Shown in pieces: positions 1 through 64,000 of a DNA stretch of 64,000 bases. Position 1 is the stretch's first letter. Each line of letters begins with the position of its first letter. Below the pieces are notes generated by a model. It saw nothing but the letters and a program-made list of their open reading frames with translations, made no database searches and was not told the origin of the DNA. Origin of the DNA: Lysobacterales bacterium (lineage in GTDB: Bacteria; Pseudomonadota; Gammaproteobacteria; Xanthomonadales; Rhodanobacteraceae); assembly GCA_016721015.1 (NCBI GenBank), contig JADKJL010000008.1:32472-96471 (forward strand), in the 5' to 3' direction. The position numbers and the translations under genes were made by a program.

Positions 1-1
1 C

Positions 2-1285
2 CTGCCCGGTGATCGTCCACACACCACGCTGCATCTGGCCACGGCAACGGCGTATCAGTACAAACGCGACAGCCTGCGCATTCACGCCAACGTGGTACCG
101 GCCAGCCATGGCGAAACGCGTGGCGAAGTACTTGGCAACGGCGACGGCACCCAGGCACTGCAGCATTTCGCCTTGCGTCAACCGCCGCTGACCTGGCGTC
201 CGGCACCGACCGCTGCCGGCGCGACCAGCACATTGAAGGTGCTGGTCAACGATGTCGAATGGCGCGAAACCGACAGCCTTGCCGGCATCGGCGCGGATGC
301 GCGCGTATTTGTCACTCGCACCGGTGACGACGGCATCACCACAGTCACATTCGGCAACGGCCTTGACGGCACGCGCTTGCCCAGCGGTTTCGAGAATGTC
401 CGCGCCGAATATCGCAGCGGTATCGGCAAGGGTGGCAACGTCGCCGCCAAACAGATCAGCCTGCTGGTGAGCCGTCCGCTCGGCGTGAAGGAGGTCATCA
501 ATCCGTTACGTGCTTCGGGCGGCGCCGATCGCGAAACCAGCGGCCTGATTCGCGAGAACGCGCCGCGCTCGGTAATCGCGCTCGACCGTCTGGTCTCGAC
601 ATCCGACTACGCCGACTTCACCCGGATGTACGCCGGCATCGCCAAGGCCGAAGCGGTGCGACTCAGTGACGGCATGCGCGAACTCGTGCACATCTCGGTC
701 GCCGGAGTCGAGGACATGCCAATCGATCCGGAGTCCGATCTCGTGCGCAACCTGCTTGCATCGTTGCGCAGTCTGGGCGACCCGGGGCTGGTCGTGCAGG
801 TGGCGATGCGCGAGTTGGTGACCTTGGTATTGCAGGCAAAGATCCGCCTTGTCGACGGCTATCGCTGGGAACCGGTGGCGACCGCGGTGCGCGAACGCCT
901 GCTCGATCGCTTCGGCTTCGACCAGCGTCCGCTGGCGCGACCGGCGCTGCTCTGCGAGGTCATCGCCGCCATCCAGTCGGTGCGTGGCGTGGCCTGGGTC
1001 GATGTGGACAATTTCGGCGGCATCCCGGAGACCTTCAACGTCGCTCAGAACGGTGAAAAGCGAAGCCGCAAGCGCGTACTCGCCACCCAGGACTTCATTA
1101 CCGACATTGTCGGCGCCATCGTCGACGTCGACAAGGACAATCCAATGCACGGACGTGCCGGGGTTCCGGCGCAGCGCGTGGAAGCGGGCGCCGCGGAACT
1201 CGAGGGCACCACGATTCGTCCAGCGCGATTGGCGATGTTCTCGCCGGCCGTACCCGACACCCTGATCCTCAACCAGATCACTTGA
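2..1285 (+). CDS. Baseplate assembly protein (baseplate-J / Afp11-like); 5' end lies outside the window
   Basis: The frame is open from nt 2 (LPGDRPHTTLHLATATAYQYKRDSLRIHANVVPASHGETRGEVLGNGDG...), so the Met at 92 in the ORF track is internal. The 'ASHGET..EVLG.GDG...F.L...PLT' block is the signature I recall for the putative baseplate-assembly family of phage-tail-like clusters. The next co-directional gene starts 28 nt downstream. Confidence 0.7.
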   Translation: MPGDRPHTTLHLATATAYQYKRDSLRIHANVVPASHGETRGEVLGNGDGTQALQHFALRQPPLTWRPAPTAAGATSTLKVLVNDVEWRETDSLAGIGADARVFVTRTGDDGITTVTFGNGLDGTRLPSGFENVRAEYRSGIGKGGNVAAKQISLLVSRPLGVKEVINPLRASGGADRETSGLIRENAPRSVIALDRLVSTSDYADFTRMYAGIAKAEAVRLSDGMRELVHISVAGVEDMPIDPESDLVRNLLASLRSLGDPGLVVQVAMRELVTLVLQAKIRLVDGYRWEPVATAVRERLLDRFGFDQRPLARPALLCEVIAAIQSVRGVAWVDVDNFGGIPETFNVAQNGEKRSRKRVLATQDFITDIVGAIVDVDKDNPMHGRAGVPAQRVEAGAAELEGTTIRPARLAMFSPAVPDTLILNQIT

Positions 1286-1312
1286 CGCCAGAGTGAGCCA
1301 GCGAGCGCAGCC

Positions 1313-3661
1313 ATGACCGCATTGTCGACACAACCAGACGCACGCATCGATCGCCTGTATCAGCACTTGCCGGCGATCTACCGCATCCGCGACGCCGAGC
1401 AGGGTTATCCGCTGCAGGCGCTGCTGCGCACGATCTCCGAACAGGTCAATCTGGTCGAAGACGATATCACCCACCTCTACGACAACTGGTTTATCGAGAC
1501 CGCCGACGATTGGGCCGTGCCCTATATTGCCGATCTGCTCGGCTTTCGCCCGGCGACGACAGCGGGCACGCCGGCGCAAACCCTCGATGTTGAAGGTCGC
1601 GCGCTCAATCGGATCCTGGTTCCGCGTCGCGAGATTGCCAACCTGATCCGCAATCGTCGCCGCAAGGGCACCATCGCCCTGCTCGAAGACCTGTCCCGCG
1701 ACGTCGCCGGCTGGCCGGCACGGGCGGTCGAATTCTTCAAGCTGCTCGATCGCGCGCAGCATCTGAATCATGCGCATTTCGATCGGCTCGGCACGCCATC
1801 GCTGCGCGATATGCAGGCGCTGGATCAGGTCGATACGCCGTTTGATCCGCTTGCGCATTGCGTGGATGTCCGGCGTGCCAATTCGCGCCATGTTCCCGGC
1901 GAACATCGCAATCGGTACAACATTCCCAATGTGGGCGTCTTCGTCTGGCGCATGCGCAGCTATCCGGTAACGCGCACTCCCGCGTACTGCGTCGAAGAGG
2001 CTGGCGCGCACTGCTATACCTTCAGCGTGCTCGGCCAGGATGCGCCCCTGTTTCGACGACCGCAGCCGGAACCCGGACCAAACCACATCGCCGAAGAAGC
2101 GAATCTGCCGGTGCCTGTCCGTCGACAGGCGATGCAGGCGGTGCCGAGCGATTTCTACGGTGACGGTCGCAGCCTTGCGATCTGGGCCGAGCAGTGGGCC
2201 CGCCACGATCCGGCGCAGGCGCTGCCGGTCTCGGCGCTGATCGTCGCCGATCTTTCCGGCTGGAGTTACAAGCCTCTGCGCGGCAAGGTCGCGATCGATC
2301 CGCTGCTCGGGCGATTGATGTTTCCACCGACGCAGTTGCCGAAGAAAGGCGTTCGCGTCAGCTACCGCTATGGATTTTCCGCCGACATGGGTGGTGGGGA
2401 ATATCTGCGCACAATGAAGCGCTGGACGTCACGCGAGGAAATCTATGCGCCAATCAAGAACAACGGCAGCTACGACGAATGGCAGGAACAATGGCAAGGC
2501 CTCATCGCCAACGCCGATGTCGCAGCGCTCTACCGCGTCGGCGAAGCGGGCGCCGATGCTCTCCCGCCGCTGCCTCGAATCGCCGACGCCCTGCGCCAAT
2601 GGCAGGAGGATGTACCTCGGCATGCGGTGATTGAACTGGTCAACAGCGGCGTGTGGGTGGAGCCGCTGCACATCCGTCTGCGCCCGGGGCAAACGCTCAG
2701 CTTGCGTGCGGCAAATGGCGTGCGTCCGGTGATTCGCCTGATCGATTGGCAGACCGATTTGCCCGATGCTTTGACTGTCGAGCTGGATGTCGGCAGCCGC
2801 TTTGCCCTCGACGGCGTGATCGTGACCGGGCGGCCACTGCACGTATCGGCACCGCGCGACCCAACCACCTATGCCGCTGCTGCCGCGGCCACGCCGAACT
2901 GTGCGGCCGAAGTCCTGATCCGCCACTGCACGCTGGTCCCCGGCTGGGGCATCGACTGCAACTGCGAACCGGAGCGGCCAGCCGAGCCCAGTCTCGAGCT
3001 GCACCAGATCAAGGCGCGCGTATGCATCGAGCACAGCATCATCGGCTCGATCCAGTTGCAGCAGGATGAAGTCGGCAGCGATCCGATCCCGCTGTTGATC
3101 GCGGACAGCATCGTTGACGCCGCCGACGGTGAACATGAAGCGATCGGCGCAGTCGGCGACGCGCTCGCGCATGCCGTGCTGACGATCAAACGCAGCACCG
3201 TGTTCGGGGTTGTCGAAGTGCATGCGCTCGAGCTGGCCGAAAACAGTCTGTTCAACGATTGCCTGGATGTCGCCAGACGGCAGATCGGCTGCATGCGCTT
3301 CTGCCACGTGCCGCGCCATTGCCGCACGCCGCGTCGTTACCGCTGCCAACCCGATCAGGTCGTCGCCGCGGTGCGCGATTTGCATTTGCCCGCTTCCGCT
3401 GCCGGCGATGCCGAAGCTGAACGCATCGCCAGTGAAATCCTGCGCGTGCGCCCTCGCTACGATGCGCGCCGCTACGGGCAACCGGGGTACGCACGGCTGA
3501 GTACACAGTGTGCCGAAGAGATAAAGCGCGGCGCTGACGACGAATCCGAAATGGGTGTCTATCACGATCTGTTCCAACCGCAACGCGAGGCCAATCTGCG
3601 CGCGCGCCTCGATGAATACACGCCGGCCGGCATGACGGTCGGACTCCTCTTTGCCGACTGA
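1313..3661 (+). CDS. Phage tail protein with P2 gpI-like N-terminal domain (Afp12-like baseplate component)
   Basis: The N-terminus RIDRLYQHLPAIYRIRDAE..LQALLRTISEQVNLVEDDITHLYDNWFIETADDWAVPYIADLLG matches the conserved tail-protein-I domain as I remember it. 782 aa, GC3-rich codons, tightly spaced with the flanking tail-module genes. Confidence 0.7.
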   Translation: MTALSTQPDARIDRLYQHLPAIYRIRDAEQGYPLQALLRTISEQVNLVEDDITHLYDNWFIETADDWAVPYIADLLGFRPATTAGTPAQTLDVEGRALNRILVPRREIANLIRNRRRKGTIALLEDLSRDVAGWPARAVEFFKLLDRAQHLNHAHFDRLGTPSLRDMQALDQVDTPFDPLAHCVDVRRANSRHVPGEHRNRYNIPNVGVFVWRMRSYPVTRTPAYCVEEAGAHCYTFSVLGQDAPLFRRPQPEPGPNHIAEEANLPVPVRRQAMQAVPSDFYGDGRSLAIWAEQWARHDPAQALPVSALIVADLSGWSYKPLRGKVAIDPLLGRLMFPPTQLPKKGVRVSYRYGFSADMGGGEYLRTMKRWTSREEIYAPIKNNGSYDEWQEQWQGLIANADVAALYRVGEAGADALPPLPRIADALRQWQEDVPRHAVIELVNSGVWVEPLHIRLRPGQTLSLRAANGVRPVIRLIDWQTDLPDALTVELDVGSRFALDGVIVTGRPLHVSAPRDPTTYAAAAAATPNCAAEVLIRHCTLVPGWGIDCNCEPERPAEPSLELHQIKARVCIEHSIIGSIQLQQDEVGSDPIPLLIADSIVDAADGEHEAIGAVGDALAHAVLTIKRSTVFGVVEVHALELAENSLFNDCLDVARRQIGCMRFCHVPRHCRTPRRYRCQPDQVVAAVRDLHLPASAAGDAEAERIASEILRVRPRYDARRYGQPGYARLSTQCAEEIKRGADDESEMGVYHDLFQPQREANLRARLDEYTPAGMTVGLLFAD

Positions 3662-3679
3662 CTCGGAAAGGATGCAACC

Positions 3680-5308
3680 ATGAAAGGCGATTTCTCTCGG
3701 GTGACGTTTGATCCCCGCAACCATTTCAGCCAGGTGCTGCTGCAGCAAGGCCGCGTCACCCTGGATGCCGACCCCAACGAGCAGGGCGCGATCCTGCTGC
3801 ACACCCTGCGCACCCTGGCGCGGGATCTGTTTGGGCCCTACGGCGGACCGGTGGACGGGCTGGGCTTCGGCCTCAGCGTTGATACGGCCGACGCGACGCC
3901 GGCCTTGATCGTCGGTGCCGGGCGCTACTACGTCGACGGCATCCTCTGCGAATCCGACGGTTGCGATTACATCGATCAGCCTCACCATGTGCCGCGCGCC
4001 GCGGACGGCAACGCCGCCGGTGATGCTCTGCGCACCTGGCTCGACGATCGCGGCAACAGCGACGCGCTGTTCTGGATCTATCTGGATGTATGGGAGCGTC
4101 ATGTCACCGCGATCGAGCATCCGTCGATCCGCGAAGTCGCCCTTGGCGGCCCCGACACTTGCAGCCGCGTCCAGGTCATCTGGCAGGTTCGAGCGCTGGA
4201 GCGCGCTCAGTTCGAGTCCGGTTTGAAGCAGCGCATTGAGTACAACGAGAAGCGTCTGAAGCAAACCCAGAGTGCCGTCGAGCGCGCACGTCTGGAAGCG
4301 TTGCTCACACGCCTGCGGGAAGGCATGGCATTGTTGGAGGCCGACGTTTCCAAAGCATGCGCAGTGCCACTGTTGGCCCTTGGTCGTGACAATCTGCCGG
4401 AACTTGCCGCACGCATCGACCCCGGCCAGCGCCTCGACGACCCTTGCATCACCAGCCCCGAATCCGGCTATCGCGGTGCCGAGAATCATCTCTATCGGGT
4501 CGAGATTCATCAAGGCAACGCCAACGGCGCGAAGGCAACGTTCAAGTGGTCGCGCGACAACGGCAGTGTGGTGACGCGTTGGCTGGCCGCCGCCGGCGAG
4601 CGATTGACGGTCGCCAACAGTCGTGATTTCAGCGCAGGACAATGGGTTGAGTTGAGCAATGACGAGGATGATCTGCTTGGACGCGCAGGGCCGCTGTTCC
4701 GGATTGCCAGCGTGGATGCCGATCAGTTGACGATCGAAGGCACGCCGGCGTGGCTGGTGGATGCGTCCAATCCAAAACTGCGTCGCTGGGATCAAGTCGC
4801 CCTGGGTGATGTTCAACTTGATGGCGGAGCGGTGCCAGTCGTCGAGAGCAGCGCCACCGATCCTGCCTGGATCGATCTTGAAGATGGCATCCAGATTCGC
4901 TTCGCCGCAGATTGCGAGTATCGAAGCGGCGATTACTGGTTGTTCCCCGCGCGCGTCGCCACCGGCAAAGTCGAATGGCCACTCGATGCCAGCGGCGATG
5001 CGCTGCCGCAGCCACCATCTGGCATCGAACACCACTATGCGCCGCTGGGTTTTATCCGCCAATCCGACAATGGCGAGGGATTCGACTTGCAGAGCTGCGC
5101 ATGTACGGTCTATCCGCTCAACAGCTGTGGGGCGTTTGCTGCGCGGATTACACCGAGAGAGCGTCCGCTGCCCCTGCCCGACGCTGCCCCAACCAAGCCG
5201 AAAACAACCGATCCGACGGTAGGAAGTGTGGGCAAACCCATCGGCGCCAAAGCCGCGCCCAAGCCAAACAAGAAACCCGTGGTCAAGAAACGCAACCCGC
5301 CCGCCTGA
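3680..5308 (+). CDS. Conserved distal protein of phage-tail-like clusters (DUF6519-like N-terminus); possible fibre or target-binding component
   Basis: MKGDFSRVTFDPRNHFSQVLLQQGRVTLDADPNEQ is close to the N-terminal signature I recall for this family. It starts 19 nt after the preceding stop, behind ggaaaggatgcaacc-ATG. It has a Lys/Pro-rich C-terminal tail. Confidence 0.55.
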   Translation: MKGDFSRVTFDPRNHFSQVLLQQGRVTLDADPNEQGAILLHTLRTLARDLFGPYGGPVDGLGFGLSVDTADATPALIVGAGRYYVDGILCESDGCDYIDQPHHVPRAADGNAAGDALRTWLDDRGNSDALFWIYLDVWERHVTAIEHPSIREVALGGPDTCSRVQVIWQVRALERAQFESGLKQRIEYNEKRLKQTQSAVERARLEALLTRLREGMALLEADVSKACAVPLLALGRDNLPELAARIDPGQRLDDPCITSPESGYRGAENHLYRVEIHQGNANGAKATFKWSRDNGSVVTRWLAAAGERLTVANSRDFSAGQWVELSNDEDDLLGRAGPLFRIASVDADQLTIEGTPAWLVDASNPKLRRWDQVALGDVQLDGGAVPVVESSATDPAWIDLEDGIQIRFAADCEYRSGDYWLFPARVATGKVEWPLDASGDALPQPPSGIEHHYAPLGFIRQSDNGEGFDLQSCACTVYPLNSCGAFAARITPRERPLPLPDAAPTKPKTTDPTVGSVGKPIGAKAAPKPNKKPVVKKRNPPA

Positions 5309-5412
5309 GCAAATATTTTCCTGGCTGACGCTGCGGCACCGGCAACGGTATCGCAGCACGGGCACGGACGGGCACGCGCCCGCTGCTGACGCTCCAAAAT
5401 GTCCCGCCGAGC

Positions 5413-5820
5413 TTAGAAAAATTCTTCAATGCAGCGCACGAAGGTTTCGCGTTTGCGCGCAGGAATTCGCCGAAACGCGGCCAGCAGTCTCGTCTCGATT
5501 TGATCTTCGGCAAACGAGCCGGCTTCAATCACCGGCGTTTCCTGCTCAGTCACGGCGACCGTGCCACGGCCCGTCGAGAGCCATTCGAAGGCGACCGAGC
5601 AGGCGACCGCCGTGCCAAGCAGATGCTCGACCGTGGGAAACGTTCCTGCCTTCAGTTCCCATTGCGCCACGGCGCTCGGGGCCACCCCAAGTTTCCTGGC
5701 CAGAGCGGCCTGGGTCAACTGGGCCAACCGGCGTGCGTGTCGAATCCGGTTCGGTAGCGGTCCGTGGTAGGACTTGTCTGCGGCGCGACGCTTGGGCTCG
5801 TTCATGTCGATTCTCAGCAT
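5413..5820 (-). CDS. XRE-family helix-turn-helix transcriptional regulator
   Basis: RIRHARRLAQLTQAALARKLGVAPSAVAQWE is a classic Cro/C1-type HTH. An alternative start at 5805 (MNEPKRR) is equally plausible. Confidence 0.75.
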   Translation of the reverse strand: MLRIDMNEPKRRAADKSYHGPLPNRIRHARRLAQLTQAALARKLGVAPSAVAQWELKAGTFPTVEHLLGTAVACSVAFEWLSTGRGTVAVTEQETPVIEAGSFAEDQIETRLLAAFRRIPARKRETFVRCIEEFF

Positions 5821-5876
5821 GACTTCACGATTAAGTTTAACTGATCACAATTGCTTAGGTGCTCTTTCACGGATGT

Positions 5877-5892
5877 TCCAAACATGTTTGGA
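5877..5892. promoter_or_regulatory. 16-bp perfect palindrome tccaaacatgtttgga; candidate operator in the XRE / M6-protease intergenic region
   Basis: Read directly from the sequence. It lies about 57 nt upstream of the XRE start, in a visibly lower-GC 460-bp spacer. It is flanked by ttgcttagg (5851-5859) / cctaagcaa (5913-5921) inverted repeats. Confidence 0.35.
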
Positions 5893-6282
5893 TTGCGATT
5901 GTTGCTATTCGACCTAAGCAAAGCTTAGGGCAACCACGCAAACACGAGCTGGGTTTGCAACTTCCGCCGGCGCAGAATGCAATCGTTGTTGGTTTACACG
6001 CTTTGCGGCTGGGAGAACTGAACAACTACTCGGGGTTGCTGGTCACGGCTTCAATTCGTTGGAGACAGGCGGTCGAATAGTCCAACCGCGAGCGCAATTG
6101 AATCCTTCACTCGCCTGTGCAGTGATTTCGAGCTGCAGGAGGCTGCGCGCAGACGCAAGCGAGGCAGAAGCCGCTCCGCAAACTGGAGGCACCCCGCGAC
6201 GAATGCAGCCGTAGATGCGCATTCGCGCACAATTTCACGTAACAAGGCTCATGCATTGAACCCACACCATTGGAGATAGTCC

Positions 6283-7683
6283 ATGCCCTGTCGAAACCCG
6301 CACCACCATGACGATGGCCCCACCGCGTGCCGCCCGACCAATGCGGTTTTGCGCAGCATCAAGCGCGAGATCAAGAATGCACGCGCACTGTCGGCCGCAG
6401 ACGTGCGTCTGGCAGCCAACATGGGCTTGATCTCCGTTGATTTGCCGCGGCGCACCGGGTTCAATGATGGTGTTTTCTATCCGGCAAATGCGATCAATCT
6501 GAACCGTGCGCCGGCGGATCGACCGTTGCGTGCTGCGCGCATGGAACGCGCGGACGCGAGCAAGAAAGCGGCAAAACGAAAGTTGCACGCCATCGCCTTG
6601 CTGGTCGATTTTCACGACAACAAGGGCACCCGGCCCGCGGCTGATTTCGCGAAGATGTTGTTCGACAAATCCAACCCAGCCTCGATGACCAACATCTACA
6701 AGGACATGTCCTACGGCATGCTCGACGTAAGTGGCGAGGTGGCTGGCTGGCTGCGCATGCCAAAGGCTTACAGCTTCTACACGAACGGTGAAAGTGGCAC
6801 GGGAGACAACTATCCGAAGAACACCCCGGGCCTTCTGTTCGATGCGCTGACGGAATTCTGCAAGAACGACAATCTAAAGCGATTCGACCTTGACGGGGAC
6901 GGCTTTGTGGACGGCATCTTCCTTATTCATGCCGGAGGTGGCGCCGAAGCCGAGCCCAATCCGGCGACGCGCAAGGAAATGATCTGGTCGCACAAGTGGA
7001 CCTTGCCGCAGGCCTTCGTCAACAAGGGTATTCGGGTGTTTGCGTACTCCACCGAACCCGAGGACGGCAGGGTCGGAGTTTTCTCCCATGAATTTGGCCA
7101 TGTGCTCGGACTCCCGGATCTGTACGACACCTCCTACCGATCGGAAGGCGTGGGCGATTGGTGTCTCATGGGTGGCGGTTCATGGGGCGGCGCTGGCCTC
7201 AGTCCGACACGCATGAGTTGTTGGTGCCTGAGCAAGCTGGGCTGGATCAAGCCACGCAAGGCGAAGTCGGCGCTGTATACGCTGGACACACTCGAGAATG
7301 ATGCCGATGCCTGTCTGTGGGCATGGACCGCTGGGAAATCGGGGCCGGAATATTTTCTCATCGAAAATCGCCAGGCCAGCGGGCGGGACAAATCCTTGCC
7401 GGGCTCCGGTCTGGCGATTTGGCACATCAATGAAAATCAGTCGGACAACACCAATCCGCTTTCCTACAAGGTGGGCTTGGTGCAAGCCGATGGAATGCGG
7501 GACCTGGAGCGTGCGGCAAACAGGGGAGATGCGGGCGATGTATTTCCGGGCACGGCCGGGGTGAAGCGCATAGACGATGCAACCACGCCATCGACCGCCG
7601 CGCAGAACGGTCTGCCGAGCAAGGTTGCCTTCAGCGCGATGTCGGTGAGTGCCGGCAAGGCAAAGGTTCGCGTCAAGGTTTAG
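6283..7683 (+). CDS. M6-family (immune inhibitor A-like) zinc metalloprotease domain protein; no signal peptide seen
   Basis: HEFGHVLGLPDLYD zinc site. LHAIALLVDFHDNKG and GIFLIHAGGGAE blocks are typical of the M6 domain. Good RBS (ggagatagtcc-ATG). The first ~100 aa are polar and charged, with no hydrophobic h-region. Confidence 0.85.
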   Translation: MPCRNPHHHDDGPTACRPTNAVLRSIKREIKNARALSAADVRLAANMGLISVDLPRRTGFNDGVFYPANAINLNRAPADRPLRAARMERADASKKAAKRKLHAIALLVDFHDNKGTRPAADFAKMLFDKSNPASMTNIYKDMSYGMLDVSGEVAGWLRMPKAYSFYTNGESGTGDNYPKNTPGLLFDALTEFCKNDNLKRFDLDGDGFVDGIFLIHAGGGAEAEPNPATRKEMIWSHKWTLPQAFVNKGIRVFAYSTEPEDGRVGVFSHEFGHVLGLPDLYDTSYRSEGVGDWCLMGGGSWGGAGLSPTRMSCWCLSKLGWIKPRKAKSALYTLDTLENDADACLWAWTAGKSGPEYFLIENRQASGRDKSLPGSGLAIWHINENQSDNTNPLSYKVGLVQADGMRDLERAANRGDAGDVFPGTAGVKRIDDATTPSTAAQNGLPSKVAFSAMSVSAGKAKVRVKV

Positions 7684-7747
7684 TCGAGGGATTGACTACC
7701 CCGCAAGGACGGTCATGGTTTCTCATTGGCCCCGATTGCCCGACGAT

Positions 7748-7775
7748 TGCAGCCGTCCGCGTAGAGGCGGCTGCA
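7748..7775. terminator. Stem-loop tgcagccg-N12-cggctgca between convergent genes; possible bidirectional terminator
   Basis: The 8-bp perfect stem is seen directly. There is no U-tract on either side, so it is not a canonical intrinsic terminator. Confidence 0.3.
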
Positions 7776-7837
7776 TCTCCCTGACCACGTCACAGTTCAC
7801 CAAAGGATTGGCATTGGAAGTGGCTGATCCAACGTGA

Positions 7838-8128
7838 TCAGGGAACCGCGGTGATCGCCTGGACAACGGTACGCTCTCCTCGCGGCCCCCCCAGCACGGT
7901 CAATTCGATGTCGACCGTTTGTCCGGGTTCAATGACGGGTTGTTCGTGCGCGAACGCCTTGATCGACGAGCCGACTTTCGGCTTCAGGAAATCCTCATCC
8001 GCTGAGGCCGAATCATTGCGCAGAACCTGCAAATCAAGTTCGCCACCGTAACCATCGGCAGCGGGGGCATAGGCATTGAGTACCGCGCGCACTCGTGTGC
8101 GGTTTGGGCGCATTCCAGCCATCGTCAC
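7838..8128 (-). CDS. Hypothetical 96-aa protein (no family recognised)
   Basis: RBS gaggacagtgacg-ATG on the minus strand. Composition is non-repetitive with balanced charge (…LDLQVLRNDSASADEDFLKPKVGSSIKAFAHEQPVIEPGQTVDIELTVLGGP…). It is convergent with the M6 protease gene. Confidence 0.45.
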   Translation of the reverse strand: MTMAGMRPNRTRVRAVLNAYAPAADGYGGELDLQVLRNDSASADEDFLKPKVGSSIKAFAHEQPVIEPGQTVDIELTVLGGPRGERTVVQAITAVP

Positions 8129-8240
8129 TGTCCTCGATCAGGGAAACGCCGCGTTTCCGGTGTGAATCCGATATCGGCAGGCCGAGTTTGCGCGTCGAAT
8201 GTGGCCGAAGTCGAATTCACCTCCCAGGCTGGCGTCAACG

Positions 8241-8353
8241 CCCTTCGCCCTTCGCCCTTCGCTCTCCACTCGATGCTCGATGCTCGATGCTCGATGCTCG
8301 ATGCTCGATGCTCGATGCTCGATGCTCGATGCTCGATGCTCGATGCTCGATGC
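8241..8353. repeat. Heptanucleotide microsatellites: (CCCTTCG)x3 at 8241-8261, then (CGATGCT)x~11.9 at 8271-8353
   Basis: Counted directly. 8271-8340 is exactly 10 units, followed by one full and one 6/7 unit. The array is intergenic, between the divergent 96-aa gene (start 8128) and the lipoate-ligase small subunit gene (start ~8598). Confidence 0.95.
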
Positions 8354-8597
8354 GCGGTCTTCGCCAGGATAGCCCGTGCAATCGATGATCATGGATGACG
8401 TGGTTACCGGTGTCGGATTGGCGGATTTGCGCTGTATCATTCGAGCAGACGTGACTTGGGTTTCTCTGTTTCGCACTCTCATCCCGTTGCCCATCCGAGG
8501 CCGATTCTCTTCCGTTTCATTTCGAGGCGATCGGTCGATAGGAAAGGCGCGATCGAATCCGCACGATCAATGCATGCATGTTGAGGGACTGGACCGA

Positions 8598-8888
8598 ATG
8601 CACGGCGAATACAAGATTCCTGGTGGCAAGCTCGTGGTGGTCGATCTGAGCGAAGTGGACGGACGCCTCGCAGACGTGCGCGTCAGCGGCGATTTCTTCA
8701 TCGAGCCCGACGCGGCGCTCGATGCCATCGATGCGGCACTGGACGGGCTCACGATCGACACCCCGCAAGCGGAACTGACGCTTGCGATCGAGGTTGCGCT
8801 GGGCGACGCGGTCAGCCTTTACGGAATCACGGCGGAAGGCGTCGCGGTTGCGGTTCGGCGGGCGATCAATGCGGGGACGCAAGCATGA
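8598..8888 (+). CDS. Stand-alone lipoate-protein ligase C-terminal-domain protein (LplB-like accessory subunit)
   Basis: MHGEYKIPGGKLVVVDLSEVDGRLADVRVSGDFFIEPD resembles the LplA C-terminal domain. Its stop overlaps the start of the catalytic gene (ATGA at 8885-8888). The start could also be 8574. The upstream part of the track ORF runs through the microsatellite and is unlikely to be coding. Confidence 0.6.
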   Translation: MHGEYKIPGGKLVVVDLSEVDGRLADVRVSGDFFIEPDAALDAIDAALDGLTIDTPQAELTLAIEVALGDAVSLYGITAEGVAVAVRRAINAGTQA

Positions 8889-9661
8889 GCCGAACATCGT
8901 GGCACGAGCATGATTGGCAGCTGATCCATGTCGGCGCGCAGTCGCCAAGCATGCACATGGCGCTGGACGAGGTGCTGACCACCGAAGTCTCGTGTGGGCG
9001 ACGCAAGCCGACGCTGCGCGTCTGGGAGTGGGCGGATTCGGCGGTCGTGATCGGCCGCCACCAGTCGCTGCGCAATGAAGTCGACAGCGATGCGGCACGG
9101 CGCCATGGCATCGAGGTGGTTCGCCGGATCAGTGGTGGCGGGGCAATGTTCATCGAACCAGGCAATACGATCACGTATTCGATTTGCGCACCGCTGTCGC
9201 TGGTGGCCGGATTGTCATTCCAGGAGTCTTACCAGCTGATGGATAGTTGGGTGATCGACGCCCTGGCCGTGCTCGGCATCCATGCCAGCTACCAGCCGCT
9301 CAATGACATCACCTCGCCGGCCGGAAAGATCGCTGGCGCCGCGCAGACCCGTCGCGGCTCCGCCGTGCTGCATCACGTGACCATGGCCTACGACATCGAC
9401 AGCACGAAGATGCTCGAAGTGTTGCGCATCGGGCGTGAAAAGCTGTCCGACAAGGGCACAGTCAGTGCCGCGAAACGAGTCGACCCCTTGCGCAGCCAGA
9501 CCGGCTTGCCCAGGGAGACAATCATCAAGCGCATGATCGAGACGTTTCGCCTCAAATATGGCCTGAGCGATGATCGCTTGACTGAAAATGAATTGACGCT
9601 TGCCGAACAGCTGGTCCGCGAAAAATTCGCCCTGCCGGAGTGGACTGGGGCGGTGCCATAG
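8885..9661 (+). CDS. lplA: Lipoate-protein ligase, catalytic (BPL/LPL) domain only
   Basis: VVRRISGGGAMFIEPGNTITYS and PAGKIAGAAQTRR (catalytic Lys region) are LplA-family hallmarks. At 258 aa it lacks the C-terminal domain. Confidence 0.85.
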   Translation: MSRTSWHEHDWQLIHVGAQSPSMHMALDEVLTTEVSCGRRKPTLRVWEWADSAVVIGRHQSLRNEVDSDAARRHGIEVVRRISGGGAMFIEPGNTITYSICAPLSLVAGLSFQESYQLMDSWVIDALAVLGIHASYQPLNDITSPAGKIAGAAQTRRGSAVLHHVTMAYDIDSTKMLEVLRIGREKLSDKGTVSAAKRVDPLRSQTGLPRETIIKRMIETFRLKYGLSDDRLTENELTLAEQLVREKFALPEWTGAVP

Positions 9662-9769
9662 CGAAGCGCTATCCGTTCGGTGCGGACAATCGGTCAAAGC
9701 GGAAGCACCCGCACGGAGACTTCGCCGAGCACGCAAATCATCACAGCGCGGATTGGCCCCATCCAAGGG

Positions 9770-10096
9770 CTGTCTCTTGATCACAACTTTCGTCATCGGT
9801 TCAAGCTTTCGCAAAGCTTGGCAACCGAATCCCTGCCGCGGCAGAAAACAGCTTGTCGGTCCGACGCTTGGACAAGCTCATGTCAGACTTCAGGCGCGAT
9901 CTCAGTATTTCGTGGGAGCGACTTCAGTCGCGATGCCCTCACCTTTTGTGCTCCCTCGGCGCAGGGCAGAAGAGCGTAAAACCAAAGCATCGCGACTGAA
10001 GTCGCTCCCACAAAAAAGCCTCAGCGGGTGGTGACGAGCCTGCATGCATAGGTCGCTGAATGGTCACAGCGCCAAAAAGTTGTGATCAAGAGACAG
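9770..10096. mobile_element. 327-bp MITE with IS4/IS50-like ends
   Basis: Perfect 21-bp terminal inverted repeats: ctgtctcttgatcacaacttt (9770-9790) and aaagttgtgatcaagagacag (10076-10096). The flanking 9-mers atccaaggg (9761-9769) and atccaagag (10097-10105) match 8/9, consistent with a target-site duplication. There is no transposase ORF inside. The interior carries a 25-bp REP-type palindrome (9912-9936 / 9987-10011). Confidence 0.7.
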
Positions 10097-10163
10097 ATCC
10101 AAGAGGGGCGAGGCGTAGCTTGGCAGGCACGGCGGGTCGTGATCCGCCGTGCCGTTCAGCGCT

Positions 10164-11474
10164 TCAGTTGTCAAAGCCGTCGTCGAAAATGAAATCAAAA
10201 ACGAGCTTATTGACGACCCCGTTGGATTGGGCGATGTAGAGATTGCCATACTCATCCTCACCATAGCCGTAGGGCGCGCCAACCGTAAGTCCAGTGTTCT
10301 GGATTCCGGAGGGCGACCAGTTCGTCTGCGCGGTTCCGGCCGTCGCATACCAAAGCGCGCTCGCGCATGAGTCGCCGTAGAAGTACGTGCCCCGAAGACG
10401 CAATGACGGCCCGCGATAGACATACCCTCCCGAAACCGCGCATCCGAATGAATGACTATATTCGATGACCGGCGCGACGGTGCTCGTGGTGGCGGGGCAG
10501 GTGGTTCCCGAACCCGTGGCATCGAAGTAGTGACGGCCCTCGCAGCGACTCCAGCCATGATCGCTTCCGCCGGTGCCAGCCGCCTGAACCGTCACTTCTT
10601 CGTAGGTGTTCTGCCCGACGTCGCCGATGACCAGATCACCGGTCAGGCGATCGAAGCTGAATCGCCACGGATTGCGGAAGCCATGCAGGAAGATCTCGTC
10701 GCAGGTATTGCTCGTACCGACATGCGGATTGCTCGGCGGAATCGCGTACTGGGCCGGACTGATCCCTGACGAGCCGCACATATCGGCGGTGACCGCGCCA
10801 CCGCGCGTGTCGACATCAATGCGCAGGATCTTGCCGAGCATGTAGTACTGGGTACCCGATGTATCGCCGCAGGCACTTCCCGATGTGGCAGGCTTTTTCC
10901 ACAGGCATTCGGCGAAGTGGTAGGGATTGTTCTGCGCGCCGCTGTCGCCCATTGAGTAATACAGATAGCCATCGGGCCCGAAATGGATATCACCGCCATT
11001 GTGATTGCCCGCGAGATCCGGCACGCGCAGCACAATCGTGCCCGTGGTGTTGGCGACGTCGGAAACGAGCGTCGGGACCGTGTATCGCGCGATTACCTGA
11101 TCCGGTGTGCCTCCGAGACGTGGATCTGCGCCCGGTCGCGTATAGGCGACGTAGAACTCGTCGTTGTGCGGTAGCGAAGGCTTGCCGAAATTCGGATGGA
11201 AGGCCAGCCCGAGCAATCCGCTCTCGCTGTTGGTCGTGACCGCGACCGTGAGGAATGCCGGACCGAGGGCAACGCCATTCTTGACGATCTTGATCTGACC
11301 GCCCTTCTGCACGATGAAGATCCTTCCGCTGCCATCGTGTGGCGCACGAACCGCGACGGGTTCGGAATAGCTGCCAGCCACTGCAGATACCGAAAGCCCC
11401 GGAATGGTCTGTGCGAAGGCTGCTGAGCAGGCGAGCAGGAATGCAAGGGGAACAAGATGTCTGAGGAAACGCAT
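10164..11474 (-). CDS. PQQ-dependent sugar (aldose/sorbosone) dehydrogenase, exported; ends in the FIFDDGFDN tail
   Basis: GLLGLAFHPNF, HNGGDIHFGPDGYLYYSMGDSG, GFRNPWRFSFD, DVGQNTYEEV and GGYVYRG. Signal peptide MRFLRHLVPLAFLLACSAAFAQ, with start 11474 behind ggagg. Confidence 0.85.
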   Translation of the reverse strand: MRFLRHLVPLAFLLACSAAFAQTIPGLSVSAVAGSYSEPVAVRAPHDGSGRIFIVQKGGQIKIVKNGVALGPAFLTVAVTTNSESGLLGLAFHPNFGKPSLPHNDEFYVAYTRPGADPRLGGTPDQVIARYTVPTLVSDVANTTGTIVLRVPDLAGNHNGGDIHFGPDGYLYYSMGDSGAQNNPYHFAECLWKKPATSGSACGDTSGTQYYMLGKILRIDVDTRGGAVTADMCGSSGISPAQYAIPPSNPHVGTSNTCDEIFLHGFRNPWRFSFDRLTGDLVIGDVGQNTYEEVTVQAAGTGGSDHGWSRCEGRHYFDATGSGTTCPATTSTVAPVIEYSHSFGCAVSGGYVYRGPSLRLRGTYFYGDSCASALWYATAGTAQTNWSPSGIQNTGLTVGAPYGYGEDEYGNLYIAQSNGVVNKLVFDFIFDDGFDN

Positions 11475-11640
11475 GGACAGAACCTCCAGGAGGAATCGCG
11501 AGTGTCGCGTGGAGAACAGCCGCTTGCCACCACGCGTGCATTGCAATGTGATCGACTCGTCACATGCAAGTCACTCAGGCGGATCAGCGTTATGCCGCAA
11601 ACCGCCAAGTGAAATGTGAAACAAACATGAAGAATGAGGT

Positions 11641-12510
11641 TCAGGATGCCGAGCGCTTGAGCCGGATCAGCGCGGAGATGTCCTCGTCACCATGCCCCTG
11701 GGCCATCAGCACCGCGTAGTCGGCCAACGACTTCTCGATCACGCTGCGATCGGTGCCGGCATCGCGGGCGAGCTCGCGGACGATCTTCAGGTCCTTGTGC
11801 AGCAGGGCGAGCTTGAAGCCAACCTTGAATTCGTCGCGCAGCATCGTCGCACCGCGCTTGTCGAGAAACCAGTTGCCTGCTGCCCCCGTAAGCAGGGTCG
11901 AGATCAGGGTATCCGCTTCGAGGCCCAGTGCCTGACCGAGCGCGAGGCCCTCGCAAACGCCCTGGGCAATACCGGCGACCAGCACCTGGTTGACCGCCTT
12001 GGTATTCTGGCCGGCGCCGATGCCGCCCATATGGTTGATCCGCGCCGCGTAGCATTCGAGTACCGGCCGTACACGCTCGAGCACCGCGACTTCGCCGCCG
12101 ACCATCACCGACAACTTGCCGTTGCGCGCGCCTTCGACACCACCGGAGACAGGGGCGTCGATGAACTCGCCGCCGGCGCCGAGCATGCGTTCGCGTGCCT
12201 CGCGTGCGGTCACCGAGGAAACCGTCGAATGATCAATGACGATCGTGCCGGGTCGCGCGTTGGCCGCAATCAGCTCGACGTCGGCCAGCACATCGGCATC
12301 GGCCGGAACACACAGCGCGATCACGTTGCAGCGCGCCGCCAGTTCGGCGAGCGAGGCGGGTTCGGCAAGATTGAATTCCGCCGCGATCGCGCGGGTGTTG
12401 GCGGGTGTGCGCGTCCACACCGATGCCAGCAAACCGGCGCGCGACAGGTGTCCAGCCATCGGCTGGCCCATCGCACCGAGCCCGACAAATCCAGCCTTGA
12501 TGTCGCTCAT
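11641..12510 (-). CDS. NAD(P)-dependent beta-hydroxyacid dehydrogenase (3-hydroxyisobutyrate dehydrogenase family)
   Basis: N-terminal GFVGLGAMGQPMAGHL Rossmann motif. Family-typical length of 289 aa. Its ATG overlaps the speA stop (ATGA). Confidence 0.85.
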   Translation of the reverse strand: MSDIKAGFVGLGAMGQPMAGHLSRAGLLASVWTRTPANTRAIAAEFNLAEPASLAELAARCNVIALCVPADADVLADVELIAANARPGTIVIDHSTVSSVTAREARERMLGAGGEFIDAPVSGGVEGARNGKLSVMVGGEVAVLERVRPVLECYAARINHMGGIGAGQNTKAVNQVLVAGIAQGVCEGLALGQALGLEADTLISTLLTGAAGNWFLDKRGATMLRDEFKVGFKLALLHKDLKIVRELARDAGTDRSVIEKSLADYAVLMAQGHGDEDISALIRLKRSAS

Positions 12511-14396
12511 TGTGTTGTCTCTGCCAGGTAGGTGTAGGCGGTGAGGCCCGCTTCGAGGGTTGCTTCCAGCTGCTGCGCCTGGTCGCCGCTGATGCCGACG
12601 GCGGCGATCTTGTCGCGGTATTCGGCGCGCAGCGCGGCGAGATCGTAGCCAACGTAGTCGAGCATGACATCGGTGCTGTCGCCGCGACGCTGATCGGTGA
12701 TCTGGTAGCCATCAGGGGTCAGCTTTACGCTGATGCAATCGGTATCGCCGAACAGGTTGTGGATGTCGCCGAGGGTCTCCTGGTAGGCACCGACCATGAA
12801 CAGGCCGAGCCGATAGGATTCGCCGGGCGCGGGCGCGTGCAGCGGCAGGCTGACGTCGACCCCATCGGCATCGACGTAGTGATCGATGCGGCCATCCGAA
12901 TCACAGGTCAGGTCGGCGATCACGCCACGCCGATCGGGTTCGCGATCAAGCCCGGCAATCGGCACGATCGGAAACACCTGATCGATGGCCCAGATGTCGG
13001 GGGCCGATTCGAAAACCGAGAAGTTGACGAAGTACTTGTCGACCAGGGTTTCATTGAGTTCATCGAGTACCTGGCGATGTGAGCGCTCATCCGGCTTCAG
13101 GCGCGCATGCACGGCGTTGACGATGGCGTAGTAGAGATCATCAAGCTGGGCACGGTCGGCAAGCGAGAGCTGGCCGAGTGCATACAGCGACTGGCCTTCG
13201 GCAAGGTGGTATTGCGCCTCGTGATAGAGCTCGGTTGGCGGGCGCGTGCCGATTTCGCCATGCACCTCGCGCAGACGGCGCAGCACGGCCGGTTCGTCTT
13301 CGCGTACCGCGGCCACCGCGCCACGTGGCGATTCCTCGATCTCACTGACGTTGACCACCAGCACGGCGTGATGCGCGGTCAAGGCGCGTCCGGACTCGGT
13401 CAGCACATGCGGATGCGGCAAGTTGTTTTCGACGCAAGCCTCGGCGAGTGCGCCGACCACGCTCGATGCGTATTGATCGAGGCCGTAGTTGATCGAGCAC
13501 TCCGAGCGCGAACGCGTGCCCTCGTAGTCGACGCCAAGGCCACCGCCGACATCCATGTACTGGATCGGCAGGCCGAGTTGCGAAAGTTCGACGAAATAGC
13601 GCACGGCTTCGCGCATGCCGCGGGCGATGTCACGCACATTCGACATCTGCGAACCCATATGGAAATGCAGCAGCTTGAGCGTGTGCGAAAGTCCGGCCGC
13701 CTTGAGCTGCTCGATCAGGGTCAGCAACTGGCGCGGAGTCAAGCCGAACTTGGCCTTGTCGCCACCCGAGTTCTGCCACTTGCCGGCACCCAGACTTTTC
13801 AGACGCATGCGCACGCCGAGCAAGGGTTCGACGCCGAGCGACTTCGCCTCCTCGATGACGTAGCGCAATTCCGACGGCTTCTCGATGACGATGAAGATGT
13901 CCAGACCGAGCTTGCGACCGATCAGGGCGAGACGGATGTATTCGCGATCCTTGTAGCCATTGCAGATGACCACGCTGCCACGCTTCGCCAGGGCAAGCAC
14001 GGCCATCAACTCGGGCTTGGAACCGGCTTCGAGGCCAAACCCGGCGCCGCCGCCGGCAGCGAGTTCACCGGCGACACTCTTCTGCTGGTTGACCTTGATC
14101 GGATAGACCAGGGTATAGCCGCCTGCGTAATCCCAGGCGGTCATTGCCTTCGCAAATGCCGCCTGCAAGCGACTGCGGCGATCATCGAGAATGTCGGCAA
14201 ACCGAACCAGCAGGGGCAGTCGCGAACCGCCCTCGCGCGCGGCATCGACGATGGCCGGCAGGCTCAATGCCGGGCCGTCACCAGCCCGCGGCTTCACTTG
14301 CATGGCGCCGTCGGCGCCCACATCGAAATAACCCTCGCCCCAGTTCGCGATTGCGTAGGTATGACGGGCGTCGTCTGTCGTCCAGGTTGTGCTCAT
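12507..14396 (-). CDS. speA: Biosynthetic arginine decarboxylase
   Basis: MSTTWTTDDARHTYAIANWGEGYF start region. ~630 aa PLP-dependent group IV decarboxylase pattern (VYPIKVNQQ, HFHMGSQ, DVGGGLGVDY). Start 14396 sits behind aggagga. Confidence 0.9.
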   Translation of the reverse strand: MSTTWTTDDARHTYAIANWGEGYFDVGADGAMQVKPRAGDGPALSLPAIVDAAREGGSRLPLLVRFADILDDRRSRLQAAFAKAMTAWDYAGGYTLVYPIKVNQQKSVAGELAAGGGAGFGLEAGSKPELMAVLALAKRGSVVICNGYKDREYIRLALIGRKLGLDIFIVIEKPSELRYVIEEAKSLGVEPLLGVRMRLKSLGAGKWQNSGGDKAKFGLTPRQLLTLIEQLKAAGLSHTLKLLHFHMGSQMSNVRDIARGMREAVRYFVELSQLGLPIQYMDVGGGLGVDYEGTRSRSECSINYGLDQYASSVVGALAEACVENNLPHPHVLTESGRALTAHHAVLVVNVSEIEESPRGAVAAVREDEPAVLRRLREVHGEIGTRPPTELYHEAQYHLAEGQSLYALGQLSLADRAQLDDLYYAIVNAVHARLKPDERSHRQVLDELNETLVDKYFVNFSVFESAPDIWAIDQVFPIVPIAGLDREPDRRGVIADLTCDSDGRIDHYVDADGVDVSLPLHAPAPGESYRLGLFMVGAYQETLGDIHNLFGDTDCISVKLTPDGYQITDQRRGDSTDVMLDYVGYDLAALRAEYRDKIAAVGISGDQAQQLEATLEAGLTAYTYLAETTQ

Positions 14397-14555
14397 GGTG
14401 TCCTCCGGATGAGTTGGACGTCGCAGCGGCAGGCTTGGACGTATCAAATCCGTCGGTCGGGAGCCTCGATGCCGCGGGAACCTTCGGGGCGCGCATTGTA
14501 ACCGCGCCAACCTGATTCTGCGGACAACGCATGCGCAGCGTCACAAAGCGGCGAA

Positions 14556-16058
14556 CTATCGCGCCTCGTACAAGGCCTTCACATCCTTGAGCAATCGCGC
14601 CGAACTATCCGGACGCGAATAAAACATGTGGCCACCGGGATAGTTCTTGACCTCGACCCGGCTCGGGTCACCCATGGCCGGCATCTGGTCGACGGCCAAT
14701 ACCGAGACCATGAACGGGCAGGACAGATCATCCCAGCCGTGGGCGATCAGCACGCGCAAACGCGGATCGTTGGCGACCGCCTTGCGCAACTGGTTGACCG
14801 AACCTTCCTCGGCGTCGTCATCCTGATGCCAGAGGCGGCCGACCTCGTAACTCAGCGCGTTGTAGCGACCGTCGACTTTCCAGCCTACGGTCTGGGTGAC
14901 GAAATTGACCATGGCCGTGGTCGTCGGCGCGATGATGCCGTTGAGAATCGGATCACCGGCTTGCTGACGCGGTGCGTTCGGGAACGGATCCCAGGCGGTC
15001 ACGTTGGAATCGTAGCGGCTACCAAGCTTGCCCTCGGCACGGTAGATCTCGCGCAGGTAGGCCTGGGTTTCGATGCGTCCGCCGGAACGCTTGACGAACA
15101 ACGGGTCGAGTCCGGTCAGTTCGGTGACTTTCACGATCATCGCGGCGGTCGCGGCGGGATCGGAGCGCCCCTTCAACAGGGTGGTCGCGTATTCGCCGCG
15201 TGTGTAGGCGATCACCGGCGCCATTGTCTCGGCGCTGAGCTTGCCCTGCCGCTCGAGATGCGCAGCGGCGATCGAAGGCAAGGTGGTCATCCATGGCAGC
15301 GGCGAGACCGTGTCGTTGCTCCAGGCCGAAGGATCGAGGTAGGGAGAAACCAGGATCACGCCGCTCATCGCCACGCCAAGCCGGGTCTGCATGTACTCGG
15401 TGATGTGCGGGCCGCGGAAACCGCCGTAGCTTTCGCCGACGTAGTACTTGGCCGAATTCATGCGGCCGTTCTTGACCAGCCAGTCGACCATGATCCGTGA
15501 CAGGTACTCGATGTCGATGTCGGTACTGTAGAAATCCTTGGTCGCCTGCGCATCATCGACCAGCGCCCGGCTGTAGCCGGTGCCAATCGGATCGATGAAG
15601 ACCAGGTCGGTGAAGGCCAGCCAGGTGTCCGGATTGTCGTGCAGGGTCGGGTCCGCCGACGGTGAATCGCCTTCGACACCAAATTTGACTTTCTTCGGGC
15701 CGATGGCACCGAGGTTGAGGTAGACCGAGGAAGCACCCGGGCCACCATTGAGCGCAAAGGTGACCGGCCGATCTCCGCCATCCATGGTGTAGGCGGTGTA
15801 AGCCACTTCGCCGGTGGTCTTGCCCTTGGCGTCACGCACCGGCAATGCGCCGATGCGTACCGTGTACTTGAGTGTGCGGCCGTCGACCACTGTGGTCTGG
15901 GTGACTTTCGCCTCGGCGGGGAGCGGCGGAAGATTGAAGTCCTCCTTGGCTGGACTGTCGGTTTGCGTCTTGGGTGTATCTGCCGCGAACCCGTTCGTGG
16001 CCGGCAAGACGGTGGCGCCGAGTGCGACCAGCAATACAGTCTGCGTGAAAAATCGCAT
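14556..16058 (-). CDS. Secreted S10-family serine carboxypeptidase-like peptidase
   Basis: Signal peptide MRFFTQTVLLVALGATVLPATNGFA. LNGGPGASS and the GESYGG nucleophile motif. RBS gggag. Confidence 0.8.
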   Translation of the reverse strand: MRFFTQTVLLVALGATVLPATNGFAADTPKTQTDSPAKEDFNLPPLPAEAKVTQTTVVDGRTLKYTVRIGALPVRDAKGKTTGEVAYTAYTMDGGDRPVTFALNGGPGASSVYLNLGAIGPKKVKFGVEGDSPSADPTLHDNPDTWLAFTDLVFIDPIGTGYSRALVDDAQATKDFYSTDIDIEYLSRIMVDWLVKNGRMNSAKYYVGESYGGFRGPHITEYMQTRLGVAMSGVILVSPYLDPSAWSNDTVSPLPWMTTLPSIAAAHLERQGKLSAETMAPVIAYTRGEYATTLLKGRSDPAATAAMIVKVTELTGLDPLFVKRSGGRIETQAYLREIYRAEGKLGSRYDSNVTAWDPFPNAPRQQAGDPILNGIIAPTTTAMVNFVTQTVGWKVDGRYNALSYEVGRLWHQDDDAEEGSVNQLRKAVANDPRLRVLIAHGWDDLSCPFMVSVLAVDQMPAMGDPSRVEVKNYPGGHMFYSRPDSSARLLKDVKALYEAR

Positions 16059-16289
16059 GGCCGGCTCCCTGCAAAGTCAAACTGCAAGACTAGTCTTCGA
16101 GGGGCTTGCAAAAGCGTGCCAAAAGCCATGCGCGCATCAAGCGGCGCCGTTTGCCGGCATGAGAAGCCTTGCCGGAACCTGACCGACCACCCTTTCCATC
16201 TGCCGTGACGAGGCTTGAGCCGCTACAATCCGAGGTCTGCGCGCATAGAATCCGCGCCTGTTGAAATCAGTCGAATCAAGGAAGTCCGC

Positions 16290-17147
16290 ATGTCCACCCC
16301 CGAGCAAAGCTGGTTCACCGAAGCCCACGAATCCTCAGGCTCCTCGATCGGCTTTCGCACGCGCGCACGCCTGCACGTCGAGCAGACCCCGTTTCAGTCG
16401 ATCGAGATCCATGATTCGACCGATTGGGGCAAGTTGATGGTCATTGATGGCTGCATGATGCTGACCACGCGCGACAACTTCTTCTACCACGAGATGATGT
16501 CGCACCCGGCCCTGTTCACGCATGCGCGGGCCAAGCGCGTCGTCATCATCGGTGGCGGCGATTGCGGAACGCTGCGTGAGGTATTGCGTCACGAAGTGGT
16601 CGAATCGGCGGTGCAGGTCGAGATCGACGAGCGGGTGACCCGCCTTGCCGAGCAGTACTTCCCCGAACTCTGCGAATCCAACAGCGATCCGCGTGCGCAA
16701 TTGCTGTTCGACGACGGCATAAAGTACATGGCTGAATGCGAGGCCGAATCGGTTGACGTGGTGATTGTCGATTCGACCGATCCGGTCGGCCCGGCCGAAG
16801 GCCTGTTCAATGCCGCGTTCTACGCCAGTTGCTTCAAGGCCTTGCGCAGCGGCGGCATCTTCGTCCAGCAGAGTGAATCCCCGCTCGCCCATCTCGCACT
16901 GATCAAGTCAATGCGCTCGGCGATGCGCACCGCCGGCTTTCAGGCCGTGCGCACCCTGACCTTCCCGCAGCCGTGCTATCCGACCGGCTGGTGGAGCGCC
17001 ACGCTGGCGCGCAAGGGCGCCGATCTTTCCGATTTCCGCGAACGTGGTGCGCAGACCAAGCGCTTTCCGACGCGCTATTACAATGCCGAAATCCACAAGG
17101 CGGCGCTGTCGATGCCCGAGTTCATGCGCGAAGAATTGGGCGAGTAG
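16290..17147 (+). CDS. speE: Spermidine synthase (polyamine aminopropyltransferase)
   Basis: WFTE...LHVEQTPFQSIEIHDS..GKLMVIDG..MLTTRDNFFYHEMM.HP and VIIGGGDCGTLREV, DSTDPVGPAEGLF motifs. Confidence 0.9.
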   Translation: MSTPEQSWFTEAHESSGSSIGFRTRARLHVEQTPFQSIEIHDSTDWGKLMVIDGCMMLTTRDNFFYHEMMSHPALFTHARAKRVVIIGGGDCGTLREVLRHEVVESAVQVEIDERVTRLAEQYFPELCESNSDPRAQLLFDDGIKYMAECEAESVDVVIVDSTDPVGPAEGLFNAAFYASCFKALRSGGIFVQQSESPLAHLALIKSMRSAMRTAGFQAVRTLTFPQPCYPTGWWSATLARKGADLSDFRERGAQTKRFPTRYYNAEIHKAALSMPEFMREELGE

Positions 17148-17223
17148 CGGCATTGGTGTGAGAGGAGTCGATGCTGCTGCTGAGCATCCGGCGGCGCCAT
17201 GTTGGCCCAGCGCAAAGGAGATC

Positions 17224-17294
17224 GTGGGAGCGGCTTTAGCCGCGATGCTTCCTGACGAGACTTGGTCAAGCATCGCGGCTAAAGCCGCTCCCAC
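17224..17294. repeat. REP-type hairpin (GTGGGAGCGGCTTTAGCCGCGATGCTT ... inverse) between convergent speE and nupC
   Basis: 27-bp arms (17224-17250 / 17268-17294) read directly. It is the same family as the palindrome inside the 9770-10096 MITE. It probably also acts as a bidirectional terminator. Confidence 0.8.
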
Positions 17295-17338
17295 GAAATA
17301 GGCGCACGACTTGCGCTTGAACGATGAGCCGCTGCGGG

Positions 17339-17498
17339 ATGGGTGGAGCGCCCGGGCTAGATCAAACTCAGCACGCCGGCGATGGTGGCGGTCATGAAAG
17401 TCGCCAGTGAACCGCCGAATGGGTGGAGCGCCTGGGCTAGATCAAACTCAGAACGCCGGCGATGGTGGCGGTCATGAAGGTTGCCAGTGAACCGCCGA
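17339..17498. repeat. Tandem 80-bp duplication spanning the nupC 3' end
   Basis: 17339-17418 and 17419-17498 align base-for-base with about 5 mismatches. Each copy encodes ...GGSLATFMTATIAGVLSLI* on the minus strand. Confidence 0.9.
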
Positions 17499-18753
17499 GT
17501 ACCGCCTTCAGGCCCATGCGCGCGAGGTCGGGGCGACGGCTCGGGGCGAGCCCGCCAATGCCGCCGATCTGGATCGCGATCGAGGAAAAGTTGGCGAAGC
17601 CGCACAACGCGTAAGTGGCGATCAAGCGGCTGTGCTCGGTCATCTGATCGATGTGCTTGGCCATGTCGACGTAGGCGACGAATTCGTTGATGACGACTTT
17701 CTGGCCGATGAAGCTGCCGACCAGGGTCGCATCCTGCCAGGGCACGCCGATGATCCAGGCGATCGGTGCAAGCACCCATCCAAAAAGCGTCTGCAGCGAG
17801 AACTCGACCGGGTGGCCGAGCTGTACGCCCAACCAGCCGTTCAACGACGTGGATGGATCAGCACCCCAGGCGTGCGTGCCGAGCCACTGCACCGGCGCGT
17901 TGAGCAGCGCGATCAGGGCGATGAAGGCCAACAGCATCGCACCCACGTTGAGGGCGAGGCGCAAACCGTCGGCGGCACCGGTCGCGGCGGCGTCGATGAC
18001 ATTGGCCGTGGTCTTCTCGACTTCGAGTTTGACCTGTCCGCGGGTCAAAGGCTCCTCGGTTTCGGGAATCAGGATCTTGGCCAGCATCAACGTGGCCGGC
18101 GCCGCCATGATGCTGGCGGTCAGCAAATGGGTGGCGAAAAAGATGCGCTGGCCCTCGTCTTCACCACCGAGCAGCCCAACATAGGCGGCCATGACCGAGC
18201 CGGCGATATGCGCCATGCCACCAATCATCACGGTCATCAGCTCGGACTGGGTCATGCGCTCGATGTAAGGCTTGATCGTCAGCGGGGCCTCGGTCTGGCC
18301 GATGAACACGCTGGCGCAGACCGAGGTCGTCTCGGCGCCCGACACATTCATGAACTTGGTGATCACCCAGGTCATGCCCTTGACGATCATCTGCATGATG
18401 CCGAGGTGGTAAAGCACGCCGGTCAGTGCAGCGAAAAAGATGATCGTCGGCAATACCTGGATGGCAAACACAAAGCCGAACTTCGACACGTCCATGAAGC
18501 CGCCGAAGATGAAATCCGACCCGGCACGGACATAATCGAGCAGCTTGACGAAGCCGGTGGCGATGCCGTTGAACACTTCGCGCCCAAATGGAACCTTGAG
18601 CACAAGGGAGGCAAAGACAATCTGCAGGAGGACACCGGTGCCAACCAATTTCCAGCTGATCGCGCGGCGATTGGCCGAGAACAGCACGGCAATCGAAATC
18701 AGCACAGCAAGACCGAACAGACCAAACGCGATATGGCCAATGGCATCTAACAT
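17437..18753 (-). CDS. nupC: NupC/NupG-family concentrative nucleoside transporter
   Basis: 438-aa polytopic membrane protein with CNT-family blocks (GFVFAIQVLPTIIFF, VFIGQTEAPL, ELMTVMIGGMAHIAGSV, CGFANFSSIAIQIGG). Confidence 0.9.
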   Translation of the reverse strand: MLDAIGHIAFGLFGLAVLISIAVLFSANRRAISWKLVGTGVLLQIVFASLVLKVPFGREVFNGIATGFVKLLDYVRAGSDFIFGGFMDVSKFGFVFAIQVLPTIIFFAALTGVLYHLGIMQMIVKGMTWVITKFMNVSGAETTSVCASVFIGQTEAPLTIKPYIERMTQSELMTVMIGGMAHIAGSVMAAYVGLLGGEDEGQRIFFATHLLTASIMAAPATLMLAKILIPETEEPLTRGQVKLEVEKTTANVIDAAATGAADGLRLALNVGAMLLAFIALIALLNAPVQWLGTHAWGADPSTSLNGWLGVQLGHPVEFSLQTLFGWVLAPIAWIIGVPWQDATLVGSFIGQKVVINEFVAYVDMAKHIDQMTEHSRLIATYALCGFANFSSIAIQIGGIGGLAPSRRPDLARMGLKAVLGGSLATFMTATIAGVLSLI

Positions 18754-18917
18754 GGGTGGTTTCCCTCAAGCGAGGGCCGAGGTTAGAGCACGCGCGCGGC
18801 CACGCGCAAGATGCATCGCAGCCGGACAGCTTCCATCCCCCCGCTGAGCGCAGCTTGTGGATAGAATCCGCCGCCAGTGCACGAATATCGCTGCACTCCC
18901 TTGCGCGAGCAGACGCC

Positions 18918-20126
18918 ATGTCAAAGCGATCAATCAGTCGAATTCCATATACGTTGGGCGCCGTCGCCAAGGCGCCTGCGGCCATCGTACGATCGACACT
19001 CGATGAAACATCCGGCCTGCTCGCGAGCAGCGGAGAATTGCGCTTCGGCCAGGGCCTGATCGCGACCATCATTGCCCTTGGCCTCGGTTTGCTCTGCCTG
19101 CTCGGCGTGCTCGCCTTCCATTTTCCGGAATACCTGACCACGCCGGAGCTGCGCCATCAATATTCGGTCGACCTCCTGCGCCAGGCCATGTTCATCGCCT
19201 TGTTGATCGCCGGCGCCTTGTCATTGGCGAATCTGGCGCTCGGCGTGCGCCGCAATCTCAACCTGCTCGCTTTCGCCCTTGTCATCGTCGCGGTCGCACT
19301 CGGTGGCTCGCGTGTGCCAGTCGGAAATTTCCCAGACAACACCCCTTACATCGGCCTCGACTGGTTCATTCTCGATCTGCTTGGCTCAACCCTGATCTTT
19401 GTCGCCATCGAGAAGCTGCTGCCGCTGCGTCGGGGCCAGCCGGTGTTTCGGCGCGAGTGGCAGACCGACCTCAAGCACTTTGCGGTCAATCATTTCCTCG
19501 TCGGCCTGATCCTGCTGACGGTCAACTTTGTCATCCATCGCGGCTTCGGCTGGATGGTTCAGCACGATTTCCAGCTCGCCGTGCAAAGCATCTGGTTCCT
19601 GCCGCAGGTGCTGCTCTGCATCCTCGTCGCCGACCTTGCGCAATACTGGACGCATCGCGCCTATCACGAGATTCCGTTTCTGTGGAAATTCCACTCGGTG
19701 CACCACAGCACCAAGACGATGGACTGGCTGGCCGGTTCGCGCCAGCACATTCTCGAAGTGATCGTCACCCGCGTGCTCGTGGTCGCACCGCTGTTCGTGA
19801 TCGGCTTCAGCGAAGCCGTTATCAATGTCTACATCATCGTGGTCGGCTTCCAGGCCGTACTCAATCACGCCAACGTCGGCGTGTCGTGGGGGCCACTCAA
19901 GTACCTGATCGTGACACCGGATTTCCATCATTGGCACCACGCCTCGGACGACGAGGCGATCGACCGCAACTACGCCGCGCATTACGCGTTCATCGATTAC
20001 CTGTTTGGCACGGCGGTCAAGGCCGATCGCAAGTTGCCGAACCAGTACGGCGTCGTTGGCGACTACATGCCCGAAGGGTTCGTCGCCCAGCAGATGTTTC
20101 CGTTTCGGGCCAAACCGTTGCCCTAG
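18918..20126 (+). CDS. Sterol desaturase / fatty-acid hydroxylase family membrane protein
   Basis: Histidine boxes WTHRAYHE, FHSVHHS and HHWHH. Multiple TM helices. The start is ambiguous (18756 or 18918). Confidence 0.8.
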   Translation: MSKRSISRIPYTLGAVAKAPAAIVRSTLDETSGLLASSGELRFGQGLIATIIALGLGLLCLLGVLAFHFPEYLTTPELRHQYSVDLLRQAMFIALLIAGALSLANLALGVRRNLNLLAFALVIVAVALGGSRVPVGNFPDNTPYIGLDWFILDLLGSTLIFVAIEKLLPLRRGQPVFRREWQTDLKHFAVNHFLVGLILLTVNFVIHRGFGWMVQHDFQLAVQSIWFLPQVLLCILVADLAQYWTHRAYHEIPFLWKFHSVHHSTKTMDWLAGSRQHILEVIVTRVLVVAPLFVIGFSEAVINVYIIVVGFQAVLNHANVGVSWGPLKYLIVTPDFHHWHHASDDEAIDRNYAAHYAFIDYLFGTAVKADRKLPNQYGVVGDYMPEGFVAQQMFPFRAKPLP

Positions 20127-20290
20127 CCGCCATTCCCTGGGCGCGGATCCACAGGGCAGGACGAGCTCCGGCTGCCAGAAGAACCTGGATCGACAGCGAC
20201 CCGGGCCGGACTGCCTGCTAAACTAGGCAGTTTGCCGGCCCCCGTCCGGCCACGCACTGGCGCGACAATCGGCGCCTCGAGGTTCATCGC

Positions 20291-23200
20291 ATGTCCGTCC
20301 CAGCCAGCTCGCTTTCGCCAGCCATCGATACCGAGTACACGCTCGATCACAAGTACACGCGCCGTGAAGGCCGCATCTATCTTTCCGGTGTGCAGGCCCT
20401 GGTGCGCCTGCCGCTGATGCAGCAGATGCGCGATCGCGCGGCCGGCATCAATACGGCCGGCTTCATTTCGGGCTATCGCGGCTCGCCGCTCGGCGGCTTC
20501 GACCTCGAGCTGTGGAAGGCCAAGCAGCACCTGAAATCCTCCAACATCGAATTCATCCCGGGTCTCAATGAGGATCTCGGCGCGACCATGGTCTGGGGCA
20601 CCCAGCAGACCAACCTTTTCGAGGGCGCCAAGTACGACGGCGTTTTCTCGATGTGGTACGGCAAGGGCCCCGGCGTCGATCGCTGCGGTGACGTGTTCAA
20701 GCACGGCAATGCCGCAGGCACCTCCAAATTCGGCGGCGTGCTGGCGCTGGCTGCGGATGATCATGCCTGCCGCTCCTCGACCCTGCCGCATGGATCGGAA
20801 CTCGAATTCGTCTCGGCGATGATGCCGATCCTCAATCCTGCAGGCGTCCAGGACATCCTCGACTTAGGGCTGCTCGGCTGGGCCATGTCCCGCTTCACCG
20901 GGCGCTGGGTCGGTTTCAAGACGATTGCAGAAACGGTGGAATCCTCCGCTTCGGTCAACGTCAATCCGCACCAGCTCGATATCGTCATGCCAACCGATTT
21001 CGTGCTGCCCGAAGGCGGCTTGAACATCCGCTGGCCGGATCCGCCGCTGAATCAGGAAATGCGCCTGCACCAGTACGCCGTGCAGGCGGCGACAGCGTTT
21101 GCCCGGGCCAATCGTATCGACCGCATCGTGCTCGATTCGCCCAAGGCACGTCTCGGCATCGTCACCACCGGCAAGAGCTACCTCGACGTGCTGCAGGCGC
21201 TTGAATACCTCGGCATCAGCGCACGCGATGCCAGCGAGATCGGCATCCGCGTCTACAAGATCGGCATGACCTGGCCGCTCGAACCGATCGGCATCCGCGA
21301 ATTCGCGGACGGCCTCGAAGATGTCATCGTCGTCGAGGAAAAGCGCTCCTTCATCGAATCGCAGATGAAGGAATACATGTACAACTGGACGACGCGTCCG
21401 AGCGTGATCGGCAAGTACGACGAGGAAGGTAACTGGGTACTGCCCTCGACCAACGAGCTGACCCCGGCCACGATTGCCCTGGTCATCGCCAAGCGCCTCG
21501 CACGTTTTTTCACGAGCGAGGCGATCCGCTCGCGCGTGGCCTGGATCCAGGCCAAGGAGCAGGAACTGACCCTGCCGCGGGCGAACTTCCCGCGTGCGGC
21601 GCACTACTGCTCAGGTTGCCCGCACAACACCTCGACCGCGGTGCCGGAAGGCTCGCGCGCGCACGGCGGCATCGGTTGCCACTACATGGTCACCTGGATG
21701 GACCGCAGCACCGACACGTTCTCGCACATGGGTGGCGAGGGCGCGACCTGGTGCGGCCAGGCGCCATTCACCGAAACGAAGCATATATTCCAGAACCTCG
21801 GCGACGGCACCTATTTCCATTCCGGTTCACTGGCGATCCGCCAGGCGATCGCGGCCAAGGTCAACATCACCTACAAGATCCTCTACAACGACGCCGTCGC
21901 GATGACCGGTGGCCAGCCTGTCGACGGCACCCTGACCGTGCCGGATATCGCGCACCAGATGCGGGCCGAAGGCGTTCAGGCCATCGTGGTCGTCTCCGAT
22001 GACATCGAGAAGTGGTCGCGCCCGGAGATCTTCCCGGTCGGTGTCGAGTTCGTCCATCGCGACGAGCTGGATGCCTTGCAGAAGCGCATGCGCGAGATTC
22101 CCGGCACGTCGATCCTGATCTACGACCAGACCTGCGCCACCGAGAAGCGTCGTCGGCGCAAGCGCGGCAAACTGGAAGACCCGAAAAAGCGTGTCTTCAT
22201 CAACACCCTGGCCTGCGAAGGCTGCGGTGACTGCGGCGAGAAATCCTTTTGTGTTTCGGTGCTGCCGAAGGCGACCGAATACGGGCGCAAGCGCGAGATC
22301 GATCAATCCGGATGCAACAAGGATTATTCCTGTGTAAAGGGTTTCTGCCCGAGCTTCGTCACCGTCCACGGTGGCGGCCTGAAAAAGACAAAAAAGGCCG
22401 GCCCGGGAGAAGTCGATTTTGACGGCCTGCCGATGCCGACATTTGCCTCGGCGCTTGAGCGTCCGTGGAACATCCTTGTCACCGGCATCGGCGGCACTGG
22501 CGTGGTCACGATCGGTGCCTTGATCGGCATGGCCGCCCATCTCGAAGGCAAGGGCAGCACGGTACTCGACCAGACCGGCCTGGCCCAGAAAGGTGGCGCG
22601 GTAACCTGCCATCTGCGCATCGCCAGGGATCCGGCCGACATCCACGCCGTGCGCATCGCCGCCGGTGAGGCCGACCTCGTGCTCGGCTGCGACATGGTCG
22701 TGGTCAATGACTACTGGGCACTCTCGAAGATCCGCGCCAAACGCTCGAATGTCGTCCTCAACACTTACGAGGCGATGCCCGGCACGTTCACGACCAAGCC
22801 CGACATGCAGTTTCCAGCTCAGAAGATCATCGATGCCGTGCGTACCGCGCTGGAGGGCGAGGAACCCGAGTTGATCGACGCGACCCAGCTCGGCACCGCC
22901 CTGCTCGGCGACACCATCGCGGCCAACCTGTTCATGCTCGGCTATGCCTGGCAGAAGGGCTGGGTGCCGGTCAGCCACGACTCGCTGATGCGCGCGATCG
23001 AGCTCAACGGCGCTGCCATCGAGATGAACAAGACGGCATTCAACTGGGGCCGCATGGGTGCGCACGACATCGCCGCGGTGCGCAGGGCCGCTGGCGTTGG
23101 CGCGGCCAAGCTGCCGTCGGGTGCTATTCCATTGAACTTGCCGATGCATCCGGCCAAGCCAGCAGCGAACGCCGAAGGCCTTTCCGCTCCGCAGGGTGCC

Positions 23201-23884
23201 GAAGCACTGGATGATCTCGTTCTCAGCACCTCGCTCGACGAGCAGATCGCCCGTCGCGTCGATTTCCTGACCGGCTATCAGAACGCCGATTACGCGAAGA
23301 AGTACAAGACGCTGGTCGACAAGGTTCGCAATGTCGAGCAGCAGAAAACGCCGGCCTTCACCAGCCTGACCCAGGCGGTCGCGCGTTACGCGTTCAAGCT
23401 GATGGCGTACAAGGACGAGTACGAAGTGGCCCGCCTTTACACCAGTGGCGATTTCGAAAAGAAGATCCGCGAAACTTTCGAAGGCGACTACAAGATCCAC
23501 TTCCACCTGGCTCCCCCACTGCTGGCGAAGAAGGATGCGGACGGCCATTTGCGCAAGGCCGAATACGGCCCATGGGTGTTCAAGGCGTTCCGTGTGTTGG
23601 CCCGATTGAAGGGCCTGCGCGGCGGCGCGCTCGATGTCTTCGGCTACACCGCCGAACGCAGGATGGAACGCCAGCTCATCGTCGACTATTTCAAGCAGGT
23701 CGATGAACTGCTGGCTGGTCTCGACGGCGAGAACCACGCGCTGGCAGTTGATATCGCCTCGGTGCCCGAGCACATCCGCGGCTATGGCCACATCAAGGAG
23801 CGCTTCCACGCCGACGCGATGAAGCGCCAGGACGATCTGCTGAGTGCCTGGCGCAACCCTTCGGTCGGTCGAAACGCGGCATAA
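20291..23884 (+). CDS. Indolepyruvate ferredoxin oxidoreductase family protein (fused alpha/beta)
   Basis: 1197 aa. N-terminus LDHKYTRREGRIYLSGVQALVRLPLMQ. Cys clusters CSGCPHN and CEGCGDCGEKSFC. GIGGTGVVT in the C-terminal half. Confidence 0.9.
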   Translation: MSVPASSLSPAIDTEYTLDHKYTRREGRIYLSGVQALVRLPLMQQMRDRAAGINTAGFISGYRGSPLGGFDLELWKAKQHLKSSNIEFIPGLNEDLGATMVWGTQQTNLFEGAKYDGVFSMWYGKGPGVDRCGDVFKHGNAAGTSKFGGVLALAADDHACRSSTLPHGSELEFVSAMMPILNPAGVQDILDLGLLGWAMSRFTGRWVGFKTIAETVESSASVNVNPHQLDIVMPTDFVLPEGGLNIRWPDPPLNQEMRLHQYAVQAATAFARANRIDRIVLDSPKARLGIVTTGKSYLDVLQALEYLGISARDASEIGIRVYKIGMTWPLEPIGIREFADGLEDVIVVEEKRSFIESQMKEYMYNWTTRPSVIGKYDEEGNWVLPSTNELTPATIALVIAKRLARFFTSEAIRSRVAWIQAKEQELTLPRANFPRAAHYCSGCPHNTSTAVPEGSRAHGGIGCHYMVTWMDRSTDTFSHMGGEGATWCGQAPFTETKHIFQNLGDGTYFHSGSLAIRQAIAAKVNITYKILYNDAVAMTGGQPVDGTLTVPDIAHQMRAEGVQAIVVVSDDIEKWSRPEIFPVGVEFVHRDELDALQKRMREIPGTSILIYDQTCATEKRRRRKRGKLEDPKKRVFINTLACEGCGDCGEKSFCVSVLPKATEYGRKREIDQSGCNKDYSCVKGFCPSFVTVHGGGLKKTKKAGPGEVDFDGLPMPTFASALERPWNILVTGIGGTGVVTIGALIGMAAHLEGKGSTVLDQTGLAQKGGAVTCHLRIARDPADIHAVRIAAGEADLVLGCDMVVVNDYWALSKIRAKRSNVVLNTYEAMPGTFTTKPDMQFPAQKIIDAVRTALEGEEPELIDATQLGTALLGDTIAANLFMLGYAWQKGWVPVSHDSLMRAIELNGAAIEMNKTAFNWGRMGAHDIAAVRRAAGVGAAKLPSGAIPLNLPMHPAKPAANAEGLSAPQGAEALDDLVLSTSLDEQIARRVDFLTGYQNADYAKKYKTLVDKVRNVEQQKTPAFTSLTQAVARYAFKLMAYKDEYEVARLYTSGDFEKKIRETFEGDYKIHFHLAPPLLAKKDADGHLRKAEYGPWVFKAFRVLARLKGLRGGALDVFGYTAERRMERQLIVDYFKQVDELLAGLDGENHALAVDIASVPEHIRGYGHIKERFHADAMKRQDDLLSAWRNPSVGRNAA

Positions 23885-24051
23885 ACAACGGAATAAGCTG
23901 CTTTATCTATTCAAAACAGCGCACGCGCATTTTGATGACCCAAGCGATCCTCTCACATAGCTCATTGAGAGGGTTATCATAACCCATTGTTTTTAGAGAA
24001 ATAAGTAGCTTTTCCTCGCAAGAATTGGGGCCATCCGATCACTTCCTCAAG

Positions 24052-24090
24052 TGAATAGATGTTTGACTATCTATTCAATAATCTATTCAA
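24052..24090. promoter_or_regulatory. Operator-like repeats of ATCTATTCAA immediately upstream of the HTH-HipA gene
   Basis: tgaatagat (24052-24060) forms an inverted repeat with atctattca (24069-24077). A direct copy atctattcaa lies at 24081-24090 and another at 23905-23914. All are inside an AT-rich 215-bp spacer. Confidence 0.4.
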
Positions 24091-24098
24091 TTGATGCC

Positions 24099-25478
24099 AT
24101 GAGTGATGACCGACTGGACCGACTGGCATCCTTGCTGAGAACACGCGGCCCGCAAGCAGCAGGCGTGATCGCGGATGAGCTCGGCATCAGTCAGCCCACC
24201 GTTTCCCGCCTGATTTCCGAGGCAGGCCCACGCATCGTGCGCATCGGGCGGGCACGCGCGACACGCTATGCGCTGGCCCGCGAGATTGCGCGCGCAGGCA
24301 GTCATTGGCCGCTGTACCGGATTGATGCCGACGCCAAGCCGCAAACCCTGGGCGAGCTCCACGCGCTGCATGGCGGTGCGTTCTTTTTCGAACCGAACAG
24401 TTCACGACCCGCCCTGGTGCACGGCGAATTTGCATCCGGACTTTTCCCCGGCTTGCCGTGGTTTCTCGATGATCAACGCCCGCAGGGATTTCTCGGGCGC
24501 AGTTTTGCACGCCGAGTTGCCAGCGAAATCGCTGCCCCGCAAGACCTCAAGCTCTGGTCCGTCGATGACATCGTGCTTGCCCTGCTTGGCCACGGCGACG
24601 ACGCGCCCGGTGACCTGGCTCTCGGCGAAACTTCGCTGCAGAAAGCCTTGCACGGAATCATCTCACCAGCCGATCGTGTTGCGCAGGACCAGCGCTCGAA
24701 CCGATTTCCGCAATTGGCGGAAGCCGCGCTGCGCGGCGAGGACATCGGCTCCTCTGCCGGTGGCGAACAAGCCAAGTTCGCGGTGACCTTGCAGATTGGC
24801 GCAAGCGATATTCCAGTCATCGTCAAGTTCAGTGAAAGCACGGAATCGCGGGCAGGACGTCGCTGGGCCGATCTCTTGATCTGCGAGCATCACGCCAGCG
24901 AAGTGCTGCTTGAATCCGGGTTACCCGCTGCGCGCAACGAAATCATCGAAGCAGAAGGTCGCGTATTTCTGCAATCGACCCGCTTTGATCGCACGCCTTC
25001 GCTGGGGCGGCGGGGCTTCGTGACGCTCGCGGCTCTCGATGCGGCTTTCTACGCCAACGGCAATATCGACTGGTGGCGACTCGCACCCCGACTCGCACGG
25101 GATGGATGGCTGAATGACGCTGATGCACATCGGCTGCGGGTGATCAGCTGGTTCGGACTGCTCATCGGCAACTCGGACATGCACCTTGGCAACGCCGGGC
25201 TGCACCTCACAGACAGTCGGCCGCTCGAACTCACGCCGGTCTACGACATGCTGCCAATGCGCTTTCGACCCGCCAACAGCGGCGAGATTGTCGAGCGCCG
25301 CTATGAGATTGCCTTGCCCGCGCCCGAACAGAGCAGCGATTGGCTCGAAGCCGCATCCGCGGCGCGGCAATTCTGGAAGCGAATCGCCAACGAACCACGA
25401 ATCTCGCGTCAATTCCGGGCGATCTCGCATGACGCCGACGCCACCCTTGAGCGTGCAATGCGCCATCTCGCAGCGTGA
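24099..25478 (+). CDS. yjjJ: HipA-family Ser/Thr kinase toxin homologue with fused N-terminal HTH (YjjJ/HipH-like)
   Basis: N-terminal HTH AAGVIADELGISQPTVSRLISE, then HipA-like blocks (GEQAKFAV, NSDMHLGNAGL, PVYDMLPM). No separate hipB-like gene is adjacent. Confidence 0.8.
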   Translation: MSDDRLDRLASLLRTRGPQAAGVIADELGISQPTVSRLISEAGPRIVRIGRARATRYALAREIARAGSHWPLYRIDADAKPQTLGELHALHGGAFFFEPNSSRPALVHGEFASGLFPGLPWFLDDQRPQGFLGRSFARRVASEIAAPQDLKLWSVDDIVLALLGHGDDAPGDLALGETSLQKALHGIISPADRVAQDQRSNRFPQLAEAALRGEDIGSSAGGEQAKFAVTLQIGASDIPVIVKFSESTESRAGRRWADLLICEHHASEVLLESGLPAARNEIIEAEGRVFLQSTRFDRTPSLGRRGFVTLAALDAAFYANGNIDWWRLAPRLARDGWLNDADAHRLRVISWFGLLIGNSDMHLGNAGLHLTDSRPLELTPVYDMLPMRFRPANSGEIVERRYEIALPAPEQSSDWLEAASAARQFWKRIANEPRISRQFRAISHDADATLERAMRHLAA

Positions 25479-25834
25479 TCCGGCTGGCCTGGCTGCGGCA
25501 GAATGCGCCACTCCTTGCTGGAATTGACGCAAGGGGTTCATGAGGGCGCGGTTGGGCGGCAATCGCCACACGGCAGAAGGCCTCCACTGAAACCACTGGC
25601 GTGTCATGTCAAATCGTTCCGAAGATCGCGTGCCGACCCGATGAATCACGATGTCCGCGCATCGAGCCGATCTGCTCTCATGTAGCAGATGGCGACGGCG
25701 AAGCGGCCGAAATGCGATCTCGTGGCAACGATCACATATTTGTTGGTGTTGTTTCGGCACATTGGCGACTGGGCGGGTGCGTGGCCAGCGCCCATCTGTC
25801 CCAGTCGGTTTTCCGCGTATCCGAGGATCCATCC

Positions 25835-26086
25835 ATGCCAGTCAAGTTCGACGCCGAGGAGTTCGCCAGCGCACTGCGCCAGGTCAAACCCATCGCGTCC
25901 GCATTGTCCGCGAATCCTCAACCCAAGGCTCCGCTGACCACCGAGGAGTGGCAGCAAAGCGAGGAATTCCGCCTGCGCCTGATCTCGGCCAGGACCAAGT
26001 TGAAATTGATGCGCGACCGCAGCGACGCCCTGCGTGATTCGTTGCAGCGATTCCGCGCGCAGCAAGGCACCGCCAACCGCGCCTGA
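25835..26086 (+). CDS. Hypothetical 83-aa protein
   Basis: gagga RBS 7 nt before the ATG. The sequence is helical-looking and charged (…EEWQQSEEFRLRLISARTKLKLMRDRSDALRDSLQRFRAQ…). No family recognised. Confidence 0.35.
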   Translation: MPVKFDAEEFASALRQVKPIASALSANPQPKAPLTTEEWQQSEEFRLRLISARTKLKLMRDRSDALRDSLQRFRAQQGTANRA

Positions 26087-26200
26087 TCCGCAGTGGTCCG
26101 CTGGCGTTTCCCGGGCGCCAGCCAGGCATGACTTCTGCCTCCCCGGATTTCCGGGTCGAGCAGATACAATCAAGCGATCAACCATGCCTTGGGGATCGCC

Positions 26201-29200
26201 ATGTTCGGACGCCCGTTGCTTCTGCTCGCGCTATCCTTTGCGAGCGTGGCGGCCATTGCCCAGGTTGATCCGCACGCCTTTGACCACCTCGACTGGCGAT
26301 TGGTCGGCCCGTTCCGCGGTGGCCGCGTGCTTGCCGCCGCTGGCGTGCCGGGACAACCGCAGCATTTCTATTTCGGCTCGGTCAACGGCGGCGTCTGGGA
26401 ATCCAACGATGCCGGCCGCACCTGGCAGCCGATCTTCGATGATCAGCCGATCGGCTCGATCGGCGCGCTCGCGATTGCGCCTTCTGATCCGAACGTGATC
26501 TATGTCGGCAGCGGCGAAGCCGACATGCGCTCGGACATCGCCCAGGGCGATGGCATGTACAAGTCAATCGATGCCGGCAAGACCTGGCGAAAGATCGGGT
26601 TGGAAGATTCGCAGCAGATTGGCCGCATCATCATCGATCCCGATGACGCCAAGCGCGTCTACGTCGCCGCACTTGGCCACGCCTACGGACCAAACACGCA
26701 GCGCGGCGTATTTCGTTCGAACGACGGCGGTGCACACTGGCAAAAGATTCTCGGCAAGGATGATGCAACCGGCGCGATTGACCTCGCTTTCGAGCCAGGC
26801 AACGCCAAGGTCATCTACGCGGCGATGTGGCAGGCGCGGCGCACGCCGTGGAATGTCTACCCGCCGGCCAGCGGCCCCGGATCGGGCCTGTACAAGTCAG
26901 TCGATGGCGGCGATTCGTGGAAGCCGGTTCGGGGCGATGGTTTTGCCGAAGGCAAAGTCGGGCGAATGGGTATCGCCGTCGCACCAAATCAGCCGAACCG
27001 CGTCTATGCCATCGTCGACGGCGACAGCGGTGGTCTGTATCGGTCGGATGATGCAGGCGCGAGCTGGAAACTCACGAGCAGCGACAATCGTATCTGGCAA
27101 CGCGGCTGGTATTTCGGCCGCATCACGATTGATCCGACCAACCCCGATCGCATCTACGTAATGAACACCATCGTGCTGCGCTCCGATGATGGCGGCAGCA
27201 CGTTCATTCCGCTCAAGGGCGACAACACCGGCGATGATTTCCACGACTTGTGGATTGATCCGGCCGATCCGCAACGGCGCATTCTCGCCGTCGATCAGGG
27301 CGCCCTGGTCAGCGTCAACAGCGGTGAAACCTGGTCGAGCTGGCACAACCAGCCGACCGCGCAGATGTATCACATCATCACCGACGATCGTTTTCCGTAC
27401 CGCATTTATGGCGCTCAACAGGATTCCGGCGCAATCGCATTGCCGAGTCGCGGCAACTCGCGCAACGGCATCACCATGATGCAGTTCAGCGAAGTCACCG
27501 CCGGTGGCGAATCGGGCATGATCGCACCCGATCCGCGCGACCCCGACATCATCTACGGCGGGCGCGTCGACAAGCTCGACCTGCGCACGGAGCAGACCCG
27601 CTCGGTGGATCCGACCCTGGCCGAGCCCGATATCTATCGCAACACATGGACCTTGCCACTGGCCTTCGACGCGCGCGATCCGGCCACGCTCTACTACGGC
27701 AACCAGAAGATCTGGCGCACCCGCGATGGCGGTGAACACTGGCAGGCGATCAGTCCCGATCTGACCCGCGAGAATCCGCCCATCCCGGCCAATCTCGACA
27801 AGGTCACCGCGGCCAATAATCTCGGCAATGGCCCGCGCCGGGGTGTCGTCTATGCGATCGCCTCATCGCCACTCAAGGATCAGCGCATCTGGGCCGGTAC
27901 CGATGACGGCTTGGTCTGGCGTACCGATGATGCCGGCGAACATTGGGACAATGTAACTCCAAAAGAACTTGGCGCGTGGTCGAAGGTCGGCATCATCGAG
28001 CCTTCGCATTTCGATGCCGATAGTGCCTACGTCGCGATCGACCGTCACCGCCTTGAGGATCGCAAGCCTTACCTCTATCGCACTCGCGACGCCGGGAAAT
28101 CCTGGCAATTGATCGTGACCGGCATCCGCGATGGCGATTTCGTCAACGCCGTGCGCGAGGATCCAAAGCGCAAGGGCTTGCTTTACGCCGCGACCGAACT
28201 CGGCATGTACATTTCGTTCGACGATGGTGACCACTGGCAGAGCTTGCAGAAGAACCTGCCACGCACCTCGGTCCGCGACATCGACGTGCATGGCGATGAT
28301 CTCGTCATCGGCACGCATGGTCGCGGCATCTGGATCCTCGACAACATCAGCGCGCTGCGCCAGCTCGATCCATCGTCTGCATCGGCGACCCAACTGTTTG
28401 AACCGGCCACGGCAATCCGCTATCGCGAGGCCGACTTCACCGGCACGCCCTTGCCGAAAGATGAGCCGATGGCGGCGAATCCAAAGAGTGGCGCGCAGAT
28501 TGACTACCGGCTCGGCAGCGACGCGAAATCACCGGTATCCCTTTCAATTCGCGCCCCTGATGGCAACGTCGTGCGCCAATGGACGAGCGCGCAGGCACCA
28601 GCAAAAGCCGATGTGTCAAAAATGGGTTCCGCCCCCGAATGGATCGAGCAGCCGACATCGCTGGCAGCTTCGACGGGCACGCATCGTTTTATCTGGTCGC
28701 TGCACTATCCGTCGGCGACGAATAGCAAGGATCCCTATGCCGATGGCATCTGGGCTCCGCCCGGCCGGTACAAGGCAGAGTTGACTGTCGATGGGCAAAC
28801 CTACGCGCAGAGTTTCACGGTCGTGGCCGATCCACGCGTCGACCTTCCTGACAGCGCCTACAAAGCGAGCTTCGCCCTTGCCCACAAGATCGAAGCACTC
28901 CAGTTGCAGGTCGGCAAGGCCAGCGAAGAGGCAGGCACACTGCGCAAATCGATGTCAGAAAAGCGTGCGTCAAAAGCCGGTGTCGCTAACCGGAAGATGC
29001 TCGATGCATTCGAAGTACGACTCAATGCAATCACCGGCAGTACACCGGCAGCCAACCCATTCAATGCCTGGTCGGTTCCACCGAAATCCATCCAGAGTCT
29101 GACCTGGCTGGATCGCGCACTTGGCCAGTTGCTCGCCGCCGTGGATGGTGCCGATGCGATGCCTTCGCCGGATTCGCAAACTGGATACGCAAAGCTTGCA

Positions 29201-29263
29201 GAGCTGGTGGACACGACACTCGCGGAGTGGAATCGAGTGAGTGCTGACAAGCCAGCACCCTAG
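26201..29263 (+). CDS. Exported BNR/Asp-box (Sortilin-VPS10-like) repeat protein
   Basis: Signal peptide MFGRPLLLLALSFASVAAIAQ. At least 10 S/T-x-D-x-G-x-T/S-W boxes (SNDAGRTW, SIDAGKTW, SNDGGAHW, SVDGGDSW, SDDAGASW, TRDGGEHW, TDDAGEHW, TRDAGKSW...). Confidence 0.85.
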   Translation: MFGRPLLLLALSFASVAAIAQVDPHAFDHLDWRLVGPFRGGRVLAAAGVPGQPQHFYFGSVNGGVWESNDAGRTWQPIFDDQPIGSIGALAIAPSDPNVIYVGSGEADMRSDIAQGDGMYKSIDAGKTWRKIGLEDSQQIGRIIIDPDDAKRVYVAALGHAYGPNTQRGVFRSNDGGAHWQKILGKDDATGAIDLAFEPGNAKVIYAAMWQARRTPWNVYPPASGPGSGLYKSVDGGDSWKPVRGDGFAEGKVGRMGIAVAPNQPNRVYAIVDGDSGGLYRSDDAGASWKLTSSDNRIWQRGWYFGRITIDPTNPDRIYVMNTIVLRSDDGGSTFIPLKGDNTGDDFHDLWIDPADPQRRILAVDQGALVSVNSGETWSSWHNQPTAQMYHIITDDRFPYRIYGAQQDSGAIALPSRGNSRNGITMMQFSEVTAGGESGMIAPDPRDPDIIYGGRVDKLDLRTEQTRSVDPTLAEPDIYRNTWTLPLAFDARDPATLYYGNQKIWRTRDGGEHWQAISPDLTRENPPIPANLDKVTAANNLGNGPRRGVVYAIASSPLKDQRIWAGTDDGLVWRTDDAGEHWDNVTPKELGAWSKVGIIEPSHFDADSAYVAIDRHRLEDRKPYLYRTRDAGKSWQLIVTGIRDGDFVNAVREDPKRKGLLYAATELGMYISFDDGDHWQSLQKNLPRTSVRDIDVHGDDLVIGTHGRGIWILDNISALRQLDPSSASATQLFEPATAIRYREADFTGTPLPKDEPMAANPKSGAQIDYRLGSDAKSPVSLSIRAPDGNVVRQWTSAQAPAKADVSKMGSAPEWIEQPTSLAASTGTHRFIWSLHYPSATNSKDPYADGIWAPPGRYKAELTVDGQTYAQSFTVVADPRVDLPDSAYKASFALAHKIEALQLQVGKASEEAGTLRKSMSEKRASKAGVANRKMLDAFEVRLNAITGSTPAANPFNAWSVPPKSIQSLTWLDRALGQLLAAVDGADAMPSPDSQTGYAKLAELVDTTLAEWNRVSADKPAP

Positions 29264-29550
29264 GGCAACGCTGATTAAGTGGCGCAACCGTCACGACACC
29301 TGTCTGCGTGCAGATCGCGGCGCGCTGACGCAGATGGACTGGCCGTCCTTCAAGGCAGCGCAACAAAGAAATGCGCGCAGACAGGTATCGCCTAACCGAT
29401 TGTTTTTACTAAAACAGGTGGCATTCAGAAGGTCCGCCAGCCGCACTGCGCGGCTCGTCAAGGCAACCAGCCTTCACTTCGCCACGCAGCACGACTGGCG
29501 AACCTTCTGAATGCCATGACGGTTGTGCCACTTAATCAGCGTTGCCCTAG
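29260..29550. mobile_element. 291-bp MITE-like element with 34-bp terminal inverted repeats
   Basis: ctagggcaacgctgattaagtggcgcaaccgtca (29260-29293) versus tgacggttgtgccacttaatcagcgttgccctag (29517-29550) match 33/34 as reverse complements. A nested inverted repeat (ggcattcagaagg) lies inside. There is no ORF. The ends are CTAG, so the TSD is ambiguous. Confidence 0.65.
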
Positions 29551-29670
29551 ATTGGGCTGAGCCTCAGCGAAGCCCAACATCGCGCGATTTTTCGCCGAAG
29601 AGGATGACCGATGCCGGGGTTCGCTGCTTTACGTAGGTTGGGCTGAGCGCAAGCGAAGCCCAACATCGCG
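29551..29670. repeat. Two REP copies (…TTGGGCTGAGC..AGCGAAGCCCAACATCGCG) at the 3' flank of the RAYT gene
   Basis: attgggctgagcctcagcgaagcccaacatcgcg (29551-) and gtaggttgggctgagcgcaagcgaagcccaacatcgcg (29633-29670), read directly. The second overlaps the RAYT C-terminal codons. Confidence 0.7.
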
Positions 29671-30198
29671 AATTGCATCCGGGCCTGCCGCAATCGATTC
29701 CGGATCACACGCCCATTCACTCGACACAATACCCGCGCGAACGTACCGGTGGATCGATGACCAAGGCCAATCCGTGGCCTTTTCTGCATGTCCGTGCTTG
29801 ACGGGGTTGATATGCACGTAATCAACGTGGCGCGCCAGATCGTCTTCATCTCGAATCAGATGCTCCCAATAACGGCGCTGCCAGATGCCTCGCTCACGCT
29901 TGCTTTTTCGACTGGTGGAGATTCGTTCGCCTTTCACAATGGAGCGCGAGAAACCCGACTTGATAAGCATCCATCGCAATGCGTAGTCATCGTCGTCATG
30001 CGGCAGGCTCCAAACCGCATGCAGATGATCCGGCAGCACGACCCAGGCGTCGATTCGAAACGGGTGGCGTTGCATGACGTGGGTCACACTTGCGCGCAAC
30101 GACGCCACGTTGTCCACAAGTAATTCGCTTTGTCGGTCGGCAAGATTGACCGTGAAGAAATACGTCCCTCCGGAGACAACGGTGCGCCGATACTTCAC
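29629..30198 (-). CDS. REP-associated tyrosine transposase (RAYT; IS200/IS605 TnpA-like Y1 transposase)
   Basis: GGTYFFTVN, the HUH motif in LPDHLHAVW, RGIWQRRYWEH, and the catalytic-Tyr region HVDYVHINPVKHG. REP sequences lie on both flanks. Confidence 0.85.
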   Translation of the reverse strand: MKYRRTVVSGGTYFFTVNLADRQSELLVDNVASLRASVTHVMQRHPFRIDAWVVLPDHLHAVWSLPHDDDDYALRWMLIKSGFSRSIVKGERISTSRKSKRERGIWQRRYWEHLIRDEDDLARHVDYVHINPVKHGHAEKATDWPWSSIHRYVRAGIVSSEWACDPESIAAGPDAIRDVGLRLRSAQPT

Positions 30199-30236
30199 GA
30201 TGCCTTCCTTGGTCAGCCGACCATTTCATGGTGTCA

Positions 30237-31095
30237 TATTTACCGATGTTGGGCTTCGCATACGCTCAGCGCCAACCTACAACCGCGGGCGTCACCCGTC
30301 CCGCCGCGTGCGCCGAATGCAGACGGTAGGGTGGTGCTGAGCACCAGCGAAGCCCAGGGTCGGAATATCCATCCAAGGCGAATACCTGATTCGCCACCGG
30401 AGGGCGTGCCGACGATGGCGAGGCTCTCGATGTTGGGCTTCGCATACGCTCAGCGCCAACCTACAACCGCGGGCGTCACCCATCAGGCCGCGTGCGCCGA
30501 ATGCAGACGGTAGGCTGGTGCTGAGCACCAGCGAAGCCCAGGGTCGGAATATCCATCCAAGGCGAATACCTGATTCGCCACCGGAGGGCGTGCCGACGAT
30601 GGCGAGGCTCTCGATGTTGGGCTTCGCATACGCTCAGCGCCAACCTACAAGCGCGGGCGTCACCCATCCCGCCGCGTGGGCCGAATGCAGACGGTAGGCT
30701 GGTGCTGAGCACCAGCGAAGCCCAGGGTCGGAATATCCATCCAAGGCGAATACCTGATTCGCCACCGGAGGGCGTGCCGACGATGGCAGAGCTCTCGATG
30801 TTGGGCTTCGCATACGCTCAGCGCCAACCTACAAGCGCGGGCGTCACCCATCCCGCCGCGTGGGCCGAATGCAGACGGTAGGCTGGTGCTGAGCACCAGC
30901 GAAGCCCAGCGTCAGAATATCCATCCAAGGCGAATACCTGATTCGCCACCGGAGGGCGTGCCGACGATGGCAGAGCTCTCGATGTTGGGCTTCGCATACG
31001 CTCAGCGCCAACCTACAACCGCGGGCGTCACCCATCCGGCCGCGTCGGCCGAATGCAGACGGTAGGCTGGCGCTAAGCCCAACCTACGCAAGATA
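30237..31095. repeat. Higher-order REP array: ~4.6 tandem copies of a 184-bp unit
   Basis: The unit marker gatgttgggcttcgca recurs at 30245, 30429, 30613, 30797 and 30981, an exact 184-bp period. Each unit holds an inverted REP, a ~45-bp spacer, a direct REP (ggtaggctggtgctgagcaccagcgaagcccagggtc) and a third hairpin (ggcgaatacctgattcgcc). Copies differ by only a few substitutions. Confidence 0.9.
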
Positions 31096-31163
31096 GCGAC
31101 ACTCGACGAATCAAAGATCATCAAAACCTATGTCAGATCTCAGCGGCGTCACCTGAGGTCGCC

Positions 31164-33623
31164 CTAGTCAAAACCGTCGGCAAAGATCCGGTCGAGCTGA
31201 CTGGCGCGGCATTGCGCGTCGCCGGATTCAACGACGATGTTGTCGATGGCCCAGCCACTGTTGGTGACGCCGGAATCGCTGGTCAGACGGAAGCGCAGCC
31301 TCAGGTCGGCGAGATTGTCGGTCGAGGCTGGCAATGCGATGCGGTTATTTTGCCAGGTTGTGCGACCCGAGCATTGATAGAGCGATGACCAACTCGCGCC
31401 GCCATTGATCGAGATCTCGACATTGCCGAAGTCGTAGCCGGCCTCGGTGTCGCAGCGATCATCAAAGCGCAGCACACTCTGGGCATGGCCAATCAGATCG
31501 ATTGAACGCGACAGGCTTTTATTCACGCTGTTGCCATAGCTTGGCGTAGCCCAGACAAAGCTGGTATTGCCGATCGTGGAGTTGTTGCGCACCCAGGGCG
31601 CCTCCGCAGTCCAGCCATTGGTTCCCGATTCCACACTGTCATCGAACGCCTTGCAGGTATTGAGCAAGGAGAAATCGCGAATCTGGGCAGCGCCAGCGAC
31701 CAGGGCCACGCCCGTCAGATCCTCCGACAGGTATCCCGGCGGTGCATCGACATGGATATCGACCGTACCTCCGTGCATCGGGCGTTGGTAGTTGCCATTG
31801 CCGGCATCACTGATCGTGCTGCGGTTTTCGCCGCTGACCGGGTTGCTGACCCGGATGCCCGCCGCCAGCGGCACACCACCCAGGCGCGCCGTGATCGTTC
31901 CGCTCAAGCTGGCAATCTCACTGGGCTGGGCGACATCGATGAAGACCGCGTTCGGACTGCCGAGCTCACCCGAGGCATCCTTTCCCTGCACAAACAGCAG
32001 ATGTTTGCCGCTGCCCAGGCCATTGGTGGCGATCGCGCCCTGCACATTCTCCGCCTTGCTGTCGAACGCACCGTCACTCGCAACGAGCGCGGCGATCGGC
32101 AACGCGCCTTCCCACGGCAGGCCGTCAAGATAGACCGCTGCTGCCGTGATGTTCTGGGCGGCCTCTGTACCATTGCTCTGGTTGAAGCGGGTGTCATCGA
32201 TGCGCGCACTCACGCTGACCGGTGATCCGGCAACAATCAGATCCGGACTGGCCGCGAGTGCGGTGACATCCGGTCCGCTGGGCAGCCGGTACGGTGCGTG
32301 CAGGCTGCGGGCGGCGTATCTCAGGGCGGCCAGATTGTCGGGAATGGTCTTGCTGGCCAGCATCGAACAGGATTCAAAGAAGGCCTGATCCAGCTCGAAG
32401 GTATAAGCGGGGACACCAAGCAAGCCATAGAAGCTGTCGTCGGTAGTGCCATCGGTGGGATACAACGTATCGGATTGTTCCGGCGAGTATTGATTGAACC
32501 AGGCCAGGCGTCGGCCAAATGCCTGCAGGGCCGGGCCGTTCGGTGCCGCGCTTGAGGTATCGCCCCAGGACCACAGCACGAGCTGGGCATAGCTGTGTAT
32601 GTCGAAGAAAATCCCGGCATAGTCGTCCGGTGCCGGGCTGCCGCCATCGCCGCCGACATTGCCCGGAGCCATCGGGCCGACACGCCGATCAGGCAGGACA
32701 CCGCCGACGCAGATTCCATCATTGCTGCAGGTGCCGGCAATGTAGCGGACCAGATTGTCGGTCTCCGGCTCGGACATGCGGGTCGGGCCGCGGTAGGTTT
32801 CGTTGCAGATCGAGCCACTCGAGCCGCCGTTGCCCGGCACGATGTTCCAGTGGAACGGGAAATTTCTATTCAGATCGATTCCCGAATTGTTGGAGTTGGT
32901 ATTGCAGGTGGCAGTCGCCGCATTCGTGTTCTTGCGCCACAAAATTCCCGATTCGGCTTTCTTGCGGCCGTCCGGATTGGCCTGCAGGATCAGATGGAAG
33001 TTTTCGTGATCGACCAGCCAGGTCGCTTCCGGATCGCTGCCGTAGTTGTCGAGCAGCCATTCGGCGAAGTGCGTGGTGACTTCGGCCGGCGCATATTCGC
33101 GGGCATGGATCGAACTGGTGACGACCATGTTCGGCTTGTCCGGGATCGTCGCATCGGTGGCCGAGTTGCCTATGCGCAAGACCCGCATCGAATAGCCCTG
33201 ACTCGAATTCTGCGTGCGCTGCCAGCTCGGGCCGATATCGATGACCTGGGCCAGGGTCGGGTGCGCGGCAGCCAACTGATCCATCGTCGTATAGGTCTCC
33301 TCGACCGTGCGATAGCAGGCGTAGGCGGGAATACCGCTGCGCGCCTCGCTGAATGCCTCGGCGTAGAAGGTGCGCATGTTGGCCGTGGTGGCCATGTCGA
33401 TGCGGTAGTCGACGCCAAGGTCTCCAAGCACGGCGAGCTGGGCGTCATCGGCGATCAGACTGACCGTGTGATGCTTGCGATCGATTTTCAGATGCTGGAA
33501 ATGCGGAGCGATCCGGGCCAGATCGGCGGGCGACTGCCAGGTCGCGTCGATCGCCCAATCATCAGCCGAGGCAGGGGTCGAGAGACTGGCTGCGAAGACC
33601 GCAAGAACCAACAGGATGCGCAT
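31164..33623 (-). CDS. Secreted M14 zinc carboxypeptidase with C-terminal accessory (MAM/CBM-like) domains; ends in the RIFADGFD tail
   Basis: Signal peptide MRILLVLAVFAASLSTPASA. SSIHAREYAPAE (HxxE zinc ligands) and FFDIHSYAQLVLWSWG (third His). 819 aa. Confidence 0.85.
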   Translation of the reverse strand: MRILLVLAVFAASLSTPASADDWAIDATWQSPADLARIAPHFQHLKIDRKHHTVSLIADDAQLAVLGDLGVDYRIDMATTANMRTFYAEAFSEARSGIPAYACYRTVEETYTTMDQLAAAHPTLAQVIDIGPSWQRTQNSSQGYSMRVLRIGNSATDATIPDKPNMVVTSSIHAREYAPAEVTTHFAEWLLDNYGSDPEATWLVDHENFHLILQANPDGRKKAESGILWRKNTNAATATCNTNSNNSGIDLNRNFPFHWNIVPGNGGSSGSICNETYRGPTRMSEPETDNLVRYIAGTCSNDGICVGGVLPDRRVGPMAPGNVGGDGGSPAPDDYAGIFFDIHSYAQLVLWSWGDTSSAAPNGPALQAFGRRLAWFNQYSPEQSDTLYPTDGTTDDSFYGLLGVPAYTFELDQAFFESCSMLASKTIPDNLAALRYAARSLHAPYRLPSGPDVTALAASPDLIVAGSPVSVSARIDDTRFNQSNGTEAAQNITAAAVYLDGLPWEGALPIAALVASDGAFDSKAENVQGAIATNGLGSGKHLLFVQGKDASGELGSPNAVFIDVAQPSEIASLSGTITARLGGVPLAAGIRVSNPVSGENRSTISDAGNGNYQRPMHGGTVDIHVDAPPGYLSEDLTGVALVAGAAQIRDFSLLNTCKAFDDSVESGTNGWTAEAPWVRNNSTIGNTSFVWATPSYGNSVNKSLSRSIDLIGHAQSVLRFDDRCDTEAGYDFGNVEISINGGASWSSLYQCSGRTTWQNNRIALPASTDNLADLRLRFRLTSDSGVTNSGWAIDNIVVESGDAQCRASQLDRIFADGFD

Positions 33624-33714
33624 GAGAGGGTTTCCGGGCGGGCCAAACCGCGCATCTTATCAGCCACCCGCCCGGATTTTCTGTCGACCCGATGGGATTG
33701 GGGAAAGCCTGAGA

Positions 33715-35097
33715 TCAGTCGAAGCCGTTCTTGAAAATCAGATCGACATTGATCCGGGCCAGACAGGAAGGGCTCGAACTCGCCCGTTGCTGCACGTGGG
33801 CGAACATGCGCGAAGGTACCCGCTCTGGTGCGACGCCATAGGGATGTCCCGTGCCGAAAGTCAGCGTTGTATTGCTGAATCCACCCGGGAGCAGATGGCA
33901 GTAGCTCATGATCGTTCCACTGCCCACGCCTTGCGGCCCCGGCAGCGAGGTTGCACCCGCGTAGCACCCATTTCCAGAGTTGGAACATTGGTCGATCGGC
34001 GATGCATTTCCGCCAATATTGTTGTAGCAATGAGTATGCGGCGAATTGAAATTGTGTCCAATTTCATGAGCAACTGAATCAACATCCCAGATCACGCTGG
34101 GATTCGCTGCATTGAAGTTCCCGGAAATTCCTTCGGTGGTGCCATAGCCGCCACCGTAATTTGCGGAATCAGAGAGCCCCGGGCAAGTTGTCGTTGTTTC
34201 CCCTACCTGCACGAGCGTGGCGGTAAATGGGCCGCTGCAAAGCACGCCGATCCATGCGATCCCGGCAGTTGTGGTCTTGCCGCTGAGGAAATGCATCGTC
34301 GTCCGCGAAGTTGCCGCCTGATTGTCGTTCCAGTACTTGCCGGACTCAAGCATCAGGCACGCAGGCTTGGTTTGCACGAACGGATCGGGCGACGCCCACA
34401 GGCGGAGGAAAGAAACCTGCATGTTGGTTTGCACTTCAGCATCGTAGATGGTCGAGATGAAGCCGATCAGGCTGCCGACATAGTTCGTTGCGGTGATCGT
34501 ATTGCCCGAAAAGCGTGCCAGGTATTCATTGTCTGTCTCGATCGCGATGCGCGCGGTGTAGGGCGCGGCCAGCGCTGACGAGGGAGCTACTCGCGGCTCA
34601 TCGGCATTGCTCGCCTGACTGCGCTCCATGTCGCCGATGGATTGGTCGTTCTCGCACTGAAAACTTCTTGCAGCGCCTGAACTCGTGTCGATGGCGTGCA
34701 AGCGCAAACTGCCATCGCCGCCGAACTTCAGCTGCTGAAACCCTGCGTTGTCCTGGATCAGGCCAAATTCCTCGCCGTTGTCCGGAATCGCGAGGATGCC
34801 GTTCATCTGCGTGCCCTGGACGCGGAAATAGCGCGTATTCGGGAGCGCAGCGTGCTCTTGCTTTCCATCCGCGCCGACGATGATCAACTCGGCATCCTGG
34901 GTGAATACCTGCATCGGCTGGATTTCGAGCGCGATATCCGAATCGCCATCACGATGGACGTTCAAGCTGAGGGCCCTGGTTGAATCAGGTGCCTGTGCGA
35001 GTAGTTGGTCGCGCGCAACCTGGCCAGCAGCCAGTGCATGGCTGGCGCCAATGCACAAAGCGATCCCGGTCGTCGCCATGACAAGAATAGGGCGCAT
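33715..35097 (-). CDS. Secreted reprolysin-like (metzincin-type) zinc metalloprotease; ends in the DLIFKNGFD tail
   Basis: Signal peptide MRPILVMATTGIALCIGASHALA. HEIGHNFNSPH zinc motif. RBS aggaaa. Confidence 0.8.
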   Translation of the reverse strand: MRPILVMATTGIALCIGASHALAAGQVARDQLLAQAPDSTRALSLNVHRDGDSDIALEIQPMQVFTQDAELIIVGADGKQEHAALPNTRYFRVQGTQMNGILAIPDNGEEFGLIQDNAGFQQLKFGGDGSLRLHAIDTSSGAARSFQCENDQSIGDMERSQASNADEPRVAPSSALAAPYTARIAIETDNEYLARFSGNTITATNYVGSLIGFISTIYDAEVQTNMQVSFLRLWASPDPFVQTKPACLMLESGKYWNDNQAATSRTTMHFLSGKTTTAGIAWIGVLCSGPFTATLVQVGETTTTCPGLSDSANYGGGYGTTEGISGNFNAANPSVIWDVDSVAHEIGHNFNSPHTHCYNNIGGNASPIDQCSNSGNGCYAGATSLPGPQGVGSGTIMSYCHLLPGGFSNTTLTFGTGHPYGVAPERVPSRMFAHVQQRASSSPSCLARINVDLIFKNGFD

Positions 35098-35183
35098 GGG
35101 ATTTTTCCTGCGTAATCGTGAATGCGGTGTAGTCGCGTCCAGTGTCGGTGAAGTGGGCGTTGCAGACTGTGAACCGACGCTGC

Positions 35184-36494
35184 CTATTCCTTGTAACCGA
35201 GAAAGTCGAGACTCGCCTGGAGCATCGCTTCGGTGGCGGTCTTCAGCGCGCCTTCGTCCACGAAGAAGCGCGGCGAATGGTTGAAGGCGACCTTGTCGGT
35301 GTCCTTGTCTGTCGGCGTGCCGCCGACAAAGAAATACACGCTCGGCGCCTTCGCGCCAAGGCCGAAGTAGGGGAAATCTTCCGATGCGGTCCAGCGTGAG
35401 GCTTCGAGTACGGATTCTTCGCCGAGCACTTTCTTCAGGCTCGAGGTAACCCGTCGGGTCAATGCCGGATCGTTGTAGTTGACCGGATTGCTGCCGTTGG
35501 CCGTCGGCACCTCGAGGTCAACTGTCGCGCCGTGCGCCTTGGCGACGTTTTCTGCAACTTGCCTCAACTCGGCCAGGGCCTGATCCCGCATGCCGGTATC
35601 AAAAGCGCGGAGCGTGCCTTGCAGTGAGGCCGTATCGGGCACGATGTTGAAACGCTGTCCGCCATCGAAGACGCCGAAGGTGATCACGACCGGATCCTTG
35701 TTGATATCCATGCGCCGGCTTACGATCGATTGCGCAGTCACCACGATGTCGGCACCCGCGACGATCGGATCGATGCCTCGCCACGGCGACGCGCCATGGG
35801 TCTGCACACCGTGCACCGTCATGCGGAAGGTATCCGAGCTGGCCATGATGCCGCCCGGGCGCAGGGCGACGTCGCCGACGTGATACGCGGAGGTGACATG
35901 CATGCCGAAAATTGCATCCGGCTTGAAATCCTTGAACACGCCCTGCTTGACCATCAGCTCGGCACCGCCCTCCTCGCCCGGCGGTGCGCCTTCCTCGGCC
36001 GGCTGGAAGATCATCATCACCTCACCGGGCAGATCCTTGCGCAAGCTGGCCAGCGCGCTGGCGACACCGAGCGTGGTCGAGGTGTGCACATCGTGGCCAC
36101 AGGCGTGCATGACGCCTACCTGCTTGCCCTGGTATTCGCCTTTCACCTTGGATGCAAACGGCAGGTCGACTTCTTCAGTGACAGGCAACGCGTCGATGTC
36201 GGCGCGAATGGCCAGCTTCGGCCCGGGTTTGCCGCCCTTCAGAATGCCGACAACGCCGGTGTGCGCAATGCCTGTGTGTACCTCGTAGCCGAGCTTCTTC
36301 AATTCGGCGGCGATAATTTTCGCCGTGCGCGTTTCGCGATTGCTCAGTTCCGGGTGCTCGTGGAGGTCACGGCGCACTGCGGTGATGTGCTCAAGCCTGG
36401 CATCGACCATGGATTCCACGGAAGTTTCCGCAGCAACAACGGCGGGTGCGAAAAGACAAAGGCAAACACTGGCGGCAAGCAGACGATGGCGCAT
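35184..36494 (-). CDS. Exported M20-family amidohydrolase (M20D aminoacylase/hippurate hydrolase-like)
   Basis: Signal peptide MRHRLLAASVCLCLFAPAVVAAE. HACGHDVHT, MIFQPAEEG and MHGVQTHGASPW-type blocks. Confidence 0.85.
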   Translation of the reverse strand: MRHRLLAASVCLCLFAPAVVAAETSVESMVDARLEHITAVRRDLHEHPELSNRETRTAKIIAAELKKLGYEVHTGIAHTGVVGILKGGKPGPKLAIRADIDALPVTEEVDLPFASKVKGEYQGKQVGVMHACGHDVHTSTTLGVASALASLRKDLPGEVMMIFQPAEEGAPPGEEGGAELMVKQGVFKDFKPDAIFGMHVTSAYHVGDVALRPGGIMASSDTFRMTVHGVQTHGASPWRGIDPIVAGADIVVTAQSIVSRRMDINKDPVVITFGVFDGGQRFNIVPDTASLQGTLRAFDTGMRDQALAELRQVAENVAKAHGATVDLEVPTANGSNPVNYNDPALTRRVTSSLKKVLGEESVLEASRWTASEDFPYFGLGAKAPSVYFFVGGTPTDKDTDKVAFNHSPRFFVDEGALKTATEAMLQASLDFLGYKE

Positions 36495-36731
36495 GGCGAT
36501 CTCCCGGAGGTCAACGCGCAGTCAAGCGCAGTCGCGGCAAGGATGCAACTGCCTGAAGCCATCGAAGGCGGATATCTGCACGTGGAATGCAGGAGCCCGT
36601 TTACGGGCGAGGCTTTTGCGATTCCCCACTCCCCACTCCCCACTCCCAACTCTCCTCTCCCGAGCATAGAGAGCATCGCGCCTGAAGGCGCTCATACATT
36701 GATAGGAAAGAATTGGCGATGCCTTACTTAT

Positions 36732-37826
36732 CTATCCGCAATGCTCGAGCGCGAGGTATTCCTCGCTCTGCATTTCGATCAGGCGTGATTCGGTGCGGGC
36801 GAAGACGGCACGGTGACGGCGGCCATCATAGAGGTCAATGATTGGAACCGCCGCCGAGAGCACCAGCTTGACCGCATGATCATAGAGTTCGTCGACAAGT
36901 TCGACGAAGCGCTGGGCGGCGTCTTCAGTCTGCGGGGTGAACTCGGGCACGCCCGAGATCAGCACCGTGTGATACGAGCGGGCCAGAAAGATGTAATCGG
37001 CAACTCCGCGCGGGCCGTCGCAGAGTGCATCGAACTCGAACCAGATCACGCCATCGCTTTCACGCTTGACCGGTACCGGCCGGTCATTGATCGTGAGACT
37101 GAAACTGGCCCGCTCGACGCCATGCGCAACGCGATGGAAGATCGCATTCATCGCACGCTCGGCGGCCGCATCCGGGGGGCTCAGATAGACCGGGGCCTGC
37201 TTGAGCGCGCGCAGTCGCCAATCGGTCGGTGAAACCAGCTCGGCGATTTCGCAGTGCTTCTCGATCAGGGCGATGGCTGACAGGAAGCGCTCGCGCTGCA
37301 ATCCATCCTTGTACAAGTTCATCGGCGCGGTATTCGAGGTTGTCACCAGCATCACGCCATCGGCAAACAGCGCCTTGAGCAGGTTGCCGAGGATCATCGC
37401 ATCGCCGATGTCGAGCACGAAGAACTCATCAAGGCAAAGCACCCGCGTCTTCGCCGCGATGCCCGCGGCAACGGCAACCAGTGGATCGCTGTGCCCGCTC
37501 AGGGAGCGCAGCTCAGCATGGATGCCCTGCATGAAGCGATGAAAATGCACACGCGTCTTCGCCTCGGTCGGCAAAGACTCGAAAAACAGATCCATCAGAA
37601 ATGTCTTGCCCCGGCCAACGCTGCCCCACAGGTAAAGGCCGCGTGGTGAATCGCGCTTTTGTCCGCGCAGGCGCTGCCAAAACGACATCGCCACCGGCTT
37701 GCCCAGCGCATCGAACATACGGTCGAACGCGGCCAGCACGGATTGCTGGGCGAGATCCGACTGCCACGCTCCCTCGGCGACGCCTTGCGCATAGCGCGCA
37801 CTCGGGCGCAGCGAAACCGGGCTCAT
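36732..37826 (-). CDS. zapE: Cell division protein ZapE (AFG1-like ATPase)
   Basis: Walker A LWGSVGRGKTFLMD, Walker B VLCLDEFFV. 364 aa. Confidence 0.85.
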   Translation of the reverse strand: MSPVSLRPSARYAQGVAEGAWQSDLAQQSVLAAFDRMFDALGKPVAMSFWQRLRGQKRDSPRGLYLWGSVGRGKTFLMDLFFESLPTEAKTRVHFHRFMQGIHAELRSLSGHSDPLVAVAAGIAAKTRVLCLDEFFVLDIGDAMILGNLLKALFADGVMLVTTSNTAPMNLYKDGLQRERFLSAIALIEKHCEIAELVSPTDWRLRALKQAPVYLSPPDAAAERAMNAIFHRVAHGVERASFSLTINDRPVPVKRESDGVIWFEFDALCDGPRGVADYIFLARSYHTVLISGVPEFTPQTEDAAQRFVELVDELYDHAVKLVLSAAVPIIDLYDGRRHRAVFARTESRLIEMQSEEYLALEHCG

Positions 37827-38530
37827 GCCGGATCGTTAGCCTTCGGCAGATACGGACGCATCGCATTCTTGATCGCGCCGCGAAGATCCATCAGGCGACG
37901 GTGGAAGAAGTGGCTGGTTTCCGGCATGCGCACGAGGTGCGGCGAGACATCGAGGTTCTCGATCCACTCGAACACGACTTGCGGATCGACGACTTCATCT
38001 TCTTCACCCTGCACGACCAGCCATGGACAATCCGGCAATTCGATCGCATCGAAATTCCAGCGTCCGACCGGCGGCGCGATCGTGATCAGGGCATCGGCAT
38101 CCAGCCGCATGGCGTTGCGCAATGCGACATAGCTGCCGAACGAGAAACCCGCCAACCACAGCGGCACGCCGGGTCGAACCGTGCGCGCCCAAGCGACCAC
38201 CGCGGCGAGATCATCGCTTTCCCCTTCGCCTTCATCGAAGGTGCCGGCAGACTTGCCAATGCCGCGGAAATTGAAGCGCACGGTATCGAGACCCAGTTCG
38301 CGCAAGGAGCGCTCGATGATTGTCACAACCTTGTTGTGCATGGTGCCGCCATGCAGCGGATGCGGGTGACAGATGACGGCGATGCCGACAGCCGGCGCCT
38401 TGCCCTTGGTCTCACCGGGTTCGCTGGCTGCTTCGAGGTCGCCAGCCGGGCCGGACAGCAGAAAGCCTGCGGCCTCACCCGGAAAAATGGAGGGCGCGGA
38501 ATGGGAAGAATTGTCGCTCATGCCGCGCAT
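37823..38530 (-). CDS. Alpha/beta-fold hydrolase (COG2945-like)
   Basis: ICHPHPLHGGTMHNKVV and GFSFGS (GxSxG). Overlaps the zapE start by 4 nt. Confidence 0.75.
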   Translation of the reverse strand: MRGMSDNSSHSAPSIFPGEAAGFLLSGPAGDLEAASEPGETKGKAPAVGIAVICHPHPLHGGTMHNKVVTIIERSLRELGLDTVRFNFRGIGKSAGTFDEGEGESDDLAAVVAWARTVRPGVPLWLAGFSFGSYVALRNAMRLDADALITIAPPVGRWNFDAIELPDCPWLVVQGEEDEVVDPQVVFEWIENLDVSPHLVRMPETSHFFHRRLMDLRGAIKNAMRPYLPKANDPA

Positions 38531-38565
38531 GATACCGTGAAGCTTCGCCCGCGCCTGCTGTCCCG

Positions 38566-39162
38566 ATGAATCACCTTGCCCATGCCCTGCTTTCCGGTGC
38601 GGACGACCAGATCCGGCTCGGTGGCATGCTCGGTGATTTCAGCCGTGGCACGATTGATCCGACCCTGCCCGATGGGGTTCGGCAGGGTATTGCCCTGCAT
38701 CGGGCGATCGACAGTTTCACCGATCAGCATGCCGAGCTTGTCGCCCTGCGCGCGCATTTCGAGCCGCCTTTCCGTCGCTATGCCGGCATCCTCATCGATA
38801 TCTGGTTCGATCATCTGCTGGCACGTGAGTTTGCCCGCTGGTCGGCGATGCCTCTGCCGAGCTTCAGCGACGCGCTACTCGCCCTGCTTGACAAGAATGA
38901 CGCGCTGCTGCCGGAATCGCTGCACCGATTCAGCCGCTACATGCAGGTTCGCCGGCTGCCCGCAGCCTATGCCGAGCGGGAAATGATCGGCGAAGTATTG
39001 GCCGGCGTCAGCGCAAGGCTCAGCCGCGACAATCCGCTGGCGGCGGGCATGGTCGAAATCTCGCGCCTGGAGCCCGTGTTGAAGCAGGCGTTCGACCGCT
39101 TTTTTCCGCAGCTCGACCAATTCACCAGGGAGTGGCTCGACAGCTTGCCCTCAAGCTCGTAG
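38566..39162 (+). CDS. acpH: Acyl carrier protein phosphodiesterase
   Basis: MNHLAHALLSG...GGMLGDF..G and the HRAIDSFTD motif typical of AcpH. 198 aa. Confidence 0.8.
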   Translation: MNHLAHALLSGADDQIRLGGMLGDFSRGTIDPTLPDGVRQGIALHRAIDSFTDQHAELVALRAHFEPPFRRYAGILIDIWFDHLLAREFARWSAMPLPSFSDALLALLDKNDALLPESLHRFSRYMQVRRLPAAYAEREMIGEVLAGVSARLSRDNPLAAGMVEISRLEPVLKQAFDRFFPQLDQFTREWLDSLPSSS

Positions 39163-39193
39163 GTTGGGGTGAGCGCCAGCGAACCCCGACAAT
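39159..39193. repeat. Solitary REP copy (gtaggttggggtgagcgccagcgaaccccgacaat) overlapping the acpH stop codon
   Basis: Same family as the RAYT-flanking REPs. The acpH TAG (39160-39162) lies inside the REP's GTAGG head. Confidence 0.6.
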
Positions 39194-39347
39194 GCGCACG
39201 CCCTGTTCCGCCGCGGCTTAGTTGGCGTTAGCCGGCGCGCAGCTCCAATCCGCGCGAGATGTTTCACGTCCCAAACGCTGCGACCGGGACCACCAATCCC
39301 CAAGTCCCGGCCGCAGCACCCACCTGGCCCGCTGTTTCGGATTCCGC

Positions 39348-40703
39348 TCAACTTTCGTACGCCGACTCACCGTGATAGGTGATATCAAGGCCTTCGCGCT
39401 CTGCTTCTTCACTCACGCGCAGGCCGAACACCGCCTTGGCGATCAGGAACGATACGACTGATACAACACCGATCCAGCCAACCGTGATCAGCACGGCCAA
39501 GGCCTGGATGCCAACCTGGCTCAGGATCGAGTAGTCGTCACCACCGTTCCCGCCGAGCGCCGGCGCATGGAACACCCCGGTCAGCAGGGCGCCGACGATA
39601 CCGCCGATGCCATGCACGCCGAAAACATCGAGACTGTCATCGACGCGCAGCATCCTTTTCAAACCCGTCACGCCCCAGACGCAGACCACGCCGGCCAGCG
39701 CGCCGATCGCGATCGCCCCGAACGGGCCGACCAATCCGGCTGCCGGGGTGACCCCGACCAGGCCCGCCACTGCGCCCGAAGCCACGCCGAGCGCCGAGGG
39801 CTTGCCCTTGGCGAAGGCTTCGACAATGGCCCAGGCGACGATCGCCGCAGCGGTCGCGAGCAGGGTATTGATGAAGGCCAGCGCGGCGCCGGCATTGGAT
39901 TCGAGATTCGATCCGGCATTGAATCCGAACCAGCCGACCCAGAGCATCGAGGCGCCGACAAAGGTCATCGTCACGTTGTGCGGCTTGATCGCCTCGCGAC
40001 CGAAGCCGAGGCGCTTGCCGACAAACCAGGCACCGATCAATCCGGCCACGCCGGCATTGATATGCACGACCGTGCCGCCGGCAAAATCGAGCGCACCCAT
40101 GTCGAGCAGATAGCCGCCAGCACCCCAGACCATGTGCGCGATCGGCAGGTAGCCAAACGTGAACCAGAGCACCGAAAACAGGATCAGGGCGGCGAACTTG
40201 ATGCGTTCGGCGAAGGCGCCAACGATCAGCGCACCGGTGATGCCGGCGAATGTCGCCTGGAAGGCGATGAACACGTATTCGGGCAACTTGACGCTGGCCG
40301 TAAAGGTGTCTGAAAGCGTGTCGACACTGACTCCGGACAGGAACAGCTTGTCGAACGATCCGATCACCGCGTTGCCGCCGACAAAGGCGAGGCTGTATCC
40401 GTACACGGCCCAGAGCAGGATCAGCAGGGAAAAAATCACCATGACCTGGATCATTACCGACAACACGTTCTTTGAACGCACCATGCCACCGTAGAACAGC
40501 GCCAGGCCAGGCACGGTCATCAGCAACACCAGCAGGGTGGATGTCAGCATCCAGGCGACGTCACCCTTGTCCACCGTCGCGACCACCGCCGCTGCGGCAG
40601 CAGGCTGGGCGAATGCGGGAGCGCAGGCAGCCAGCAGCGAAGTCGCGCCGAACCCGATACTTGACAGGCGAACTTTGCTCAAACCATGGACTGGGTTTTT
40701 CAT
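39348..40703 (-). CDS. amtB: Ammonium transporter
   Basis: Signal peptide plus 11-TM Amt family blocks (DKGDVAWMLTSTLLVLLMTVPGLALFYGG, DFAGGTVVHINAG, GVHGIGGIVGAL). Directly downstream of glnK. Confidence 0.9.
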   Translation of the reverse strand: MKNPVHGLSKVRLSSIGFGATSLLAACAPAFAQPAAAAAVVATVDKGDVAWMLTSTLLVLLMTVPGLALFYGGMVRSKNVLSVMIQVMVIFSLLILLWAVYGYSLAFVGGNAVIGSFDKLFLSGVSVDTLSDTFTASVKLPEYVFIAFQATFAGITGALIVGAFAERIKFAALILFSVLWFTFGYLPIAHMVWGAGGYLLDMGALDFAGGTVVHINAGVAGLIGAWFVGKRLGFGREAIKPHNVTMTFVGASMLWVGWFGFNAGSNLESNAGAALAFINTLLATAAAIVAWAIVEAFAKGKPSALGVASGAVAGLVGVTPAAGLVGPFGAIAIGALAGVVCVWGVTGLKRMLRVDDSLDVFGVHGIGGIVGALLTGVFHAPALGGNGGDDYSILSQVGIQALAVLITVGWIGVVSVVSFLIAKAVFGLRVSEEAEREGLDITYHGESAYES

Positions 40704-40723
40704 GATGTCCTCGCGAAGTGGGG

Positions 40724-41858
<1,135 letters not shown>

Positions 41859-41945
41859 GGTTGACCTCGACAGTTTGGGGAAACACGCAACGGCACAAAC
41901 GGTCGGTCGGCAACAACCCCGGAGACTCCCCAGCCCCGGCGTTGC

Positions 41946-43355
41946 CTAGACCGAGTAGTACATCTGGTACTCCAGCGGATGGGTGGCGGCACGGAAGCGC
42001 GTGACTTCGACCATCTTCAGCTCGATGTAGGCATCGATGAAGTCGTCTGAAAAGACGCCGCCCGCCTTGAGGAAGTCACGATCCTTGTCGAGCGCTGCGA
42101 GCGCCTGGTCGAGGCTCGAGCACACTTGCGGAATATTCTTTTCCTCTTCGGGTGGCAGGTCGTAGAGATCCTTGTCCGACGGCGCGCCCGGATCGATCTT
42201 GTTGAGGATGCCATCCAGACCGGCCATCAACAGCGCCGAGAACACGAGGTAGCCGGAATTCATCGGATCCGGGAAACGGATCTCGATGCGCCGCCCCTTC
42301 GGATTGTTGACGAACGGTATGCGGCAGCTCGCCGAGCGGTTGCGCGCCGAGTAGGCGAGCATGACCGGAGCTTCGAAGCCCGGCACCAGGCGCTTGTAGC
42401 TGTTGGTGGTCGAGTTGGCGAATGCGTTGATTGCACGCGCATGCTTGAAGATGCCGCCGATGTACCAAAGTGCAGTCTGTGACAGGCCACCATACAGGTC
42501 GCCGCTAAACAGGTTGACGCCGGCTTTGGACAGCGACTGGTGCACATGCATGCCCGAGCCGTTGTCGCCGACCAGCGGCTTGGCCATGAAGGTCGCCGTC
42601 TTGCCGCCGCCGTGGGCGACATTCTTGACCACGTACTTGAGCATCATCAGCTCATCGGCCTTTTTCACCAGCGAATTGAACTGCACGCCGATTTCGCATT
42701 GGCCGGCGTTGGCGACCTCATGGTGGTGCACTTCGACGACCTGGCCAAGTTCGGTCAGCACGTTGCACATTTCGGCCCGCATGTCCTGCAGGGAATCGAC
42801 CGGTGGCACTGGGAAATAGCCGCCCTTGACCCCGGGTCGATGGCCGCTGTTGCCTTCCTCGTAGCGCTTGCCCGATGACCATGCGGCCTCTTGCGACTCG
42901 ATCTCGAAGAAGCACTTGCCCATGTCGTTCTGCCAGCGCACCGAGTCGAAAATGAAGAACTCGGGCTCGGGGCCAAAGAACGCCGTGTCGGCGATGCCGG
43001 TTGACTTCAGGTAGGCCTCGGCACGCCGGGCCAGTGAGCGCGGATCGCGGGAATAGGCCTGCATCGTGTTCGGTTCGAGGATGTCGCAATGGAGGATCAA
43101 GGTCGGATCGGCGAGAAACGGATCGACCAGGGCCGTCTCCGGATCCGGCAGCAGGACCATGTCCGACTCGTTGATGCCCTTCCAGCCCGAGATCGACGAG
43201 CCGTCGAACATCTTGCCGTCCTCGAAGGTCGACTCGTCGATCATTGCGGCCGGAAAGGTGATGTGCTGCTGCACACCGCGCATGTCGGCGAAGCGCAGAT
43301 CGACGTAGGTGATGTTCTTTTCCTTGATCAGTTTGAGCACGTTGGCGACGGACAT
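41946..43355 (-). CDS. glnA: Type I glutamine synthetase
   Basis: [54 protein letters not shown], and the adenylylation-site region [11 protein letters not shown]. Confidence 0.95.
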
Positions 43356-43388
43356 GGAAACCTCGGCTGGGATTGGTAGCTTGACTAT

Positions 43389-43404
43389 TGCAACCGCCAT
43401 GCCA
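43389..43404 (-). promoter_or_regulatory. Sigma-54 (-24/-12) promoter of glnA
   Basis: The minus strand reads TGGCAT-GGCGG-TTGCA (consensus TGGCAC-N5-TTGCA), about 35-50 nt upstream of the glnA ATG, with a GAGG RBS between them. Confidence 0.65.
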
Positions 43405-43477
43405 GATTTCAGTCCTCCGAAATACCTATTATTATCAACATGTTGGGTTGATTCCGAACACGCGAGCAAATCGGAGA

Positions 43478-43494
43478 CGCACCATTGCGGTGCG
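43478..43494. promoter_or_regulatory. NtrC-type enhancer site
   Basis: The palindrome cGCACC-attgc-GGTGCg (consensus TGCACC-N5-GGTGCA) lies ~90-100 nt upstream of the sigma-54 element. A further GGTGCA half-site is at ~43520. Confidence 0.5.
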
Positions 43495-43624
43495 AGTATT
43501 GACGGCGTATTCCCGATATTGGTGCAGTAGCCGGCGAACTGCCCTGGCGGACAGGCACGGGCATAGCGAAGGCCGGGTCAAAGCACGAGCGGGTCGCCGG
43601 GTCGACCCGGGTTCGACAAGGCTG

Positions 43625-44341
43625 TCAGCGAACCAGCCAGGAAGCGACGGCGATCCATGCCTCGGTGCGCATGATCAGCAGGCGGGCGATCTGCGAAAAG
43701 AGCAGGAACCCCGCGCCCCAGAGGTAGGCGGGATGGATGCGCCCGATGCGCAGGCGATCATTGATCAGGCACGGAATCACGAATACGTCGGTCAGGAACA
43801 GTGCCAGCGGTGGCCCGTGCAGCGGACCGATTTCGATGTTCATGCGCGCGATCGCCGGCGTCATGACTCCGATTGTCGCGATCAGCATGAGGCGCTTGTG
43901 GATGTCACTACGGCGGCGAAACCAGAGCGCCGCGCCGACCGTGCCGATAAACACCAGGATCGTCGCAATCGGGATGGCCAGAAACGGCAGCGGATCAATG
44001 CCCTTGATCGGCTGGCCGCGGCTGGCCGCGGCGATCGCCGTCATCGCTCCGATGACAAAGAGCGAAAGCGCCAGTGCCGCACCGAACATGCCCAACTGAC
44101 GGTGCAGTGCCGTACGCCCGCCCGCAATCAGCGCGGGCTGTACGACAAACAGCACCATCCAGGCCGTGAACAACAGGCCATGGACTTGTACGAGCGGCGC
44201 CAGAGGAATGCTCGTGTGCGCACTTCTGAGATAGAACGTCGGCGCGAATCCGACAACTACGGTGATCAGCAAGATGATCGCCATGCCGACATGAAATCGA
44301 CGATCGGGGCGACTGCGAAGCGATACGGCAGTGATGGACAT
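43625..44341 (-). CDS. Hypothetical integral membrane protein (~6 TM)
   Basis: Alternating hydrophobic helices and short basic loops, with GC3-rich codons. No family recognised. The start could be 44377. Confidence 0.55.
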   Translation of the reverse strand: MSITAVSLRSRPDRRFHVGMAIILLITVVVGFAPTFYLRSAHTSIPLAPLVQVHGLLFTAWMVLFVVQPALIAGGRTALHRQLGMFGAALALSLFVIGAMTAIAAASRGQPIKGIDPLPFLAIPIATILVFIGTVGAALWFRRRSDIHKRLMLIATIGVMTPAIARMNIEIGPLHGPPLALFLTDVFVIPCLINDRLRIGRIHPAYLWGAGFLLFSQIARLLIMRTEAWIAVASWLVR

Positions 44342-44458
44342 CGGGCTTACTCCGAAAACAGACGTTACTTGGCACAAGAGAACAGGAAAGAGTCGCCGAT
44401 CAGGCCATCAGCAGGGGCGCATCAACGTTCCAGACCTCGCCAGCGTTGGTCGAATCTC

Positions 44459-46282
44459 TCACGGATCAAATCCATCGACAAAGATCAGGTCGGCGCTGGA
44501 GACCACCTGGCGACATGCGGAGAACTCGGACACGATAATCCCCGGCAAGCCCGTGGCAATCGAAAATTGCCGCGTCAGCGCGGTGAGGAAAAAGCTCGCA
44601 CCGAGGCCGGAGGTTTGGCGGGAGAAGGCAGCATTGCCCGACGCATCCGTGGTCACGCTGGCCACCACCGGCCCTGGATTGAGTGGGAAGAAGCGACTGC
44701 CGCCGCCAAAGCCGCTCGCATCGCAGCTATTGCTTATATAGAAATGGACTTCATAACTGCTGCCCGGAGCCGCATCAAGCGAGCCGGCAATCGTCGTCGT
44801 CAACGTACCCGGATCGTAGATCGCCGATTGGATGAGCGGCTTGTTGAGCAGCTCATTGGGGCCGCTGTCGCCATCACCGGGATCATTCGGAGTGACTCCG
44901 GCCGGTGCGAGATCGATGGCCAGTCCGCCATTGCCGCCAATCGATGAGTTGCTGGCATCAACCTGGGCCGGGCCATCGATAAACAGACCTGCGCCGAGGT
45001 TGTTGGAAATACTCGCCGAGCCAAACGGCAACAGCCGGAAAGGCGCGCCGACAAACGCGCCGATGACATTGCCCGAAATCAGCACGCCATCACCGCCATT
45101 ACCCAAAGGCACCGCACCCACACCGATTCCGATTCCATTGGCCACCAGTGCGGTGCCCATGAAAGGACTGTCGAAGATGGCGACGCCGTCACCGACATTG
45201 CCCGAAATGAGATTGTCGTGGATGGCGATGCCCGTGCTGTTCATGTCGACCGTGATGCCGCGGCCCGCATTGGCAAGGGCGGCCGTGCCCTGTGCATTGA
45301 GGCCGATGATGTTATTGCGAATGTGATGGTCCTGGGAGCGCGCGTCGGCACGCGGTGAACCGATGTAGATCCCGTCTGCGCCGCCCGCCGAGATCACGTT
45401 GAGCGTTTGCGACAGCGGATTGATCGGGCCGCCCAACGAGGCAAGTTCGTCACCGACCAGATTGTTCGTGCTGCCTCGGCCAAACACCAGGGTCGGACGC
45501 AGCATTCCGAGGCCATTTCCGAGTGCAATGCTTCCGCTCACGTCGGTACCAAAAAAATTGCCCTGAATGCGCACGCCACCGACCGGGCAGAAGCTGTTGG
45601 TCGCGCAGAATTCCTCGCCCATCGAGATGGCGGCACCGGCGAACCGGTTGATGACGAGTCCACTGATGACGCTGAGACTGCCCGGACACAACGGCGAAGT
45701 CGGCAGGGACGCGCCGATCACAATGGCATCAGAAGCGCCGGCGAGACTGCCGTCCAGTTCGATCGCGAGAACGGCATTGCTACCCTGCGTCTGGGTATTC
45801 AGACTCGATCCGGGCTGCGTATAGCCATCCAGCGTGATCGGGATATTGAAGTGCGGCAGAGCCGACAGGGGCCGGATCGTGTGGGTTCCGCCGCCTGGAA
45901 TATTGAACACGATCGAGTGCGGCGCACAGTGGGTACCGCCGCTGTTCTGGATCGCGTTCGCATCGAGGATCGCCTGTCGCAGGCTGCCTGAACCCGAATC
46001 GGCATTGTTGATGACCGTGAAGGTATTGGCCTGCGCAAGGGTCGATGACAACGCGACGAATAACAGGGGGCCACAAATCCGTGCAGTCGCGGCGCAGCGC
46101 GCCAGGCGGATCAGAACCCGATTTCTTGCGGACGACGCTGACCACGCGTTGGTGCTCACTGGGTCAAACCCGGAATCCCGGGTTTTCAACGTAGGCCGCC
46201 CATGTCTTGAAACACACCGGTGAGATGGATCTGGTTGCTCGACCGAGCGCTTGGTGGGCATTGCCATTTTCTTGCTGGGCAT
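44459..46282 (-). CDS. Secreted right-handed beta-helix (PbH1) repeat protein; ends in the DLIFVDGFDP tail
   Basis: Hydrophobic signal-like segment ICGPLLFVALSSTLAQA, then TVINNADSGSGSLRQAILDAN and many NxxxGN/GxGI turns. The start codon is uncertain: Met 46282/46261, or GTG at 46159. Confidence 0.7.
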   Translation of the reverse strand: MPSKKMAMPTKRSVEQPDPSHRCVSRHGRPTLKTRDSGFDPVSTNAWSASSARNRVLIRLARCAATARICGPLLFVALSSTLAQANTFTVINNADSGSGSLRQAILDANAIQNSGGTHCAPHSIVFNIPGGGTHTIRPLSALPHFNIPITLDGYTQPGSSLNTQTQGSNAVLAIELDGSLAGASDAIVIGASLPTSPLCPGSLSVISGLVINRFAGAAISMGEEFCATNSFCPVGGVRIQGNFFGTDVSGSIALGNGLGMLRPTLVFGRGSTNNLVGDELASLGGPINPLSQTLNVISAGGADGIYIGSPRADARSQDHHIRNNIIGLNAQGTAALANAGRGITVDMNSTGIAIHDNLISGNVGDGVAIFDSPFMGTALVANGIGIGVGAVPLGNGGDGVLISGNVIGAFVGAPFRLLPFGSASISNNLGAGLFIDGPAQVDASNSSIGGNGGLAIDLAPAGVTPNDPGDGDSGPNELLNKPLIQSAIYDPGTLTTTIAGSLDAAPGSSYEVHFYISNSCDASGFGGGSRFFPLNPGPVVASVTTDASGNAAFSRQTSGLGASFFLTALTRQFSIATGLPGIIVSEFSACRQVVSSADLIFVDGFDP

Positions 46283-46448
46283 TTCGGCTGGAGATCCTCA
46301 GGCGCGCCATGAATTTGACACGCGCACCAGCCCAAACAGGAAAGCGCCGCGATTCCGGTCAGGTCCGTGCGTGTCGTTGAATCATGGCGGGACCACAGGC
46401 GAACCCAGCGACGGCATTGGCCCGGCAGGCTGTTGCCTGCCGGATGAC

Positions 46449-48389
46449 TCAGAAATCGTTTTCGATCAGATCCATGTTCACCGTATCGCCGGTGTAGCTG
46501 GCCGCGCTGGTTGGTGAGATCGAGAAATGGCCGCCGCCGTTGGCGGCGACGTCGGGCCACCAGAGCGGATCGCCGCCGGCGAACCAGGTGAATCCGCTGA
46601 ACACGCCGCTGCCGGCGTTGGCATTGAAATAGGCGATGAAATCGGCCCAGGCCTGCGGTGCATTTGCAGCACCGGCATACAAGCCGATTTCGCCGAGATA
46701 GATCCGATAACCGTGCGCGGTCGCTTCGTTGAGTGCCACCGAGATGTGGTCGCGCGCTGCCGTGACCGAGGTGATCTGGGTGGTACCTCCTCCTTCGTCG
46801 GCATCGAGATAGGTGTGCACCTCGGCCACGATCTTTCCAAGCGGATCGACGATGGGCTGGCCCACGCCATTGGCATTGAGCCACCCGTATGCGTTGGATC
46901 GCTTCGTGGCTGCGGTGTCGTAGAAAGTTGACGTCCATGAGCTCGCCGCGCTGTAGCCATTGCCGGGAACATAGATCGTCTGCGTCGCGCCCGTACTCCG
47001 GATCGCGGTAATCGCCGCTTGCGCCGAAGCGAACCATGACATCGTCGACATGTCATTGGGCTCATTGATCAACCCATATTCCACTTTCGGGTTCGCGGAA
47101 AAGATCGTTGCCATGCGCGACCAGAAGTCCGCAAACGCGGCGGTCGGTACCGAGCCGGAACCAACCACGTTTCCGCGATAGCGTGCACCGCCGGCGCCAC
47201 CCGCGCTGTTGGAATCCCAGGGCTCGACGATCACGCGCATGCCCTTGACGCTGGTGGCGTAGTCGACGATGCGCTTGTAGTTGTCGAAATAGGTTTTGTA
47301 GCGGCCGGTTTGCGCGGCGGGAATCGGCCCGTTCAGAACCTGCTGCATGCACTCCCAGGAGAACAGGAAGCGCAACGTGGTCATGTGCTTGGAGGCGAAA
47401 TAATCGACCAATCGTTCATCGTGGTGTGGATAGTTGGTTCCCTCGATCGGCCCGCCAGCCTGATCGCAATTCTGGTAGGCCATTTCCATGCCGACGAAGT
47501 TCGTGCCGCGGAAAGCCGCGCTCGCCTGATCCTCAAAACCATTACTGAAGATCGGATCGGGCTCACCGACAGGAGCGGAGGCGTCGATGAATTGCCAAAG
47601 CGCAGGCGCGGCCTGCGACCAGATCGCATGGCCCATGCCCGGGATCGCGCACCAATCGAGCTCGCGGGTGCAGCCGTCGTAGGAAACGCACGGCGATATC
47701 AGAGATGAGCTCGTACTTCCGTTGCATGCCTGTGTCGCCGCGTAGTTGTTGCGCACGTTTACGCCTTCCGCAAACGAGACGCCGCTCGTATTGTCGTTTT
47801 CGCCCCAGATAAACGCGGCCGCCGGCAAAGGACAGGAAACGCCGCCGATGCCGGTGTAGGTGAAGTCGGGAATCCCGCCGCCGTCGTTCACGGGATACAA
47901 GGTACCCGAGTGAATGCCGAGCCCGCGAATCACGGTGGGACCGAGTCGGCAACCGAGCGCATTGGTCATCGTCGCGCCGCCGCTGAAACCGACAACAAAC
48001 ACGCGCGAGGTATCGATACCGAATTCCGCATGCATCGCGGCGATTACCTCGGTGACAAACACGGCCTCACGACTGCGTCCGTCATAGGTGTAGTACTCGA
48101 AAGTTCCGCCCGGTGCATTCGGGTAGACAAATACCGCGCCGGTCGTCGCTTGTGCTTCGAGGGGAAGGGCGGCGCGCATGTTGGCACCGTTGCCGCCATC
48201 GCCATGCAGCGAGAAGACAAGCGGCAGCGCGGTTCCTGGAGGAATGCTCGCCGGGCGGGCCAGGACGTAGCTGCGCGGGATGCCGCTGGACACGATATTG
48301 CGAGTTTCAGAGACATAGGCTGCTTGGCTACAGCAGCTCCAGGTCATGCCGACAATCGCCAGAACCCACACTTTCACGAGACCTTGCAT
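46449..48389 (-). CDS. Secreted two-domain enzyme: PHB-depolymerase/CE1-like esterase fused to a GH5 glycoside hydrolase
   Basis: Signal peptide MQGLVKVWVLAIVGMTWSCCSQAA. Esterase blocks SLHGDGGNG and GFSGGA. GH5 blocks LINEPND (acid/base Glu) and YLGEIG (nucleophile Glu). An internal PIFSNGFE sits at the junction, and the terminal sequence is degenerate (DLIENDF). Confidence 0.8.
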   Translation of the reverse strand: MQGLVKVWVLAIVGMTWSCCSQAAYVSETRNIVSSGIPRSYVLARPASIPPGTALPLVFSLHGDGGNGANMRAALPLEAQATTGAVFVYPNAPGGTFEYYTYDGRSREAVFVTEVIAAMHAEFGIDTSRVFVVGFSGGATMTNALGCRLGPTVIRGLGIHSGTLYPVNDGGGIPDFTYTGIGGVSCPLPAAAFIWGENDNTSGVSFAEGVNVRNNYAATQACNGSTSSSLISPCVSYDGCTRELDWCAIPGMGHAIWSQAAPALWQFIDASAPVGEPDPIFSNGFEDQASAAFRGTNFVGMEMAYQNCDQAGGPIEGTNYPHHDERLVDYFASKHMTTLRFLFSWECMQQVLNGPIPAAQTGRYKTYFDNYKRIVDYATSVKGMRVIVEPWDSNSAGGAGGARYRGNVVGSGSVPTAAFADFWSRMATIFSANPKVEYGLINEPNDMSTMSWFASAQAAITAIRSTGATQTIYVPGNGYSAASSWTSTFYDTAATKRSNAYGWLNANGVGQPIVDPLGKIVAEVHTYLDADEGGGTTQITSVTAARDHISVALNEATAHGYRIYLGEIGLYAGAANAPQAWADFIAYFNANAGSGVFSGFTWFAGGDPLWWPDVAANGGGHFSISPTSAASYTGDTVNMDLIENDF

Positions 48390-48636
48390 CGCAATTACTC
48401 CCCTGGAACGTTGATGTGCTCTGAATTCGACGACTCGCGCATTGAAATTCGAGATAGTTGACGGGTGCATGAGGCAGTACGGGAAACGGCACTAAAACCG
48501 GACATGAGCGATTCTGCACGCTGCCGGCAATGACCGATCAGGCCGGGGCCGGATGTTCGAATGTCGCATCTCTGTCGAATGCTGACGTGCCAAAGTCGAG
48601 CAGGCTGAAGGCGTTCAGTCACTGGGCTGCACAGGC

Positions 48637-50088
48637 TCATGGGACGACTTCGAAACCATTCCTGAAAATGCGATCGGTGACGGGAGGCGTTGCTCCATAT
48701 TCATACGCGCCCACATCACAGTTCAGACCCTCTCCGCGCAGCCCACCACGCTCATCAAGGCTCAAGGAGACGAGAGTGTCGTCAACGCAGCCTTGTGTCG
48801 TGGTGGCATTGATCGCCGAGCTTCCGGCCAGCAGTGCGTGCGTCAGCGTCAGTCCGCCGTTGTCTTGCAACGGCCCGATCGAATCGATATCCACAAAACC
48901 CCGGGCTGGGATTCCATTGCCAGTGAATGAGCAGCCGGCAACGTCGTTGAAAAGATTCCGACCATAGACCTCCAACGTCCCGTTGCAATCGTTGTAGATG
49001 GGCGCATCGAGGATCGTGTTGCGCGCAATCAGGGAATTGACCGCAATAAAGCGCATTCCTGACGCCGTATTCACTCCCCCGCCTACGCCACCCAGTTCAT
49101 CACGGTCATGATCGGCGTCGTTATCGATGATGCTTGAATTGTAGCTATATACCTTCGAAAGATTGTTGACACCGCCGCCATCGGTATAGGCGAAATTGCC
49201 GCTCAACGTGCTGTTGACGAGAGTCACTTCGGGGATCTCTTGCGGATGGACCAAGGTGAAATAGACTTCGATCCCGCCGCCAAAGTTGGCGCCGTTGGAA
49301 CTGATCGTAGAGCTGTAAACGTGTGCATTGCCGTATCCGCTGACGAATACACCGCCGCCGGCGCCTTGGGCAAGATTGGCGCTGATGCTGGCATAGCCCA
49401 GAGTGGCGGGGCCGGCCAGATACAATCCGCCGCCGCTGTAGGCAGTCGTATTCGAGCGGATGGTCACGTGTTGAAGGGTGAGCATGCTGCCGAGGAGGCT
49501 TGCGATACCGCCGCCCGCCGAGGCGGAATAGTTGTTCTCGATGATGCAATCGTCAAGGCGCAGGAGTCCCTGGTTCTGAATGCCGCCGCCGGCTCCCATT
49601 CGGTCACTGTCGTTCCCATTGAGCACGGTCAATTTGCTCAAAAATACAATTCGACCTGCACTGACCGACAATGCACGATCGGTATGGTTTGCGTCGATGA
49701 CGGTGGTGGCTGAGCTGTCGCCATCGATATACAGATACGGCGAAGGAGAAACCGGTGTAGTGAGATTCAGATCTCCCGACGCCTCCCCATTGTCGAACGT
49801 CGGGGCAAGTGACAGAGTGAACCTGCCTGCTGGCACTTTGATATGCACGCTGCCATTCGTCGAAACACGATTGGCTTGCATGATCGCCGCGCGCAGCGAG
49901 CAGGTATTGGCGCTGGTATGGCAGATTCCGTCACTCGTGTTGTCGTCGATCTGGTCCATCGTGGTATTGACGGTAAACGTAACGGTAGCGTCCACGGCCC
50001 GTGCCCAAGTCGGCGCAAGTACAAGGAGCACAGGTGCCACCAACGCGAACCGTGCAACCATGCAGCGCAACACAGGAAGATGTTTCAT
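48637..50088 (-). CDS. Secreted CSLREA-motif / Pmp-like GGGI-repeat beta-helix protein (choice-of-anchor-Q-like); ends in DRIFRNGFEVVP
   Basis: Signal peptide MKHLPVLRCMVARFALVAPVLLVLAPTWARA. DGICHTSANTCSLRAAIMQAN. Repeated xGGG[IVL] turns. CDVGAYEYG lies near the end. RBS gagga. Confidence 0.75.
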   Translation of the reverse strand: MKHLPVLRCMVARFALVAPVLLVLAPTWARAVDATVTFTVNTTMDQIDDNTSDGICHTSANTCSLRAAIMQANRVSTNGSVHIKVPAGRFTLSLAPTFDNGEASGDLNLTTPVSPSPYLYIDGDSSATTVIDANHTDRALSVSAGRIVFLSKLTVLNGNDSDRMGAGGGIQNQGLLRLDDCIIENNYSASAGGGIASLLGSMLTLQHVTIRSNTTAYSGGGLYLAGPATLGYASISANLAQGAGGGVFVSGYGNAHVYSSTISSNGANFGGGIEVYFTLVHPQEIPEVTLVNSTLSGNFAYTDGGGVNNLSKVYSYNSSIIDNDADHDRDELGGVGGGVNTASGMRFIAVNSLIARNTILDAPIYNDCNGTLEVYGRNLFNDVAGCSFTGNGIPARGFVDIDSIGPLQDNGGLTLTHALLAGSSAINATTTQGCVDDTLVSLSLDERGGLRGEGLNCDVGAYEYGATPPVTDRIFRNGFEVVP

Positions 50089-50172
50089 CCGTTTTCCTCG
50101 AAGGCACAAACAGGCACGCAAAGCCAAGCCGAGGCGCACGCTGAAGGCATCACTTTCCAGCTTGTCCATGAC

Positions 50173-51486
50173 CTATTCAAATCCATTGCTGAAAATTCGA
50201 TCAGTCACCGCACCGTACTCGTATGCGCCGACATCGCATCTGACTCCGAACGGGCGAGATCCTCCACGTTGGTCGTCAGGCAACGGGGTAAGATTCTCAT
50301 CGACGCAGCCGAGATTGTCGTACGTGCTGTCGATCGCCTGACTACCCGGCAGGAGCGCGTGCGTCCAGGTTGAACCGCCATTGTCTTGCAATGGGCCGAT
50401 CGTGCTCGGCGTGATCAAGCCGTGGCTGGAAGCGCCATTGCCGCTGAAAGAGCAAAACGCGCCGTCATCCCCAAACAGGTTCCAGCCGTAGACTTCGAGG
50501 ATGCCTTGGCAATCGTTTTCGTTGACATAGCCGGTGGCGTAGTTGGCCGCGATCAGTGAATTGACGACCAGGGAACGCGAACCGGATTCGGCGTAGATCC
50601 CGCCGCCGCTCCCACCCGTCTGGTCGTGATCGTCGTCGGCGTCGTTGTCGACAATCGTCGAGTTGTAGATGAACGTGGCAATTCGGCTGTAGATTCCGCC
50701 GCCATTGTCATCAGCCGTATTTGCACTGACCGTGCTGTTGACGACAAACAGTTGATCACCGTCGTTGTAGATTCCACCGCCTTGGTAGGCATGATTGTCA
50801 CTTACCGTGCTCGCGAGAATCTCGACGCGATTGCCGATGCCGAACGTATCGATACCACCCCCTTCGTGGGCGTCGTTCGAGCGGATCGTGCTCGACTTGA
50901 CCAGCAGGGCACCCTGAAAGTTATCGATCCCACCACCATACGTGTGGGCGGTGTTGTTCTCAACGATGCTTCTGAACAGGGTCAGATCACCCTCATTTCG
51001 AATACCGCCGCCGCTAAACGGACTGTTGCCGCCGCGAATCGTGACGTGGGAAATTGTGGCTGGGCGTCCTTGCGCAATGGCGAAGACGCTGCCCACGTGA
51101 TTGGCGTCGATGATTGTGCTTGCCGCGGACTGGCCAAGGATGACGATCCGTTGACCGGCAATCAGCGCCGTCGTCAGATTGAGATCGCCCACTGCTTCAT
51201 CGTCAACAGCCCCGAATGGCACGGGGATAGACAGCACGTAGTTGCCTGCCGGCAGATTGATGATGGCGTACTCGGGATTGCTCCAGTGATTGGCTTGCGT
51301 GATTGCCGCGCGCAGTGAACAGGTGCCAGCGCTTGTGTGACATAGCCCATCATTGGTGTTGTCATCGGCCAGATCGAGAACGGTGTTGACGATGAACGTG
51401 ACATCGGCACGTGCAGAACCGGCACCGAGAACAACCAGCACGATCCATGCGGCAGCCATCCGTCTGAAAACGATCGGGGCGTTCAT
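50173..51486 (-). CDS. Paralogue of the preceding CSLREA/GGGI-repeat beta-helix protein; ends in DRIFSNGFE
   Basis: Signal peptide MNAPIVFRRMAAAWIVLVVLGAGSARA. DGLCHTSAGTCSLRAAITQAN, GGGI repeats and CDVGAYEYG. It lies 84 nt upstream of its paralogue. Confidence 0.75.
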   Translation of the reverse strand: MNAPIVFRRMAAAWIVLVVLGAGSARADVTFIVNTVLDLADDNTNDGLCHTSAGTCSLRAAITQANHWSNPEYAIINLPAGNYVLSIPVPFGAVDDEAVGDLNLTTALIAGQRIVILGQSAASTIIDANHVGSVFAIAQGRPATISHVTIRGGNSPFSGGGIRNEGDLTLFRSIVENNTAHTYGGGIDNFQGALLVKSSTIRSNDAHEGGGIDTFGIGNRVEILASTVSDNHAYQGGGIYNDGDQLFVVNSTVSANTADDNGGGIYSRIATFIYNSTIVDNDADDDHDQTGGSGGGIYAESGSRSLVVNSLIAANYATGYVNENDCQGILEVYGWNLFGDDGAFCSFSGNGASSHGLITPSTIGPLQDNGGSTWTHALLPGSQAIDSTYDNLGCVDENLTPLPDDQRGGSRPFGVRCDVGAYEYGAVTDRIFSNGFE

Positions 51487-51631
51487 GCAATTGATTCCAT
51501 GGCCAAGGTTTCGGTTCCAGATTGGAAGCGCTGGCTGCGCGCGAGCGGCAAGGCAGCCGTGGGCTCTTCGATCCAGTGACTTAACAGGAAGCGGCGCCTG
51601 ATCCGGCCATCGCCAGCGGTATGATGCGCAG

Positions 51632-52213
51632 ATGAGCAGTCCCGACAGCGATTTGCCAAGTGATCCGACTGCGGCCTGGGATGACCTCTCACCCGCGTCG
51701 GTGCGCAGTCTGGCTGACCAGTTGATGCCGCTGTTCCATGACGATCTTCGTCGACTGGCTCACCGTGAACGCAGCCGGGTCAGTGCTGGCGAAACGCTGC
51801 AGACGACCGCCCTGGTCAATGAGGCCTACCTCAAATTGCGCGGTTCGAACGGCTGGAACACGGACGAGCACTTCCTTCGCGCTGCCGCGCTCGCCATGCG
51901 TCACGCGCTGGTCAATCACGCCGTGGCTCGTCTGGCGAGCAAGCGTGGCGATGGCGCGACTCATGTTTCAATTACCTCCGCTCTTGATGTGGCGATCGAG
52001 GACGACGCATCCATCGTCGCCCTGAACGAAGCGCTCGGCAGACTCGCGCGGGATTCACTGCGCCTCGCCCAAGTTGTGGAATGTCGCTATTTTGCCGGCT
52101 ACGATGATGCCGAGACGGCACTTGCACTGGGAATCTCGGAACGAACAGTACGCCGCGACTGGATCCTCGCCCGTGCCTGGCTGCATCGTGAATTGGCGCA
52201 GTCGACGCCTTGA
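51632..52213 (+). CDS. ECF-type sigma factor (Sigma70_ECF / TIGR02999-like, the kinase-associated class)
   Basis: LMPLFHDDLRRLAHRERSRV..GETLQTTALVNEAYLKL and the C-terminal region-4 HTH ALGISERTVRRDWILARAWL. Confidence 0.85.
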   Translation: MSSPDSDLPSDPTAAWDDLSPASVRSLADQLMPLFHDDLRRLAHRERSRVSAGETLQTTALVNEAYLKLRGSNGWNTDEHFLRAAALAMRHALVNHAVARLASKRGDGATHVSITSALDVAIEDDASIVALNEALGRLARDSLRLAQVVECRYFAGYDDAETALALGISERTVRRDWILARAWLHRELAQSTP

Positions 52214-52321
52214 AGCGATCGCCGCAACGTCGGCATCTGCGCATCCATTCACTGACGGGAATTTAAGTCCATGACTTCGGCTCTGTGGATGCATGCGGTG
52301 GTGCAACGCGCCTGCACGTCG

Positions 52322-55004
52322 TCAGCTCTGGTCGAACTCCATGCGGGCGCGCAGCAGGCTGGCACGCTGCCGGCTGATATCGCCTTGGGTGTTGGTCAGC
52401 GCGTGCTCAGCATTCTCAAGCAAGCGTCCCGCCTCCTCACGCTTCCCCTGTCCAAGCAGACAGTGAACAAGTTCGGCCGCGCTCTCGATTGCGCGTCGAT
52501 CGTTCGCACCAAATTCGCTGGACAGGCGGGCCAACGCCGCTCTCAACGGCGGCTCCGCCTCTGCAAAGCGATGCTGTGCGGAAAGCGCCTTGCCCAGACC
52601 AAGGTGAGCGGCCTCAGCATAGATGTGCCGACCGTCTCCGATCTGCGCGAACGTCGCAAGCGCTGCACGATAATCGTGCTCGGAACCTTTTGCATCGCCG
52701 GCGGCCAGTTGCACGTCGGCGAGGGCAGTAATGCTGACAGCCGTGTAGACATGCTGGGGTCCGAGGGTTTTTTCGTAAATCTCTTTTGCTTGTCGGAGTG
52801 CCGCGATCGCTGCCTGAGGATCCCCGGAAGCTCCGAGGGTCTGCCCGAGACCGGTCAGCGCGACTGCTACATAGCTGTGGTCGCGCCCATAGTTTTGTTC
52901 ATAGAGTTCGACACACTCGCGGAAGACCGGAATCGCCGCCTTGGAAATCACCACTTTGGCGCAACGCGGACGCCAACTGATGCAGTGCGTTGGCAAGGTT
53001 AGGATGATGGTCGCCGTAAAGTTGTCGGACGGACTGCGCATTCTTCCTCAGCAGGGGCACCACCTCGTCAAAGCGCCCGAGCGAGGTCAGGATCGTGCCG
53101 AGTCGTTCGCGCAGAGTCAGTAACGTGCTGGAGCTTTCCTGGGCTTGCGATCCGAGCAGGGCCAGCGCTTCGCGCAAGGGCTGCTCCGCTTCCGCGATAT
53201 GTCCGTCCTCATACACATAGTAGCCACGTGTCGAAAGCGCTTCGGCAAGCTCGGCAACATTCGGCGACGGGAGCCGACGCAAGGCTGCAATGCACTGGTC
53301 GATCCAGATGATGGCCAGCGCATAATTGCCGCGTTCGCTTTCGAGGGCTGAGCGAGTGCTCAACAAGACCGCCCGGAGTTCGAGCGCATCATTCGGATGC
53401 ATCGCCATGGCGGCCGACGCTTCGTCAAGCAGCGCTTGCGCGGCATCGAAGCGTTGCGCGGAAATATCCGCGCGTGCCATGTCGACTTGCGCCTCGATGC
53501 GGCGCACGTCATCGCGAGCATAGGCGAGATCGGCCTGGGCCAGACGCAGCTTGAGCAACTCCTCACCTCGCGGGTTCTCGCCGAGCGCGCGATAGAGTTT
53601 TCCGCTCACGCCGAGCAACTCGATGCGTGTGTCGGTGTCGTCCGCGAAGCCGAGCTCGATCCGGCGAGCGCCGACATCAACAAGTTCCCGCGCAGTCATT
53701 TGGTGGCTGTTGCCAGCCTCGGGATCATTCTGGCGAAACAAGTCGATGACGAAGTTGCGCACGACGTCGGCACGCGCGAGCGCCTTGCCGGTCTCGATTC
53801 TCGCCTTGTTTGCGTAGAGCACGGCAGCGCTGAGCGCCAGAACAAGCACACCCAGGCCGGTTATCGGCAGCCAGTGTCGGCGCAGAAAGCGCGCGGCCAC
53901 GTAGGTCCGCACACCGCTTCGCGCAAGCACGGGCTGATAGTGCAGATGCCGATCAATATCGCGCTTCAGGCCGACCACCGTATCGTAGCGATGCGTCGGT
54001 TCCCGGCGCAGGCATCGCCCAACAATGGCATCAAGATCGCCCTTGAGCCGTCGCGTGGCGACCGGTGCGGAGGGATTCGATGCGGCAACGCGACTCGGCG
54101 AAGGAGGGTCGCGTTCGACGACACGCTTGAGCATCTGCGCAGTCGGCAAACCGCGGGTGCGCACCGGTCGATCGCCGGTCAACAGCTCGAACAGGAGTAT
54201 GCCCAGCGCATAGATATCGGTGCTGGTCGTCACCGGCTCGCCGCTGAATTGCTCAGGCGCCGCATAGTCCGGCGTGAACGGTGCGACCGTATGCTCGACT
54301 TCGCCTGGCAAGGCTGCCATGTCGATCAACTTGGCGATGCCGAAATCGAGCAGCTTCACGCTTCCATCTGCCGTGACGAGGATGTTGTCCGGCTTGAGAT
54401 CGCGGTGAATGATCAGGTTGCGATGGGCAAAGGCCACCGCATCGCATACCTGCATGAACAAGGCGAGTCGTTCGTGCAGGTTGGCGCGACGCTCGCGGCA
54501 GAATCGGGTAAGACTGACGCCCTCGACGTACTCCATGACCGTGTAGGGGCGACCGTCGGCGGTCGTGCCGCCATCCAGCAAGCGCGCGATCCCGGGATGT
54601 TCAAGGCGAGCAAGGAACTGTCGCTCCGCGTGAAAGCGCTCGATCTGGGTAGCCGCCTCCTGGCGCAGCAGCTTGAGCGCCGCCCGTTGCTCGAACGCCG
54701 CGTCGACACGGGAAGCCTCATAGACCTCACCCATGCCGCCGCGACCGATCAGTCGATCGACTTTCCAGACACCGAGGCAAGTACCGGCGGCGAGCGAAGG
54801 CGGCATTTCCGGGGCGGCAACGGGCGCCGGTGCCTTGTCGAGCGGACCCAGCGATTCGTGGGCGTCCAACAGCGACTCGATCTCGACGCGGAGGTCAGAG
54901 TCATCCGCACAATGTCGTGCGAGAAACGCGCCACGCTCTGCCGGCGGCCGCGATAGCGTCTCGGAAAAAAGGCTTTCAAGCCGTACCCAACGTTCCGACT
55001 GCAT
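52322..55004 (-). pseudogene. Ser/Thr protein kinase with TM segment and TPR-like C-terminal domain; reading frame broken near 52940-52955
   Basis: The kinase motifs HRDLKPDNILV, DFGIAK and APE are intact, and the TM segment is WLPITGLGVLVLALSAAVLYA. ORF 52899..55286 ends ...LRQSGDFQGGDSGLPRVCRTL*. The overlapping frame (52322..53041) continues the TPR pattern (...KAAIPVFRECVELYEQNYGRDH...). The fused length would be ~894 aa, against 911 aa for the intact paralogue. This could be a true frameshift or a sequencing error. Confidence 0.7.
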
Positions 55005-55229
55005 CGACCAGACCCTGTTCCCCCAGCAGAATGAATTGTGCGCCCGAATGGGCCACCGGCAAACTGGAAAGTGACAAAGGAAACCCGGCAAATCGGCTGG
55101 TCCGCCGATTGGCGAATCAGGGTTTCCAATGGAGCCTCCTCGGGAAAGCATTGCGAGAACATTCCATTTCCCGCAGCAGTTGCTTTGCGGGGGGATTACC
55201 GATGCCTGGGAGCTCGTGTACTCTGAGTA

Positions 55230-55838
55230 TTGAACCGGTTCCGGATTTCCCGTCCTTTGACGAAGGCAACTTCGAGCGATACGCAAGTGTCCGTATCCGG
55301 CCTATCCGGATCGGCTGCCGCATCTGACGAGCAGGTCGATCATTTGTTCGCCGCGGTTTACGCCGAGTTGCGCCAATCCGCGCATCGAATGCGTCGCCTG
55401 CAACGCGGCGACACGCTCAACACCACATTGTTGGTGCATGAGCTGTATCTGCGCTTCAAGAAGAGTGACAGCGCGCGATTCGAATCGACCCCGCAGTTTT
55501 TCGCCTATGCCGCGCGTGCCCTTCGATCCATCATGGTCGATCATGCGCGCAGCAGGATCGCCGAACGCGAACGCATCTCCGATATGACCATGCTTGCCAT
55601 TCTGGATGCAGAAACACCGGCGCTGTCGCCGAACCAGGCTCTGGCCTTGAACGATGCCCTGCAGCAACTCGAACAGGACGACGCGCGTGCGGCAAAAGTG
55701 GTGGAGCTGCACTTTTTTGCCGGACTGAGTTTGCCCGAGGTGGCCAGGCATCTCGAGCTCACCACGCGTACGATTGATCGTGACTGGCGCTATGCCCGTG
55801 CGTTTCTGCAAAGCGTGTTGGGAGACAGCTCGCACTGA
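55230..55838 (+). CDS. ECF-type sigma factor (same class as 51632..52213)
   Basis: DHLFAAVYAELRQSAHRMRRLQRGDTLNTTLLVHELYLRF and the region-4 HTH HLELTTRTIDRDWRYARAFL. The start is uncertain, since the N-terminal 30 aa look non-canonical. Confidence 0.8.
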   Translation: MNRFRISRPLTKATSSDTQVSVSGLSGSAAASDEQVDHLFAAVYAELRQSAHRMRRLQRGDTLNTTLLVHELYLRFKKSDSARFESTPQFFAYAARALRSIMVDHARSRIAERERISDMTMLAILDAETPALSPNQALALNDALQQLEQDDARAAKVVELHFFAGLSLPEVARHLELTTRTIDRDWRYARAFLQSVLGDSSH

Positions 55839-55951
55839 CCGTTCAGTCGGGCTGGCCGCTCCATGTCGTGTTTTTCCGCTACGGGCCGTTGGTTGCATTG
55901 AATTCCACCTGCGCGATTGCGCAACGACAACGATCTTTCAGGCATTGATGG

Positions 55952-58687
55952 ATGACCGCAAACACCCCGGGCTCGAAAGTACGCGAACTGTTTGATGGCG
56001 CGCTTGAGATCGATGCAGCAGATCGTGCCGCATGGTTGATCAGGCAAACGGATGATTCAGTGCTACGTGCGCGAGTGCAGGCCCTGCTGGATGCCGAGCG
56101 CACCCCGAGCCATTTGCTTGATCAACCGTTTGCGGAAAAACTGTCCGGCATCCTGTCGACACCTGCCCACGATTTGTCCACTCATGCGATAACCGCAAGT
56201 TCCATGATCGGACAGCGCATCGGTGCCTACGTCATCACACGGTTGATTGGTCAGGGCGGCATGGCGAGCGTGTTCGAGGCCCAGCGCAGTGACGGCAGCT
56301 ACAGTCAATCGGTCGCCATAAAACTGCTGCGTCGAACCTTGCATACTGAATTGGAGCTGCGATTGTTCCAGCGCGAGCAACAGGCGCTGGCAGCGCTCGA
56401 ACATCCGAATATCGCCAGACTACTCGACGGTGGAATCACTGATTCGGGTGCGCCTTACCTGGTCATGGAACGAGTACACGGCACGGATCTGTTGCGTTTC
56501 GTGCAGGGCAGGAATCTGCCGTTGCGGGAACGCTTGAGCCTGTTTGTCCAGATCTGTGATGCGGTAAACGCCGCCCATCGCGCCTTGATCGTGCACCGGG
56601 ACATCAAACCCGCCAATATCCTTGTTACCGATGAGGGCGTGGTCAAGCTGCTGGATTTCGGTATCGCCAAGATCCTGAATGAGGATGCCGCCGCTGCGCC
56701 GACGACCTACGCGCCGATGACGCCCGAGTATGCAGCGCCCGAGCAGTTCGATGGCCGCACCATTACTACCGCAACCGATGTGTATGGATTGGGCGTCGTG
56801 CTGCATGAAGCGCTCACCGGCTCCCGGCCCAAGCGCGGCGATACCCGCCGTGCCTCGGATGCAATCACCGCACATGCCACTCAAATGCCGCCCACTACGG
56901 CAAGAAACACCGGTGAGCTCAAGCGCTTCCTGCGCGGCGATATCGACAATGTCCTGCGCCAGGCACTGGCCATCGAACCCAACCTGCGCTACTCCTCCGC
57001 TGGCGATCTGGCCGCCGATCTGCGCCGATTTCTCGACGGCCAACCTGTCCAGGCGCATCCGCCGAGCGGTTGGTATCGGACCCGAAAGTTTGTCGGCAGA
57101 AACCGCCTGGCTGTTGCCCTCTGTGGTGCCTTGCTTCTGGGCCTGCTCGCCAGCTTGAGCGTTGCGCTGCAGCAGGCACGGGAAGCCATGCGTCAGACTG
57201 CCGTTGCGCTCAGCGCGGAAGCTGATAGCAGGGCTGAGCTGGCCCACGCGACCAGCTTGCGCGATTTTCTGGAAGCCCTGTTTGAGCCGGTACGCGTCGG
57301 CATCGCAGAGGGAAAAGCCCCGACAGTCAGGGAACTGGTTGTTGCGGGTGAAACGCAGCTTCGTGAAAACACGAGATTGGCTGCGCCGGCGCGCGTTGAA
57401 ATGTTGTCGTTCTTCGCGTTTCTGCACGAGAGTATCGGCGAGCTTCCCAGCGCCAGACGATTGGCGACAGAATCCGTCGAGTTGGCAGAGAGAACCCTGA
57501 CGAAGGAAGATCCACGTTACTCGGCAGCGCTCGCGATGCGCGGTTTCACTGCCGTGCGCATGGAAGACTACCTGGCGGCCGAAGCTGATCTGCGTATCGC
57601 CTTGCCATTGATGAAAAAAACAGGACAGCGCGGCTGGGCGCTCGCCAATGCGATGCAGGCAATGAGTTCGATTGAAAACATCAATGGACACCCAGAGAAA
57701 TCATTGGAGTATGCCAAGGGCGATCTTGCTGAACGCATTTTCGCCTTCGGCGCCAGCGACCGCCGAGTCGGCGTTGGCTACAACAACATCGCCGATGCAC
57801 TTGAGGCGATGGGGCAATATCGGCAGTCCATCGTCGCGTACGAATCCGCGTACGAAATCCAGTCGGCACGACTCGGTCCGGACAGTGCGGAAACTACCCT
57901 CGCGCTGGCTGGTCTGGCATCCAGTTATTGGCGAGCCGGTCAGTGGCGGCATGCGCGCCGCTTGTTCCAACAAGCCTCGGAACGCTTCGACCGAGTCGGT
58001 GGAAAAGCACAGATCGTTCAAATATATGCAGTCGTCAAGCTTTGCATGCTTGAGCATTGGCTGGCGCATGCTGCCGAAGCCGAGCAGGCATGCGCCAAGG
58101 CACGTACGCTGACGGCGGCATCGCTGGGTCGCAACAGCGCGTCCTGGGGCGATATTGAAAGCGCGGAATTCGAGGGGGATCTTGAGCTTGGCGATTTGCC
58201 CAAGGCCCATGCCGCTTACCTGCTTGCCAACGCGTTGTATCCGCCCACTGTTGCGAATCGACTTCGTCGTGGGCGATTGCAATCGTCCTATGCCGAATGG
58301 CTGATGCGCCAGGGTCGCTGGGATGAGGCCAGGAAACTCTTGCCTGAAGCGATCAGCGATATCCAGGCGCGACCACACAAGATTCCCCTGTTGCTGGCCC
58401 AGGCGCGACTGCTATTCGCCTGCCAAAAATCGGCGGGACCCGAGTGTTCGACGGGTTTGCGCGATGCTTATGAAGAAACCTTGGCTGCAGTTGCCGATCT
58501 CGATCATCCGCAAACACTCATTGCGGAAACCCTGATCGCGCAAATCGACCTGCCCATCGATAGCGCGAAAGCAAAGGCGCGGTTGCGCACGGTGATCGCC
58601 AGCGTCGAATCGGAGCTTGGGGCGATGCATCCGCGCATGCTGGCTGCCCGCGAAGTGTTGGCAAGTTCTCCTGGACAAGCCGAGTAG
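55952..58687 (+). CDS. Ser/Thr protein kinase with TM segment and TPR-like C-terminal domain
   Basis: RELFDGALEIDAADRAAWL leader. GQGGMASVFEA, AIKLL, HRDIKPANILV, DFGIAK and APE. TM segment LAVALCGALLLGLLASLSVAL. A long helical-repeat C-terminus. It lies 113 nt downstream of its ECF sigma gene. Confidence 0.85.
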   Translation: MTANTPGSKVRELFDGALEIDAADRAAWLIRQTDDSVLRARVQALLDAERTPSHLLDQPFAEKLSGILSTPAHDLSTHAITASSMIGQRIGAYVITRLIGQGGMASVFEAQRSDGSYSQSVAIKLLRRTLHTELELRLFQREQQALAALEHPNIARLLDGGITDSGAPYLVMERVHGTDLLRFVQGRNLPLRERLSLFVQICDAVNAAHRALIVHRDIKPANILVTDEGVVKLLDFGIAKILNEDAAAAPTTYAPMTPEYAAPEQFDGRTITTATDVYGLGVVLHEALTGSRPKRGDTRRASDAITAHATQMPPTTARNTGELKRFLRGDIDNVLRQALAIEPNLRYSSAGDLAADLRRFLDGQPVQAHPPSGWYRTRKFVGRNRLAVALCGALLLGLLASLSVALQQAREAMRQTAVALSAEADSRAELAHATSLRDFLEALFEPVRVGIAEGKAPTVRELVVAGETQLRENTRLAAPARVEMLSFFAFLHESIGELPSARRLATESVELAERTLTKEDPRYSAALAMRGFTAVRMEDYLAAEADLRIALPLMKKTGQRGWALANAMQAMSSIENINGHPEKSLEYAKGDLAERIFAFGASDRRVGVGYNNIADALEAMGQYRQSIVAYESAYEIQSARLGPDSAETTLALAGLASSYWRAGQWRHARRLFQQASERFDRVGGKAQIVQIYAVVKLCMLEHWLAHAAEAEQACAKARTLTAASLGRNSASWGDIESAEFEGDLELGDLPKAHAAYLLANALYPPTVANRLRRGRLQSSYAEWLMRQGRWDEARKLLPEAISDIQARPHKIPLLLAQARLLFACQKSAGPECSTGLRDAYEETLAAVADLDHPQTLIAETLIAQIDLPIDSAKAKARLRTVIASVESELGAMHPRMLAAREVLASSPGQAE

Positions 58688-58805
58688 CGCGAAGTCCGCT
58701 GAATGCCGGCGCATCCTCGCGCCTGCTCTTTCCAACAACGATGTCGTGTTTTCGCCCGCGGCTCCGTTTGTTCACGCACCAGCCCTGAACAGCGAGTGTG
58801 TGCTC

Positions 58806-61124
58806 ATGCGTATTGTTTGCGTTTTTTTTCTCCTGATCTGCCACAGCCAGGCCATGGCCGCGATTTTCACGGTGGGCGGCGCGGTCAACTGCACCCACAA
58901 CACGATTCAAGGCGCGGTCAATGCTGCAGCAGTCAATCCAGGGGCAGATACACTGCGCATTGCCAACGCCGGCACCTACTTTGCCGAAGCGGTGACCATT
59001 GGCGCGCAGGATTTAGTCATCGACGGTGGATATGCCAACTGTGCCGACACCACACCCAGTGGTGGCAGCGCCGTGATCAGTGGCCAAGGCGGCGCTGCGG
59101 CCTCGGTGTTCTCGATCACCGGCGCGGGCAACCGGCGTTTTGAAAACCTCGGCATCACCCGCGGCGATGCACCGACCACAGGGCGCGGTGGTGGCATTCG
59201 CTTTGAAGGCAGCGGCTTATTGACGTTGCGCAACGTGACGGTTGCCATTAACCAGGCCGGCGCTGGCGGTGGCATCTATTTTCGCGGCGACGGCAATCTC
59301 GCCGAGTTGTTTTTGGATCTCGATACCTTCGTGATCCTCAACACGGCCACCGCGGTTGCTGGATTTGGCGGCGGCATCGCGGTAGTCAACACCGCACGTC
59401 TGCTGATGCTGCAAGACCGTACGCAAATTTCGAGCAACAGCGCGATTGGTGTAGACAGTGTTGGCGGTGGATTGGCGGTGTTTGGTGATGCCACGGCGGA
59501 CATCGGATCGCCGGGCTCAGGCGTAAATGGGGCGATCTACGACAATGAAGCGGGTTCCGGTGGTGGCATTGCGGTGGTGAACGACGCATCAGGTGGACCG
59601 TTCACGTCGGCGCGCCTGTTCACCACCGACGCTAACCGTCCGGTGCGTGTGCATGGCAACCGCGCCCGCCGCGTCGGAGGCGCCATTTTGGTCCGACCGT
59701 TTTACAACGAGATTAACGTTTACAACGCCGACGCCTGCGTTGAAAATGGTCGCATCGACAACAACACCGCCCAAGAAGGCGCTGCAATCTATGTTGATAC
59801 CGATGAGTCACTGTCGCAGCGAAACCTGGGCGGCACATTTAAGTTCAATGCGGGTTGCAGCGGCCTGGCTTTACCCGGCAGCATTCCTTGTAACCCCGGC
59901 GCCCCCTGCAACCGCATCGAAAACAACACCGCGCGAGATATCGTTAATAACGTCAACACGCCCGGCGCCGTGTTACTCGCGCAGATCAACGCCAATGTCA
60001 TCCTCAATAGGGTGGCGTTCAACAACAATACGGCGCGCTACGTCATTCGCTCCGTCGAAGCGCAGGCGCTGACGCTCAACAAATGTCTGGTCGCACAAAA
60101 CCAAGTCGCGAGCCATCTGATTTTTGCGGAAGCCGGTTCTGAGAACGTCGCCGTCACCAATTGCACGATCACCAATAACACCATGCCCACCGGTACAGCG
60201 GCGCGAATCGTGCTGCGCAATGGCAGCGGCCCGTTGGTGCTGAAATACAACCTGTTGTGGCAGCCGGGCAATCTTGCCTTGGCCTACGGTGGCAATGTCA
60301 GCACCTTGAATCCCGATATCGAATACAACATCACCAACTCGGTGACCAGTTTGCCGCCCAGTCCATGGAATCAATTTGCGCTTCCCCGTTTTGCTGATCC
60401 GGCGCGCGGCGATTTTCGTCAGCGGATCAGTTCACCCACGCTCGATGTGTTCCCGCCATTGGCCAACGTCGGCAATGACTACGACGGCCGTGCCTACGAT
60501 CAGGACCTGCGGCTGTGCCCCGTGGCCGGCACCCAGGTTATTCGCGATGCTGGCGCTTTCGAGCGGCAACGAAGTGACCCGTGGTTGGTCAACGGCGACT
60601 TTAATGGCGATCTCAATTTGTGGGCCGGCAACAACCCCGGCTTGACCAGCTACAGCACGTCCAACGCGGTGGGCAGCAGCGGCGGATCACTGGCGTTTAA
60701 TCGGGACGAATCGATTGGCAACACCACCCCGCGCTATAACGCCGGCGTGCAGTGTTTCAACGTGCCGGCACCCGCCGTCTATCGCCTCAGCGCGCACGGT
60801 CGCGCCGCAGGCAATATCTTGCTGAGTCGCGACCGACCGGTTATTCGTTGGCGGCTGCGTAACAACTCGGAAAATTGCGCCCAAGCCGACCCGATTGCCA
60901 CCGAGGGCGATCTATTCCTGCCGAACAATGCCGCATTTGCAGCGCCGCTTGCGCCAGCAGAAATCAACGTCACCGCGGCACAGTGGACGGCAAATACCAC
61001 CATCGAAGTGCGCCTCGACGTTGAGCCGGATTTTCTCGACCGACCGATTGATGCCGGATTCGACAAAGTCGAAATCAGCAGCCCGTGCAGCAATGATTTG
61101 ATCTTTGCCAATGGCTTTCAGTAG
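58806..61124 (+). CDS. Secreted GGGI-repeat beta-helix protein with C-terminal CBM-like jelly-roll; ends in DLIFANGFQ
   Basis: Signal peptide MRIVCVFFLLICHSQAMA, so the ORF-track start 58617 overlaps the kinase gene and is unlikely. AIFTVGGAVNCTH, repeated GGGI[RYA]F turns, DAGAFERQ, then WLVNGDFNGDLNLW. Confidence 0.8.
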   Translation: MRIVCVFFLLICHSQAMAAIFTVGGAVNCTHNTIQGAVNAAAVNPGADTLRIANAGTYFAEAVTIGAQDLVIDGGYANCADTTPSGGSAVISGQGGAAASVFSITGAGNRRFENLGITRGDAPTTGRGGGIRFEGSGLLTLRNVTVAINQAGAGGGIYFRGDGNLAELFLDLDTFVILNTATAVAGFGGGIAVVNTARLLMLQDRTQISSNSAIGVDSVGGGLAVFGDATADIGSPGSGVNGAIYDNEAGSGGGIAVVNDASGGPFTSARLFTTDANRPVRVHGNRARRVGGAILVRPFYNEINVYNADACVENGRIDNNTAQEGAAIYVDTDESLSQRNLGGTFKFNAGCSGLALPGSIPCNPGAPCNRIENNTARDIVNNVNTPGAVLLAQINANVILNRVAFNNNTARYVIRSVEAQALTLNKCLVAQNQVASHLIFAEAGSENVAVTNCTITNNTMPTGTAARIVLRNGSGPLVLKYNLLWQPGNLALAYGGNVSTLNPDIEYNITNSVTSLPPSPWNQFALPRFADPARGDFRQRISSPTLDVFPPLANVGNDYDGRAYDQDLRLCPVAGTQVIRDAGAFERQRSDPWLVNGDFNGDLNLWAGNNPGLTSYSTSNAVGSSGGSLAFNRDESIGNTTPRYNAGVQCFNVPAPAVYRLSAHGRAAGNILLSRDRPVIRWRLRNNSENCAQADPIATEGDLFLPNNAAFAAPLAPAEINVTAAQWTANTTIEVRLDVEPDFLDRPIDAGFDKVEISSPCSNDLIFANGFQ

Positions 61125-61291
61125 AGCGGTTCACAGCTGGCCGGGCGGGATGCCAGACCAAGCCTGCTTGTGCTGGCTATCCACTTTTTCTCGACTTTTT
61201 CTTACAACGCTCAAGGCTTGCAAAACAAATGTCGTGATTGTTCGCGCGGCTCCGTTAGTGAAGGAGCCAACCCCGAGCAGCGAACCCATCC

Positions 61292-63637
61292 ATGAATCGT
61301 TTCTGCCTTCTGTTTACGTGCGCCTGCCTTGCTTCGAGCAGCGCCAGCGCCGCAATCTTCACCGTCGGCTCGGCCGTCGGCTGCACGCACAGCTCTATTC
61401 AAGCAGCGCTCAACGCGGCTTCGGCAAACGCTGAAGCCGACAGCATTCGCATCTCCAACCAGCTCAGCTACACCGCACAGGCCATCACCATCGGCGGCGG
61501 CGATATCACTTTGGTAGGCGGCTACAGCGACTGTAGTACCACGACGCCGACAGGTTCGACCACGATCAGTGGCCTCGGCGGGGCGACGGACTCGGTCATC
61601 AAGATAACTAGTGACGGAGTCCGCTACTTCAAGCGCTTGTTGATTACGCGTGGCGACGCGATCGGGGCTGGTGGCCGCGGTGGCGGCATACGCTTTGACG
61701 GCACCGGCGATCTGATTCTGGAAGATGTCAGCGTCGATCAAAACGCAGCCCTGAGTGGTGGCGGCATCTATTTTCGCAGCACCGGCGGCGCAGCTACCCT
61801 GCTGATCAACAGCAACAGTGCGATTTCGCGCAATACCGCAATCGAAGCAGACGGCCATGGCGGCGGCATCACAATCACCGGTAACGCGCGGTTGATCATG
61901 GCTGCGAACAACACCTCGATCTACAGCAACACCACAACCGGCGCCAATTCTCGCGGCGGTGGTGTGGCGATTTTTGGCCCGGCGCGTGCCGATATTGGCT
62001 CGCCGGGACTGGGGCCCTTTGGCGCCGTTTTCGATAACGAAGCCGAATTTGGTGGTGGTATCGCTATCTATGCGAGCACTGGATCGCCTCAGGATAATGC
62101 CTATGCCAGGGTCTTTTCGACCGACCCCGATCGCCCGGTTCGCATTCACGGCAATCGCGCGCGCAGTTTGGGCGGTGCTGTTTTCGCGCGCTCGGAGAGC
62201 TTTGGCGGGGAGACGCTAGCGGGGCTGTGTTTGCTAGATGCTCGCGTTGACGGCAATACAGCGCCCGAAGGTGCGGCGTTCTACTCAGACTCCACCACCA
62301 ATGCACTCGGGCTGTATCCCTCCAGCAGCCGCTTGTCCATCAACGCAGGTGACGCATCGGCGTGCAGTGCCCCAGAACAAGCAGCCACGTTGGGCGCGCT
62401 GCGCTGTACGCCGAATGTGGCGGGTTGCAACGTGATCGAAAACAACCGCGCCATCAATATCGGCAGCGGCACGCCAACCACTGGCGCGATCATTTTGGGC
62501 CAGACCTCGTCGGAATCGATCATTCGCCGGGTGAGTTTTCTCAACAATAGCGGTGGCAGCGTGATTGACCTGCGCGAGGCACGCCATTTCGAGCTCGGCT
62601 TGAGCCTGCTGGCAGGCAACACCCTCTCGAGCAACTTGCTGAAGGCCAACGCCGGCACGGAATCGTTCCGCGTGTTGAACGCAACCATCAGCAATAACAC
62701 CATTGGCGATGCACGCGTTATCTCGCGCGCTGGCAGCGGCTTGATCGAAATTAAAAACAACCTGATCAACCAGCCCGGGAAATTCACCCTGAGCTATGGC
62801 GGCAACGTCGGCAGCGCCAGCGCCGATATCGCCTACAACGTCAGCACCGACATCAGTACGCTGCCGCCGAATTCATTCAACGTCACCGGCCCGATTCGCC
62901 TGACCGATCCTGCACGCGGAGACTACCGCCAGCGCATTGCCTCGCGTGGCGTGGACACGTTGCCGACCATCGCGGGCAATGATCTGGATCTGGATGGCCG
63001 CCCGTTCGATGTGCTGAATCCGATCTATGCCGCGACGGTCGCCGCCGCGAATAGCCGCGATGCCGGCGCTTTCGAGCGACAGGTGAGCGATCCCTGGTTG
63101 GTCAATGGCGAATTTGATGGGGATTTGAACCTGTGGACCAGCTCAACGCCGACCCTGACCAGCTACAGCACCCTGAATGGCCCTGGCAGCAGCGGTGGGT
63201 CGGTGGCATTCAGTCGAGCCGCAACCACGGGTGATCCAAGCCCGCTCGCCTTCAACGTGCTGCGTCAATGCTTCAACGTGCCTGCCGCCGGGGTCTATCG
63301 CCTGAGCGCTCAGGGCCGCGCCCCCGGATCGGTCCTGGTCAGCCACGACAAGCCTTTCGTGCAATTGTTCGTACGCTACAACTCGGCCAACTGCACGGGC
63401 GGCATCGATCAGATTGCGAGCGAATACCTGCCCAACCAGGCGAGCTTCGCAACGATGCCCAATCCACTTGAGGTATCGATTACGCCGGCCCAATTCACTG
63501 ATGGCACGACGCTGGAAGTGCTATTGAACGTGGAACAGGATATTTCCGGAACCGCCATCAATGCGGGCTTCGATAGAATCCAGTTGACCGATGGCAGCCT
63601 GTTCGATTTGATTTTCGCGAATGGATTCGAGAATTGA
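61292..63637 (+). CDS. Paralogue of 58806..61124: secreted GGGI-repeat beta-helix plus CBM-like domain; ends in DLIFANGFEN
   Basis: Signal peptide MNRFCLLFTCACLASSSASA. It is colinear with its neighbour (AIFTVGSAVGCTH, GGGIRFDG, GGGIYFRS, HGNRARSLGGAVF, DAGAFERQVSDPWLVNGEFDGDLNLW). Confidence 0.8.
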   Translation: MNRFCLLFTCACLASSSASAAIFTVGSAVGCTHSSIQAALNAASANAEADSIRISNQLSYTAQAITIGGGDITLVGGYSDCSTTTPTGSTTISGLGGATDSVIKITSDGVRYFKRLLITRGDAIGAGGRGGGIRFDGTGDLILEDVSVDQNAALSGGGIYFRSTGGAATLLINSNSAISRNTAIEADGHGGGITITGNARLIMAANNTSIYSNTTTGANSRGGGVAIFGPARADIGSPGLGPFGAVFDNEAEFGGGIAIYASTGSPQDNAYARVFSTDPDRPVRIHGNRARSLGGAVFARSESFGGETLAGLCLLDARVDGNTAPEGAAFYSDSTTNALGLYPSSSRLSINAGDASACSAPEQAATLGALRCTPNVAGCNVIENNRAINIGSGTPTTGAIILGQTSSESIIRRVSFLNNSGGSVIDLREARHFELGLSLLAGNTLSSNLLKANAGTESFRVLNATISNNTIGDARVISRAGSGLIEIKNNLINQPGKFTLSYGGNVGSASADIAYNVSTDISTLPPNSFNVTGPIRLTDPARGDYRQRIASRGVDTLPTIAGNDLDLDGRPFDVLNPIYAATVAAANSRDAGAFERQVSDPWLVNGEFDGDLNLWTSSTPTLTSYSTLNGPGSSGGSVAFSRAATTGDPSPLAFNVLRQCFNVPAAGVYRLSAQGRAPGSVLVSHDKPFVQLFVRYNSANCTGGIDQIASEYLPNQASFATMPNPLEVSITPAQFTDGTTLEVLLNVEQDISGTAINAGFDRIQLTDGSLFDLIFANGFEN

Positions 63638-64000
63638 ATTGCCAGGCTTGGGGGGTGCATCGCACGGAAGGCGGGATCAAGCGGACTTGGGCCGGGGTCG
63701 GTAGCGCCACAGCGCGATTCCTGACCGATACGACGCAGACACGCACGAACGCACATTCGGTCAGGGCTATTGAATCGCGCGCAGGTTTGCGGGCAACGAC
63801 AACGAATTCGCCCTGAATTGCCCTAGTTTCTCCGACACATCGAAACGGCGAAGGGTGCCCATGAAAGTCAGGGGCAGCGAGCGCCAGGGGCGCGTTTCGG
63901 CGCGGCGTGATCGATAAATCCGGAAACAGGAAAAGTCTGTCACGATCAACCCAGCTATCGGCGGCAGCGGCAATGTTTCGGCGAACCGAATTTCAATCGG

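Follow-up and report, generated by a model that had tools for sequence, protein, structure and literature searches.

A short C-terminal tail on unrelated exported proteins of Lysobacterales most likely represents a novel type of sorting tag

Exported proteins of different families encoded within a single stretch of a Lysobacterales genome (64,000 nucleotides, analysed in full and hereafter called the window) share a motif of nine residues at or near their C-termini. This raises the question of what such a tail does, and whether it belongs to any recognised class of C-terminal signal. The original prediction was that nine proteins end in this motif. A six-frame regular-expression search of the whole window for D-x-I-F-x-[N/D]-G-F-[E/D/Q] returned nine in-frame copies, and the same nine were recovered with the DNA pattern GAYNNNATHTTYNNNRAYGGNTTYSA. 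No match appeared in 100 dinucleotide-preserving shuffles of the window, in agreement with the earlier claim that the tail is not a compositional artefact. Eight of the nine copies are C-terminal, 0-3 residues before the stop codon, and the ninth is internal. The copies and their carriers, each on the same strand as its motif, are as follows.

10170..10196, minus strand: tail DFIFDDGFD, then N and the stop codon (10164-10166), reading FDFIFDDGFDN-stop; carrier ORF 10164-11474, a PQQ-type glucose/sorbosone dehydrogenase (Pfam GSDH)
31167..31193, minus strand: tail DRIFADGFD, stop immediately after, reading LDRIFADGFD-stop; carrier ORF 31164-33623, an M14 carboxypeptidase with a MAM-like domain (Pfam)
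33718..33744, minus strand: tail DLIFKNGFD, stop immediately after, reading VDLIFKNGFD-stop; carrier ORF 33715-35097, an M12/reprolysin-like peptidase (Pfam)
44465..44491, minus strand: tail DLIFVDGFD, then P and stop, reading ADLIFVDGFDP-stop; carrier ORF 44459-46282, a beta-helix protein (Pfam)
47532-47558, minus strand: internal copy DPIFSNGFE (EPDPIFSNGFEDQ) at the esterase/GH5 junction of ORF 46449-48470
48649..48675, minus strand: tail DRIFRNGFE, then VVP and stop, reading TDRIFRNGFEVVP-stop; carrier ORF 48637-50169, a CSLREA/choice-of-anchor Q protein (NCBIfam)
50176..50202, minus strand: tail DRIFSNGFE, stop immediately after, reading TDRIFSNGFE-stop; carrier ORF 50173-51486, a CSLREA/choice-of-anchor Q protein (NCBIfam)
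61095..61121, plus strand: tail DLIFANGFQ, stop immediately after, reading NDLIFANGFQ-stop; carrier ORF 58617-61124, exported, with a probable start at 58806
63605..63631, plus strand: tail DLIFANGFE, then N and stop, reading FDLIFANGFEN-stop; carrier ORF 61292-63637, a paralogue of the ORF 58617-61124 protein

The eight tails agree exactly with their earlier transcription, and the domain assignments made at that time were recovered as well (GSDH, M14 plus MAM, reprolysin, beta-helix, esterase plus GH5, and CSLREA plus choice-of-anchor Q twice). Neither Pfam nor NCBIfam matched the two plus-strand carriers, which had been described earlier as beta-helix/CBM proteins. Judged by eye, all nine carriers have signal-peptide-like N-termini. 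As had been proposed, the motif is confined to its carriers: it is present in no other ORF of the window, whether exported (S10, BNR/sortilin, M20, M6, Gcw_chp) or cytoplasmic.

The esterase-GH5 protein departs from the prediction, since its copy lies at the junction of two catalytic modules, a PHB-depolymerase-type esterase and GH5. The C-terminal MDLIENDF-stop of this protein had been read as a degenerate copy, but it probably is not one because it falls outside the motif pattern and is located past the GH5 match. The same ending is identical in a syntenic Dokdonella ortholog (L014), which has the same motif arrangement. In another ortholog (L078) the copy reads DAIFQSSFE, a degenerate form, and the C-terminal domain after it is a different one. 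The few internal copies at module junctions are those of the window protein, L014, L043, and L054, and in L050 a copy directly follows the signal peptide. Such positions are unexpected for a strictly C-terminal signal.

Scanning a single representative genome for each species gave 108 in-frame motif matches. The distance to the stop codon is at most five residues for 81 of these and at most 15 for 88. These 88 terminal matches use all three stop codons, and nearly all come from Dokdonella, Rudaea, Tahibacter, Pseudolysobacter, other Lysobacterales, Marinicella, Alcanivoracaceae, and unclassified Gammaproteobacteria. The 20 non-terminal matches comprise five in these home lineages, where terminal copies are far more numerous than internal ones, and one or two in each of 14 unrelated groups, where they are chance-like. 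Clustered by blastp, the 83 carriers form 51 groups, and the 71 complete ones match 43 Pfam families that include hydrolases and adhesin-like repeats. Signal-peptide-like N-termini are found on 58 of the 71, compared with 196 of the 437 ORFs that neighbour them (odds ratio 5.5, p=6e-9), and L116 bears a Tat signal. Carriers are enriched in export signals. The tail is non-random, conserved, almost always terminal, and restricted to exported proteins and certain taxa.

Sequence upstream of the motif is not conserved, which indicates that the tail is autonomous. Among 61 homologs of the choice-of-anchor Q protein from ORF 50173-51486 (mean column identity 46%), G435 and F436 never vary, and conservation reaches 90% or more at D429 and F432. 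The tail is also conserved among homologs of the M12/reprolysin-like protein, including those that have acquired an FN3 domain and still end in it. In these two families, at 40-77% identity, the tail is as conserved as the core, and this pattern shows purifying selection on it. AlphaFold2 models of the two proteins, which have different folds, show confident bodies and tails of low confidence that lack regular structure (pLDDT below 50 at residues 421-437 of the choice-of-anchor Q protein; mean pLDDT 51 for the tail block of the M12/reprolysin-like protein). Neither model thus predicts docking of the tail onto the protein that carries it.

Several well-described signals resemble the tail. The PEP-CTERM/exosortase, GlyGly-CTERM/rhombosortase, MYXO-CTERM, IPTL-CTERM, and LPXTG/sortase systems likewise act on the C-termini of signal-peptide proteins from many unrelated families, are lineage restricted, and occur on choice-of-anchor domains. 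However, these signals are tripartite, with a motif, a hydrophobic helix of ~20 residues, and a basic cluster. The tail has only 0-5 residues past its motif (0-3 in the window, 0-5 in 81 of 108 scan matches), and a transmembrane-like stretch follows in frame beyond the stop codon in just 1 of 88 terminal matches; the earlier statement that no hydrophobic helix follows is thus upheld. A tripartite signal was rejected on these grounds and because no curated HMM matched. The carriers in the window show weak domain-level similarity to rhombosortase-dependent proteins, and no cognate exosortase-, rhombosortase-, or sortase-type enzyme is encoded among the window genes. A search of NCBIfam with full proteins, and with isolated tails at E<=10, gave no match to a sorting-signal model. 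Pfam and NCBIfam hold a model for neither the short tail nor the longer relative described below, and we found no paper on either.

Other candidates were set aside for different reasons. A type I secretion signal spans ~50 uncleaved residues, often with RTX repeats, on proteins that have no signal peptide, whereas the carriers have Sec/Tat-type N-termini. The T9SS C-terminal domain (TIGR04183/TIGR04131) is likewise a C-terminal element, one that sends exoproteins through the outer membrane or onto it, but it folds into a beta-sandwich of 70-100 residues and is found in Bacteroidota. In comparison, the tails span 9-21 residues and occur in Gammaproteobacteria and Acidobacteriota. The conserved element is nine residues long with unconserved sequence upstream, too short for such a domain as was originally argued, and it has no NCBIfam match. 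The outer-membrane protein (OMP) beta-signal and the DegS-activating Y-x-F C-terminus are similarly short, aromatic-containing C-terminal peptides that are read in the periplasm. The beta-signal places a final aromatic residue on a beta-barrel, and the tail is distinct from it, as predicted: the last residue is the motif Glu/Asp in 28 and Pro in 18 of 88 terminal matches, and the carriers are soluble folds such as hydrolases, beta-helices, and propellers.

A close parallel is the YLP-box (NCBIfam NF050076, an 11-position "putative sorting motif"), which is equally short, lacks a transmembrane helix, lies at or near the C-terminus, and has a function that is likewise putative. Its sequence is unrelated (Y-L-P-L-x-x-R, hydrophobic and basic, versus an aromatic and acidic tail), and its taxa are presumably different. 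None of the eight window tails matches NF050076 at E<=10 (threshold 15 bits), and the YLP tail of a homolog scored 11.7 bits in the same search. However, the YLP-box occupies the exact position of the tail in choice-of-anchor Q homologs. Both window proteins of this family match NF041518 (63.0 bits for ORF 48637-50169 and 70.2 for ORF 50173-51486; cut-off 25), and these matches end at residues 491 of 510 and 424 of 437, immediately before the tail. The N-terminal CSLREA match scores 27.0 bits in the first protein (cut-off 25) and 22.9, just under the cut-off, in the second. Homologs end in the D-x-I-F tail, a YLP-box, a PEP-CTERM-like tail with helix and basic residues, a T9SS C-terminal domain (for example, P0291), or dockerin-like repeats. 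The pair was therefore rightly assigned to a choice-of-anchor family with interchangeable C-terminal signals, and the tail fills the same slot as known anchors and putative sorting signals of other lineages.

The most plausible interpretation of the tail is a protein-sorting tag of a new kind. Our favoured reading, held with moderate confidence, is that it serves as an autonomous, flexible, surface-exposed recognition peptide that directs sorting or localisation without a membrane anchor. Carriers would first cross the inner membrane by Sec or Tat, and a putative partner would then recognise the tail in trans, either within the periplasm or at the outer membrane. This partner would set the fate of the carrier, either by handing it over for export through the outer membrane or by keeping it at the cell surface or in the matrix. 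Against this reading, neither the genes of the window nor the recurrent neighbours at about 235 loci yielded a candidate sorting enzyme, receptor, or dedicated secretion component. The variable number of residues past the short motif (0-5) also counts against it, as it places the free carboxylate outside any fixed epitope. With no partner protein found, the sorting function is an inference, as are the reading in trans and the control of localisation.

Alternatively, the motif could be a processing site at which a dedicated periplasmic or extracellular peptidase cuts, and would then be a signal for maturation and not for localisation. Cleavage might trim the last residues or split fused modules such as the esterase and GH5. 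Secreted peptidases are abundant in the window and related loci, and internal copies fall exactly at module junctions (47532-47558, L014, and L054, as well as L078 with its different downstream domain). However, the stop codon directly follows the motif in 28 of 88 terminal matches, which leaves no downstream residues to remove, and terminal copies predominate in the home taxa. Moreover, acidic or Pro C-termini are poor substrates for M14-type carboxypeptidases, which suggests that the tail is kept. We consider processing rather unlikely.

It is also unlikely, and somewhat more so, that the peptide merely protects or stabilises the C-terminus of an exoprotein in a protease-rich setting without any partner. 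Such a cap would suit the hairpin-prone I-F-x-N-G-F-E sequence with its Asn-Gly turn, the M14 and S10 carboxypeptidases encoded alongside carriers, and the prevalence of Asp/Glu or Pro ends (Pro is last in 18 of the 60 short tails that extend past the motif, versus a 9% background). Yet a cap does not need seven near-invariant positions common to different phyla, and other exported proteins in the window do without it. The irregular, low-confidence tails of both AlphaFold models likewise give no sign of packing on the protein body.

The nine-residue motif plus 0-5 residues is the lineage-specific short form of a more widespread family. A long tail of 19-21 residues, ΦFADGFESGDTSAWSxxVP-stop, is common in metagenomes, with named examples from Thermoanaerobaculia/Acidobacteriota; 73 of 133 metagenome matches are terminal, and Pro is last in 34 of the 38 long tails with exactly five residues past the Trp. 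The taxon restriction, the internal copy, and this longer relative had no place in the original prediction. Nearly the same pattern over 13-17 residues, l-f-x-D-G-F-E-x-G-x-l-s-x-W, forms the first strand of CBM_4_9, CBM22, and LamG-like (NTTRR-F1) jelly rolls, and the short tail corresponds to its first nine residues. The tails lack the remaining 120-150 residues, replace the buried Leu or Phe at position 9 with Thr (p=2.5e-13), and end in S-x-x-V-P-stop. Alignments to CBM22 module starts in PDB 4xup (E 0.58), CBM_4_9 positions 6-20 (E 0.29), and NTTRR-F1 positions 3-24 (E about 0.1, internal copies only) are not significant. A complete CBM_4_9/NTTRR-F1 domain (about 130-155 residues) was rejected, as only the first 9-17 residues are present and scores stay below the family threshold. 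The long form is a class of its own that mimics a CBM/LamG first strand and bears its own signature.

This resemblance makes a structural or vestigial origin possible. By analogy with pilin N-terminal extensions in donor-strand exchange, the tail might be an orphan first beta-hairpin of a jelly roll that is captured through strand complementation by a surface or matrix receptor with an incomplete fold. We regard this as a speculative and distinctly doubtful version of the sorting tag. If this is true, these diderm bacteria would use a non-covalent "tag and catcher" system to present dozens of unrelated exoenzymes. It would explain why the tag occurs at either terminus or in linkers, is predicted to be flexible alone, needs no membrane helix, and mimics the first strand with the buried Leu/Phe changed to Thr.

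The tails could instead be functionless scars of lost CBM/LamG-like jelly rolls of which the first strand was left. Besides the marginal alignments above, 41 metagenome matches to the same 13-residue pattern have at least 100 more residues downstream, as would fit the beginning of a full domain. Such a relic is very improbable, given core-like conservation in two families, an identical truncation point in about 51 families, the tail-specific Thr and terminal signature, and retention of the terminal position after FN3 insertion.

A last alternative arises from genes that lie between two pairs of carriers (block 51632..58687) and are listed for context only (Pfam assignments).

51632-52213 and 55230-55838, plus strand: two ECF43-type sigma factor genes, each paired with one of the following kinases
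52899-55286, minus strand, and 55952-58687, plus strand: single-TM Hanks Ser/Thr kinases with TPR repeats C-terminally and a TM-like segment at about residue 380-470

Acidic C-terminal peptides are frequent ligands of TPR domains, and the tail could conceivably be a ligand of the TPR-containing C-terminal region of these kinases. It would then signal how much exoprotein is present, in the way that OMP C-termini inform DegS/sigma-E. At further loci, in both short- and long-tail sets, carriers of different unrelated families have a homologous kinase within 8 kb, and at L186 there is an 8-nt overlap between the carrier ORF and the kinase ORF. In the passages on the X. citri homolog PknS and its partner EcfK, the TPR region of PknS is periplasmic and required, and those passages name no ligand (PMC13147305). 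Nevertheless, this signalling role is the most far-fetched of the readings, since most carriers have no neighbouring ECF43-associated kinase. Moreover, ECF43/kinase pairs abound in Xanthomonadales (which account for 343 of the 1032 known ECF43 members in the passages of PMC13147305), so that adjacency may come from chance or from routine local regulation.

If it does act in sorting or retention, the tail would mark a previously unannotated route for whole sets of degradative enzymes and adhesin-like proteins. The bacteria concerned would be Dokdonella-type Xanthomonadales, frequent inhabitants of activated sludge and soil, Marinicella, and, for the long form, Thermoanaerobaculia/Acidobacteriota. 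The tail would then offer a handle of 9-21 residues for predicting exoproteomes in poorly studied groups, for finding the machinery, and possibly for heterologous targeting. Together with the equally uncharacterised YLP-box, the tail suggests that mini-tags free of a membrane anchor are a recurring solution that domain databases have largely missed.

Using a six-frame regular expression and a degenerate DNA pattern, we located nine in-frame copies of the tail motif D-x-I-F-x-[N/D]-G-F-[E/D/Q] in the 64-kb window. Eight of these lie 0-3 residues before a stop codon, with exactly the spellings given in the original prediction. The remaining copy is internal:

47532-47558, minus strand: ninth copy of the tail, EPDPIFSNGFEDQ, at the esterase/GH5 module junction of ORF 46449-48470

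The last residues of this esterase-GH5 protein (MDLIENDF-stop) had been proposed as a degenerate tail. This assignment is withdrawn, because the sequence does not fit the motif and the same end occurs in the ortholog at L014, a Dokdonella MAG locus that is syntenic with the window; it is a normal protein end. Another ortholog of the esterase (L078, a Tahibacter MAG locus, 5418-7301, minus strand) has the degenerate tail DAIFQSSFE and a different C-terminal domain in place of GH5, which suggests that the esterase-plus-tail unit is older than its fusions.

According to Pfam and NCBIfam, the window carriers are unrelated: a GSDH-type PQQ dehydrogenase, an M14 carboxypeptidase with a MAM-like domain, an M12/reprolysin-like peptidase, a beta-helix protein, a PHB-depolymerase-type esterase fused to GH5, two proteins with CSLREA and choice-of-anchor Q domains, and two paralogs that match no model. 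All have signal-peptide-like N-termini. The tail is absent from the remaining window ORFs, including the exported S10, sortilin/BNR, M20, M6, and Gcw_chp proteins, the first three of which had been correctly named as tail-less. Tailed homologs of the sortilin/BNR protein (26189-29263) are nevertheless encoded by ORFs 187-2781 and 6438-8000 of L003, a Rudaea MAG locus, and the presence of the tail thus varies within one family.

The claim that the tail is not a compositional artefact is borne out. No match was obtained in 100 dinucleotide-preserving shuffles, the motif occurs in low-GC Marinicella and Alcanivoracaceae MAGs as well as in high-GC Dokdonella, and its copies vary in codons. Recent duplication of a DNA cassette was likewise rejected, because the nine window copies use different codons, differing at most synonymous sites, and the protein upstream of them is not conserved. 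Each of the upstream positions from -25 to -1 carries less than 0.55 bit, and therefore the unit is the 9-mer itself.

Other features of the window were also recorded, and tRNA and Rfam scans found no member of either class in the window, including the intergenic region listed last:

2-5308, plus strand: genes for Baseplate_J-like and DUF6519 proteins together with an unannotated ORF of 782 aa, resembling the last part of a phage-tail-like or contractile-injection cluster
5413-5820, opposite strand to these genes: an adjoining HTH/CI-repressor-like gene
24051-25478, plus strand: a gene for a HipA-like kinase that carries an HTH at its N-terminus and may represent a toxin-antitoxin module
29264-31163: a stretch of about 1.9 kb separating the sortilin/BNR gene from the M14 carrier, with only short, unconvincing ORFs of low GC3 and an unremarkable GC content of 0.56-0.65

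To look beyond the window, we scanned one genome per species in GTDB r232 for D-x-I-F-x-N-G-F-[E/D], which returned at least 117 loci. Residues were fixed in this pattern and in the long-tail pattern described below, so natural variants of the motif are captured incompletely and the counts are samples. Among the matches listed, 108 are in frame in ORFs no shorter than 100 aa; the distance to the stop is 0-5 residues for 81 of them and at most 15 for 88, compared to about 1% expected that near the stop for random placement in ORFs of several hundred residues. The predicted enrichment within the last 15 residues is therefore evident. By the labels of the deposited MAGs, the 88 terminal matches listed come from Dokdonella (20), Marinicella/Marinicellaceae (11), Rudaea (7), Alcanivoracaceae MAGs (6), Tahibacter (3), Pseudolysobacter (3), and Denitratimonas (1), and the remainder from unclassified Lysobacterales, Rhodanobacteraceae, and Gammaproteobacteria MAGs, with almost nothing outside these groups. 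Of the 20 non-terminal matches listed, 15 are scattered, one or two each, over unrelated groups such as Clostridia relatives, Planctomycetota, Cyanobacteria, and an Asgard archaeon, as expected of a chance background; the remaining five are from Dokdonella, Rhodanobacteraceae, Marinicellaceae, and Alcanivoracaceae.

Each of the three stop codons occurs after the tail, and an in-frame hydrophobic stretch follows the stop in only one of the 88 terminal matches listed. A hidden anchor reached by read-through was rejected on these grounds, and the ends are true C-termini rather than truncated tripartite signals, in keeping with the earlier statement that no hydrophobic helix follows the tail.

The carriers are diverse. 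Among the short-tail matches listed, 83 carriers form 51 blastp clusters, and the 71 carriers with complete N-termini have hits to 43 Pfam families, including FG-GAP, beta-helix, GSDH, subtilases, M12, M64, endonuclease I, a phosphatase family, and DUF1501. As anticipated, signal peptides are enriched: by a crude heuristic under which several “negative” carriers show visible signal peptides, 58 of 71 carriers listed are positive compared to 196 of 437 neighboring ORFs (odds ratio 5.5, p=6e-9). One carrier (L116) has a Tat motif. These Sec-like and Tat signals imply that the tail would act after inner-membrane translocation.

Homologs of the carriers provide information on what can replace the tail. 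Most of the 120 closest choice-of-anchor Q homologs have the tail at their end, or a degenerate form of it such as DRIFATGFEP, EILFQDGFDR, or DTIFYNYFE, and about 17 of them terminate in Y-x-Y-L-P-L-x-x-R-stop (P0049, P0056, P0062, P0070, P0071, P0078, and others). This alternative end also occurs in the representatives P0250, P0284, and P0309, and in others. One such end aligns with the 11-position NCBIfam model NF050076, “YLP-box putative sorting motif”, at 11.7 bits (E 0.19), below the cut-off of 15; our full-text literature search found no paper on the YLP-box. Like the window tail, the YLP-box is an ultra-short C-terminal tail, and it takes the place of the former in choice-of-anchor Q proteins. 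The 146 more distant representatives carry at their C-terminus the tail, a YLP-box, a PEP-CTERM-like helix plus basic residues, a T9SS C-terminal domain, dockerin-like repeats, or nothing. The CSLREA pair belongs, as proposed, to a choice-of-anchor type (Q) whose C-terminal signals are interchangeable, and these swaps are the “choice of anchor” behavior behind the family name. Some M12 homologs stop directly after the catalytic domain (CLAP-stop); others have gained an FN3 domain and still end in D-x-I-F-x-N-G-F-E, which indicates that the tag stays terminal whatever the architecture.

Across 61 choice-of-anchor Q homologs with a mean column identity of 46%, tail residues G435 and F436 never vary, and conservation is at least 90% at D429 and F432. 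An AlphaFold2 model built from this alignment has a beta-helix mostly above pLDDT 90 and residues 421-437 below 50. The M12 peptidase was modeled from an alignment of 96 sequences; its last ten residues have a mean pLDDT of 51 and lack regular structure. Low tail pLDDT in two unrelated folds is suggestive, short of proof, of a free, flexible appendage rather than a packed strand.

Many M12 homologs, including some with the name Thermoanaerobaculia, terminate in I-F-S-D-G-F-E-S-G-x-x-x-x-W plus 0-8 further residues. Scanning metagenomes for F-x-[N/D]-G-F-E-x-G-x4-W gave at least 120 loci (L118-L237); among the matches listed, 133 are in frame, 73 of them with a stop no more than 10 residues away. 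Of 63 usable tails listed, 38 have exactly five residues past the Trp, and 34 of these 38 end in Pro. The consensus of the tails listed is [L/I/V]-F-A-D-G-F-E-S-G-D-T-S-A-W-S-x-[T/V]-[V/S]-P-stop, of which the window 9-mer is the first half. Among the matches listed, this stereotyped 19-21-residue long tail is found very often on metagenome contigs of high GC (P0387-P0506). A 44-residue profile of it found significant matches among 5.8 billion proteins (best E=1e-10), mostly short gene fragments that reveal little of carrier architecture; the few named ones are from Thermoanaerobaculia, Acidobacteriota, and Deltaproteobacteria MAGs.

The 13-residue pattern also opens full LamG/CBM-like jelly-roll domains, with at least 100 residues following in 41 of the matches listed. 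It aligns, non-significantly, with the beginnings of the CBM22 modules of PDB 4xup, with NTTRR-F1 positions 3-24, and with CBM_4_9 positions 6-20; a PDB sequence search with the tails gave only non-significant matches. The pattern is common to both groups, whereas the tails differ from domain starts in two respects. Among the matches listed, position 9 is Thr in 46 of 63 tails and Leu/Phe in 33 of 41 domain starts (Fisher test for hydrophobic residues, p=2.5e-13), and the ending S-x-x-V-P-stop occurs in tails only. These differences argue that long-form tails are a class of their own rather than decayed domains. Separately, three metagenome loci (L132, L164, and L216) have ORFs opening with M-[A/T]-R-[I/L]-F-I-D-G-F-E-x-G-D…W, a strand signature at the start of a longer ORF that lacks a signal peptide.

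Consistent with the suggestion that the tail is unnamed, NCBIfam release 20 (June 2026) and Pfam hold no model for its short or long form, and no hit from either covers the tail in full proteins. Isolated short and long tails matched no tail model at E<=10, in a query type that did find the equally short YLP-box model. Full-text literature searches returned no relevant papers on the tail, the long tail, or choice-of-anchor.

We see about an even chance that the tail is a recognition tag without a membrane anchor that is read in trans after export. Its strict link to exported proteins, a terminal position that survives rearrangement of the domains, strong purifying selection on a sequence predicted to be flexible in two unrelated fold models, its restriction to certain lineages, and its interchangeability with established anchors all favor this reading. 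No suitable partner was found among the window genes, and neighbor clustering (117 + 120 loci listed; about 235 loci) found no dedicated recurrent neighbor gene.

Internal copies are located at module junctions, which would suit a maturation or cleavage site, an alternative that we regard as unlikely. A purely cis-acting protective cap would be consistent with tails ending acidic or in Pro, and we judge it slightly less probable again. It is doubtful that the tail acts by strand complementation, inserting into a receptor jelly roll. A vestigial stub is very improbable, since the tail is conserved and has a signature of its own.

The lowest probability falls to an interaction with kinases encoded between the two carrier pairs of the window:

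51632-58687: two pairs of ECF43-type sigma factor and TPR-Ser/Thr-kinase genes

These single-TM Hanks Ser/Thr kinases have a TPR-containing C-terminal region, of which the tail would be the ligand. In the homologous kinase PknS of X. citri, this region is periplasmic and required, and the text available names no ligand (PMC13147305). Homologous kinases adjoin carriers of unrelated families in both scans (L014, L029, L062, L070, L073, L169, L186, and L195), and at L186 the ORF of the carrier shares 8 nt with that of the kinase. The ECF43/kinase pair is the sole recurrent non-carrier neighbor among the 117 + 120 loci listed, at a level not above possible chance; such pairs are numerous in Xanthomonadales, and adjacency to carriers may therefore be coincidental.

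If the tail is a recognition tag, a carrier would first be exported to the periplasm, where its tail would be recognized in trans by a putative partner. This reading would then set the fate of the carrier, either passage through the outer membrane or retention on the cell surface or matrix.

Follow-up and report, generated by a model that had tools for sequence, protein, structure and literature searches.

Two adjacent ECF43 sigma factor/Hanks-type kinase cassettes and their putative exoprotein regulons in an uncultured Xanthomonadales bacterium

Relation to described ECF43 systems

Activation of ECF43 sigma factors by Hanks-type kinases has been demonstrated experimentally for the EcfP/PknT and EcfK/PknS pairs, in which a threonine in region 2.2 of the sigma factor is phosphorylated by the adjacent kinase (PMC8999054, PMC13147305). 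The founding example is EcfP/PknT of Vibrio parahaemolyticus (Iyer et al. 2020, as related in PMC8999054). As summarized there, EcfP is intrinsically inactive because it lacks the DAED motif, and is phosphorylated by the adjacent kinase on the second Thr of an xTTx motif, features that the sigma factors described here would share. The same summary gives polymyxin resistance as its regulon and a different sensor domain for its kinase, and nothing at the present locus suggests an antibiotic response. EcfK/PknS comes from Xanthomonas citri, a member of the same bacterial order as this locus (PMC13147305). In EcfK, as in the sigma factors here, the acidic DxxD of region 2.2 gives way to a T-T motif and there is no anti-sigma gene; PknS is alike in architecture to the kinases here, with an N-terminal extension of ~80-90 aa followed by a Hanks domain, a single TM helix and TPRs in the periplasm. 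However, EcfK controls a type VI secretion system giving protection from amoeba predation (PMC13147305), whereas the products of the genes linked here are Sec-exported proteins of the beta-helix/CBM, CSLREA and esterase-GH5 kinds. Also unlike EcfK/PknS, the present locus has two cassettes side by side, a convergent kinase and sigma gene in module 1, and a frameshift in kinase-1. The regulator type is already known; the putative target genes of both cassettes are new.

Two cassettes rather than one island

The window analysed is a stretch of 64,000 nucleotides from an uncultured Xanthomonadales bacterium, whose assembly is a metagenome bin. All ten genes at 44459-63637 were found in the order and on the strands given in a preliminary description, from the PbH1 protein through to the beta-helix/CBM pair, with some corrections of coordinates. 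The regulator classes and the adjacency that it had interpreted hold up, but its framing as a single accessory island, in which exoproteins flank a duplicated pair of regulators, does not. The region probably consists of two neighbouring, independent ECF43 sigma/Hanks Ser-Thr kinase cassettes, each wired to its own exoprotein genes, since the two modules occur separately in other genomes and have different promoter motifs. Module 1 comprises kinase-1, sigma-1, two CSLREA proteins, esterase-GH5, the PbH1 protein and a 238-aa membrane protein; module 2 comprises sigma-2, kinase-2 and the beta-helix/CBM genes. Only in this genome do the two happen to be side by side.

Sigma-1 (51632..52213, plus strand; MBL0163913.1) and sigma-2 (55287..55838, plus strand) both match PF07638 and TIGR02999 above the Pfam and NCBIfam cut-offs. 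Their acidic sigma-2.2 motif is replaced by QTTA (residues 57-60, with Thr59 the predicted phospho-acceptor) in sigma-1 and by NTTL in sigma-2, and there is no anti-sigma gene near either. Both are thereby assigned to the ECF43 class, as had been proposed. Sigma-2 starts, as deposited, at GTG 55287; the alternative is TTG 55230, the start of the ORF described earlier (55230-55838).

The kinases had been credited with one TM helix and a TPR-like domain apiece, and each indeed has Pkinase and TPR_12 matches, the catalytic motifs and a single hydrophobic segment (residues 377-399 in kinase-1, 384-409 in kinase-2). Kinase-2 (55952..58687, plus strand; MBL0163917.1) is laid out as an N-terminal extension of ~90 aa, a Hanks domain, the TM helix at 384-409 and a periplasmic TPR domain of ~500 aa. 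Kinase-1 (52322..55004, minus strand), likewise a Hanks kinase with one TM helix and periplasmic TPRs, is convergent with sigma-1 and truly starts at ATG 55004, in contrast to the earlier ORF of 52899-55286. It is interrupted by a 1-base frameshift near 52940-52950, beyond which the last ~200 residues run on in ORF 52322-53041. Both reading frames align colinearly with an intact orthologue of 892 aa in the relative's locus L008, and the frame after the frameshift is intact and 71% identical to it.

The exoprotein genes of module 1 lie on the minus strand. CSLREA-1 (48637..50169; tail ...DRIFRNGFEVVP) and CSLREA-2 (50173..51486; tail ...DRIFSNGFE) are beta-helix exoproteins of the CSLREA/choice-of-anchor-Q type, 49% identical to each other and both with CSLREA_Nterm, choice_anch_Q and PMP repeats. 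The bifunctional exoenzyme esterase-GH5 (46449..48470) joins a feruloyl/PHB-esterase-like domain to a GH5 endoglucanase-like one (Cellulase match 4.9e-33). The PbH1-type right-handed beta-helix exoprotein (44459..46282; tail ...DLIFVDGFDP) has a signal peptide, a 77% identical orthologue in L008 and a Beta_helix match that at 9e-05 is weak and below cut-off. The last gene, also on the minus strand, encodes the 238-aa multi-pass membrane protein (43625..44341), which lies outside the coordinates first described and extends the module to the left. It has no match in Pfam or NCBIfam, but its upstream motif and a 75% identical orthologue in L008, directly after the PbH1 orthologue, place it here. 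In module 2, beta-helix/CBM exoproteins A (58806..61124, plus strand; tail ...DLIFANGFQ), which starts at ATG 58806 rather than at 58617, and B (61292..63637, plus strand; tail ...DLIFANGFEN) are paralogues with 48% identity.

Promoter-like motifs

The two modules have different bipartite promoter-like motifs ahead of their target genes, and both of these recur in relatives. The sigma-1-type motif, GRCCGGAT-N10-TTCCTGTT, stands on the minus strand upstream of CSLREA-2 (51583..51608; GGCCGGATCAGGCGCCGCTTCCTGTT), the PbH1 gene (46335..46360; GACCGGAATCGCGGCGCTTTCCTGTT) and the membrane-protein gene (44381..44406; GGCCTGATCGGCGACTCTTTCCTGTT, with 1 mismatch, kept in L008). A strict form of the pattern was derived from L008, L009 and the window, with L026 held out; it has three matches in L026, against a chance expectation of about 0.02 per 377 kb, each upstream of a CSLREA-array gene and beside a divergent PF07638 sigma gene. 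The sigma-2-type motif, TGTCGTG-N15-CCGTT, stands on the plus strand upstream of kinase-2 (55864..55890; TGTCGTGTTTTTCCGCTACGGGCCGTT, repeat family D8), beta-helix A (58742..58768) and beta-helix B (61230..61256). These three sites, compared with about one loose match expected by chance in the window, were independently recovered by a repeat finder. Six loci together contain 14 sites of this type, every one of them on the coding strand and 13-61 nt ahead of a kinase or beta-helix start codon, and in five loci the motif precedes the kinase gene of its own cassette. It was not found upstream of sigma-2 and is absent from the more distant module-2 loci L004, L005, L017 and L027. Such module-specific elements ahead of exoprotein genes lend direct sequence support to the dedicated regulon that had been suggested, and their conservation and position point to putative cassette promoters.

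Conservation in relatives

The preliminary description had staked its reading on conserved adjacency, and module 2, in the order sigma, kinase, beta-helix/CBM, recurs in nine of 11 independent loci of relatives with differing flanking genes. L001, L002, L004, L005, L015, L016 and L027 are syntenic and L017 has a different order; protein identity across these loci ranges from 74% down to 34%. The entire order of module 1, its convergent kinase and sigma genes included, is kept in L008 at 72-83% identity. Module 1 occurs on its own in L008, as does module 2 in L001, L002 and L016. The linkage of regulators to exoprotein genes is frequent and not obligatory: no sigma gene was observed beside the L009 kinase, the homologous exoprotein genes of L012 and L007 adjoin ToxR-like regulators instead, and in L025 and L014 no regulator was found near them.

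A shared C-terminal tail

Six exoproteins had been described as tail-tagged; the tag is a C-terminal D-x-I-F-x-N-G-F-E. Five have it in canonical form, but esterase-GH5 ends in a degenerate DLIENDF and carries a canonical motif, DPIFSNGFEDQ, internally at about residue 310, at the domain junction. The tail does not mark an island, since it also ends three unrelated enzymes encoded in other parts of the window (ORFs 10164-11546, 31164-33623 and 33715-35517); it is found on exoproteins throughout this lineage. In the six-frame ORFs of the window, the pattern [ILVMF]F..GF[EDQ] has 10 matches, all in real genes and nine of them no more than 3 residues from the stop, which is far from chance. The motif is followed by 0 to 5 residues, and AF2 models predict the tail to be disordered and exposed.

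No published description of the DxIFxNGFE tail motif was found. Like PEP-CTERM, GlyGly-CTERM, LPXTG and the T9SS C-terminal domain, the tail forms the very C-terminal end of Sec-exported proteins belonging to many unrelated families and is far more conserved than the sequence before it, filling the slot where other 'choice-of-anchor' family members carry a different tail. Unlike those sorting signals, it is 8-9 residues long, has no transmembrane helix, basic cluster or folded domain, and can also be found inside a protein, at a domain junction. Neither a processing enzyme nor a dedicated machinery for it was identified.

Alternative explanations

With kinase-1 frameshifted, the function of module 1 may suffer, or its regulation may differ. 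It is possible, though doubtful, that the module is decaying, with kinase-1 a pseudogene, sigma-1, intrinsically inactive unless phosphorylated, no longer activatable and the left exoprotein genes silent or cross-activated by kinase-2. The frameshift takes off the last ~200 TPR residues, and accession numbering, from which alone this is read, suggests that kinase-1 was deposited in two pieces in both of the copies that the assembly contains. Yet single-base indel errors are common in long-read data, and the metagenome bin presumably derives from such data, through a long-read activated-sludge study to which its locus-tag series would belong. Even a truncated kinase-1 would retain its kinase domain and TM helix as well as ~300 residues in the periplasm, and the intact, well-matched downstream frame argues against long-standing decay. 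We consider it unlikely that the bipartite motifs are operators of another regulator or promoters of a different sigma factor and that the sigma/kinase pairs control genes elsewhere. ECF sigmas normally autoregulate, so that sigma-2 without its own motif is unusual, and L014 retains the motif, yet has no sigma/kinase pair within its 10-kb contig. Against this, a constant distance between the two half-sites, together with a downstream element of CGTT type, would fit the general geometry of ECF promoters, motif type changes together with sigma type between the modules, every site is correct in orientation and start-codon distance, and five loci place the motif ahead of the same cassette's kinase gene.

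There is likewise little to recommend a single horizontally acquired island whose parts move and act together. GC3 is lower in the genes of the locus (0.65-0.73) than in the core neighbours glnA, amtB and nupC (0.75-0.82), but other exoprotein genes in the window are equally low and G+C content is flat, with no tRNA, integrase, flanking direct repeats or Rfam match at the locus. The cassettes do occupy different genomic contexts among relatives, and the assembly contains a second, closely related copy whose number of beta-helix genes appears to be different; against one unit stand the separate occurrence of the modules elsewhere and their different motifs. Very improbable, finally, is a loop of export-stress or cargo sensing in which the DxIFxNGFE tails of exported proteins would be recognized by the kinases' periplasmic TPR domains, comparable to the sensing of outer-membrane-protein C-termini by DegS. 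Binding of C-terminal peptides is classical for TPR domains, all target exoproteins of both cassettes have the tail or a degenerate version, and the predicted exposure of the tail fits. This case is purely circumstantial, however: many tagged proteins lie outside the regulons, their genes without the promoter motif, homologous genes for tagged exoproteins adjoin regulators with a beta-propeller sensor instead, and the variable number of residues after the motif makes a free-carboxylate clamp unlikely.

Proposed regulation and exported products

On the preferred reading of two independent cassettes, and by precedent in the family, the single-pass kinase would sense a periplasmic cue through its TPR domain of ~500 residues and phosphorylate sigma region 2.2 on the conserved Thr of its Q/N-T-T motif. 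The phosphate would supply the negative charge that the sigma factor needs for RNA polymerase binding, and the activated sigma would then transcribe from the cassette-specific promoter. In module 2, the motif ahead of kinase-2 would mean positive feedback. In module 1, the two CSLREA genes probably belong to one operon, which perhaps takes in the esterase-GH5 gene as well. The C-terminal tail would stand outside this regulatory logic.

The exported products, a feruloyl-esterase/GH5-like enzyme and beta-helix proteins that are RbtA-like or tailspike/lyase-like with a CBM, are most likely polysaccharide-directed, and would bind or degrade an extracellular polysaccharide. The AF2 model of beta-helix B (pLDDT 90.4) runs from a beta-helix through a CBM4/16/22-like beta-sandwich to a disordered tail at 770-781. 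The beta-helix cores have almost no invariant charged residues, which is compatible with binding proteins as well as enzymes. For CSLREA-2 (AF2 model, pLDDT 88.5), the best PDB match is Rhombotarget A (RbtA; TIGR04212, TIGR04214, NF041518; PDB 9cdv), with a TM-score of 0.60. Both CSLREA proteins share with the RbtA family the N-terminal CSLR(A/E)A cap motif, PMP-like GGxGxx repeats and a choice-of-anchor Q domain. Unlike RbtA, they lack the GlyGly-CTERM rhombosortase signal (TIGR04212 19.9 bits against a cut-off of 295), and their C-terminus is the short DxIFxNGFE tail instead.

Gene organization of the locus

Checked by a six-frame ORF listing together with Pfam and NCBIfam scans, the gene order proposed in the preliminary description is confirmed with corrections. 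The minus strand encodes a PbH1 beta-helix protein (44459-46282), a fusion of a PHB/feruloyl-esterase-like domain with a GH5 domain (46449-48470) and two CSLREA / choice-of-anchor-Q / PMP-repeat proteins of 49% identity, CSLREA-1 (48637-50169) and CSLREA-2 (50173-51486). These are followed by sigma-1 (51632-52213, plus strand); by kinase-1 on the minus strand, which begins at ATG 55004 and continues through a 1-base frameshift into ORF 52322-53041; by sigma-2 (plus strand), deposited from GTG 55287; by kinase-2 (55952-58687, plus strand), an intact ORF; and by the plus-strand paralogues beta-helix A (58806-61124, its start lying at 58806) and beta-helix B (61292-63637), which share 48% identity and match no family. 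Module 1, comprising kinase-1, sigma-1 and the minus-strand genes, extends left to a gene for a 238-aa membrane protein (43625-44341) that is kept after the PbH1 orthologue in L008, the locus of a relative. Module 2 consists of sigma-2, kinase-2 and the beta-helix pair. All six exoproteins carry Sec-type signal peptides. Far to the left, two ORFs of 566 and 978 aa (506-2206 and 2429-5365, both minus strand) with Arg-rich, implausible N- and C-termini and no Pfam or NCBIfam match are probably not real genes.

Two sigma factor/kinase pairs of the ECF43 kind

Both sigma factors score above the thresholds for PF07638 and TIGR02999, with 124 and 171.5 bits, respectively, for sigma-1 and 115 and 151.5 bits for sigma-2. 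In region 2.2, sigma-1 (...TLQTTALVNEAY...) reads QTTA where an acidic DAED/DxxD motif would stand, and sigma-2 (...TLNTTLLVHELY...) has the uncharged NTTL in its place; the T-T pair is retained in 8/8 module-2 sigma orthologues. In the literature (PMC8999054, PMC13147305), the defining marks of ECF43 are a missing acidic sigma-2.2 motif and a conserved threonine (consensus QTTA, with STTA in EcfP) that serves as substrate of the neighbouring Hanks kinase; its phosphorylation by that kinase has been demonstrated for EcfP/PknT and EcfK/PknS. Each sigma gene here adjoins a Ser/Thr kinase gene, and no anti-sigma gene occurs among the genes of 43.6-63.6 kb, which bears out the earlier assignment to the ECF43 type.

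The kinases likewise have the single transmembrane helix and TPR domain first attributed to them, as seen from Pfam matches and hydrophobicity segments. Catalytic motifs are present in kinase-1 (AALK108, HRDLKPDN200, DFG220) and in kinase-2 (VAIK121, HRDIKPAN215, DFG235, APE262). In kinase-2 the Pfam kinase domain sets in at residue 93; in kinase-1 it does so at residue 175 of the 795-aa TTG ORF, or about residue 81 from ATG 55004, leaving an N-terminal extension of some 80-90 residues in both. One transmembrane helix (377-399 in kinase-1, 384-409 in kinase-2) accompanies a TPR domain of about 500 residues (TPR_12 E-values of 5e-20 and 6.5e-19). PknS is described as having the same architecture, namely an N-terminal extension, one transmembrane helix and periplasmic TPRs. 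Taken together, the ECF43 signatures, the kinase architecture and the lack of an anti-sigma gene identify both pairs, at the level of sequence, as new members of a known and experimentally characterised kind. A PDB sequence search with sigma-2 and a genome-contig profile search with the kinase-2 TPR domain returned no match and no relative, respectively.

Kinase-1 is not intact, as it carries a 1-base frameshift near 52940-52950 relative to its 892-aa orthologue in L008. Residues 1-695 of one frame and then residues 35-238 of ORF 52322-53041 line up with the full length of that orthologue, an alignment which is compatible with either a real frameshift or a sequencing or assembly error and cannot tell the two apart. 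Accession numbering by itself hints that kinase-1 was deposited as two pieces.

Separable cassettes in related genomes

The locus was originally viewed as a single accessory island in which the sigma/kinase pairs are bracketed by six tail-tagged exoproteins. This view is not supported: the cassettes are separable, island hallmarks are missing and the tail occurs beyond the locus. No tRNA, Rfam element or integrase was found in the window, nor were flanking direct repeats found within it, the right border lying beyond its end. The G+C content is flat across the window. GC3 of the locus genes is only modestly lower, at 0.65-0.73 as against 0.75-0.82 in neighbouring core genes, and other exoprotein genes in the window are equally low. 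Immediately to the left of the locus lie glnA and amtB.

Homologues of beta-helix B are confined to Xanthomonadales/Lysobacterales-type bins (e.g. Tahibacter, Dokdonella and Rudaea), and a 14-sequence beta-helix alignment used as a search profile yielded only 4 true relatives. Module-2 synteny was compared across 11 independent loci, window included. The succession of PF07638 sigma, kinase-TPR of about 900 aa and beta-helix/CBM gene recurs in seven relatives (L001, L002, L004, L005, L015, L016 and L027), and in L017 the beta-helix gene precedes sigma and kinase, which together with the window amounts to linkage in 9/11 loci. A Trans_reg_C/beta-propeller regulator replaces the sigma/kinase pair in L007, and a regulator gene is absent from the short contig of L014. 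Protein identities descend from 74% to 33% and the flanks vary between loci. The sigma-kinase-beta-helix adjacency, whose conservation in relatives had been put forward as a test of the original proposal, is thus kept in most of them.

The entire order of module 1 is preserved in L008 at 72-83% identity, with the kinase convergent with the sigma gene, the sigma gene divergent from the CSLREA genes, and the esterase-GH5, PbH1 and membrane-protein genes following. In place of module 2, a cytochrome c gene stands upstream of the L008 kinase; this 180-aa ORF was considered as a third sigma factor and ruled out, being the cytochrome c. Elsewhere, related CSLREA/PbH1 arrays adjoin a kinase-1-like kinase (L009), a divergent PF07638 sigma (L026) or a ToxR-like Trans_reg_C-TM-TPR protein (L012), or have no regulator beside them (L025). 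Given their separate occurrence and varied regulators in relatives, the 'island' resolves into two cassettes that can be separated, in which the linkage of exoprotein genes to a regulator is common, not obligatory.

The ToxR-like regulators of the Lysobacterales loci L012 (4774-7506, minus strand) and L007 (7674-9875, minus strand) are single-pass proteins encoded divergently from CSLREA/PbH1 or beta-helix/CBM homologues, and combine a Trans_reg_C domain and a transmembrane helix with, on the periplasmic side, either a TPR solenoid or a Tricorn/PD40 beta-propeller. Judging from this arrangement, another type of regulator does the same job in these loci. A sensor module shared and swapped between the TPRs of the L012 regulator and those of the kinases was considered and dropped, the BLAST match being only marginal (E = 0.004). 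The repeated pairing of RbtA-like and PMP-like exoprotein genes with single-pass periplasmic sensors, whether kinase or ToxR-like, indicates that these exoproteins are produced only on demand.

A second copy of the locus resides on a 1.15-Mb contig of the same assembly (MBL0162063, MBL0162066, MBL0162067 and MBL0162068), with identities of 97% for sigma-1, 94% for kinase-2 and 98% for the beta-helix protein. According to the accession numbering, apparently one beta-helix gene follows the kinase there, and it joins a beta-helix-A-like signal peptide to a beta-helix-B body. This suggests that the tandem pair recently gained or lost a gene or recombined, or else that the bin contains heterogeneous strains.

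Cassette-specific promoter-like motifs

Comparison of kinase-to-beta-helix intergenic regions revealed the module-2 motif ATGTCGTG-N12-GCTCCGTT, which stands on the plus strand before kinase-2 (55864-55890), beta-helix A (58742-58768) and beta-helix B (61230-61256), 31-61 nt ahead of the start codons. Loose matches are expected about once per window in shuffled sequence, compared with the three copies found, and a repeat finder independently recovered the same three as repeat family D8. Sites of this type number 14 across six loci, five directly before kinase genes and nine directly before beta-helix genes. The motif is absent upstream of sigma-2; positive feedback would act on the kinase gene, not the sigma gene. 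The more distant module-2 loci L004, L005 and L017 are devoid of TGTCGTG-N15-CCGTT. What they have in common before the beta-helix gene is GGAGTTTCC...CGTTG (L004 9950-10000, L005 6720-6750 and, in L017, where the upstream region begins), a candidate promoter motif for a sigma-2 lineage that has diverged.

In module 1 the motif is instead GRCCGGAT-N10-TTCCTGTT, located upstream of CSLREA-2 (51583-51608), of PbH1 (46335-46360) and, with one mismatch, of the membrane-protein gene (44381-44406), as well as before the orthologous genes in L008 and L009. In L026, a locus fetched afterwards, the strict pattern has three matches, each 5' of a CSLREA-array gene beside the divergent sigma, for a chance expectation of about 0.02 matches per 377 kb. 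With two half-sites a constant distance apart and (C/T)GTT as the downstream element, both motifs would fit the geometry of ECF promoters. A scan of 44-64 kb for sigma-70 promoter and terminator consensus sequences performed no better than on shuffled sequence. Close to sigma-1, TATGAT stands only 6 nt 5' of the ATG (51620-51631) and is conserved in L008 upstream of 4041, as is the sigma-1 N-terminus MSSPDS in the window and L008; this conservation suggests a sigma-70-type promoter giving a leaderless sigma-1 mRNA.

Synteny and the cassette-specific motifs lend support to the idea of a dedicated, signal-responsive exoprotein regulon. The output is known for only a few ECF43 sigma / Ser-Thr kinase pairs, and hundreds more are predicted in Xanthomonadales. 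The reported outputs are polymyxin resistance in Vibrio and a type VI secretion system in Xanthomonas (PMC8999054, PMC13147305). To these the present locus would add a third, in the form of small regulons for beta-helix and glycan-active proteins that are secreted. New here are this type of regulon, its predicted promoters and a tail motif for which no description was found. Predictions to test include the two cassette-specific promoter consensuses, the phospho-acceptor threonines and the feedback on the kinase gene, and the regulator pairing provides an experimental handle on the function of RbtA-like and PMP-like exoproteins.

Structure and likely role of the exoproteins

The CSLREA pair scores 63 and 70 bits with NF041518 (cut-off 25); with TIGR04214, CSLREA-1 reaches 27 bits and CSLREA-2 22.9 bits, just under the cut-off of 25. 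AlphaFold models of beta-helix B and CSLREA-2 are confident, with pLDDT values of 90.4 and 88.5. In the former, a long right-handed beta-helix is followed by a beta-sandwich that matches CBM4, CBM16, CBM11 and CBM22, and the helix matches phage capsule-depolymerase tailspikes, LnbX and RbtA at low TM only. The best structural match of CSLREA-2 is Rhombotarget A (TM 0.60), ahead of the pectate lyase Pel9A (TM 0.50). Likeness to Rhombotarget A (TIGR04212) is at fold level only: the TIGR04212 score is 19.9 bits where 295 would be required, and the CSLREA proteins have neither a GlyGly-CTERM signal nor a C-terminal transmembrane helix. Similarly, PF02415 repeats are common to chlamydial Pmp proteins and CSLREA-2 (34 bits), but the autotransporter domain is absent from all proteins of the locus. 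PDB sequence searches with CSLREA-2 and PbH1 gave no matches. In the fusion protein, the N-terminal domain resembles feruloyl esterases and the GH5 domain endoglucanases such as Cel5A.

For the exoproteins, the interpretation with most support is that they act on or bind glycans. The beta-helix cores contain few invariant charged residues, so they fit an enzyme as well as a lectin or adhesin. In the structure comparison called for at the outset, the right-handed beta-helix fold resembles Pel9A, PL6 enzymes, LnbX and K2 capsule tailspikes, at low TM scores only.

A lineage-wide C-terminal tail

Searching all six frames of the window with a strict pattern for the DxIFxNGFE tail gave 10 matches, nine of them no more than three residues from the stop codon of a real gene. 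Outside the locus there are three tagged genes, all on the minus strand, and neither type of promoter motif occurs upstream of them. They encode a PQQ glucose/sorbosone-dehydrogenase-like protein (10164-11546), an M14 carboxypeptidase with a MAM-like domain (31164-33623) and a reprolysin-type M12 peptidase (33715-35517), each ending in DxIFxNGF[DE]. The N-terminal third of the reprolysin ORF is an Arg-rich, odd translation (GC3 of 0.58 over 33715-35300), and the ORF overlaps an M20 amidohydrolase gene (35184-36494); probably its start lies much farther downstream or the gene has a frameshift.

In other loci, an S8 peptidase and a DUF5122 propeller protein carry the tail as well. Among homologues of beta-helix B and CSLREA-2, it lies within the last 16 residues in 186/222, even at about 30% overall identity, with the consensus D-x-[ILV]-F-x-[ND]-G-F-[ED] usually forming the protein's end. 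In the same place, about 16 CSLREA / choice-of-anchor-Q homologues (P0150, P0160, P0163, P0171, P0172, P0183, P0190-P0195, P0201, P0206, P0218 and P0219) have another conserved tail, ...(R)YLYLPL[IV]xR, a swap that fits the 'choice-of-anchor' idea. The DxIFxNGFE tail is best regarded as a C-terminal motif found throughout the lineage, not a feature of this locus.

The tail is predicted to be disordered in both the beta-helix B and CSLREA-2 models. Known sorting signals have a transmembrane helix or a folded domain, whereas this tail has neither, and no description of it was found in the literature searched, nor any matching library model. A new sorting, retention or secretion signal of Lysobacterales/Xanthomonadales, serving a large and enzymatically diverse exoproteome of beta-helix proteins, M14, M12 and S8 peptidases, a PQQ dehydrogenase and beta-propellers, is a tentative and rather unlikely explanation. 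If it is a sorting signal, the tail would be a new addition to the few C-terminal sorting tags known in bacteria. A bolder extension, in which the linked ECF43 kinases sense these tails through their TPR domains, is much less likely still.

The tenth match in the window is internal, falling at the esterase/GH5 domain junction, and is kept in the L008 orthologue. This motif, DPIFSNGFE/D, sits at about residue 310 of the fusion protein (46449-48470, minus strand) and about residue 350 of its orthologue, exactly at the domain junction, and has the look of a scar left when a tagged esterase gene was fused to a GH5 gene lying downstream of it.
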